A stretch of DNA of 63,521 bases, filler included, from Reclinomonas americana ATCC 50394 (GCA_048213135.1; 6 parts of 4 records of this genome joined end to end with filler, not necessarily neighbours in it), one strand, 5' to 3'. Counted from the whole stretch's first letter, positions 1 through 63,521 are shown. Numbers and translations: made by a program. The notes: generated from the sequence alone by a model not told the origin.

Positions 1-177
1 TCGCGCAGACGCGCGTTCGTGCGTTCGTGTGTGTGACAGCGTGTGTGTGTGTATAAGAGAGAGTGTGTGTGCATCAGTGTTGTGCACACGGTGAACCGGT
101 GACTACCGGAAAAAAACCGCCAAACCACATTGTGTGTTGCGTTTGCGAGAGAAGAACAAGAGGACACAAAAGGGAGA

Positions 178-1389
178 ATGGCAGCGGCTACGGAAACGCG
201 TATTTCTGTGGTCATACCACCCGCCAGCAAGAGCGGCAAGGTAAACATGATTGATGATGATGATCATTGAGAGCGTAATCGGACGACGACGACTGATGAT
301 TGTGCGCTTGTCTGTGTGTATAGAACACTGGTGGGAAGAGCACGCGGTTGAGTGAGCCGACAGCGTCATCATCAATGAAGAACCGCGACAAGGTTCTGCT
401 GGAGGCCTTTGTCAACCCGGCAGCGGCCGCCGAGGCAACACGTGCATCGACACCGTCGCCTGCGCCTCCGCCAGCTGCCGTCCGACGCGCAGCGCGTGCA
501 GTGGTCGCCGCCTCCAGCAAGACCAAGGTGCCGGCAGTGGGCGCATCGAAGACGGGCGGCGCTGCTGGTGCTGCTGCGGCGCCACCAGCCGCTGACAAGG
601 GATCGTCATCGTCGCCGACTGCTGCTGGTGGTGGGAAGAAGAAGCGCGACAGCACAGGATCGGTGACGGTCAGTGCGCCTGTGGTGCAGCGTGTGGGATC
701 GACCACGACGGTGAGCATTGTCGTGTCGCCGACGGGCAGCAACGGCAAGTCCAAGAGCAAGAAGGCCGGTGGCAAGAAGGCGGGCGGCGGCAAGACGGCC
801 AAGAAGAGCGGCAAGAGCGGCAAGCGAGCGGGCAAGCAGCCGGCGGAGGGCTCCGATATTGAGGAGGAGTACTGGGCCGATGGCGGCCACTCGGATGAGG
901 ATGAGGAGGTGGAGGAGGAGATTGATATGGGCACGGAGACGGATTTGAGGCAGGTGCTGGGCAGCTTTGGGCGGGATCTGCACACGGTGGGCAGAGGTGC
1001 TGGTGCCGGTCGCGGCGCAGGCGCCACAAGAGGNNNNNNNNNNNNNNNNNNNNNNNNNNNNNNNNNNNNNNNNNNNNNNNNNNNNNNNNNNNNNNNNNNN
1101 NNNNNNNNNNNNNNNNNNNNNNNNNNNNNNNNNNNNNNNNNNNNNNNNNNNNNNNNNNNNNNNNNNNNNNNNNNNNNNNNNNNNNNNNNNNNNNNNNNNN
1201 NNNNNNNNNNNNNNNNNNNNNNNNNNNNNNNNGGCGCGTGGTGGGCGAGCTGGTGGCGGTGGAGATTCGTATGATGGAGGGGAGGAATCGGGTGTTTCAA
1301 GTAGTACCGAGTCGGATGTTCCGGAGGAGATTGGCGGGCTCGACAGCCCAGTGGGCGACATTGAAGTGTCGCCGTATTACACGCACTAA
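178..1389 (+). CDS. Hypothetical low-complexity protein (Ala/Ser/Lys/Gly-rich, acidic patch); interrupted by an N gap
   Basis: ATG at 178; the G|GTAAAC...TAG intron 241-323 joins exon 1 in frame to ORF 348-1033. Probable stop is TAA at 1387-1389 after the gap. No recognisable domain. Confidence 0.5.
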
Positions 1390-1571
1390 TGATATGAATG
1401 TACAATCAGCGCAAAAAATAGTGACATGCCTTTACGAAAGCAAAAGGAGAGAGAGAGAAAGGGACGAGTAGTTTTCTTTTGTGTCGAGACACAGCAGATC
1501 GCACGTTAACCACGGCGGCAAACAGAGTCATCACACACACACACGCGGGGGAGGAAATGAATGGATCGCAC

Positions 1572-3215
1572 TTAGAACCATGGTGCGTCGCCCGACGAGC
1601 CCGTGGTTGTCTCCGACGCTCGCAGCGTGCACGACTTGCGCATGCTGTGGTCGAGGCCGTCGATCGAGTCGCTCTCGTTCAGCTCCTGCAGCAGTGCCTC
1701 CAGCGAGTCGGGCATGATCTCGCGTGCAATCCGCGCACGCATGGCCGCACTCAGGCCGCCCTCACCGTCGTCCTCCTCGTCGTCATCGTCATCGTCGTCG
1801 TCGTGCACATCACCGGCCATGGGTGGGCTCGAGGTGGGCACATAGTCGCCCGAATCGTCCTCTTCGTCGTCACAATCGTCACCGTCCATGTCCGGCATGG
1901 CGCTGGCGCCGCCGCCAAACACCATCGGGAACACGTCGGCGTTGCCCTTGACCACCACGTCCGCCCACGAGCGCCGTGCAGCCGCCGAGGCAGTGCTGCC
2001 GGCGCTGGCCTTGGCTACGACCACCGCAGCGGTGGTGGCCGTAGTCGTAGTTGTTGTCGTCGTCGTCGTCGTGGTCTTGCTCACGCCAATCATGGACATG
2101 ACGGCCGTCGACGGCAAGTGACGCGCATACATTGGCGGCATCACCGGCATGGTGGTCACCGGCGGCAAGTCCACGTCGCCGCTCTCCAGCTCATCACCCG
2201 CCTCGTCCGCTTCGCACTCCTCCATCGACATGTCCAGTCGCTTCCGACGAGACGACGACGACGGATCCGAGGCCGTGGACGACGCCACCGAGAGCGCATC
2301 GCCATCCTGCTGGGTCGACACGGTCACCACAGGTCGCTCAGTGCTGCCGTCAAAGTTGTCCCACCTGCACACACACACGCACACCGCCCAGGCAAGCATG
2401 AGTTTTCGAAAATCAGTTCTGCACCGCAGCAATGGACAACTCGCGCAACTTGTGCATCTCGCGTCGCCACTTCTTGACCAGCCCGTCCCAGCAGCGCTTG
2501 CTGATGTTCAAGTACATATCCGGCGTCCACAGATCACCACGACGGCGGTTGCGCCTGCAGCATCAAAATGCCACATGAGCGACCGAAGAGAGAAGAAAGA
2601 AACCCTTACACATGCACTCACTTGGGCACGTATTGCCGGTAAATCTCATAAGCACGCGTGTTCTTTCCATAATCCACTTGCTTTTGCCGTTGATCAATGC
2701 GCCGTTGCCAGACGGGATCCTTCAGTTCATCAGCCGTCAAGCGCGGCGCTGCACACAAGAGTTAAGGTGACTCAGCAAAAACCCCCGCCAAAAAATATCG
2801 CGAGGCAAACCCCCCTCACTTTCACATCACAGATGTACCACCCACACACAGAGACACAAGCACAACACAGCACAGACGTGTAGTGCACATACTCCTCGTG
2901 TGTGCAAGTGTGTCAGAGAGACAACGCGCGGGAAACTCTGTTTGCTCTCCTCTTCCCCTCCCCCCTTCTCTCTCTCCTTCTCCTCGCCCACTCACCTCTC
3001 TTGCGCTTTGGCTTCTCCTCTGCGCCACCCAGAGGCGGTGCTTGTGTGGGCGGTGCGGCGACCAGCTCGGGCGGAGTGAACATGGTCGAGTCGTCATCGA
3101 GTGCGGCTCCAGTCTCCGTGGAGGAGGAGGCAGAGGAGGGATGCTCTGGAGTGCGTGCGTAGGGCTTGGTGCGGCGATTCTCGCCAATCAAGGTCGGGCG
3201 CTCGTCACGTGGCAT
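1572..3215 (-). CDS. SLBP: Histone mRNA stem-loop binding protein
   Basis: Spliced exons at about 2750-2623, 2554-2450 and 2364 onward read RIDQRQKQVDYGKNTRAYEIYRQYVPK-RNRRRGDLWTPDMYLNISKRCWDGLVKKWRREMHKWD. This matches the SLBP RNA-binding domain (RQKQIxYGKNT..Y; TP..SxRxWD..WR..H.WD). Acidic C-terminal tail, stop at 1572. Confidence 0.88.
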
Positions 3216-3471
3216 AGTTTGTGCGCAGATGAGAAGCACGGAGGAACGACAGGAAGAAGAGAGAGAGAGAGAGAGGGCGGGTGTGTGCGATGTGTGTGAA
3301 GGGGTGAGGAAGGGAGAGAGAGAGAGAGCGAGAGAGTGGGAGGATCTATCGGTGGAAGAACCCTTTCCCTCTCGCCTATAATCGAATGTGTTTGCGCGGG
3401 AGATTAGCGAGCTCGACGACGGGACGGAGGGACGAACGCGGGATTGTTGTATTTCGATTGATGAAGGCCTC

Positions 3472-6400
3472 TCAGTTGTGCCTCGTGCGCTTTTGAGGCG
3501 GTTGGTCTGAATGTCGGAAGCGAGGCGATGAGTGTCAACGGTGCACGAATGGAAACCCAGCAGAACGCAACTTGGAGGCGGAGCATCGGCATGGCGCCGT
3601 CGGGTCATTGGCGGTTGCGATGATTGGGACGGAGCGGCAGCTGATCGCGTCGCCGGCGGGGCCGAGGTTGGTGCTGGCGGCGGCGGCGGAGGTTGGCGCC
3701 TTGGGTGAGCTGGAGCTGCAGCCGGAGGCGGAGGTTGGCGCCTTGGGTGAGCTGGAGCTGCTGCCGGAGGCGGGAGCATAGCAGCAGCCGGAGCAGGAGG
3801 TGGCGGTGGAGGCGGAGCCGAAGCCGGAGCTGGACCAGGGGCGGCAATAGCCGGTGGAGGGGGAAGGCATTGCGGATCGATGCCGACCTCGGACAGCCGC
3901 TGAGCCCACTCTGCGTGCTTTGCGTGGCGGACGGTCTGCGGCAACAAGCACGAGACGCGTGAGTGAACCGCACGCGCGCACAATTGCGCCAGAGACACAT
4001 TGGCGTACCACAAGCTCATGGAGTCGCCCCGCGTTCTCCTGTTGCAGCTCAGCCAGTCGCAGCACTTCACTCAGCTTGTTCATCTGGACGGACACAAAAG
4101 AGGTGGTGATGCACAGGAAAACACTGGTCAATAGGAAACCATGCACACTCACGCGTGAGGCCTCCTCCAGCAAGCGCTTGCCGGACGCTGTGGCCAACAA
4201 CACACGCCGCATCTGCGATGGCTGCTGTGGACCGCGATCAACGTTCCGCACCAGCGCAAGCACGTCTTCGGCCATCAGCCTATTGACTTTGAGAGTGCCC
4301 TTGTCAACAATCGGCCTGGGCGGTGCAGCATATTCCAGCCCTCGACTATTCATGATGAACGGAGCATCACGGTGGCGCTGCAAGCAGCCAAAACTGCAGT
4401 CACACAGAGATATCTCGACCGGTGAGTCACACGCAAAAGAAGCCGAAACAAAAAACCATCTGCTGAGCACGCCAACGCACGTGGTACTGATGCCATAGGT
4501 CTTCTCGAACTCGTCCATTTGTTCCTTGGTGTCCCACAGCAAGAGACCGCTAATCAAGTTGAACATGACCTGTAGTGCTCGTCAGTCGCTGTCAAGGCCG
4601 AATGGCACACGAAAAAATCACTCACCTGCACCAGTCGCAGACTGCGCGGCGGTTCGAGAAGCTCATAGATGAGATGATTGACTGCGAACGAGCTACCGGC
4701 AATCTCGCGGTTGTCGATCATCGGGCGAATGGAACCAGAAGGATCAGGCATAAAGTCTGCACGGGCAGAGAATTTTAGTCCCGGATGGAGGTTGCCGCAT
4801 TCGACGCGTAAAGAAGTGCACGCAACTTTTCCTGTGTGGCACCCATTTGAACTTGATGCCAAAGTCGTCAGTGATGCACGCATTCGGAATCTGCGACTGG
4901 AGCATGTGCGCTATCGACTCAAACTTCAGGAACGACAGATTCTGTACACAGCGACATTCGCGTCAGTCAATCCACACACGCACACACACACGCACACAGA
5001 GAGCGATCAACAGGCACGGGGAGGCAACCTACCGGACTGTATCCCCTCGCCTTGATCGCTTCCACTTGCGACTTTTTCTCCACAATAATGGCGCGAATGA
5101 ACTGCCCAATGTGACTGGAAATGACCCAACCAACTCGTGAATCCAGCACCGTTGCCGACTGCAGTGCAGTGAGGAGGAGATGGATGCCGTGTGGAAATCA
5201 ATGCAAGTCACTCACCAGTCCCACAACATGCAGCACTCCTTCACACTCATGTCGCATCCGAGGCAAAATGTTCTCCAGCTCCTGTGTTGAGGAGCAGGAT
5301 GATGCCCCCGCCGTCGCCGTGGCTCTGCAGGCACAAATTACTTACCGCCAGCGGCCGCATAGGATCGTGATCCAGCACCGACACAGCTCTCCGAATGTCG
5401 AGCTCCGGCAGACGTCTCCGCTCAATCACCTCTCTGACATCGTTCCGTGGCTCCGGCAACGAGTGCTTCAACTCAACGAGCGCCCGGTCAACGCTCTCAC
5501 AATCACGTCGCAGGCGACTGAGATTGGCGTCCACTTCCCGCTGCTCCGTCAGTACGTACTCGCAGATTTGTCGCTGCCGATTCTTCTCCTGGGCCTCAAT
5601 CTCTGCGCAACAAGATTCAATAACACACCAAGACGACATTCCCTCCATCAATCCGCACGCAACGGCCAGGAATGAACACCGTCACTGATTTAGACTCCAG
5701 CGTCTGCTGACGCTGTGAACCATCCTCGAGCGACATCTTGAGCGCCAAGCAGGCGGTGGCACTGCGACTCTGCTGGTGATCGGAGTGCAAGTGGAGAGTG
5801 CCTGCTACGGCCGACGGCGATAACCATGCCGTATCTTCGCACACAATCTACGACGCACCATCAGATGGAAGTGCTCTTCGGTAAGCAACGTGTTGCCTTC
5901 CACTCACCGGTTCAGCAGAAAACTCGCTGATGCGGAAGCTTATCTCTGCCGACACTACGTGCTTGCACATCCTGAAACGAACAAGCACGCAGGAGTGAGA
6001 AAGCGTGTACAGTCGCCTCGCGTGAATAAACAATTGGGTGCGCCACGAAACGAGGGATGCGGGCATTGTGTGATATTGTCAAACTCGTCCATCAGCACAA
6101 CTGACACGCGACTCGCACTGTTGTGCTCCATGAGCACACACTCCACCAGCTCCAAGAAGCTGCAGTACACACATTTTAGTGCCCACACATTCGCACAAGC
6201 AAACGCACATCTCCAGGCATGCTCGTACACAACTGACTGCCACGTTCATCTGCAATCTTGACGTAGTGGGGCGGACCTGTGCGCATGCAGGGTGCACTGA
6301 ATCAGCAGGACCGCTGGTGTGGAGAAGAATTGCACACTCACGCACCGGGAATAAAGTCAGCGTGGGCGCGGCATGCAACATCCGGATGCATGGCGAGTGC

Positions 6401-9400
6401 AAAGTCGGCAAACACGCGCCGTCTCGATCCAGTCACCCGCGTGATGCAATTGTTGAAGGTGACCAGCAGCGCTGTGCACATATGTCGAGGCATTTGTCAG
6501 CAGCTGGGAGGGGAAACCCCAAAAAACACATGGAGGATTGATTACACAGACCGCCTTGCGATTCATCAACTGTCAGCGACCACGGCGGCATTGCGCCCAT
6601 CTGAGTGGTGAGCTCGGGCGAGTTCGAAGTGACAACCAGTGTCGCCTCCATCGCATGGTGATGCGGCTTTTGGTCCTCGTCCAGTACGACCAGCTGCGCA
6701 CACGTACATGTCGATAAGAACAAGCAGCCCGGCTGTGAGGCAGAAATGTAAGCGCAGCGAGCGCACCTTGCAAGTCGGGAACGTCGAACCGGCCTGGACG
6801 GCCTCTTCGCCAAAATCGACTACCTTCAAGAACGCGGGACCAGACGAGCGCGTCTTGTGAACGACAATCTGCCATCGTACGCGCCATGAGCCCGCAGCAG
6901 CGCACCATGAACAATCGAAACAATGATTGCACCTCACGAGAGCACTTGGTGCCTTGAATGATAAACGAGCAGTCGTTGGTGACTTTGTTCAGCGCCAGAG
7001 TCTTCTCGGCCACCGGATTTTGCGCTGCGGGCACAGTACGTCTAAGTCGCCAACAAAGACCAGAAAACAATACCCCCAATCGTGTGGCGTACCGTTGAGA
7101 CCAAACTTCTGGTCGACGAAGCGCGACTGCGGTTGTGACGGTGGCTGGTGCGACGATGATGCTTGTGACCCTCGAGTGACCCTCCCTTTTGTCTCCGAGG
7201 CATCTTCCTGCAGTCGAATGGTCACTTGGGCTACAAAGCGGGCCACGAGAGTGTCAGAAATCCATCCGCCAGTTACGAGGTGCTACACGTGCGTGGAAAG
7301 ACGTAACGATCAGTAGCAAAGTTGCCGGCCTCGTCCTTCATGGAGACGCGAATTTCGCGATGCCACGGCCTGCCTGATTCCGCAAAAATGTGGATCTGTT
7401 CGTTGGCAGCCGACGAAACAATCTCCTGGGAACATGAATACGACACAGAGACTCATCAGCATGCACACAAAAAACAAAATAAACGCACACGCTACCGCAG
7501 CTGGGTTACGCACCTCAGAATCGCCAACAAATGCAATTTCGATCACACGGGGTTCCCCTGTGGGATAAATAATAAGTTGCCGCGATCAACAGCACAAAAC
7601 AAGGAGACCCTGCGTCAATCTACAAACCTGGCACCAACGAAAAGCCGCGCGTTTGAACTTCAGCATCCTGCATCCACACAAAGTGCTCGTAAGGGCAAAC
7701 AAAACAAGAAGAGTCACTCATCCAACAAAGCACAAAAACACACCGAGCCGCGTACGTATGCGCTGCAATCGACGCGTCGAGTTTGCTGACCACTCAAGTA
7801 AAGCGGCCTTGCGCGGCAATTGAACTGGATAAATCCATCCTTTCCAGCAACCGGCTGACCCAGGATTTGCACGTTGGAGTCTGCGTCGAACTCCACTACG
7901 ACTGTGTCGGGCAGCAACTTGTTCGGGGCTATCGTGTTTCCAAACTCGTCGGTCACCTGCCACCAACTGGCATGTGAGTGCTGCTGGTGGTTGAGAAAGG
8001 CAATTGACGACTGGCCGCCAAATCACCTCCGCCTTGACAGCGAAATCGGTACCCAGTTGAACGATCTGCGGCACCATGCATCGCTTGACAGTCGTCGGCT
8101 CTCCCACCACCGTGAACACCGACACATGCTCGTCACGAGATCTGTCACCGCTGTCCATGGTGATAACCAGCGGAACTTTCTCTGCTCCAGCCTGCACGAC
8201 AAAACCCCACCGCCGTTCGCAGTTAGCGACACGCTCACAAGTCAACCCAGCAGCAACTGCATTGCACGAACCGTCTTTGGCAACGTGATGGTGATCTCAC
8301 AGATGCCTTTTACACTGTCGACACGTCGATGGCCCGGAGCGGAGACGGTGAACTGTGTCGACACGGTCGCACGTCAGCAGACGAGACGGCACACGCAAGC
8401 GGAAGCAAACTTCTTGTACTCCTCGCCTTTTCGTTCAGAGGAACTCCTTTCTCGCCAAGCAGTCGCACCGAACATCTGACCCCCGTATTCGCCAGACCCC
8501 ACAATACGAACTGCGACAAGTCCACACCACTCGCGCCAAGCGGCGGAAGCGGATCGATGGGTGTCACTCGCACAGTGGAAATGAGGCGCGCGAGTTGAGC
8601 AGTGGCGCGGACACTTGGATCATGGCTGAGCTCAAATACGAGAGTGGCATGTCCATAGTACGATGAGACCAGCTGCGTGCGAGCAAAAACCACTCCGATT
8701 AGTGCGTGTGTCGCATGGGAACGCCATCACGACTCGTCAAGTGCAACACCAACCGGAATATCATCCTCCGATATCGTGTATCGACCCCCTTCCACTTGCA
8801 GAGTGATGCGGCCTTTCACCATTGGTCGTCCGTGCACTACCACACTTGTGCTGCACATCACGGGACTCCCCGTCTCATCAAGAACCTGGCAGCAGTAGCA
8901 GCGACTTAGTATCCAGCACGCACGCACATACACACGCGCGCGCACATACACACACACACACACTCACACACACACACACATACACACACCTCGACTTCCA
9001 GCGGATCGTGAATACGAGTGCCGTCGTACACCGTGACGCTGTTTGTGGAGAGACGGATGGCGACAGGCAGTCCTGCGCGAGTCGGGTACATGTGATGAGT
9101 CTACTTGCCAACAACAGAGACCAAGGACAGGCGCATTACCTGGAACAAGAGCGGTCCCCACGCCAGCCTTTTTGTTTTCCGATCCAAACGCCACAATGAG
9201 ACGAGCCTCTCCGTACACCATCGGTGAGGCTACACACGTAGCACAAGTCAGCGAGACAATTCAGGCTCTCCGAAACCAGCCAACACAACGCAACGCTCTC
9301 CGTCGCCCTCGAATCGGCCGTGCGGCGTGACCTTGAGTCGCACGCTCGCCACTCCCTTGTCCTCGAATTCTTCCATTTCGCACGAGCTGTCAATGGTGCG

Positions 9401-10361
9401 TTTCTGCAACATGCGCCAACAGGTAAGAAGGGAGGCGTGCATGTGGTGGCGACACATCATCGCACCGATGCATTGCGGAAGCACACTCGTTTCAGGTCGG
9501 CCGAGCTGACGGGAGTGGCGTTGCCGAACTTGTCGCGCCCACTGATTAGGTAGACACGCGAGGATCCCACCGGCCACTCGGCTTCGTAGTTGCCGGCTGG
9601 AGAGCGCACGCTCAACTCGCAGAGATCGCCTGAGCAGAGCGAGTAAGCAGTGTGACACTCGCAGTAACAGTCGCACAGCGGCACATCATCGTACCTGGCT
9701 CCACTTGGACGATAAACGAAAACTCGCTGAGCTCTGCCGATACCGGAGCCGAGATGCAGAATGTGTAAGTTCCACTCTTCTCGAGTGGCACACTCGAACC
9801 CGAAAAGTCGGCAAACTTGTAGCTCTTGTTCTTCGAGTTCTTGGCCCTCTTCCAGTCCTGTGTGCACCAGTAAGAATGCGTTAAAACAGGAGACACCCGA
9901 CGCAGCGACGCAACAATTGCCCGTCCTCCACCGGCCGGTTGGAAACTGATCACGAGCTCGGCATTGAAGTGCGCCGCCTCGCATACCTGTCACGTGACGA
10001 GCGGGGTGGGTGCTTGCATCGAAAAGTAACGCAATAAAAAACAATACAAACCGTGCCATTCCTCGTCACAGAGACGATGCGCAGCCAGTCCCACGGCACC
10101 ACAAAGCCGGCTCTGCGGATCATGGGCGTCGTCAAATCGTGTTCCACCAATTCGTCCACATTCGCTTCGGCCAGCACCTGCATCGCGTGCGGTCAGCAGA
10201 GTGGCTGAGGGCCAGCATACGAAACGAGACGCAAGCACCTCGGGGGCCATCTTCAAGACGGTGTCATTGTCGGCAACAGACAGGGTGTGCGCCTCCCAGA
10301 ACTCTCGATTGCGCACGATGCTTGCCAGCCGCGACGGCCGTTTGTCAAGCTCCGCTTCCCT

Positions 10362-10420
<59 letters not shown>

Positions 10421-10540
10421 GCCGACAACGCACTNNNNNNNNNNNNNNNNNNNNNNNNNNNNNNNNNNNNNNNNNNNNNNNNNNNNNNNNNNNNNNNNNN
10501 NNNNNNNNNNNNNNNNNNNNNNNNNNNNNNNNNCGCTCCT

Positions 10541-10598
<58 letters not shown>

Positions 10599-11743
10599 TC
10601 CGCCAAGCATCGTGCACACACAAACGCGACGGACACGCAACATTTTCTTCTCGACTGCATTGACTTTGAACGGACCAAAGTTTGTCGCCTTGACGGCCAC
10701 TCCACCTCGCAGAGGCTCAAACACCACGGAGAGCTCTCGCGGCTGCGCTTGCGCCTGCAACACTTCGGCGGTGGCGGTAGACAACGTGCGCAAGCTACGA
10801 ATGTCCTCGCATTCGACCAGCATCACAACTGCGGAACGAGGTAAGACACAGTGTGACCATCATCAACATAGGCACAGCAACAATAATGAGCCGCAACGCT
10901 GCGAGTCCTCGTCGACATCCATCGCATCTTCGCGGCCTCGGTCGACAAAGCCGGCAATCATGAAAAACTTCTTGTCGGCCTCCAGCCAGATACAGTCCTT
11001 GAGCGCAAACCTCGTGCCGTAGATCATCGCCCCAGCGTACATCATGTCGAGGCCGTGCACTTTGCGATGAGCCAGGTCGAACTTGACCTGTCGTGCACCG
11101 CAACGCAACGTGCGTGAGCACAAACTCCAATACATGTGACATGGCGGCGGAGGAGCAGACGGAGCGCAACATCCTGATCGAGTCTGCGAGACACGCGACC
11201 GATCCAGTCGGCGATGCGTGCAGTGAGGTCCTTTGGAGCGATCTTCTCGCTCTCCACACGCCCACTGCGAATCGTCACGCCGCTGATTTTGGCGTGCTTG
11301 GTCAGGCGCACTTCACAGCCCTTGAACTTTGCATCGTGCAATGCCATGTTAAATGGATGCAGTGGCTCGAGAACATTCTTGTTCTGCTGCGGAGCAAAGT
11401 TCTCGTCCTGCACACCACGACACGTGAGTGAGAGCGAGAGAGAGAGAGAGAGAGAAAGCATCAACAATGCGCTCACCAAAAAGAGAGTTCCACGAATGCG
11501 GCTGTAGATGCGGTGCGAGAAGGCACGGACCGGAAACGCCCAGGGGAAGTTGCGCGAGCACTTTTCGCCGGGCAGCAGCCGGCCCATCCAGCGCACATCG
11601 AAGCCCGAGAGGTAGTCGCCAGTGATTGGGTCCATTGGCATGGTCTCCACGCCAGCGCGTGCGGGGAAGTAGCGCAAGACGACCTGCGTGCATATCGGTT
11701 AATATGCAAGGGCGCGTTTGACGCACATCCGCACCACATATCA
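3472..11743 (-). CDS. SMCHD1: SMCHD1/GMI1-like protein (transducer, BAH-like, Ig-like spacer, SMC hinge); 5' end lost at the scaffold break
   Basis: LRYFPARAGVETMP..FDVRWMGRLLP..FPW..YSRIRGTLFL|DENFAPQQNK resembles SMCHD1 IRYHP..[49 protein letters not shown] resembles EDEMARLPDRL. C-terminal coiled coil plus hinge: GVLHVVGL|SATVLDSRVGWVISSHIGQFIRAIIV..FAVNHL..VMFNLISGLLLWDT. Ends PPQKRTRHN* at 3472. Confidence 0.82.
10364..10596. repeat. (CA)n microsatellite tracts flanking an N gap, inside an intron of the SMCHD1-like gene
   Basis: Two long perfect CA runs either side of the gap. Confidence 0.9.
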
Positions 11744-11843
11744 NNNNNNNNNNNNNNNNNNNNNNNNNNNNNNNNNNNNNNNNNNNNTTAATTAATTAAN
11801 NNNNNNNNNNNNNNNNNNNNNNNNNNNNNNNNNNNNNNNNNNN
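11744..11843. other. Artificial scaffold linker (N44-TTAATTAATTAA-N44)
   Basis: Identical 100-nt block with stops in all six frames; it truncates the SMCHD1-like gene. Confidence 0.97.
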
Positions 11844-11950
11844 GCTGCGCCTGGGCTCTTGCTCCCGCCTTTCGCCGCCTGCTGCCCGAGGTAAAGGCGA
11901 CGAAGAGTGTCACTCGTGCGCATGCAAGTGATATGGTTTACGGTGGGACT

Positions 11951-14900
11951 TTACGATTTGGTTTCACTTGAGTGCGACGCTGGCATTCTCTCCTTCTCGG
12001 CCTCTCTCCGAGCCTTGCACAGATCGCATGTGAACTGCGCGGGGTCAGTCGATGAGCAGGACGTACAGAGAAGAAGGGGGGAGGAGAAAGAGAGACTGCG
12101 AACGTCTTTCGGTTTTGCTCCGGTGCTCTTCAGGGCTTCGGTGCACGACTGGCAGAGCACACTGCGACATCCTGGCGACGCAGCGTTCCAGATCGAGTGC
12201 GTCAGCGTGCTGCAGCAGGTGACTGGCAACTGTTGGTGGAGAGGAACGAGTGTGATGGGTGATCGCCGACGACGACAACGGCAGGAGACGACGACGACAG
12301 GCGTACCTTGCCAGACGACGACGTGTGCAACAACACGCTGGATGGGATCGAGCAGCGACATGAGATGCATCTGAATCCGGCACCTCGCTCCAAGTTGTCC
12401 TTGACAATGCCGTACGCGTACCGATCCTCAACAACTGAAACGCTGAGGCATGAGCACTTTACACGTTCTCCTGTCAGTGCACCAAACCACGCAACAGTTC
12501 CGAACTAAAGCCAGGGCTCGTTCGGCCTTTGCGTGATACAGATCGGTTGCAGCCGTCACCGAAATCTTGATAGAAGCCCAGCTGCTCGAAGAACTCGAAG
12601 CTCCCAAGGAGCTGGGGGCAGATGCGGCCGCCGAATGATCGAAATTGTACTGATCAGTGTCTTCTGCACACACACGCACACACATATAATATGAGCATGA
12701 GAGGGGAACCGACCACATCACCAGCCGCAAGCAACGCGCCGAGCTCACCTGCTTCGACCACCGCCAGGAGACAGCCGGTGGCGTTTTGCATCGGATTGAT
12801 AATATCGCGATGCGGACCCACCAGGATGGACGTGCAAGAGAACTGCATGTGCGATAAGAGGGACAGAGAGAAAGCAAGTGAATCGTCGGCCGCGATACAC
12901 AAACCGGAAACTTGCTGGCACCAGGAATGTACAACGTCTCATCCCGCACTCTGAACCGACCCTCCACGGTGGCCGCCAGCACCGAACTCAGAATACAGCG
13001 CGGTAGTGCGTCGTCAAGAGCTCGGTCCTTCGCGGCTCGCGAGTCGCGGTCCTCGGATTGGCCAACCACCTTGACACCAAGATTTCACTTCGACACACCA
13101 AGTACTTGAAAGTGGGTATCACCCGCTCACCTTGCCGCGCAGGAACACTCGACACACGCCTCTGTCATGGGCAACCGTCATGTTGTCGACATCGAGGCTG
13201 TGCGTGACGGGTCAACACAAGTTGCGGAGAGAAACGTACGGCAGCGCCACACGACAACTCACGCTTCCAAGCCCAGAAACGTGGCAACCAGAAATCCATT
13301 CTTTCCACTCGCCTGTCAGCAAACAGGACTCGTGTCAAACGACGAGGCTGCTGCTGCTGCCTCGTGAATCTCCCACCCAACGTACCCGGCCAACCACGCG
13401 ATTCCCAATAATCACACTGAACTCGGCTTCACGTGGACGACGAGTATCCTCTCGAATGCACCGTCGGATGGCCGGGATCAAGGTCTGAATTCGAACGGGT
13501 GTTCCGACGTTTTCCGCATGAGCACTTTCTCTTCCCTCAGCCTGCACATCACGAAAGTAAGGAGGAGAACGGTCCACAAAAAGAACGAGAGACGGAGAAG
13601 GGAACACGCCACCTCCGTCTTGCGACGCTTTGTTGGCGGCTGCGCACAAGACAAGACGACGTTGTCATTTTGGTGAGGTCACACAGCGGGCGGTACGCCA
13701 TCAAACAAGCACACTGCACCTCTGCACGGAGAGCAGAGCGGACGCCAAACAGATTCTTGGCTCTGGGCGAATGCAGTGGGCTGTCGGCACGCGTACGAGG
13801 TGCCACTGGTGACGGAGTGAGACTACGACTCCTACTGCTGCGACTGAGACTGCGACTGCGGCTGCGGCTGCGGCTGCGGCCGCGGCTTTGACTGCGACTT
13901 CGACGACGCCTCCACGAATGAGGACTACTTGCGCGCGCCGCGGCCGAGCTACTTGAGGAGCGCTCCGAGCGAGATTCGCGTGGTGGACTGCGACAACGTG
14001 ACTACGTGAGACGCACACCGCAGACAGAAATGCTGCATGGTTCTCACCTTCGCGCACGCTTACGATCACCAGAATCTGTGGCAGCACAGTTATTGCTGAA
14101 TTAGACACACACACACAATGTCACCCGAAAGATGTGAGGAACACACCTGCCGTCTTCGAGGTCTTTTTCTTGTCGACCTCCATGTCGGCGGTTTTCTTCT
14201 TGGCGGGAGCCGCAGCCTTCTTCTCGGCAGCAACCATGTCCACATCCGAGCTGCCAGTGGCCACCGATGATGATAACACAGCAGTTTGCTCGGTGGCCGC
14301 CGGTGGATTCACCGTCGCTGATGCTGCTGAGCGCGGCGAAGAGTGAGCAGAGATTGGCAGACGACAGAGCCCCCCTAACCCAGTGCAGCACTTCTGATAC
14401 CTGCTGGTAGAGACAGCGGGGGGATAACGCCGGCCGGACTTGGTGAGTTCTCGCTCATGGGCGAATCGGGCGGGATGAATTGCAGCTGCGGCCGCGGTGG
14501 CGGCGGCAGAGGTGTCGACGGTGTCTGCGCGATGTGCGAAGACGCCGACACCGCCGGTAGCGGCGTATTGATGGCGGCAGGAATCGGTAGCGGCGTCGGC
14601 GATGCGTCTAGTGTGTGGAAACGATTCCAGACGGAGTTCGTGGAGGTCGCGGAAAGCGGAACGGCCAATTCGTCATCGCCACCATCTGCAGCATGAACAA
14701 CAGCACCGCCACCGCCACTGCCGCTGCCGCTGCCGCCATCAACAGACCACGGTGAAGCACCTCGCAGAAACGAGGCCGTGATGGCGAGAGGGGGAGGAGT
14801 TTCCGAAGGCGTGTCGGCCGAGCTGCGCATACGCGTTGAGCAGAGGTAGATGGCAGCAGAGAGAGAGAGAGAAAGAGAGGGAAGCAGGGTCGCACTTGAT

Positions 14901-17900
14901 TGCAGGTGACAGGTCGGGGACCATGCCTGCAGATCCCGATGCGGCAAATGCAGCAGCCGCGGCGGGTCCCAACGACGACGAGCCGCCCGCAGAGTTGACA
15001 CCGAGCGGCAGCGTAAGCGACGGAGGAGCACCATCGCGACGCTGACGCGTCTTGCCCATCTGACTCAGCTCGGCTCGGATGGTGGCCAGACCCTCCTCCT
15101 CTTCGCGTTGCGACAAGACCTGCTCCACCGGATCGTTGGCCAGCAACGTGTCGCGCTTCAGGAGTCTCTCAATGTGCTGCTCCATGCTACGTCGAGGAGA
15201 CAGGTGAGGTGCCGGCACGCACATACACAGGCATACAGAGCTACTTTGACGAACCCTGACACGGCCTGTCGCAGAATCGCGTCAGACTCGCACTGCTGAC
15301 CAACGTACTCACGATGCATGTTGAGAATGTCTTCGTTCGTCGACACTGGTGCATACACCGGCGGCTCCAGCAGGCGCAGACGGATGGCCAGCTCGCGATC
15401 GACCGTGGCCTTCTCGACGCAATTGTCCACCACCCAACTACATCGTCGGTGGAGAAAGTGAGCCTCTTGACAAAAAGGCAACATCAAGCAGATACGCGCT
15501 GCGCAACTTGACGAGATTCTCCTTGACGCACTGACGATCAAAGATGATCTCCTCCAGCGTCTTAAATGCCACCAGGCGGTAAACAAAGACCTCCTTGACC
15601 TGACCGAAACGGTACACCTGCATGTTGCCTCCGCAGTCAGTTTGTTGACCACTGCTGTCCTTTTGCCCGCGCACACGTACCCGTGCACACGCCTCCATGT
15701 CGTGACTCGGATTCCAGTTGACATCCATGAGGACGATGCGACTGGCACCAATCAGGGAGATGCCCTCACCTCCGGCCAGGGTGGAACACAGAAACACATA
15801 GTTCTCCGAGGAGTCACTGTTGAATTCCTCAATCATTCGCTGTCGCTCCGGCACCGGTGTCGACCCGTCCAACCGACAGTGCTTGATGGGCACTGCCGTT
15901 CCCGATGCATTTCGCTCCGCAAACACCGTCTCGATGAATGCTGCACTCCACCAATGAGTGTCTGTCACGTGCAAGGCCGTGCGTGGCACACAAGGAAGTG
16001 CGCAACTGAGCACCCACAGCGATCGAGAAAACACCACGATTCTCTCGCCATTGGAACGACACGAGTCAATGAGACGCATGAGGAAGAGAATTTTGCAGCC
16101 CATGTCCAGTCGTTTCAGCGCCTCCTCTGTACGACGACAAGATGAGACGACAACCGCCGCTGACGCTTCATGAATGAACTGGGAGGGAACCTTGCGTGTC
16201 GATTTCCATGTGCGACGACCCAGCATGCTTGGTGTAGCTGTCCGAGCGATGAGAGATCACGTAGTGAACAACACAGCAGCGAGGGAGCACAGCACCTAAA
16301 GTAGATTCGAGGGTGACAGCAGATGGTGGTGAGAGCCACATTGTATAGCCAAAGGAGACAGCCGTTGAGGACCACGTCGTCCGCAGTGATGGCGTTCAAC
16401 ACAGTGCTGCAAGACCAATGACACAATCAGCACGACTACACAACAAGAGTGTGCGTTTCTCGTCTCAGACACGACGCAACGTCACATAGTCGACTTGGTG
16501 CTTGGTGAGACGCAGAAAGATGACACGCTCGGTCTTTGGCGGCAACACGTCCTTCATCACCGACAGGTCTCGTCTGCCGCAACGCATTGAGAACAGACTC
16601 GATTCTCTCTCACGCACTCGGTTGGGAGACTCACCGCAAGCACAACGGCTGCAACTGTTTGTAAAGCAGAAAGGCACGACAGCGGCCTCTTCTCGCCTCC
16701 TGCCGACCAGCCATCGGTTTCGCGCCCGCCATGATGGGCTTGTGATAAATGAGCTCAAACTCGCGCTTCGTGCCCAGAAAGCCCTCCGACACAAAGTCGA
16801 CCTGCACCACGCCGAATGAACTGCGAGCGGAAGACGAAGAAGAAAAATAGAAGAGGGGAAGAGCGATTGCACACCATGTGAAAGTACTCGACCAACGAGT
16901 TCTGCAGCGGGTAACCAGTCAACGCCACTCGCAAGCGAGTGCGCACTCGATGCAGGGCGCCCGCCACCGCCGTCTGATACGAGAAGGGGGCATGGTGAGG
17001 GGCACTCTCACGAGCCAACAAGACGCGCAACAGAAACAATGCCACCTCGCGACGCTTGATACGATGCGCCTCGTCGACGATAATCACATCGGGGCCCGGA
17101 TCAACGAGCGGCGCCGCCAGTTCCGTGTTCTCCAGCAGACGGAACGACTCGAACGAGATGAATGCAATGCCATGTCGCGACTCCCACCACGTCTGGACCT
17201 CGTCGGCGCGCACACCCCGATCCGCGAGAGATGACTCGCCTGAGAACTGCGTGCACTGCAGCTCCTGAAACGGTTCACAGGGCGCGGCGCTGAGCAGCTT
17301 GTTGATCACCGCCACCTCCGCCATCCAATGCGGAATCACCGAAGCCGGACACACGACAAGAATCCGCTCATGCTAACACGGGCGCGAGGAACGCATGAGT
17401 TTCTCTGTGTCTGCCTGACGTATCGCTCACGGCGACAGCGAATCCGCAACTCCACGATGCTGCTGCAGCAAGAGCAGAAACGAGAGCACTTGCAGCGACT
17501 TGCCGAGTCCCATGAAATCCGCCAGCAGCGCACCACTGCTCTTGCTCAGCACTCGATCTGCAGCAACGCCACCATGTTGAGCACGCACTGGCGCTGTTGC
17601 GCTGTCAGCGAGCATGCTGAGAGGTGGCGCGCACCAAGAAGAAAGTCAACACCGCGTCGCTGATGCGGAAACAGTCGCCCGAGCACTGCAGGCGGCAGAT
17701 CGTCGCTCGAAGTGAATGCCGGTCGCTGTCACGTGCGCATAAGACGAGAGTGGGAAGAGAGACAGAGAGGCGCACATCAACCAAGCGCACGCAACAGCAG
17801 GAGGTGGCGGTGGCGGGGGAGGAGGAGGAGGAGGCGGAGGTAAAGGAGGAGATGGAAGCGCAGAGACAACTGGAACGTCGTCGACTTGCATGCGCTGCTG

Positions 17901-18125
17901 CTCCACAGCGTCTCTGTTCTGCTGCTGTCCCTACAAAGAGACAGAGAAAGAGAAAGCAGAGTGAGAGTTGCAGTGATGGAAGAGAGAGAGAGAGAGTGAG
18001 AGTGCGCGCCCTCTCACGTTCAGTATGGATTGCGCGCGCAGATCATTGACATCACGACGCATGGCTTCCAGCTCTGCACTGATGGCCTCCATGCGCCGCT
18101 CAATGCGGGCAAGAACCCCCTCCAT
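11951..18125 (-). CDS. ATRX/RAD54L2(ARIP4)-like SNF2 ATPase with RS tract, dsRBD-like segments and C-terminal Cys-rich PHD-like finger
   Basis: Helicase motifs GALLADFMGLGKSLQV, ILVVCPASV, PGPDVIIVDEAHRIK, ALTGYPLQNSLVEYFHMVDFV, RLDGSTP..R..MIEEFN, STLAGGEGISLIGASRIVLMDVNWNPSHD..RVYRFGQVKEVFVYRLV. Downstream exons splice in frame to a stop at 11951; some 3' junctions are less certain. Confidence 0.85.
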
Positions 18126-18292
18126 TACACAAAGGAGACCAAGACAGCACACAGAACGAAGCGATCAAAGTGGAGAATGAAAATCCAGTTCGACATGTAT
18201 TTTCAAGTTTGTTGTGGTCGCGCGCGCAGAGAGGAGTTCCATGGCTGCTGAGCTCAAGTACCGCGTGGTCGACTGCTCCTCAGAGTGTTGCG

Positions 18293-18392
18293 NNNNNNNN
18301 NNNNNNNNNNNNNNNNNNNNNNNNNNNNNNNNNNNNTTAATTAATTAANNNNNNNNNNNNNNNNNNNNNNNNNNNNNNNNNNNNNNNNNNNN
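18293..18392. other. Artificial scaffold linker
   Basis: N44-TTAATTAATTAA-N44; truncates the RecQ 3' end. Confidence 0.97.
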
Positions 18393-21300
18393 AAGCCGGC
18401 TGCGGCGGCAGCTGCCGCGCTTGCAGCAGCGGCCATTTGCGCCTTCTTGCGCGCACTGCTGACAAAATCTTCCTCGTCGCTGTGCTCCGAGTCATCGTCC
18501 ACCTTCTCGGCGACCTCCTTTTCGCCCTCGCTCACCTCGTCCTCCGACGAGTCACCGATGAGAGGCAGCACCACGTCGTCCGAATCGTCGGAGAGTGGCG
18601 CTGCGGCGGCGGCGGCGGTGGCAGCGGCCGGCCGACCCGGTTTCGCCGACGCACTGTTGGACGGCTTCGCCGTTGGCGTCGTCGTCAGCGCACCAGAGGA
18701 CGAGAGCTTGCGTCTCAATCGACTCTGCGTCGCCGCCTTTGAAGGCGGCTCCCACAGCAGCTCGCCATCGGATTCGTCGTCGTCACCACCACCACCACCA
18801 CCACGACGAACGGCCGCAGACGATGCATCGCGATCCTTGGTGAGGTCAACAGTGTCGATACCTCCTCCTCCTTCGTTGCCGTCGTCATCGGCAGCAATGC
18901 CCTTGGGCAGTCGGCGCTTGGGTGGCGTTCGTGCTGGCCGAGCAGCTGCGCCGGCGGCACCAGCAGCGGCGGTCTTCTTGTTCTTGGCCGCATCTGCACC
19001 CTCTGCGGCCTCGTCGCCTGCGTGCATGAGACGATGTGAGACGCGCTGCCACGAACGTACCATGAATACAGAAAGCGCGTACCTCCTTCCTTGGCTGCTG
19101 GTTTGCGCTTTCCCTGCCAATCGCGGTGATTAGACGAGAAGGGTGATGGTGACACACAAACATGCATCGCCACTGACCTCGCCAATGATTTTGAACAGGA
19201 CCTTGCGCCGGCCACTCATGATCTCTGAGCACACTTGCTCATTGCGCTGCATGACACACAGAACAATGTTTTTTCAGCTCTGCGTGTTAACATCCCTTCT
19301 CCCAACAAACAGCACGCTGCAACGCACCACCACGTACACCAGCATGGAATACTGGCCCTCCGTGTAGTTCTCCTCCAAAATGCCCTCGAGAATGAGGAAC
19401 TCGCCAAACGCCCGCACCTTGTCCTTGTTCTTGAGGTAGGCGTACTTTTTCGAGGACGCATATCCCGGAAACGTGGGGTACGCGAAGCGCTTGGAGGCCT
19501 TGCGCACGCCGGAGAACGAGTCAAGCAGCTGCAGCAGTGTGCACTGGTCGTTGCGAGACAAGTGCTCCTGCAGCAGGCTGAGCAAGTCTCGCACGGCCGA
19601 CGTCACGTCCTCCTCCACAAACGGCATGCTTCGCCGACAATTGTCACACGTTCCGTGGCACAGCTGCGGGTCGAACTTTTCGCCAAAGTGCTGCAATTGC
19701 AGTACACGTCGACAATCGAGCTGGTTCTGTGCGTAGAGGCACATTTTGCGCAGGGCGTCGAGTTTGGCCGGCACATTCTCACGCGGACCATCGTCGCGCT
19801 TGATCATGCTCATTTGGCGTTGCTGGGATAGTGATGGGTGGGGGACATGAGCATGCATATGCACACAGCAGAAACACGCAAGACAACTGCACGTACCCGA
19901 TCACCAAACGCCCAGAACAGCACGCACAGACTCTTCTGGCCGTCACGACCGGCACGTCCGGCCTCCTGGTAGTAGCCCTCGAGGCTTTTCGGTACGGCGT
20001 GATGGAACACGAAGCGCACGTCGGCCTTGTCGATACCCATCCCAAAGGCCACGGTGGCCACCATGACACGAACGCGATCCGTGGTCCAGTCGCGTTGCAC
20101 CTGGCGACGCTCGATCGGGTTCATGGCACCGTGATAGTGCCGCGCAGTGATGCCGAATGAGCACAGCTCTTCGGCCACATTCTCACAGTCCTTCTGCGAG
20201 AGGCAGTACACGATGCCCGAGTGCTGCTTGAATTGCTTCTTGATAATGTCGGCCATGTCCTTGACCACCGACTGAAGGACAAGGGAGCAAGTCAGCGGGC
20301 GAAGGAGACAACTGCAGAAGACTGGGGGAAGTGACGGAGACAAACCTTGCGCTTGGGCTCCACACGGTACTCCAGATTGGGCCTGTTGAATGAGGTGACA
20401 TATGTGCACGGGGCTCGCAAGCCCAGGTTGTGAATAATGTCGGAGCGCACTCGATGCGTCGCAGTGGCGGTGAGGGCCATGATGGGCACCTGCCAGCGAC
20501 AGAAAGCATGAGACATGGAAAGAAATGTGAGTGTGCTCGACGCGCGACGCAACATTGGGGAACTCGTGCCGCAGAGTGCTCAGATTGCGGTAATCGGGGC
20601 GGAAATCGTGGCCCCAGCTGCTGATGCAGTGTGCCTCGTCAATGACCAAGCGCGACAAGAGTCCGCGTGCCGCCAGACGGTGCAGCGACGACAGCAGAGC
20701 CTTGCTGGCCGAAACGCCTTCGGGCGTCACATACAGCAACTTGGTCAGCGGGCTGGCGCTCTCGAAATCCTGTCGGAATTTGTTGCGGTCCTCCAGCGAC
20801 GTGTCGCCCGTGATGAAGCCGGCGCCGACGTTGAGCGAGATCAGAGTCGACACCTGGTCCTCGATCAGTGACAGAAGCGGCGAGATGACAATCGTGACTC
20901 CAGGAGAGGTGACGGCCGGCAACTGGTAGCACAGCGACTTGCCACCACCGGTGGGCATAAGTACAAACACATCGCGGTGGGCCATGGCGGCGTTGATGGC
21001 CTCCAGTTGGTTGGGGCGGAATGAGGTGAGACCAAACACCTGACCCAGCTCAAAGCGCAGCGCCTGCGACCACGGGAACTTCTCGCCAGCAAACTGCGCC
21101 GGCTGCAGCACATCGAAATCCTCGCGCGTCCATGCCGTCGCTGCGCAGGGAGAGAACAGGTGATGAGTGAAGAGACCAGGGAGGGATATGAATTGAGAAA
21201 GCGCAACATGGTGCAGCGACAGAGGGTCCGCGAGGAGCCAAGCTGCCCGGGAACGAACTGGCGCCCGCACCACCACCAGCTCCACTGAGACTGCTGGAAG

Positions 21301-23052
21301 CAAAGCCGCCATAGTCGCCACCATATCTGAGCAAAGTACAACGACATGAGTCGGTGGATGGAGTACTCGGAGCAGTGCAGACACAGACCCCGAGGAGAAA
21401 CCACCACCACCACCACCACCACCCATGCCGCCACCGCCACCCATGCTGCCACCCATGGGGGCAGAACCTGGAGCACCACCGCTGTACTGCAAGTGCGACT
21501 GACCGACCTGCATGAACATTTTCATGGTCTCCTCCGCACTCAGTTCTGCAGGGCAAGGGGTGAGCGTGCGCGATACTGTTATTGTGCAAAAGGCAAGCAC
21601 TCTGCATGTACCTTCCAGATCGAGGAACTCGGGTTGCGGCGATGGAGCGGACGGTGGTGGCGCAGCAGAGGAGCGCGGTGCCGGCGGCTGGAAATTGTTC
21701 GAGGGTGTCGACGACAACGGCGGGTAGTTGCGCGACGGTGTGACGCTCGTGGATGTGGCACCATTGACCGCCGGTGATGACAGCGGCACGGAGCCACGTG
21801 AGCCATAGTCGACAGAGAACGGTGACTGCGGAGGCGCGAGAAAGCCGGGCGCGGCAGGACGCGGCGGCGGTGGTGGCTGTGGCGCAGAGGCAGGTGCACA
21901 GCCGCCGCCGCCACCGCCGCCCGCCATGGCAGCAAACTGCTGCGTGGAGGGTGGAGTGATGTCGTCGAGTGGGGCGTGCGTGGCCAACCACTGCTTCGTT
22001 TCCTCCTCCACGCCAGTGAGCAGGGAGCTGCGGTGATCGTGAGAAAGGCGAGCATCGCACGCCAAAACAAAAAGCTCACGCAACATCATGTCCTCCAAAT
22101 CCCCACGCTCCTGTCGACGCGCAGGCGTCTCACGATCCGGCGCACTCAACACCGCCACCAGCTTGCGCAGTTCGCCAATCAATCGCACCCGCGTCTGCTC
22201 CAGGCGCACTCGCTTCGTCGCCACTTCATCGCCACCCAGTTGCTGCGCAATGCGCGATGCTGATTGCGGCTGCTGCTGCTGCTGCTGTTGTTGATGTTGG
22301 TACGGCAACGGCGACGGCGCAGCCATGGGCTGTGGAGTGTACAGTGCCCTGGCCACAGGCGGCTGTGGAGTGCGCTGCGGCGGCGGCACCACAGTCGCCA
22401 GGAAGTCGTCGTCCAGATCAAACGCATCCACTGGTGTCTGCGATCGTCCCCCTCCTCCAGCAGCACCAGCACTACCACCACCGCCAGAGGCCATCATGAG
22501 TCTCGCCACAGAAGACGCAGTCGCAACGGAGCCTCCCGTGCTCTGCGTGGCGAGAGAAGACAGGTGAGAAACACACAAGCTCTCTCTCTCTCTCTCTCTC
22601 CCCCACTTGTCTCACCGGCGCGATCATGCGAATGGGTGATGATGAGCGATGTGGCTCCGCTCCCGCACTGGCAGTCCGTGTGACTGCCACTGGACGCACT
22701 GTGGCAGAGGAGGACACAGGGGGTGGAGGAGGTGGTCGCACAGGCAGAGGAGGAGCCTTGACACGAGGTGGCGCAGGTCCATTGAATGTCTCGAATGTGT
22801 ATCTGATGACAGAGAGAGAGAGAGAGAGATTAACTCATTGTGTGTGCGTGTGCGCGTGTGTGCGTGCGTGTGTTTGTGTGTCACTCACTGTGCTTGTTGT
22901 TGTGGTGCTTGTGCTCTCCTCTCACAGCACTGGTCGTCGCCACCAATGAGGCCAGAGAAGCGAAAGCCTTGTGCGCGCATGTGATTCGCATCTCCACAGG
23001 CCTCACTCGCCTGCTCCAACCACGCAAGTTGCTCTTGCAGGTTGTCGCGCAT
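18393..23052 (-). CDS. BLM: RecQ helicase, BLM/Sgs1 subfamily (3' end truncated)
   Basis: N-terminal MRDNLQEQLAWL; FRPNQLEAIN, MPTGGGKSLCYQLP, DEAHCISSWGHDFRPDY, MALTATA, VATVAFGMGIDKADVRFV, YYQEAGRAGRDG; RQC zinc site CRR..LQHFGE..C..CDNC. Confidence 0.93.
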
Positions 23053-23164
23053 GAGTGAGAGAGAGTGTGTGTGTGCGCGCGCGAAGGGGTTTGTCGTCAA
23101 TTTTGCGGGTGAATGACGTCATCCTCCAATTGGACCCGCGCAAATGCGCCGTTTCTAATGTAAT

Positions 23165-26100
23165 TTACTCGTCTGCTGGTGCCGCTGCTGTGGCTGCCGC
23201 CGGCTGATGATTGCGTAGTGCCTCTTGCAAGGCGCCAAGAGCTTCCGCGAACTCGGGTCGACTTGGATCAATGTGTGCGGCGCGGTGCAGATGCGTGCGT
23301 GCCGACTGCGGATCGTTGCTCTCGAACGCAAAGTTGGCCAGCTCAAAGTGCAGATCGGCCTCCAGCGGGAACAGGGTGGTTTCTCGGACCAGCGGGTCCA
23401 GAGCGGCCTCGTACTGCTGCTGGTCGTAGCGCGCGCGGTACACGCAAAAGTTGGCCAGTGGGAGGCGGCGATCGAGGGAGAGCGCGTACTCGGCGGCCTT
23501 CTCGGCCTTGTCGGCGCGGCCGAGCGCCAGCAGCGCCTGGGCGAGAATCAGGCGACCGAGTGAGCTCTCCGTCCCCGATCCGCGCGTGACGTAGGTGTTC
23601 AGCTCCTTGTGTGCGCCCTCGGCGGCGCCAGTCTGCAGCAGCGCGTATGCGTACACCACCTTCCACGGCTGCACCGATGCGTCGCCCGACGCCACCTCGT
23701 TCAGCGCACTCAACGCCGCGCACGCCTCGTCGAGACGACCCATGTTGAGCAGAACCAGAGCCACATCCTGTAGCGTGCGGGCATCGTCAGCAACGTGAAG
23801 AAAAGAGTGCGGGCGAGGAAAGGAAGGAGAGATGCACGCCTTGAGTGCTTGCGTGGGATCCAGCGGGGCCAACGATGTGGCTCGCTCCAGCACCAAACGG
23901 CACGACTCCAGCGGTGTTCGCAGGCGCTCAGCCGATTGCAACTCGCTCTGTACAGCCTGACGCAGTCGCTCGCCATCGACGGGATTCACGTGCTGCGGCG
24001 AGGTGTGGTGAGTGGGAAACACTTCAAAACAGCGCCTCTCTGCAACTCCATTACGCAACAACGTGCAGGGCAATGGCAGCACTGGCTGTCTTCCAGTCGC
24101 CCTCGGTGTGACGTACCCGCGCACGCAGTGTGGCCGCCACCGACAGCAGATGCAGTGCTGTCGCGTCCTCTGCAAGCAGCCAAGATCAGTCAGTCAGTCC
24201 GCAAGTGTGCTGTGAATGAAAGTGCGTGTTATCACGTACCCGGATCAGAGCGCACGAGATCGGCAGCCCACGTGTACGCCTCATTGATGGCCTCCCTTGC
24301 CACCACCGAGTCGAATGCATTCGGGACGTGTGCCACATCCACCACAAACATGCACATGGTGGCGAGGGCGATGCGGAACACCGGACGCGACACACTGTGG
24401 AAGACAACGTGAGGAACACGAATCGACTGCAGAGAGGGGAGAAGTGCGCAACGTTGAGTCCTTGCGCATGGCCGTCAACACCTCCGTCAATGTTCCAAAC
24501 GTGTTCTTAATGTCCACCGGATTGGAGTACGCCGTCGGCAGTCGCAGCAGAGTCGTCAGCAGACGCCAACGCGCCGACTGTGTGGTCTTGCGATTCACCG
24601 ACATGTTGAACTGAGTGTAGCCATCCATGTCGCTCTGCACGACAAAAGTGAGACGCCAGCAATCGACATCACAGCCGAGAAGCAGGAGACACACCAGTCG
24701 CAGGTACGACAGCGCCTTGGCAATCAGCTCTTGGTCGGTGAGTGGTGCCTCGGCAGAGTCATACAACAGTGTTCCGACATCGTCCCATCGACGCAGAGTG
24801 GCCAGCACACGAGCAGCAAGGGCACTGCACCAGCACTCGCACACATTCAGTATCATATCCGAAAACGATATATCAAAAACAGCACGACGCACCGCACACT
24901 CGTCTTTTGCTGCCATGCTGCAATCGAGGGACAAGGATCGCCAAGCAGCAGCGCACGAGCCAGTTCACCAGCCGCTGCAGCCATGTCCGCATCCTTCTCC
25001 CCGGCAAACGCATCAGCACGCAGATCGGCAGCAGGGGGACAATACACGCACATGCGCACTGACCTTGGTGCCGACAGTCACCTCCTCCAGTTTGGCCACC
25101 TGTGTCAGACACTCGCCAAGTTCATCCGACGCGTGGTGGACGAGGGCACGGGTGGCGGCCAACATTGCTGATGGCGCGGCTGCCTCATCCACCTGCAGCG
25201 AGTGGATTCAGCATATATGCAACAGCAGCTGCGACAACAACACGGAGAGAGCGCGCAACATCAGCCAACACACTGCCGGCCTCACGTGCCCTGCCACTGG
25301 CCACCAACACGCGCGCGATACCGAGGCGTACCACACTCTGGAATCGACTCTGATCTCGCGCACCCCACTCGCGTCGCTGTACACCAGAGCTGTCTGCGGC
25401 CACAATCCACTCCGGCGCAGTTTCCTGCACAGGTGCTGTCAGAGGCAACAGAGGATTCAACGATGCGATAGATTGCTAACCTCTGCAGCTTGCTCCACCA
25501 GCAGTGTGAGGGCGCAGCGGTACTCGTCATGCGCACGCTCAAACAGGCCGAGTTGCTCGCAGGCGACTCCCAACACGTAGTGCGCCGATACGCGATGCGG
25601 TGAAATGTCGCAGCACCACTTGAGCACATGCAGCGCCTGCTCGATTTTCCCTTCGCGTATCAACGCCAGACCGAGACTCTCCAGGGCTTCGGCCTGTCAC
25701 GCGCATCATCAGTATATACATACAAAGCAGGAAGCGACTGGCATCGTGCACGCACCCGAGCTCGGAAGTATACGGCCTGCTCGCACGCATCGAGGTATTT
25801 ACGCAGGCTGACTCGCAACTCGCGGGACGTCTGCGACACAATCGATTGGTGAGAGAGCATGAAGACAACAACGGAGAGAGAGGATGGGCGCAAACCGGAG
25901 AGAGTCCCGTCGTGTGCAATTCCTGCAACACACTCAACAGCGCCCAAGCACGCGACTGTTCCGGTTCGAGCGATTGACTCGTTTCGAGCGCCTGCTGCGC
26001 GGCGTCCAGGCGGCCGTGCACCAGGTACAGGTGACCGAGACACAGCCAAGCCTTGTAGCTCTGTTGGTGCACGACATGAGTGGCAGTGACAATGAGAGAA

Positions 26101-29100
26101 AGACTCTGCAGTTGCTTACCTTCGGATTGATCTTGGTGGCTCGCACAAAGCAGTGCTGCCGCTTGTTGGCGTCGGTCTCCACCAGACCACGCGCAATCCA
26201 CAGCGCATCGGAGAGTGGCGCCTCCACCAAGCACTCGGTGACGACCTTCTGCGCCTCTTCCAGGTACAGAGGCGCGCGCTGCATCATAAAGAGAGCGACA
26301 GCGTGAGACTCCTTCCGATGCACATCAGAACAAGTTCTGCCTCCGACGCACATCGGCATCAGCACTGGCCAACCGATGCAGCACGTTGCACAGATCGAGT
26401 CGGCTGTTGCTCAGCCGATCCTGCTGGAATGTGGCACTCTGCACCCCGCTGATCGATGCGGACGGTGGCTGCGAAGCACACGCCACGCACTTGCGTGCAC
26501 ACAGCTCACCGAGGCGCAGCACTTGCAGTCGCACGTGGCGAGACAAGTGACCCTGTGTGCAAATGCGAGTGAGGCACAAAGAGTGGTAGAGATACAGAGT
26601 GCAGAAGGCACACACATGTGCAAGTCGCTCGTCCACAACGAGCCCGTACAGTCCGAGTGCCAGTGTGAGTGCCTTGGAGATGGGCGCGCCGGTGGTGAGG
26701 TCGGCCACAATCAGACTCAAGTCGACATTCATTTTCTGCAAAACGCCAGTCATGCTTGCGTCCTCGCTGCGCACACCGAGTTAGAAAAGAGGGGGCGGAC
26801 GCAATCAATGAGGACGAATGTATGAACGAAACTGGCACAGCGCCAACGCCTGGTGATTCAACTCGAGTGCACGCGCGACATGCATCGAGCACACAGTGCT
26901 CTGGCTGTCGCGCTTCTCATCACGAGCCAACTCCATCAGCACACACGAGCAGCCGTACAACGCCGGCAGGAAGGTGGGGAATCGGCGAATCACCGACTCG
27001 TACTACGTGCAGGCATGCAGTCGGTCAGTGACGTGTGACGCACACACATACAATGAGACTGGGAAAATGCACCTCGACAATCGAGTCCACCGGCAACCCG
27101 AACACCTGCTTGATGCGTGCACGGAGGAACATGGGATACACGGCCAAGTGCACGCCGTCGCCACGCTCACGCTCCAGCTGGTTGGCCAGCGTGATGGCAC
27201 GTGTGACAGTCTTTAGCGCCGACAGATACTTGCCCTGCATGGTGTAGGCCTCGGAGAGGCAAACCCACGACTGCAGATCATTAATGTACACACGGAGTGC
27301 ACGCTGGAAGGCCAGCACGGCTTCGTCAAAGCGCCCGTGGTTCTGCCCCGGCAGCGTCAGTCACACGAACAGGCGGGCGGTGTGGAGCAGTCATCAACGA
27401 TTACCTTTTCGTGAACGCCGAGCCGAAGCCACGCCCAGTGTGCCTGCGTCGAGGCTTCGGTAGCTCGCCGCCACAAATCCACCGCCAGAGTCTCCTGCCC
27501 GTTGGCCAGGTACATGTCACTCAGAGCCGCGCCCGCACTAGCCTCGTCCGCATCCAGTGTCACCGCTACCATACACAAACACGCGCAGTCAGTCGAGATG
27601 CGAAAAAAAGAGAGAGACGGAATGGAGGAGTACACGAACCGCGGACAAAGCACTTTTTCGCACGCTCCATGTCGTGCGTCTCCTGATAGTACGCGCCCAG
27701 CAATGCAAAGGTGCCTGCGTGATTCTGATCGAGTTTGGCGGCACGGAGAAGCATCTGCAGTGCACGTGCTCGCGATGACTCCGGCAATGAAGCTGTCGCG
27801 CATCGGGCAAGGGCGAGGTGAGTGCGAAGGCTGGGCGGTGGGAGCAGCAGAGTGCACAACAAACCTCGATTCTCCCACAGCGCACGGCCGAGACGGTAAA
27901 AGAACACCGACTCGACACTGACGGGCGACGCCACAGAGCGCTCCATGAGTGCCAGTGCGGCATCCAGACGGCTAGCGGCCTCGTCTTCGTACATGAGCCA
28001 GCCGCACAAGCTGTCGAACCACGGAGCACCACCCCTGGCCACCAGCACCGGGTCGTTGCAGATGGCGTGCAGAAGCGCACGCGCACCCGTGCGATCGCCC
28101 AGGTCCAACATGGCCTCGACTTTGCCCTGCGTACACGAGCAGCATGAGGATGGATCGAAGTGTATGACACTCGCGCTCTTTGTTTACGAACCTTGCTGGC
28201 GCGCAGATTGTCGGGTTGTCGGGCCAGCAACTCGTCGTACTGCTGCAGGGCGGCCACCGAGTCTCCGGATCGCAAAAGAGCTTCGGCGCGCTCCATGTAG
28301 ATCTCCGAAATCAGGCTGCGAACACAGTCAGCTCTTTCCCCCGTTCACAAGACCGAGGTGCGTGTGCGCAACTTGACAAACGAGCCCTGCGTGTGCCACA
28401 TGGTGGCGGAGCGATCATTGACGAGGTCGAGCGCACGATCGGAAGCATCGGCTGCCGACTGGGCGGAGCCCGCGGCCAAATCAAAGGCAACCAGTGCGCG
28501 CCATCCCCCAATCTGCAACACATTTTTTGCCGTGAGTGAGCTGGCGTCGACGACTGCGCCATCTGCGCCACTCACCCACGTCACGCCGGACGACGCGCTG
28601 TTGAGAATCCCACGCAGTGCCTCGGCGGCTCGCTTCTGCTGCGTCTCGTCGACCTCGCGACACGACAGCACAAAGGCGGAGAGGAGCGCCAAGCTCAGCG
28701 GCGAGAAGGGCCAGAGGTGCAGAATCAGGTTGCGCAGCGCCACAAAGTTGAGACGAGCGTCTGCGGCAATGACAGAAGGGTGTGAAAGCGCGTTTCACGA
28801 AGCGTGCAGACAGGCAACGGATGGCGAACCCGTGATCTCCTCCGACAAGAGCAGCAACGATTCGGCGGCAAAATAGCTCTCTGGTCGATCATGGAAGATG
28901 CGAAACAGCAGCGAGACGATCTTGCACGACATCATCACAGAGTCAGCATAAAATGGAGACGACAATGATGACGAACATACTCTGTACACACCATTTCATC
29001 TTGCTCCGGATCCGCACTCGACAGCTGCGTCTTGATGCGACGTCTCGCCATGGCCTCCAACGCAATCAGCGGGCACGAAGAACCCGTGTCGAGACAGGCC

Positions 29101-31069
29101 ACCAGCAGCGGCTCCAACTGCGGAGGCGGTGAGGGAGGCAACTATGTAAGAGTTGCATCATTCAACGTGTCACGCACCACATCCTCGGCTGCCAGATCGC
29201 GGTTGCTGGCAACAGCGGCCTCACATGCGCGATGGAGGACGGTGGGGTCGGTGAAGAGTGAAGCGAGTTCCAGTGCCGTGGACACGAGTTCCTACGTCGC
29301 GATGAGTTTCCAGCAATGAGGAAAGGACCGGGAGAGAGTAAGCAACTGCGAGGCGGTTGAGATCGGCTGCCACTCGCAGCGCCTTGTTGACATAGTCGTC
29401 ACGTTTCGCCACATCGCTGTTGGTGATGGTGAGAGAGCAGCAGGGGTGGTGGGGTGAGTATGGCAAAGAGAACAGAACTTGGGAGACAACTTGGCCAGCT
29501 GGAGGTAGGTGGGCAGCAGCGGTGCTCGATCACGTCGGCCCTCTTGAAGTTCGCAGAGGCCCTGGGGTAAAGGGGGGAAGGGGGATGAGGGGAAGGGGGA
29601 TAGGGGGATAAGGGGAAGGGGGAAGGGGGACAAGGGGAAGGGGAAGGGGGGAGGGGGAAAGGAGATAGGCAGGTAGAAAAGGATGGTGAGACCGCAGGAG
29701 AAACTCTTCTGTAGTCCAGATTGACTAGTAGCATTTCTGCTGTCACTCGTTCTCTTTGCTCACTGTATTACGTTGTCTCAACGACGCTAACATGGCTAAA
29801 GGGACCGCAGGGGATGCTCTGAGTGTTGAATTACGAAGACAGGAGAGAAGGGCATGCAAAGCGTGCAGGACCAGGGTTCTCACTGCCTTCGCCCTTGACT
29901 CTCAGCTGCGTGATGCAGTGTGCTCAACGACGCAAACATGGACGAAGGAAATGCTGATAGTGGCGCAGAACTCAATCGTGAAGACAGGAGAGATTGCATG
30001 CAAAGAGTATAGTGGTTCTCAGTTGCGTGATGCAGTGTACTCAACGACGCTAACATGGACGAAGGAAATGCTGATAGTGGCGCAGAACTCAATCGTGGAG
30101 ACAGGGGAGAAGAGCATGGAAGAGTGCAGAACCAGAGTTCTCGCCTGGACTCTCAGTTGCGTGATGAAGTGAACTCAACGACACTAACATGGAGAAGGAA
30201 TGCGGAGAGTGGTGCAGTACTCACTCATGAAGGCAGGAGAGAAGGGCATGCAAGAGTGTAGAACAATATCACTTGCTTCGCCTTGACTCTCAGTTGCGTG
30301 ATGAAGTACTCAACGACGCTAACACGGGTGAAGGAAAGGCAAGAGATTGCAGGGGATGCTGTGAGTACTCCATCGTGAAGGTAGGAGAGAAGGGCATGCA
30401 AAGAGTGCAGGACCAGAGTTCTCACTGCCTTCGCCCTTGGCTCTGCTGCGAGATGCACTGTGCTCGACGACGCTATCATGGATGAAGGAAACGCTGAGGG
30501 TGGTGCAGTACTCAATCAGGAGAAAGAAGATGCAAGAGAGGACGAGACAGCTCGCCCCCTGCTGCTTGCTGTGGAAGTTGACAGGGGAAAGGGGAAAGAG
30601 AGAAAGCAGGAAGTGAATGCAGTGGGGTGTTGTGGTCACTCGTGAGCTTTCACTCTCTGTTGTGTAATGCATGATGCAGGAGACGCGTGTCAGCCGCGAG
30701 GCAGTCCGAGGGAAGCGCATGCAACACTGCTCACTCCCTCCTTCCCCTTTCCCCCACTCTCCTCCTCACCTTCCACGCCTGCACATTGGCCCCATCAATC
30801 GCAATCGCCTCACGATACGCATTCTCCGCCTCACGATGCGCATTCAGCTTGCTATACGCCAATCCCTCAAACAAACGAGCATAGTACGAGCGAGAGTCGA
30901 GTCGCAGAACCTGGAGGGAGAGTGAGAGAGAAAGAGAGTGAGCAGCAAGCTCACTGTGTGAGTGTGCGTGTGAGTATCCACGCGCCTCCTCGCACAGCTG
31001 CAGCACTTCCCGCCACGCTTCTCCATTGATAGCACTGCGTGCTTGCTGCAGCAGCTGCTTGACGCTCAT
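23165..31069 (-). CDS. SKI3: SKI3/TTC37 superkiller complex TPR protein
   Basis: MSVKQLLQQARSAI..VLRLDSRSYYARLFEGLAY..AENAYREAIAID..AWK|GL; LLRAAKLD..FALLGAYY..AKKCF; AFQRALR..WVCLSEAY..GKYLSALK. Long multi-exon TPR array, stop at 23165. Confidence 0.85.
29777..30540. repeat. Degenerate tandem repeat, 6 units of about 117-154 bp, inside the long second intron of SKI3
   Basis: Core CTCAACGACGCTAACATGGA recurs with variants at 29777, 29923, 30040, 30174, 30309 and 30463, with shared GAAGGAAATGCTGA, CAGGAGAGAAGGGCATGCAA and CTCTCAGTTGCGTGATG blocks. Confidence 0.85.
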
Positions 31070-31120
31070 CCACGCACACAGCACAACACAAGTCCCACTG
31101 TCCTTTCTCCTTCATATCAA

Positions 31121-31992
31121 ATGCTGCGCCACAGCAGTCGCCGCCCACTCTCATCCTCAGTAGCCGCCGCAGCGGCAGCCTCTGCCTCTCGATCTCCACC
31201 CACACTGCGCGATCACTTGCGCGTCTTGTGCGACAAGTCCGCGACTGTGGCCGATCGGTGTGAGGCCGTGTGTCAGCTCAGCGATGCCTTTGCGCAGTGC
31301 ACGAACTATACGTTGCGTGAGAGAGAGGCAGGAGAGGCAGGAGAAGGGAGAGGAGAGGAAGAAAGCAAGAGAGAGAACTTGTCTTTGTGATCGACGTTGC
31401 TTGGAAACTCGTGTTGAAAGAGGAGGAGAAGAAGAAGAAGAAAGAGGAGGAAAAGGAGAAGAACAAGAACAAGAACAAGAACAAGAAGGAGAAGAAGGGA
31501 GAACGAAAACAACAACTCAAGAGCCTCGACGCTCATCCCTTTTCTTTCTTTCTTTGTGATCCCAGCCAACATGAGCGATTATCGGCCTCGCTGCTTGAGG
31601 CCATCCCGTCTGCGCCTGCTCTCTTCTCCACGCTGTGCGACATGATTGAGGCGGCCGACGCGTCACAAGGCAGTCGCGATGCCATTGACGTCGTGGCAGG
31701 ACTCTGCATTCACAGCAACAGCTGCAACGGTGACGTGGCAGAGCGGCTCGTGTCGACGTTGTGCGCGCTGGCGCTGCCCGAGTGGGCCGACGACGCGCCA
31801 CTTCGCGAGGCCGCCCTGCATGCACTGCTTGTCCTGCTCATGCGCGATGCGGCGGACTCGTTGATGCCGCTGGTCGATGCCAAACGTGTGCGTGCACTGG
31901 CCACTGATGGTGGTGACCGCGTGCAACAGGCGGCCATGCACCTGTGGCTGCACTTGAAGAGAGAGATGCGCGACATTTCGCCACCCCCATAA
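31121..31992 (+). CDS. Hypothetical protein, probably ARM/HEAT-like helical repeats
   Basis: ATG at 31121; intron 31312-31565 (C|GTTGCG..CAG) joins two Leu/Ala-rich helical exons (LREAALHALLVLL, RVQQAAMHLW); TAA at 31990-31992. Confidence 0.6.
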
Positions 31993-32118
31993 AAAAAAAC
32001 TAAACATCCACAAAAGACCCCGTCGTACTTCACTTTGGGGTGAGTGTGGTTCTGCTGTTGCTGCTAGTGGTATCCATGACCACGCACACAGACGAGTGTG
32101 TGTGCGTGTTGCGTCGGT

Positions 32119-32545
32119 TTACTCGCCAGTCACAAAGGACACCTGCGTGGGCATCTGTGAGACTCACACACACACGTGTGCGTCTCACTCACGTAGTTCA
32201 CGCACCACAGAGTACACAAAGGCCGAGAGGCCAGTGGCAGCCAGAGCGCCAAAGGCAATGGTGGTAATCTTGTCGTTCTTGCCAGCTGCACACATCATCA
32301 TCAGCATCAGCATCTCTCTCTTTCTCACACCCTGCCTCTCTGTGCTGCTGCACACGCACCCTCATGAATGCCAATGCGGCCGTCAGTGCCCTGTGTTTGC
32401 AAAGCACTCGCATATTCAGCGCATCTCTCATTGACAAAAACGCATCACGCACGCATCACAATGACGCGTCACGCACCTGGAAGTGCTTCTGCAGCTGCGG
32501 GACGCGGTTGGCGTTGCTCACAAATCGGCGCAAGAGTGGCTCCAT
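32119..32545 (-). CDS. Cytochrome c oxidase subunit 7A-like (Cox7)
   Basis: Spliced: MEPLLRRFVSNANRVPQLQKHFQ|GTDGRIGIHE|AGKNDKITTIAFGALAATGLSAFVYSV|VSFVTGE*. N(R/K)VPxxQKxFQ plus one TM helix is the COX7A/Cox7 pattern. Last exon uncertain. Confidence 0.75.
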
Positions 32546-32703
32546 CGTTGATTCAGTGTGTGTGTGTGTGTGAAATTGCAAATGATCAATCGTCCGCATC
32601 AACGCCCGTTGGCTGGAGTGGACCGTCGAAAGCGGCCGAAAGCGCGATCGATTGTGTTCCCCGCCTTGCCGCACTCATGAAGTACCGTGAGACGCACAGC
32701 AAG

Positions 32704-33864
32704 ATGTCGTCGTTTGCGCGGCGGCAGCTGGAGAAGTTTGGGTGGAAAGAGTTGCGCTGTGTGTGCGGCCATGTGCACATTCACATCACCGACTGACACG
32801 AGCACAGAGGCGAAGGGTTGGGAAAGAAGCGCGATGGTCGGCACTCGTTTGTGAAGGTGTCGATGAAGGCCGACACGCTGGGAGTTGCGTGTGGTGGCTC
32901 CTGTTGTGTGCCAGCCCAAACTCTTACTCTGACACTCGTCTCGCAGCTGGGAGTCACCTCGCACGACACGGATCACTGGTTCGACGACGTCTTCAACGCA
33001 GCGGCCTCCAACCTAGGTTCAATCGGGGCAGCCGGCAGCAGCAGCAGCAGCGATGATGACAGTGACTCTTCATCCTCCTCTTCCTCCTCGTCATCGTCGT
33101 CACCACAACATCGCCGCCAGCTGCATCGTGTCAATGTGCGTCAGCACGCGGCAAGCATGGCTCTCGGGCGATTCGTGAAGCCCGATGGATCGCGAGGCAC
33201 GCTGCGCAATGGCAGCAGCAGTGACGATGATCATCACGCGGATGGCGCCGGCGGTGACGACAGTGGCAGTGTCAGCGGCAGCAGCAGTGAGGATGAATTG
33301 CCGCCGCTGGTGGCTGGCAAGGGCGCGGGTCTGTTTGCGGCCTGCGAGGGACGCATGCTGCGCAAGTACTATCCCGTGGCCAAGCTGCGTCGCATTGAGG
33401 AGCAGGAGCGGCGTATGCGTGACGGTGATTCACCTGCGCCGCCGGTGACTGTGCATCGGAAACGTGCGGCGGAGGAGGTGGTGGTGGAGGCAGTGGAGGA
33501 CGAGGGTCAGCCGGAGAAGAAGAGGAGGAAGAAGGAGGATGCGGAGGGCAAGAAGAAGAAGAAGGCGAAGGACAAGGAGGAGAAGACGAAGGAAAAGACG
33601 AAGAAGAGCAAGAGGAAGGCCGAGGACGACGACGCGGAATCTGCGGAGAAGAAAAAGAAGAAGAAGAAGAAGTCGAGGAAGTCGAAGAAGGAGGCGGAGG
33701 AGAGTGAGGACGGCGATGTGGATATGGAGAAAAAGGACGAGAAGAAGAAGAAGAAAAAGAGGAGAAAGGGCGAGAAGGAGGAGGAGGAGGTGGAAGGGAA
33801 GAAGAAGAAAAAGTCGAAGAAGGAGAAGACAAGGAGGAAGAAGACCGACGATGACGACGAGTAA
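32704..33864 (+). CDS. G-patch protein with KKE/D-rich tail (GPATCH4/PINX1-like)
   Basis: MSSFARRQLEKFGWKE|GEGLGKKRDG..VKVSMKADTLG|LG..HWFDDVFNAAASNL; LFAACEGR..AKLRRIEEQE; long Lys/Glu tail; TAA at 33862-33864. Confidence 0.88.
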
Positions 33865-33914
33865 ACCATTGATGTAATGTTTGAGATACAGTGTNNNNNN
33901 NNNNNNNNNNNNNN

Positions 33915-35054
33915 CGCCCGACTGGTCCCATGCGATGACCAACCGACTCCTCCACGGCCGTCATCAGCGCACCAAACTCCAACACTCGGCCGAGAGACTG
34001 ATCCAACTCGTGCACCGCGGTGAGGTTGGTGCGACTGCCACGAGAGTGTTAGTGTAAAGCAACAGAAGCGGGGGAAAAGGGGGAGTGGTGGTGGTGTGGA
34101 GCGCACCGCGTAATCGAGAGATTGCGTGACTTTCGCGTTCCTTTGACGGGGCTGAGACGCTGCGATGCTGCCTGCTGTGGTCGCAGGTGCTGCTGCAGTG
34201 GCATGTAGGCCTCGGCGTGCGTCGGCGACCCCACAATCGGCTCCTCCCACATGTCGCCACCCTCCGACAGATTGGCGCCCGAGCCGCCAATGCCCGAGAT
34301 GCGCGTTTGCGTGGATATGCCGTCGTTCGAGTTCACTGCCACGACAAGGGAGATTGAGTGGTGGTGCTGCAGAACTCGCTGCAACACGAACGCATCGCCC
34401 ACGCACTCGAGTACGTCTGCTGCAACGCGGAATCCGCCATGCGCAAACCCTCATCGTCGACCTCCTCCCCGGACGCACTCGTGCCATCGCTGTCGCTGTC
34501 GCTGAAATCATCGTGGCCGCCCAGCTCGGGGAAGTGTGAGTGTGCCTTCGGTCCAGTGAATGCCGAGACGTCACCTGCGATAGGCAAAGGGAGAGAGATG
34601 GAGAAGAAGAAGAAGAAGAAGAAGAAGAAGAAGACAAGAGAGAGAGAGACAGACAGACAGACAGGAACAGAGAGTGACAGAGAGAACAAGAAGAGAGAAG
34701 TCAGAGCACTGACCAAAGCTGCGACAGGGAAGACAAGCAAGCAACACAACACCTGTCATGATGGCCTCCTCCATCTCCACCGGCTCAAACGTCTCCTGCA
34801 CGAAGCGCTCCTCAATGCGCAACGGCTTGGCGGCCTCACTGAACGTGCGTCGCACCAGAGAATCCGTGCGGAATTCCACAGGCTTATGCCCACCACCGAG
34901 AAAATCAACAAAAAATAAGGAGTTGCCAATTGCCACTCAACACTCACCACTGAATCGCTCTCTTCATCGGCCGGATCGCCACCACTGATGGTCGTCGACG
35001 ACGACACGGTAGACAATGCCGGTGACGTGGCGGATCCCGCTGCTGCTGCCGCGG
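33915..35054 (-). CDS. Hypothetical multi-exon protein, partial between N gaps
   Basis: In-frame exons with GT-AG introns (..GGDPADEESDSV|PVEFRTDSLVRRTF..|GDVSAFTG..). No recognisable domain; both ends uncertain. Confidence 0.5.
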
Positions 35055-36206
35055 NNNNNNNNNNNNNNNNNNNNNNNNNNNNNNNNNNNNNNNNNNNNNN
35101 NNNNNNNNNNNNNNNNNNNNNNNNNNNNNNNNNNNNNNNNNNNNNNNNNNNNNNNNNNNNNNNNNNNNNNNNNNNNNNNNNNNNNNNNNNNNNNNNNNNN
35201 NNNNNNNNNNNNNNNNNNNNNNNNNNNNNNNNNNNNNNNNNNNNNNNNNNNNNNNNNNNNNNNNNNNNNNNNNNNNNNNNNNNNNNNNNNNNNNNNNNNN
35301 NNNNNNNNNNNNNNNNNNNNNNNNNNNNNNNNNNNNNNNNNNNNNNNNNNNNNNNNNNNNNNNNNNNNNNNNNNNNNNNNNNNNNNNNNNNNNNNNNNNN
35401 NNNNNNNNNNNNNNNNNNNNNNNNNNNNNNNNNNNNNNNNNNNNNNNNNNNNNNNNNNNNNNNNNNNNNNNNNNNNNNNNNNNNNNNNNNNNNNNNNNNN
35501 NNNNNNNNNNNNNNNNNNNNNNNNNNNNNNNNNNNNNNNNNNNNNNNNNNNNNNNNNNNNNNNNNNCATCACACCCGAGTTGTTTGCCAGGTGGGTGTCA
35601 TCGTGTGGACGACATGGAGGAGGGGAGAGAGAGAGAGAGAGAGAGAAGGAGGAGGAGAGGAGAGAGTGATACAATAAGAGAGAGAAAGAGAGAGACAGTG
35701 AGAGCGAGCGTAGGAGAGAGAAATGAGCAAGACTGCGAGCGATCATAAGCGTTATATCAACAACAAAACTCAAACACACGCACACACACACTAAAAAAGG
35801 GAGAGGGAGTTGTGTGGAGAGAGAGAGAGGAAGAGAGTGTGTTAAGAGACAGTGATCAGAGTTTCGCAAAAGAGAGAGAGAGAGAGAGAAATGAGTGAGA
35901 CACTAAGCAATTGTAAGTGATTCAATAACAACCATACACACACACACTTACAGAGAGAGCGAGAGAGTTGTGTGTGTGTGTTAGGAGACAGAGGCAGTCA
36001 GCGATAGTAAGTGATACAATGACAACGCTCATGCATACAGTGTTTGGAGACAGTGAGGTTTGGGTCTCCTACTTCTCCTCGTCTTGCCTCACTGTGAGTC
36101 TCGCCGCAGAACGGCCACCACCGGTCCATCACCGTCGCATTCACCAGTCGGCTCACCAACGCAGTCTGGAGGTGGTGGATTCTTGGGGCCGGGCCGATAC
36201 CAGAGC

Positions 36207-37504
36207 ATGCCGCCGTTGCCACCGAGTGCCGCCTTCCGCCCTCCCCAACACACTTCGCACGTCCACACACCCCAGTCGGCGTTTGACGCAGGCAGCCATG
36301 GAGTTACAGCAGCTGCTGCCGCTGCCGCCGCTGCGGCGGAACTGCACACCGCATCTACTGCTACGCATGTCGGCACCATGGGACCACCGGTTCCTCACAT
36401 CGACCTTGTGCGAAAACCCCCTGGCGCAGCGACTACCGTTGGAGCGTCGGCCGGCCCGGCGGTAGCAACCGCTGCGGCACCGGCTGCGCACCCTACTCGC
36501 CGGTTGTTCCCCGACGATGGCGGCATGGGCAAGCTGTCCTCCACCGCCAGTTCCTACGCTCAGTACGACATGCCGACACCCGGACCGGACGAGGACGAAG
36601 CGCGCTCGTCGCAAGGTTTGCCTCCACGAGAAGCACACAGTCGCCGAATTTAAGTCTTTTTTGTGCGCTCACGTGCCATTCACAGCTGATGCGGAGAAGC
36701 GTCTTGCCGTTGCGCTGGCCGCAACGCACATGCCGCCGACACCGAGTCCGCTGGTCGACGTGCAGAGCCTGCAGAGTGCCAACATTCACACCAAGTTGCG
36801 CGATTCTTCTTCAGTATGATGCAATCGCCCTACGGCCAGCTCACATGTCCTCTCCCTTCACCAGGCTGTTTGATCAGCTGCGCGATTTGATCCACGTGTT
36901 GCAGCCGCAAGCCGACCGTCAGATGGCCTCGGGGCAGTCGCTGCTGGGCCCGTTCACCTCGAAGACGTCGTATCTCGGTCTGCTGTCGATCACAGAGGAG
37001 AATGTGTCGGATGAGTCGATTGAGGTTGCCGAAATGTTGCTCGAGTGCATGGACTATCGTCACAAGTGCCGATGGGACGCCGAAGCCAGTGATGTTGCGT
37101 CGCAATTCACTTTTGCGATGGCCAACGCACGTCCCTCACGTGTGCATGCAGAATCCGTCCTATGTGTACCTGCGCAAGACGATTTACGGCACAGGTGATG
37201 AGGCGTCGGGAGCGCCACCACGTGCCGACGAAGTGCTGCGAGAGGAGTGCGAGGAGGTGGACGGAGCTGTTCCACTGCCGCAGGTTAGCTACGATCCGTG
37301 GAACGGGCCGCAGCTGCCGGTGGCCACGCAGCGCTACAAGATGGTGGATGGCGTAATGCACGTGTTCGACAACGAACAGGGTCAGTGGGGACCACGTTGC
37401 TCTCCGCACGTCGTCAGTGTTCTCTAAAGCGACTCTCGCGTGCACAGACATGGTCGCCAACAAGCCGTGCATTGCGTTCCATCGCCGCGATGTGTTTTAC
37501 CGAA
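36207..37504 (+). CDS. AMPD: AMP deaminase, N-terminal part (truncated by linker; start uncertain)
   Basis: EVAEMLLECMDYRHK..YDPW..YKMVDGVMHVF..FHRRDVFYR fits the AMP deaminase N-terminal region (E..l..al.LR.KY; MxDGVxHV; FY.D). Catalytic domain not in the window. Confidence 0.68.
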
Positions 37505-37604
37505 NNNNNNNNNNNNNNNNNNNNNNNNNNNNNNNNNNNNNNNNNNNNTTAATTAATTAANNNNNNNNNNNNNNNNNNNNNNNNNNNNNNNNNNNNNNNN
37601 NNNN
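37505..37604. other. Artificial scaffold linker
   Basis: N44-TTAATTAATTAA-N44; truncates AMPD and the P450. Confidence 0.97.
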
Positions 37605-49700: not shown

Positions 49701-51822
49701 ACCTTGTGGTCGAGCAGAATATCAAAACCGAGAATCTCGAAGCAGCATGAGCCGTCGTTGTTCAAGTCGGGCAGACAGGTGCGGTAGACTTGCGCCAGGC
49801 GCGGCTGAACCACCAGAATGGTTTTGATGATGATGTCCTGGAGAGGAGAGGGAGTTGGGTGAGTTGAAGGAGGGACGAGGTACTCGGGCATCCACTCAAC
49901 TGCAACATCGTTCCACAGCTTCTCCACATCGTGACCGCGCGAATCGAGGAATGCGTTGAGCCACGACAGTGTGCGCTTGGAACCGGTTTCCGGGTCGCGT
50001 TGATAGTTCTCGCTGTTCTTGTTGATGCTGTAGTTGGTCAGATGCATGAACAACTTGTCCATGTTCTTGCCCGTCGGCTCCCGGTACGGCTCGGTGGCCA
50101 GGCGCACGAGACCGTCCTTGTACAAGAAGATCTTCAGCGGATCCACGCTGAGCAGCAGCACGTACACGCGGAGGTCGAACTTGAAGCCATCGAGCAGCAT
50201 CGGCTTTTTCATGTACTCCTGTGAGCCGGCATACAGATGTCAGCAAAGCGTGGAGAGAGAGAGAGAGCAGCTGTTTCTCTCTACTAACCTGCACGATGAA
50301 ATTGTCGTACGCCGAAATGTCGCTCAGCGAGCGCGTCAAAAAGATACCACGGCCCTGTGCACCGGCACCCGGCTTGACGATGAACGTGCGCTTGCCTTTG
50401 CAGGCCTCCATGTGCCGCCGCAGGTCGGTAAAATCGGACGGCAGAGTCCACGTGCGCGGAAAGAAGTTGTAGTCGTCGGGAAAGAGGCGACGCACACGAT
50501 TGAGGTTCTTGGCCAGGTACGCTTTGCGTGCAATCTCCAGCATGCCGGGGAAGTGATTGATGTGCTGCAGGTGAAAGGGGGATAGAGTGAGCACTGGTGT
50601 GTGCACAGAATCTCTCTCCCTGAATAATAACCTGGTAATCCTGCAGTCGACTGAGTCGCTCCGGTGTCATGGGGCAGTCCATCCAAAACAGAAAGAAGTC
50701 CTCATCATCCTTGGTGATCTTCCACTTCATCAGCTCGACGCAGTCACGCACTACGACGATCGAGAGGGATGAGAACACGGAATGCGAAGATCTTTTGGTG
50801 CACGCACACGCACGCACCGACAGGGTACCGACACAGATCCAGATTGGCGGTGATTGGCGGTCGCTTCTTGTTGGCCGGTGAGCTGCCAGTGGAGGGCGTC
50901 GACGCCGACTTGCTGCCCTTGCCTGCGCCCTGCTCATCGCCACCCTCACCGCCACCACCCTCACCGTCCTCGTCGTCATCATCATCTTCATCGTCGTCGT
51001 CATCATCGGCACCAGCAGCCGCGGCCGCAGCCGCTNNNNNNNNNNNNNNNNNNNNNNNNNNNNNNNNNNNNNNNNATGAGGAGGATGAGGAGGAGGATGA
51101 TGAGGAGGAGGAGCGGGCGAGGAATGGTTTGTGTGTGTGTGTGTTGGAGCAGTGGTGGAGGGGGTGTGGATGATGCATGCGTGGAGGGTGTTCTGGGTGA
51201 CACACGGATTCTCACATTCTCAAGTCGGACACAACTCCACGCGCACAATCCCTTTCCTCTTTCGCCATGCCTCTCTTCTCACTGTGATCTCTCTCTTTGT
51301 GGCATGATCAGCTCGGCGACCGTCTTCATCCTCGGCCTCCAGTGCGAGTCTGCTGTCGCCCAGCGGTATTGGAGTCACCGGGCATCGCGCGGTGGTGGGC
51401 TCCTCGGCGGCTGGTCCCTCCAGCATGTCCGCGTCACCGTCGCGAGAGGTTGCGATGCGCGCGCGCGCGTCTCCTCCACACTCCTGCTTCCGTTGTGTTC
51501 GTGCTCACACTTCCTTTTGTCACGGTTAGGCGACGCACACGGCGGCAGTGTTGGCCAGTCACCGTCAGCGCCGCGCTCTGGCCGCCAAGAACGGAGGTGC
51601 TGTGGTGAAGCCTGCAGCGGCGGCGGCTGCNNNNNNNNNNNNNNNNNNNNCGTCTTCCTCCTCCTCCTCCTCGTCATCATCCTCCTCCTCATCTTCCTCG
51701 TCTTCTTCTCCCTCATCAGCTTCCTCGCCAACAAACACACTGGTCGGCGGTTTCGCCCCCGACCATGATGATAGTGACGAGGACGCAGACAGAGTCGCAG
51801 CAGTTGTCGCAGCAGACGACAT
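46794..51822 (-). CDS. Tubulin polyglutamylase, TTLL6/7/13 type
   Basis: YQ|HINHFPGMLEIARKAYLAKNL, YNFFPRTWTLP, TFIVKP..QGRGIFL, VQ|EYMKKP.L.DGFKFDLRVYVL, GLVRLATEPY, MHLTNYSINK, CFEILGFDILLD..P.LLEVNH.PSF, NFVRIYP; long low-complexity C-terminus. Confidence 0.92.
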
Positions 51823-52602
51823 TATGAAAGAGCAAAGAGAGAAAGAGACAGGCGACTCTGTGTGTGTGTATGTGTCACTTGCGAAAAAAAGGTGGCTGTT
51901 GGTCGTCGGTCAAAGTGTGTGTGATTGGTGCGTGCAATCAACGTTGTAGTGGCGCGAGCAAAGATACTTTTTTGCCATTGTCCATCGCCGACGTCGAGCG
52001 TGATTGTTGGAGAAGCGTGTGAGCGGAACACCGAGTAGGAAGGTGAGCAACGTCGCGAGGTGCGCTCTTGCGCAGCTGTGGGTTCGGGAGCAGATCGCGA
52101 GAGAATTCGAACAAACAAAACACTTCATTCGAATTCATGATCACCACATTGCAATATGCGACAACTGTCCACAAATCCCTTGCCGACAGTGACCTTGGCA
52201 CACCAACAACATACAAAACACATAATTACTCATCTCCGACGACAGTCAGCTTCCCTTTCAGGAGGCAAAGCCAATGTAATTATAACGCGCGCGTGTTGGC
52301 CTCAAAACACAATTGCCAGAATTCGAAACTCCCTCTCCTGCAGGCCTGGTCTTTGTGTTGATGTTTACATATGGTTGGGCGTGTTGGTCTCGAGACGGTC
52401 GCGGAATGGACTGTTTTTGTCCATTTTCAACGTCGACGTCGACGTCGAGAGTGCACGCTGCGCTGTGAGATCGTAGTTTTGCGTAACAGCCGCAGCAGTA
52501 CATTGTTGCACGCGCTTGTCACTACTCGTTCGCGACAAAGTTGCAAGCTTGCTCGCACTACATGCATCGCAGGACACGCTTTCTCACTTTGCCTGGCATT
52601 CC

Positions 52603-55600
52603 ATGAGCGACACTCCTCCTCCCCCGCCTCCTCCTCCTCCTGCAGCTGCCTCTGCTGCCTCCCTGTCAGTGGTCCCCCCGCCTAACAGCACAGTGGTGGT
52701 CATTGTGCCAGGCTCGCGCTACCTCAAGATTGGAGTGGCCACGGAGACGCAGCCGACAGTGTTGCACAACTGTGCAGCATTCAGAGTGCCACCAGGTGAC
52801 TGACACGCACACACGCACGCGCAAGATAGCGACTGTTGCACTCATTTGCATTTCCAGGCACTCTGCCTCCACTGGAGCCCGATGACATGGGCATTCCCAT
52901 TCCTCCGCTCCTCTCCAAGCCCGTGGTGCTCCTCTCATCTCCACCTGCTCCACCTCAACCTCCACCATTGCCACTTGCCATGGACATTGATGTTCCTGTT
53001 CCTCCTCCTCCACCTCCTCCACCTCCACCAGCAGTCGCAGCTGGCTCCTCTGCGTCACTGCTGGCGGCCGCGCTCGAAGACGACGCCGACGAGTACTCTT
53101 ATGTGCGTTTCCCCTTTCCCCCTCCACTCCCGTTTGCATAGTCGCTCATGTGACGCAGACACTGCCGCGGCCTCGTGTGCCGAGTCCTCCGCCACCGCCG
53201 CCACCGCCACCGCCAGAGCCGGTGGAGAGCGACGAGGGCGCGGATGATGCGCTGCTGGAGGGCGGTGAGCCAGGAGAGGTGTTGGAGGCCATCAAGCACA
53301 TTCGCAGAACGATTGCCGAGGCGCGACATGCGGCCAATGCAGCGCACTTTTCGTCGGCGGCGTCCAAGGCGGCTGCGGGTGGCGCCGGAGCGAGTGGTGG
53401 CGGGAAAAAGGGCAAGGGCAGCAAGGGAAAGGAGGTGGGAGGCGGGGGGGCGGGGAGAGTGCATGTTGCATCGTGCCACTGCTCACATGCGTGCGCAGAA
53501 AGCTGCCGCCGAGAGCAGCGAGTCGACGGGTCTGCCTGCGGCCACGCTCAATCGCATCCGCGCCATTCAGCAGATTCGAGTGGATGAGCTGGCGCCGGAG
53601 ATTGATCTCGGTGGTGAGGGTGGCTTCGAGTGGACCGAGGTCTCTCCCGGCACCTCGCGTCTCTACTGTGAGCAGGCCATTCTCGTGAATCCGTACATGG
53701 ACTTTCGCATCGTGTATCCGTTGGCCGGCGGCGGGCATGTCAAGCTCGGCAGTACGGTCATGGATTTGCTCGACGATCCCGACGACAGTAGGTGGGTGCA
53801 TCTTTGAATTCTCTGGGACGGCGACGCGCTCCTCACGTGTCACTCTGCAGAACACCCCTCGGCATGATGTCGTCCATCAATCTGTTCGAGGACGTTCTCG
53901 AGTTTGCTCTCACCGACCAGCTGGAACTGACTCGAAGGATGGTGGCGGTGCGACATTCTCCCTTGTTTGCATCCCCACTCTCCTTCTCGCACTCAACCGT
54001 GGTTTTTTGATAAAGGATTCGTCGGTCATCTACGCCGTGCCCGACAACTACGACAGATGGGAGTTGACAGAGGTGGTGCAGATGCTGCTGGGGCGCATGG
54101 GATTCGCCCGTCTGTGTCTGGCGCAGGAAGGTGTGTGCGCCATGTTTGGCGCCGCCGTGCCCGTGGCCTGTGTGGTCGACGTTGGCGACCACAAGACGTC
54201 GGTGACCCTGGTGGAGGACGGTTTCATCAGTCCCGACACTCGGTATGGCTCCCCGCATGCGACTCCTGTTCGCACACGTCTCACATTGTGATGTGTGCAC
54301 GCAGCGCCACACTACCGTTTGGCTGCAGCGACATGCGGCGACTGTTCTTGTGGCTGCTGCAGAGCAGCGGATTCCCGCAGAGCGCGTGTCGCCCCATGCG
54401 AGCCAACTGCGATGACGACGAGTTCCGCCTGCTGTTCGAGCGAATTGCCACGTCGGTGATTGTTACGTACGCGGTCGCCTGCTTGCAAAATCACGCTCGT
54501 GGGTGTGCCTCTCACTGCCCTGCGTTTGTTTGCGAAAGCCTCTCGACGCCATGCCATGTCCGGTGCTGTACGCTCGTCGCCGACCGGCGTGCACGCGCCA
54601 GTACCGCTTGGTGCTGACGGACGAGCCACTGGTGGCTGGCCTGGTTTGTCAAAACTAGTTTTTCCGCTTGCTTTCTCTTGTTGTCCTCACCTCTTCCTCC
54701 CCGAAAAAATCGCGGCTGACAGACACTGTTCTCGCCGGCGGCCTTTGGACCTCTGCGACGCTCAGTCGGCAACTCGAGTGTCGGTCGCCGTCTCGGATTC
54801 GAGCAGCCATTCGACATTCTCACCGAGGAGTATCTGGCGGAACTCAATGCACTGGTCTGTTCCGTGTCTCTCGTCGCCAAGTTGTCGCCTGTCGTTCCGC
54901 TGACGACGCACTATGCACACCCGCTGTAGATTGTTCCAACCAAGCCTGCCTCCTCCGTCACCTCGGCCGCCAAGCCTACCGACGAGGGCGCGTCCTCCTC
55001 CTCCTCCTCCTCTACGACCGCCACGACCGCCACAGTGGCTGGCGCGGCGGCCGATTCGGCCGCCAAGCCGTCGCGTGTGTTTCCAGCGGGTGCATTTGCG
55101 ACGAGTGGAGCCACGACGGCGTATGTGGAGGAGCCGGTGATGCCACTCGACGAGGCCGTGTACCGGTGTCTGGCCTCCTCGCGTTGCGTCTTTGTCGGGG
55201 AAAGGGGGAAAGGGGGAAGTGGAGAGGATAAGGAGAAGACTGAGGTGGAGTGCATGTTGTGGGTGAAAATTGGCGACGGTGTCTTCTGCTTTGCCCCTCC
55301 TACCCCACCCCCATTCTCCTCTTCCTTCATATTCTCATTCTCATTCCTTGTCACAGAGGAGTACCAGAAGAAAGGCACTCTGCCACCGGTGGTGCTGGCC
55401 GGCGGTGGTGGCTCGATTGTCGGCCTCCGGGAAATGCTGCAGCAGAGGTGCGTGCTCTGCAGACATAGTCAAAAAAAAAAGACACTCACCACTCTCTCCA
55501 CAGAGTCGCAGTGCGCTTTGGCGGCAAAGTGCGCGTGGAGATCATTGATCCGAAGCAAACTCGCGGCATTCTGCCTCAGAACCTGAGCTGGCGAGGTGGG

Positions 55601-55775
55601 TGACGATATTTTTGTGATGGTTTACTCAATTGCCTTGTCTCACAAGCATGATCGCGTTGCAGGAGCGAGTATTTTTGCGGTTCTGGAAGCCGCGCGAGAG
55701 ACGTGGATCACTCGCGAGGAGTGGTCTCGCGGTGGTGTCTCTGTGCTGCGAGAACGACTGCCATTTTACTGGTAA
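52603..55775 (+). CDS. ARP8: Actin-related protein 8 (INO80 complex)
   Basis: VVIVPGSRYLKIG, YCEQAI..YPLAGG, VPDNYDR..LLGRMGF..QEGVCAMFGA..ACVVDVGDHKTSVTLVEDG, YRLVLTDEPLVAGL|TLFSPAAFG, MPLDEAV, VLAGGG, LSWRG|ASI..WITREEW..LRERLPFYW*. Confidence 0.9.
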
Positions 55776-55851
55776 AAAGACCCCTCACTTCTGATATTTT
55801 TCTGACCGTTACATTTTTTGTTGTGCATTCGACGAGCAAGAGAGCATCACC

Positions 55852-56043
55852 ATGTCGCTGGACACATCGTCCTCCTCGTCATCCTCTGCAGGCACGCAAG
55901 CACAGGCAGCAGTCAGTGTGAAAGTGTGTGTGCGAGTGCGACCGTTTCTCGCGGCAGAGCCCTCGGTGCCGTGTGTGCGAGTGCACGAGAGTGGTGACCT
56001 CATTGACTTGTCAGACTTTCGGGCCACCAATGCCAGGTTTCGG
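55852..56043 (+). CDS. Kinesin motor domain, first exon only (rest lost at linker)
   Basis: VSVKVCVRVRPF is the kinesin N-terminal motif; donor CG|GTGTGT follows. Confidence 0.78.
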
Positions 56044-56248
56044 TGTGTGGCCGAGGGAGGAAGGGGGGAAAAGGGGGGAAGGAGGGAGGGAGGGAGAGAG
56101 ACTGTCAGATGTGCATGGGTAGATGACGGCTGTAGGTGTGACGACGGGCAAGAGAAAGAGAGACGCATTGAACGCTTGGGTGCTGTGGTCACTGTGTGCT
56201 GATGAAGGCGGTGCTTGCGACAAGTATCAGTCAGTGAGACAAACAGAC

Positions 56249-56308
<60 letters not shown>

Positions 56309-56424
56309 GACGACGACGACGACGACGAGAGAGGAGAGAGGAGAGGAGAGAAGAGGAGGACGAGAGAGGAGGGAGGAGACGACGTCGCGTACGTACCGTA
56401 CGACGTCCGTCCGTTCGGTACCGT

Positions 56425-56524
56425 NNNNNNNNNNNNNNNNNNNNNNNNNNNNNNNNNNNNNNNNNNNNTTAATTAATTAANNNNNNNNNNNNNNNNNNNN
56501 NNNNNNNNNNNNNNNNNNNNNNNN
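56425..56524. other. Artificial scaffold linker
   Basis: N44-TTAATTAATTAA-N44. Confidence 0.97.
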
Positions 56525-56609
56525 TGTGAATGAGAGTGAGAGTGAGAGGACTCCGTGCAGGACGAGTGTGTGTGCGTGTGTGTGTGTGTGTAAGAGAGCG
56601 CGTGTGACG

Positions 56610-57014
56610 ATGCAGAGAGTGGTGCCTGTGTGGGGCCTTCCCCCACCCACGTACTACTCTGCGGATTGTTGCGTGCAGTGGTGGCGACTTGCCTTGCATC
56701 TCTCTCACTCTCTCTCACTCTCACACACATACAGATCCGACTGACGCCTACTCTCACGACTATGACTCGTTTCGCGACACAGAGACACCTCTGATTGTCG
56801 ACAATGGTGCCCTCTCTCATTGCTCTCTTGCATGCACATTGCATGCATTTCTCACGTGCATTGTGTGTCGCAGGATCACATCGACTCAAGGTGGGATGGG
56901 CCAGTGAGGAGTCACCGCGATGTTGCGTGTCTCTCTGCGTGTCACGAGATAGAGACGGAAGGAGGGAGGAGAGGGCAAGAGAAAGAAAGAAAGAGAACAG
57001 AGAGCGAGCGAGCG

Positions 57015-57102
<88 letters not shown>

Positions 57103-58000
57103 GAGTACGTACGTACGTACGTACGTACGTACGTTACGTTTACGTACGTACGTTACGTACGGTACGGTACGGTTACGGTACGGTTACGGTTACGGTACGT
57201 ACGTACGTACGTACGTACGTACGNNNNNNNNNNNNNNNNNNNNNNNNNNNNNNNNNNNNNNNNNNNNNNNNNNNNNNNNNNNNNNNNNNNNNNNNNNNNN
57301 NNNNNNNNNNNNNNNNNNNNNNNNNNNNNNNNNNNNNNNNNNNNNNNNNNNNNNNNNNNNNNNNNNNNNNNNNNNNNNNNNNNNNNNNNNNNNNNNNNNN
57401 NNNNNNNNNNNNNNNNNNNNNNNNNNNNNNNNNNNNNNNNNNNNNNNNNNNNNNNNNNNNNNNNNNNNNNNNNNNNNNNNNNNNNNNNNNNNNNNNNNNN
57501 NNNNNNNNNNNNNNNNNNNNNNNNNNNNNNNNNNNNNNNNNNNNNNNNNNNNNNNNNNNNNNNNNNNNNNNNNNNNNNNNNNNNNNNNNNNNNNNNNNNN
57601 NNNNNNNNNNNNNNNNNNNNNNNNNNNNNNNNNNNNNNNNNNNNNNNNNNNNNNNNNNNNNNNNNNNNNNNNNNNNNNNNNNNNNNNNNNNNNNNNNNNN
57701 NNNNNNNNNNNNNNNNNNNNNNNNNNNNNNNNNNNNNNNNNNNNNNNNNNNNNNNNNNNNNNNNNNNNNNNNNNNNNNNNNNNNNNNNNNNNNNNNNNNN
57801 NNNNNNNNNNNNNNNNNNNNNNNNNNNNNNNNNNNNNNNNNNNNNNNNNNNNNNNNNNNNNNNNNNNNNNNNNNNNNNNNNNNNNNNNNNNNNNNNNNNN
57901 NNNNNNNNNNNNNNNNNNNNNNNNNNNNNNNNNNNNNNNNNNNNNNNNNNNNNNNNNNNNNNNNNNNNNNNNNNNNNNNNNNNNNAGTACGACGTACGAA

Positions 58001-58054
<54 letters not shown>

Positions 58055-60649
58055 AATGTAGAGATCCTGCCATCTTCCGTCTCATGTTATGGTTGTTGCT
58101 GGTGTGCAGACGTGTACCGCAGCATCATCTCGAAGCGCTTTCGCGATGTGGATTCGGTCGGCGTCGACATTCCCGAGGCGAGTTGTCTCTTGTCGTCTTA
58201 TGTGCTCTGCTTCGGCACTCATCTCGTTGGTGCAGTCGGACGTGTATCGTCTGTACACCAAGACCGCCTCCGATCGTGGCATTGTCAGCCACTTGGACGT
58301 GCAGGAGGCGCTGTGGGACTATGCGTTCTCGCGTCTCGGCATCGACACGGAGGGAGTCTTCCATCCGGTGGTGATGACGGAGACTGTGTGCAATCTCAAC
58401 TACTCACGCGGCTGTTGCGTTCTCCACGCTTCCTTTGCCCTCCTCCTCGCCATGCATTGACGTTTTCCTCGATAAGCAGTGCTGGCCGAGTCGCTCTTTG
58501 AGCACTACAGTGTGCCGTCGGTGTGCTGGGGCGTCGACGCACTGTTTGGCCTCAACTATGCACGCTACTCGAATGGTGAATGCGCGTCTCTCTTTCTCTC
58601 TCTGCGTGCCTCACATCACACTCACACACCTCACGCGCACAGAGGGCTTCTGTCCTCACGGGCGCGCGCTGATCATCTCCAGCGGCTACGCCGGCACGCA
58701 TGTGATTCCGTACATTGACCACAAGATGGAGGCGAACAACGCACTGCGCATCAATCTCGGCGGCATGGATGCCACCGATCACCTCATGAAGCTGCTGCAA
58801 GTCAAGTACCCGCAGCACCGCACGTCGGTGCTGCCCATTGCTGTGGAGCGCATGAAGGAGACGTTTACGTATACGGTCGATTTCGATTACATGGAGGAGC
58901 TGCGAGGGTACCAGGAGCTGCTCGTCGACGAGGGCAATCTGCGAGCGGAGCGCGGTCATGTGCGCGATGTGAAGGAGGAGGGACCGGTGGAGCCGTCGTT
59001 TGGTCCCGTCCGCGTACAGCTGCCCTTCATTCCGGTGAGTTTGTCGTTTTCCCGTCCCATCAACAACTCTTCCCTCTCACCCCTTCTGTATCCCCTGCAC
59101 GGCAGTCGGTCACCACAATGAGCGAAGAGGACGTTGAGCGACGCGAGCGGCGGCGTCAGGAAGCCGCACAGCGTCTGCGCGACATGGCGATGAGGAAGCG
59201 AGAGGAAAAGGTACACCTACACGAAAGCCATCAATTCTCTACTGTCGCTCAGCTCATCGTCTCTTCGTCAGATTCGCCAACTCGACGCCCAGTTGGAGGA
59301 TCTACGCAAGGTGCAGTCGTTCAAAACGCAGTGCCTTCCGAAAGAGTACAAGGAGGAGCTGGCGCGCCGCGAATGCAAGAACGACGACGAGTTGAACAAG
59401 CGCATTGTCGAGGTGGAGAAGAAGCTGGCCAAGGCTCGCGGTGACAAGGAGGCGGAGGCGGGCGACGGCAGCGGCGATCCGCAGGCGTCATTGTCGCCGG
59501 CCGAGTTGTACCCGTTGCTCGATGTGCCGGATTCGCAGCTGGACGAGGCGCAGCGCAAGGAGAAGAAGCGACAGCGGTTCATGAAGAACATTGCCGAGGC
59601 CCGCGAACGACGACGAGCCGAGCTGCAGGAGAAGCGCGAGCGGGAGGACGAGGAGAAGAGACGCGAGCAGGAGCTTCGATTGAGGAGTCCGGCCGAGTGG
59701 CTCAAGTCGAAGAAGCGCCTGCGCGACGAGTACCTCGACCGGGTGGAGCGCAAGAAGCGTCGCAAGAAGGAGATGAACGACCGACGTGGTGTGGTGGCGC
59801 AGATGCGACTCAAGGCGCTGGCAGAGGCCGGTGGCATGAGCGAGGCGGCGCCGACGGAGCAGCGTTTCGGCGAGCGCGATGACGACTGGAACGTGTACAA
59901 GTTCATGGCCAAGGAGGCCGACGACAGCTCCTCCGACGAGGAGACTATCAGCGCGCGTGTGGAGGCATTGGATGTGGAGATTGCGGAGATGGAGCCAGAC
60001 TGGTACGCCATTGTGCACCGCATGCGCAACAGCCGGAGAGAGAGTTGCGTTGCGCACACACACACGCCTCTTCCTCGTTTCTCTTCTGTCCTGCCGTTCC
60101 AACTCTGCATTTTTTTCTCTTTGTGTCTACTGCGCAGCGCTGTATGGCCTCGGACAGACGCAAACCGCCTTTTGCGAGGCGGAGAACCACCAGCTGCAGC
60201 TGGCTGTGGAGCGCATTCGCGTGCCCGAGTTGGTCTTCCAGCCGCAGCTGGCCGGCTGTGAGCAGGCCGGTCTGGTGGAATGCATTCAGACGGTACTGGC
60301 ACGCTATCCGCAGGCTGTGCAGCGTGAGCTGCTGCAGAATGTGTACGTGGTCGGCGGCAACACCCTCTTCCCCAACTTCACCGGCCGCGTCACCAATGAG
60401 ATTCGCGCGTTCTCGGCCTACGGGCAGCCGATTCGCGTAATTGGCGGCAGTGCCGGTGGCTCAATCCTCGATCCGTGGCGGGGGGCCGCCATCTTTGCAC
60501 GAGACCGTCAACAGCTGCGATCGGCGTCGCTGACGCGCGCCGAGTTCCACGAACGCGGTCAGTGGCACATTGCGGAGCAGCGCGGCTTCTTCCGGGAACA
60601 CGCCTTTTCAAATCCGTTCTTCCCCTCACCACTGCCACCGGCTACGTAA
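56610..60649 (+). CDS. ARP5: Actin-related protein 5 (INO80 complex), 10 exons
   Basis: PLIVDNG|SHRLKVGW, QEALWDYAFSRLGI..HPVVMTE..NYSR..LAESLFEHYSVPSV.WGVDALF, RINLGG..LLQVKYP, VQLPF, coiled-coil insert, FGERDDDWNVYK, QLAVERIRVPELVFQP, DPWRGAA, EHAFSN. Introns: 56668-56734, 56807-56873, 56922-58109, 58178-58235, 58414-58479, 58576-58642, 59035-59105, 59211-59271, 60044-60137. Confidence 0.93.
57018..57100. repeat. (GA)n microsatellite in ARP5 intron 3
   Basis: Perfect GA run; resumes at about 58005-58053 after the gap. Confidence 0.9.
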
Positions 60650-60694
60650 AAAAAAGAATCGAGAACAACAACAACACCCTCCTCTTTATTGGTT

Positions 60695-60884
60695 TCATTC
60701 TCTGTGGTCACGGTGGTGTCGCCGCGAGTGCACGTCACCGCCGCGACCATTTCCATTCACCACCATTCCTCCGCCGTCGCCTGGCGATTTCCTGCCATGC
60801 TCGGGATCGGCGCCATCTTCGTCCTCGTCGCTGGAGGACGTGCGCCGATCCTCGGCGTGCTTGAATCCATTACCCAGCACACCC
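60695..60884 (-). CDS. Probable 3' terminal fragment of an unknown gene convergent with ARP5
   Basis: Open frame from the scaffold edge to TGA at 60695 (..SSSDEDEDGADPEH..HHRDHRE*), followed by AATAAA on the minus strand. Confidence 0.4.
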
Positions 60885-60984
60885 NNNNNNNNNNNNNNNN
60901 NNNNNNNNNNNNNNNNNNNNNNNNNNNNTTAATTAATTAANNNNNNNNNNNNNNNNNNNNNNNNNNNNNNNNNNNNNNNNNNNN
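60885..60984. other. Artificial scaffold linker
   Basis: N44-TTAATTAATTAA-N44. Confidence 0.97.
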
Positions 60985-63023
60985 CGGTACTCTGCTGTGG
61001 TAAACGAAGAGTCTGTTCTTTCTCCGTGTCTATATGTGTTTCCGTGTGTGTTGCTCGCTCAGGATTGTCACCGTTTCCCGCCTTTCTTCTCCCGCCTTGC
61101 ACTGAGATGTCGTCCATCCCTCGCTGCGCTGCAGCCAGTACCCCACACAACAGACGGTAGTGTGAGAGCAATGTGGCTTCGTTGATGCGTGCGGGCTTTC
61201 GATGACTGACATTGGACTCGTCGATGCGAAATCGGCATGCGCAGAATGGACGCGCAAGGCGGTGACACGCGGTGGCGCTCCACTGCACCGTACATGTCCA
61301 GCGACACTCACTTTCGACTGACCTGCATTCTCTGCCGACGAGGACTGGCATGCCGTGCTGCTTGGATGTGCAGCTGTGGCCCTGCATCCGAGAATCCAAT
61401 GAGCATTGAGTCAACGACACCTCATCTCCTTGGATCGGCCCACAGCGAGGTTGATGAGGGCACGATGATGGCAAACGGTACAGGAGAGGAGCGACCAGCA
61501 CAGCAGCACAGTGATGGAAGAGGCAGCTGTGTTGTGAGACTCGCTTCCTCTCACCAACAAGTCACAATCAATGCCTCGCGCCTTCAATCACCCTCACAGT
61601 CGGTCGGTGAATCGTGTCACGCACGAACTGTGAAGCACGGAACCACGTGTTGCCCAGTGGCCAACCACTTGCCAGCACGCCTGAACATATCACGCACAGA
61701 ATCGAGTCAGTCAAATCTCCAAGTCTCACCAACATGTTCCTCAACGCAGAAGCAGAACACGCACGCACCGTGTGTTGCTGGCCAAGCTTGTGTCTGCAGT
61801 CTCCCACGGCCACCACCATCATCACTCGGCAGAGACGGCGGCAACCAAGGCGCACACCATCGATCCGCTCCGACTTGCCAGCCGAGGATTGAAAACGATC
61901 CACCGACCAGGCCACCGGCGCACATCACGACACGCCACGCTTTCCGTGGAATGCACGGCCTGCATAATTGAGGTGAGTGGTAGGGAAGGAGGAAAAGAGA
62001 GATCACGACGAACAGGGCCACACCTGCTTCGTGCATTGGTGGGATGCGAGTGGTGAGCCGAGTGAGCGAGGTGACGGTCGACAACGGGCAATGCACATCA
62101 CGCCTGTCATCGCCACGACATGCTTTCCATGGCCTCTGCATGCCGGTGTGCTGTGAGCAAAGAATGGAGGACGGGGAGAGACATCTGCTCTGACTAACTG
62201 ACAAACACACCGATCAGCACCTGATACCAACTCGTGTTTGGACAGAGGCAAGCCGAGGGGCGCTCACACATCCATCCTACGAGAGAGAGAGAGAGCAGAG
62301 TCAGCATGCAGTCATGCCACTTCGGCATCGGGAAGCTCACCATGATGAACTGGCAGGATGGTAATCGGAACACGGTGAGCGGACCAGCAGCTCGATCTCG
62401 AGCGTGTGCGGCAAGGAGGGGCGGATTACTGGGGAGTCAGATGAGCGCACAAAGGCAGGGAGATGGCGGAGAAAGAGAAAGAGAGAGATTCAGTACGGGG
62501 CAGAGAAGAAGAGCGGAATGACATGCATTCTTCAGAGCCGGAAGGAGAATGTCCACGGCGCACGCGCCAATGGGAAGCAGAGCAGTGATGCCAAGGAAGT
62601 GCGCAAAGAAGACGCGAGGAAACAGACAACGGTAACTCGCTCTCCTGAGGCACGTGCACGGGCGACGGAAGAAGCACGCACAACAGACATCACAACGAGA
62701 CAGAAAGACACAACAGACTCCAATTGATTCATCTCGCTCGCATACACAAACGGAGGTGAGAAAGAGGCAAGCATGCAGAGGGAGACGTGCTTCACTACCT
62801 CTCTCTCACTCACATGATAGGACAACAAGCACAGAGAACAATTCTGCATCATCCACGTCGACTTCTCTCCTCTCGTCTGTCGTCCTCTCTTCCCCCACCT
62901 GCACCATGCACAACCACCCATTCTCCCTCGCACAACAAGAAAAACAACTCACATTCTCCAGCAGCCACCTTCTCCCTTCGACTCACCGACTCAGCACCGG
63001 AAANNNNNNNNNNNNNNNNNNNN

Positions 63024-63182
63024 TGCGGCGGTTGGAGGGACACACGCACCTGGTGATATCTGTTGCCGTCTCTCGCGATGGTCAGCACATTGTCAGTGCG
63101 GGTGGCTACGACAAGACCGTGAGAGTGTGGTCTACACCGCGTGGCCTTGCTCGTCTCGAACTCGACGCTGCGCGCTTGGCCA
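63024..63182 (+). CDS. Single WD40 repeat fragment on a short contig between gaps
   Basis: RRLEGHTHLVISVAVSRDGQHIVSAGGYDKTVRVWS; same repeat family as the adjacent minus-strand array but opposite orientation. Confidence 0.7.
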
Positions 63183-63202
63183 NNNNNNNNNNNNNNNNNN
63201 NN

Positions 63203-63521
63203 CCTCCTCGCCACTCTCCAGAGACCATACCCGCACGGTGCTGTCCTCGCTCCCACTCACGACATGCTGGCCATTGGAGGTGATGGTGACAGACGACACC
63301 CATCCAGTGTGTCCTTCTAGTCGTCGCACCTCCTTGCCAGCCAGCGACCACACTCTCACCGTGTTGTCCCTACTGCCACTCACGATGTGCTGACCATCGG
63401 GAGTAACAGCGACTGAAATCACCCAGTCAGCGTGTCCCTCCAACCGCCGCACTTCTTCCCCGCTCGCCAGCAACCAAACCCGCACTGTGTTGTCTCCACC
63501 CCCACTCACAACGTGCTTATC
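63203..63521 (-). CDS. High-identity WD40 repeat array (partial, intronless here)
   Basis: Three consecutive units of the form EVRRLEGHxxWVxSVxxTxxGQHxVSGSxDxTVRVWSL. Confidence 0.88.

Follow-up and report, generated by a model that had tools for sequence, protein, structure and literature searches.

In the 63,521-nucleotide stretch of Reclinomonas americana ATCC 50394 DNA that we analysed (the window), H/GTTGCG(Y), with H standing for A, C or T and the slash marking the exon end, is, to judge from the sequence, very probably a genuine 5′ splice-site class, and a major one, among ordinary short GT-AG introns. Intron donors of this form, here called class B, account for ~20–25% of the short introns in the window. 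An earlier note on this DNA had listed 31 such donors, none of them after G, and every one of the 31 coordinates and strands held: 30 read GTTGCG and one, at 49900 on the minus strand, GTTGAG, a fixedness that is partly due to how that note's author selected the sites. The last exon base (−1) is A in 13, T in 11, C in seven and G in none of them. Positions +4 to +7 read G-C-G-(T/C/G), with C over A at +5 by 30 to 1 and a pyrimidine at +7 in 28 of 31 (T 19, C 9, G 3, A 0).

The word itself is barely enriched window-wide, with 73 occurrences on both strands against 59.5 expected under a first-order Markov model (1.2-fold), so that its usage at donor positions is the standout feature. The earlier note had called for the frequency at donors to be compared with background. 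In a donor-blind gene finder, which was given no donor information beyond GT, GTTGCG came out as the top donor hexamer. It opens 15 of the 111 introns but makes up ~1% of GT hexamers (binomial p 6e-13), which bears out the claim of a major class; the reversed-sequence control gave one predicted intron. Among the 30 listed sites that were scored, 23 lie in the top decile of 7241 scored GT sites (percentiles below refer to this donor-blind score). A self-trained finder placed 21 GTTGCG donors after non-G, compared with a total of five donors one mismatch away from it (GTTGCA 2, GTTGCT 1, GTTGTG 1, GTTGGG 1); gene-finder intron sets include errors, the pinned donors 2449, 49900 and 16634 having been missed.

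Protein homology, or the continuity of a domain, shows eight class B junctions to be true exon ends (called pinned here), in genes for RecQ, an ATRX-like helicase (two), TTL, SLBP, a G-patch protein (two) and a Zn2Cys6 protein:

2365..2449, minus strand: intron, donor caa/GTTGCG, 85 nt, phase 2, SLBP gene; percentile 0.984
15941..16006, minus strand: intron, donor tca/GTTGCG, 66 nt, ATRX-like
17373..17450, minus strand: intron, donor gga/GTTGCG, 78 nt, ATRX-like; top junction (91.8 vs 90.2); percentile 0.96
20490..20553, minus strand: intron, donor aat/GTTGCG, 64 nt, RecQ/BLM-like; picked by the donor-blind finder
32751..32807, plus strand: intron, donor aga/GTTGCG, 57 nt, G-patch gene; pinned at GWKE/GEGLG
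32884..32946, plus strand: intron, donor gga/GTTGCG, 63 nt, G-patch gene; pinned
44459..44517, minus strand: intron, donor cga/GTTGCG, 59 nt, Zn2Cys6 gene; pinned
49838..49900, minus strand: variant intron, donor gca/GTTGAG, 63 nt, in frame, TTL gene

Domain profiles and junction scores uphold the motif-based pinning that had been proposed at 44517, 2449, 20553 and 32751. At 2449, the SLBP_RNA_bind profile (34–66) stops at the exon end and is followed by the junction codon K and WDNF, and at 20553 the junction FPN/VPIMAL is the clear top candidate (222 vs 207 for the next). The 25-aa exon between the two G-patch introns covers G-patch profile 17–41 of 45, then LGV; for the second of these introns the gene finder used a more distant acceptor, 33120. 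Splicing at 44517 (ACLNCR/NAHACCTDDRPCRRCIRLNLVC) brings back the six-Cys spacing CX2CX6CX5CX2CX6C, and the downstream exon matches Zn_clus profile 13–38 of 39. The junction at 16006 is the top one against 12 homologs (75.9 vs 71.5), its intron being an in-frame insert in the PDB ATRX alignment. Finally, the 49900 junction scores 142 against 109 for read-through, with the Pfam TTL profile running to 205 and resuming at 211; of the 150 homologs listed, many have their break between query residues 112 and 133.

The other sites vary in strength, and seven or eight of the 31 have weak support. The sites 3571, 21207, 31312, 40592, 56668 and 56922 have percentiles of 0.07–0.85, whereas 44517, at 0.875, lies under the top decile and yet is motif-pinned. 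The earlier note had marked 10641 and 40592 as less firm; 10641 has no score because a gap (run of N) adjoins it, and 40592 reaches percentile 0.27. The original list omits at least two sites that are likely members, 24059 and 25259.

3507..3571, minus strand: candidate, donor caa/GTTGCG, 65 nt; weak, percentile 0.58
9230..9294, minus strand: intron, donor agc/GTTGCG, 65 nt; percentile 0.918; CTGAC branch, TAG acceptor
9858..9914, minus strand: intron, donor att/GTTGCG, 57 nt; percentile 0.916; present in the gene-finder model
10636..10641, minus strand: donor candidate aat/GTTGCG, hexamer only; gap at 10435–10533
10829..10897, minus strand: intron, donor agc/GTTGCG, 69 nt; percentile 0.99; donor-blind pick
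11088..11170, minus strand: intron, donor gat/GTTGCG, 83 nt, SMCHD1-like gene; percentile 0.978; donor-blind pick
15438..15507, minus strand: intron, donor caa/GTTGCG, 70 nt, ATRX-like C-terminal part; percentile 0.997; no homology able to pin the junction found downstream of the intron
16407..16480, minus strand: intron, donor gac/GTTGCG, 74 nt, ATRX-like; percentile 0.936; donor-blind pick; homology ambiguous at the junction
21141..21207, minus strand: candidate, donor cat/GTTGCG, 67 nt, RecQ N-terminal region, around which no homology was found; percentile 0.853
22028..22084, minus strand: intron, donor gat/GTTGCG, 57 nt; percentile 0.983; donor-blind pick
23993..24059, minus strand: additional candidate, donor gtt/GTTGCG, 67 nt, TPR gene; from the self-trained model; percentile 0.846
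24395..24452, minus strand: intron, donor aac/GTTGCG, 58 nt, TPR gene; percentile 0.991; donor-blind pick
25193..25259, minus strand: additional candidate, donor gat/GTTGCG, 67 nt, TPR gene; donor-blind pick; percentile 0.69
28316..28372, minus strand: intron, donor caa/GTTGCG, 57 nt, TPR gene; percentile 0.977; donor-blind pick
31312..31373, plus strand: candidate, donor tac/GTTGCG; percentile 0.818; acceptor uncertain (top candidate GAG; purine-rich tract)
36795..36864, plus strand: intron, donor caa/GTTGCG, 70 nt; percentile 0.984; donor-blind pick
37094..37151, plus strand: intron, donor gat/GTTGCG, 58 nt; percentile 0.998; donor-blind pick
40587..40592, minus strand: donor candidate acc/GTTGCG, hexamer only; a (CA)n repeat and gap 40439–40458 lie 3′ of it
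48280..48345, minus strand: intron, donor gca/GTTGCG, 66 nt; percentile 0.901; present in the gene model
48472..48543, minus strand: intron, donor cat/GTTGCG, 72 nt; percentile 0.993; donor-blind pick
55183..55356, plus strand: uncertain candidate, donor cgc/GTTGCG, 174 nt, actin-like gene; percentile 0.973; the gene finder preferred donor 55279, and no homolog able to decide between the two was found
56668..56734, plus strand: candidate, donor att/GTTGCG, 67 nt, ARP5 5′ part; percentile 0.66; weak HSP only nearby
56922..56927, plus strand: donor candidate gat/GTTGCG, hexamer only; percentile 0.07; a (GA)n repeat and gap 57224–57985 lie 3′ of it
58414..58479, plus strand: intron, donor gct/GTTGCG, 66 nt, ARP5; percentile 0.98; near tie with a GC..AAG alternative (159 vs 163 against one homolog)
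60044..60137, plus strand: intron, donor aga/GTTGCG, 94 nt, ARP5; percentile 0.969; acceptor agrees with where the ARP5 C-terminal alignment starts

Class B introns are short and of U2 type (57–94 nt, CTSAY branch, YAG acceptor), 29 of 30 measuring 55–95 nt. Their branch site and acceptor are common to the other introns of the window, and introns following an exon-end G equal them in length and branch features. U12-type identity was rejected, with neither the donor [GA]TATCCTT (0/30) nor the branch CCTT[GA]AC (0/30) being present.

Class B and exon-end G are mutually exclusive, and the −1 rule is real. G stands at −1 of 0/15 GTTGCG donors against 55/96 others in the donor-blind set (Fisher p 2e-5), of 0/21 against 58/99 in the self-trained set (p 1.6e-7) and of 0/8 against 8/9 among pinned junctions (p 4e-4), so that the −1 dependence claimed earlier holds within the window. 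The six G-preceded GTTGCG sites in the window are all on the plus strand and none is in the top decile; five fall in minus-strand gene territory according to gene models and homology, and the sixth lies outside the minus-strand TTL model, past its 5′ end. Donors following G are degenerate and G/GTNNGT-like, matching their earlier description as ordinary or degenerate: the pinned ones read GTACGT, GTGAGT, GTTTGT, GTTAGT, GTTATT, GTGTGC and GTGGCA. Position +6 of after-G donors is T in 31, C in 14, G in eight and A in five (n=58), and +3 is T in 13/58. The rule is one-directional, as had been noted, because caa/GTGAGT at 2621, pinned by the SLBP profile, makes a canonical strong donor usable at a non-G exon end as well; here profile 3–30 stops at the exon end and the following exon opens at profile 34 (34–66). 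The comparison donors are:

2555..2621, minus strand: canonical strong donor after non-G, caa/GTGAGT, 67 nt, SLBP gene
15618..15680, minus strand: after-G donor cgg/GTACGT, 63 nt, ATRX-like; top junction (193 vs 186)
16574..16634, minus strand: after-G donor gcg/GTGAGT, 61 nt; top junction (80.9 vs 70.5)
16802..16874, minus strand: after-G donor atg/GTGTGC, 73 nt; top junction (128 vs 108)
16974..17045, minus strand: after-G donor gag/GTGGCA, 72 nt; top junction (153 vs 143, read-through 117); an unused sense-strand GTTGCG lies at 17031 inside this homology-supported intron
19823..19896, minus strand: after-G donor cgg/GTACGT, 74 nt, RecQ; 134.8 against 135.5 for a GC donor at 19911, a near tie
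20272..20345, minus strand: after-G donor aag/GTTTGT, 74 nt, RecQ; top junction (157.8)
50219..50288, minus strand: after-G donor cag/GTTAGT, 70 nt, TTL; top junction (184.4), Pfam TTL profile 103 then 104
50565..50631, minus strand: after-G donor cag/GTTATT, 67 nt, TTL; top junction (125 vs 115)

Pairing was calculated with the canonical U1 5′ end AUACUUACCUG as the best duplex in any register, using nearest-neighbour energies that ignore U1-C and other proteins and take pseudouridine as U. On this scale the 31 class B donors average −1.0 kcal/mol, random GT sites −2.5 (sd 2.2) and pinned after-G donors −7.5 (after-G sets range from −6.4 to −7.5). Canonical pairing separates class B from non-G decoys with an AUC of 0.35, a U1 altered to ACGCACCUG in a shifted register with 0.79, and a hypothetical guide AUACGCAACCUG with 0.98; for after-G donors this guide is on par with the canonical one (0.67 vs 0.68).

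We tentatively propose that, whatever the register, GTTGCG may go unread by the canonical U1 5′ end and be paired instead by a co-evolved guide. The guide 5′ end would carry ACGCAAC, the complement of GUUGCGU, and its likeliest form would be a second U1-type snRNA beside a canonical U1, which would serve G/GTNNGT donors and the occasional H/GTGAGT. The near-fixed word after non-G and the +7 pyrimidine count in favour of such an exact guide, as do the after-G energies and the pinned caa/GTGAGT in favour of a canonical U1 being present too. A single altered U1 could explain the +3 T of after-G donors without a second snRNA. As to the avoidance of −1 G, one may speculate that an eighth G-C pair might make the duplex so stable that its transfer to U6 is impeded. 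Among known eukaryotes the U1 5′ end (canonical form ACUUACCUG) hardly varies, which makes a variant U1 less likely from the outset. The window contained no gene for U1, U6 or another snRNA.

The earlier note had interpreted class B as a shifted or bulged register used routinely on ordinary U1, with variant U1/U6 snRNAs as an alternative. Its donor class, −1 rule and letter-level likeness to G/GTGCGT moved by one base stand, whereas the register shift on canonical U1 is not borne out, and the variant snRNAs appear to suit the data better. With a shifted register, U1 would bind H/GUUGCGU displaced by one base: the first G of the intron would replace the exonic −1 G and UGCGU would replace +2 to +6 of G/GUGCGU, while U6 and U5 cut at the GU one base upstream, a mechanism known from rare human sites. 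GCG(T) at +4 to +7 indeed equals the commonest after-G +3 to +6, the +7 profile resembles the after-G +6 profile, and the absent −1 G gets a natural role, its pair being formed by the G of the intron; yet a shifted helix would tolerate a −1 G, leaving its complete lack unexplained, and the letter match is expected under guide and shifted-register readings alike. The −2 A is equally common in class B (16/31) and after-G donors (28/58), so the exon side is unshifted. The single GTTGAG donor pairs well in a shifted register (−6.8 kcal/mol), and A or G-A at +4/+5 (GTTGAG, GTTAAG) is what a shift predicts; the fixed C at +5 is left unaccounted for by canonical U1 pairing, which for class B as a whole falls below random GT. 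The altered U1 that would rescue the shift is itself a variant U1. We therefore regard this reading as rather unlikely. Recognition independent of U1, by a sequence-specific protein on (U)UGCG or by direct U6/U5 engagement that offsets the missing −1 G, is in our view less probable again: class B lacks usable complementarity to canonical U1, an exact-word requirement is also typical of protein–RNA recognition, and the shared branch site and acceptor mean that only the 5′ end is special, but nothing in the window bears on a candidate factor, the +7 bias and the likeness to the after-G consensus favour nucleic-acid pairing, and we know of no precedent for a protein-defined major donor class.

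Two further readings need no special mode of donor recognition. Common descent from mobile ‘introner’ copies ending in GTTGCG and inserted after non-G bases would suit the uniform 5′ ends and narrow lengths, and transposon-made intron families are reported from other organisms (PMC11282704). It is nevertheless very improbable: all-against-all BLASTN of the 30 introns minus their first 8 bases turned up nothing beyond (CA)n/(CT)n low-complexity matches, none of the 30 has CGCAAC or another partner for a terminal inverted repeat, after-G introns share length and branch features, and descent would not preserve six bases amid full divergence unless they were functionally read. An artefact of chance hexamers near true donors or of hand-annotation errors has the weak sites, unused copies such as 17031 and the slight overall excess of the word on its side, and is extremely improbable in view of the eight pinned junctions, the donor-blind enrichment and the top-decile scores.

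Shifted-register 5′ splice sites of mammals were reportedly described by Roca and Krainer in 2009. Like class B, mammalian shifted or bulged sites include N/GUU..GU donors that allow a U1 helix to be drawn with a one-base shift, and the seventh intron base is informative. Class B differs in its fixed word, with a +5 C unpairable by canonical U1, and in a predicted canonical pairing poorer than that of random GT. Maximal-dependence models link the exon-end G to intron positions such as +5G. Here too a non-G −1 needs a strong intron side and a G at −1 tolerates degeneracy, in one direction; the compensating word, however, is mostly GTTGCG without +5G instead of the U1 consensus GTGAGT/GTAAGT, and G exclusion before it is absolute in the present sample (0/31). 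The exon-end G/+5G dependence is treated by Artemyeva-Isman and Porter (2021; PMC8283771). In human cells, experiments have established shifted and bulged registers, and Tan et al (2016; PMC4856993) put non-canonical U1 registers together at ~2.1% of human sites, in contrast to ~20–25% of introns here.

U12-type introns likewise set a second, sharply conserved donor word beside degenerate major donors, and Physarum polycephalum, for which Larue, Elias and Roy (bioRxiv 10.1101/2020.10.12.336362) report 20,899 of them and a U12 snRNA that has co-evolved, offers a precedent for a large second class and for snRNA/splice-motif co-evolution; class B has neither their donor nor their branch, and its branch and acceptor are those of the window's other introns. 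Ostreococcus, with the donor GTGCG(T/C) and the strict signals described for intron-poor genomes (Irimia and Roy, 2008; PMC2483917), shares a near-invariant GC-rich donor word with GCG and a strict CTSAY-type branch. Such genomes are described as having few introns of a single strict class, whereas the window, gaps excluded, averages about two predicted introns per kb and places its strict word beside a degenerate class, the two being split by the −1 base. A donor word used only after non-G exon ends hints at an unusual mode of intron-start recognition.

All 31 donors of the GTTGCG class (H|GTTGCG, where H is any base but G) that an earlier note had listed carry the reported word on the reported strand, GTTGCG at 30 sites and GTTGAG at one (49900, minus strand). 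As claimed there, each follows A, C or T, the last exon base (−1) being A at 13, T at 11, C at seven and G at none of the sites. The window comprises 63,521 bases with a G+C content of ~57% and 2,863 N in gaps. Both strands together contain 73 copies of GTTGCG among 7,783 GT hexamers, compared with 59.5 copies expected under a first-order Markov model; GTTGCG is hardly enriched as a word, and it is its location that is unusual. The list is incomplete, as at least two members (24059 and 25259) were missed. Not all sense-strand copies of the word are used: the GTTGCG at 17031 sits within the intron 16974–17045 (minus strand), 14 nt inside its homology-supported donor gag|GTGGCA at 17045 and out of frame with its acceptor, and is perhaps a decoy that goes unused, perhaps an alternative donor that breaks the frame. 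Several listed sites are weak, adjoin a gap or need an unusual intron:

3571, 21207, 31312, 40592, 56668 and 56922: weak sites
10641: unscored site adjoining a gap
55183: requires a 174-nt intron and was passed over by the gene finder

Two of these, 10641 and 40592, had been flagged beforehand as less firm. Querying the PDB with the exon of the actin-like gene at 54930–55277, which spans 55183, returned no match. Long (GT)n (10540–10600), (CA)n (40460–40560) and (GA)n (56990–57223) microsatellites lie in or beside introns and abut assembly gaps, which they are likely to have caused; they also prevent three of the listed introns from being resolved. In addition, the window contains five identical 100-base linkers (11744–11843, 18293–18392, 37505–37604, 56425–56524 and 60885–60984), each consisting of TTAATTAATTAA, which has a stop in every one of the six frames, between two runs of 44 N. 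The linkers are artificial contig joins, so that the order and spacing of the joined pieces are not guaranteed.

The strongest placement of the donors comes from junctions that are pinned, that is, whose exon end is fixed by protein homology or domain continuity. The genes of the window include SLBP, ATRX-like, BLM-like, TTL-family, ARP5, TTC21-like TPR, SMCHD1-like and Zn2Cys6 genes, with best protein identities of 45–61% to animals, Naegleria, red algae and plants. Junctions were compared with retrieved proteins in the case of three genes and also with the Pfam profile positions that individual exons match, the Pfam queries being ORFs and in-frame exons. Conserved motifs had been proposed to fix several GTTGCG donors, and the comparisons agree. 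In the RecQ/BLM-like gene, splicing aat|GTTGCG from 20553 to 20490 is clearly the best solution against 12 homologs (222 versus 207) and yields FPN|VPIMAL. The SLBP exon before 2449 stops at profile position 66 of 70 and continues as K|WDNF, and the 25-residue G-patch exon between 32751 and 32884, flanked by GWKE before and LGV after, corresponds to profile positions 17–41 of 45. Splicing from 44517 to 44459 yields ACLNCR|NAHACCTDDRPCRRCIRLNLVC, the classic six-cysteine spacing of Zn2Cys6 proteins, and the exon downstream of 44517 matches Zn_clus positions 13–38. The best junctions in the ATRX-like SNF2 gene are 17450 and 16006; at 16006 a solved ATRX chain aligns across the intron, which reads as an in-frame insert. 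In the TTL gene, gca|GTTGAG at 49900 scores 142 versus 109 for read-through, with the Pfam TTL profile stopping at position 205 in the upstream exon and resuming at 211 in the downstream one. At all eight pinned junctions of the class, removal of the intron restores frame and conserved protein sequence; the remaining 23 of the 31 listed sites were judged by coding statistics only. Among these, 58414 in ARP5 nearly ties with a GC..AAG alternative when judged against a single homolog: the ARP5 homolog search returned one protein, which did not separate 58414 and did not pin 56668, 56922 or 60044, and of the 17 loci that a scan of metagenome contigs gave for the ARP5 exon, none exceeded 37% identity. 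The long TPR gene (23165–29182, minus strand) has ~25 predicted introns and weakly matches the C-terminal domain of TTC21 (IFT139); its presence alongside the TTL-family gene suggests a flagellated organism.

To find donors independently of their sequence, we used an exon-chaining gene finder with a self-trained codon model, a 55–90 nt intron-length prior and a branch plus YAG term, accepting any GT as donor. This donor-blind finder predicted 111 introns, among which GTTGCG was the commonest donor hexamer (15 introns, the next hexamer having four), confirming that the word is above background at donors (binomial p ~6e-13). On the reversed sequence it predicted a single intron. When the finder was allowed to learn donor hexamers (self-trained finder), GTTGCG began 21 of 120 introns, and 19 of the 31 listed sites and eight of the 11 junctions pinned when scored were recovered; its catalogue is imperfect because pinned donors such as 2449, 49900 and 16634 were missed. 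Of the 30 listed sites that could be scored, 23 came within the top decile of 7,241 GT sites on a separate site score that likewise ignores the donor word, but this score is inflated by in-frame pseudo-introns within long exons and was therefore kept for ranking the listed sites and not for a catalogue of other donors. Two further versions were discarded, namely a codon-only gene finder, which was too noisy (3 of 31 listed donors recovered), and the same codon-only finder with GC donors allowed (6 of 31).

Nine further junctions could be pinned in the same genes, one after A and eight after G. The one after A, caa|GTGAGT at 2621, is a canonical strong donor and bears out the view that the rule is one-directional, as a non-G exon can use GTGAGT. 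The donors pinned after an exonic G (after-G donors, roughly G|GTNNGT) are:

15680: GTACGT
19896: GTACGT, 134.8 versus 135.5 for a GC donor at 19911
16634: GTGAGT
16874: GTGTGC
17045: GTGGCA
20345: GTTTGT
50288: GTTAGT
50631: GTTATT

A G at −1 is thus found at none of the eight pinned GTTGCG-class junctions versus eight of the nine others (Fisher p 4e-4), at 0 of 15 GTTGCG donors versus 55 of 96 others in the donor-blind set (p 2e-5), and at 0 of 21 versus 58 of 99 in the self-trained set (p 1.6e-7). In this window the intron hexamer is thus statistically tied to the −1 base, in the pinned junctions and in both finder sets. GTTGCG preceded by G occurs just six times in the window, always on the plus strand and never in the top decile of the site score; minus-strand genes run opposite five of these copies, and the sixth is situated past the 5′ end of the TTL model. 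After non-G bases, the finder's donors read GTTGCG 21 times versus five times for all single-mismatch variants together, so that the way in which the list was compiled does not fully account for the exactness of the word.

Apart from their first bases the introns are unremarkable. All 31 start with GT, and the best acceptors are YAG in 28 of 30 introns (CAG 24, TAG 4). The listed sites are followed first by CTCAY or CTGAC and then by CAG or TAG, as in short introns. The 30 introns with an acceptor measure 57–94 nt except for the doubtful 174-nt one (55–95 nt in 29 of 30), and all three phases are represented. Their last 45 nt contain a branch-like CT[CG]A[CT] in 23 and YTNAY in 26 of 30 introns, compared with 34% of control GT sites, acceptors having been picked with a branch term in both sets. 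The pinned after-G introns are alike (61–74 nt, with the same branch type 14–25 nt from the 3′ end). An identity as minor introns is ruled out, as the U12-type donor [GA]TATCCTT and the U12-type branch CCTT[GA]AC are each found in none of the 30 introns. Nor are the introns a repeat family, and an origin from introners or transposons is very unlikely, as they share nothing beyond their signals: an all-against-all comparison of the 30 introns returned low-complexity (CA)n/(CT)n matches only, and the complement CGCAAC is found in none of them. From lengths, acceptors, branch motifs and the absence of U12 motifs and shared sequence it follows that the GTTGCG introns are ordinary U2-type introns with special first seven bases.

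How such a donor is recognised is a matter of U1 pairing. The earlier note had read GTTGCG(T) as G|GTGCGT moved by one base, which is correct at the level of letters, and had proposed that the organism may routinely use a shifted or bulged U1/U6 register or, alternatively, carry variant U1/U6 snRNAs. In favour of such a shifted register, the class reads GCG at +4 to +6, and its +7 base is T in 19, C in nine, G in three and A in none of the 31 donors. This mirrors the commonest bases at +3 to +6 of the 58 after-G donors in the finder's set (G in 29, C in 21, G in 39 and T in 31, respectively), and the +7 composition of the class resembles that of the after-G donors at +6 (T 31, C 14, G 8, A 5; n = 58). 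The duplex energies point the other way. Allowing any register in ViennaRNA, the guide AUACUUACCUG, a canonical U1 that we assumed and that may not be the host's, pairs with the 31 donors at a mean of −1.0 kcal/mol, which is weaker than random GT sites (−2.5, sd 2.2), and with the seven after-G donors pinned when this was computed and the finder's after-G donors at −7.5 and −6.4 kcal/mol, respectively; it separates the class from non-G decoys with an AUC of 0.35. Two mismatches would interrupt the shifted helix, including the fixed C at +5, a position at which canonical U1 would favour A; the lone GTTGAG donor (49900) indeed reaches −6.8 with the same guide. Moreover, A at −2 is equally common in the class (16 of 31) and in after-G donors (28 of 58), so that the exon side is not shifted, and a shifted helix places no bar on G at −1. 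A routine shifted register on canonical U1 is therefore not favoured, and the alternative from the earlier note, a variant snRNA, would be the more likely of the two, with the proviso that all guide inferences rest on energies that ignore proteins and base modification.

A hypothetical guide AUACGCAACCUG, which is simply complementary to CAG|GUUGCGUAU, distinguishes class members from decoys at an AUC of 0.98, compared with 0.79 for ACGCACCUG, a hypothetical guide that requires the shift. On after-G donors AUACGCAACCUG performs like the canonical guide (AUC 0.67 versus 0.68), and a scan of 80 hypothetical U1 5′ ends singled out no guide for these donors, many reaching AUCs of 0.59–0.74. Because canonical U1 suits both the after-G donors and the pinned caa|GTGAGT, a pair of guides, canonical U1 accompanied by a variant, appears somewhat more likely than a single altered U1. 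T at +3 is common among after-G donors, which is unusual for eukaryotic donors; it is present in 13 of the 58 in the gene-finder set and in the pinned GTTTGT, GTTAGT and GTTATT, and may reflect the same altered guide. Carried to its full form, the variant-guide reading would give the major spliceosome two parallel 5′ splice-site codes, a scheme that we put forward tentatively and consider rather unlikely as it stands. Canonical U1 would read donors of the G|GTNNGT type; another U1-like snRNA, dedicated to the class and carrying ACGCAAC at its 5′ end, would read H|GUUGCGU at about a quarter of the introns; and G at −1 would be excluded to keep the two systems, or duplex strength, apart. Rfam searches (gathering threshold and E ≤ 5) found no snRNA gene in the window, returning one tRNA and chance-level matches:

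41556–41627, minus strand: tRNA gene (Rfam RF00005, 60.9 bits), the sole above-threshold RNA family in the window

A tandem array at 29900–30517 (plus strand) lies between two genes and consists of ~5 diverged units of 117–135 bp, three of which contain tctca|GTTGCGTGATG (30022, 30156 and 30293); no Sm-site-like element and no Rfam match were seen in the array.

Shifted and bulged U1 registers are established for a small fraction of human sites, with an estimate of ~2.1% for all non-canonical registers combined (PMC4856993). The mammalian shifted register is the closest mechanism to the GTTGCG class, which is set apart from it by its frequency, its fixed word and how poorly it fits canonical U1. 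Compensation for the −1 G between exon end and intron side is familiar; GTTGCG as the compensating word is not. As a precedent for a second intron class that is large and has an snRNA co-evolved with it, the expansion of minor introns in Physarum comes closest (bioRxiv 10.1101/2020.10.12.336362), but the U12 motifs that define that class there are absent from the GTTGCG introns. A full-text literature search within one library found no paper with a GTTGCG or GUUGCG donor consensus.

The observation of the earlier note is thus confirmed and extended: a fixed donor word lacks usable complementarity to canonical U1, begins a sizeable share of the introns and depends strictly on the −1 base. Few features of eukaryotic gene expression are as conserved as the U1 5′ end and the GTRAGT-like donor consensus. 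Donors of this kind would imply either an altered or duplicated guide or some other way of defining where introns start, and either outcome would bear on the evolution of the splice-site code. In practical terms, at least a fifth of the introns of this genome will be mis-annotated by gene finders whose training relies on ordinary donors. The two-code reading, if true, would represent a core snRNA guide that has co-evolved with a core 5′ splice-site motif.
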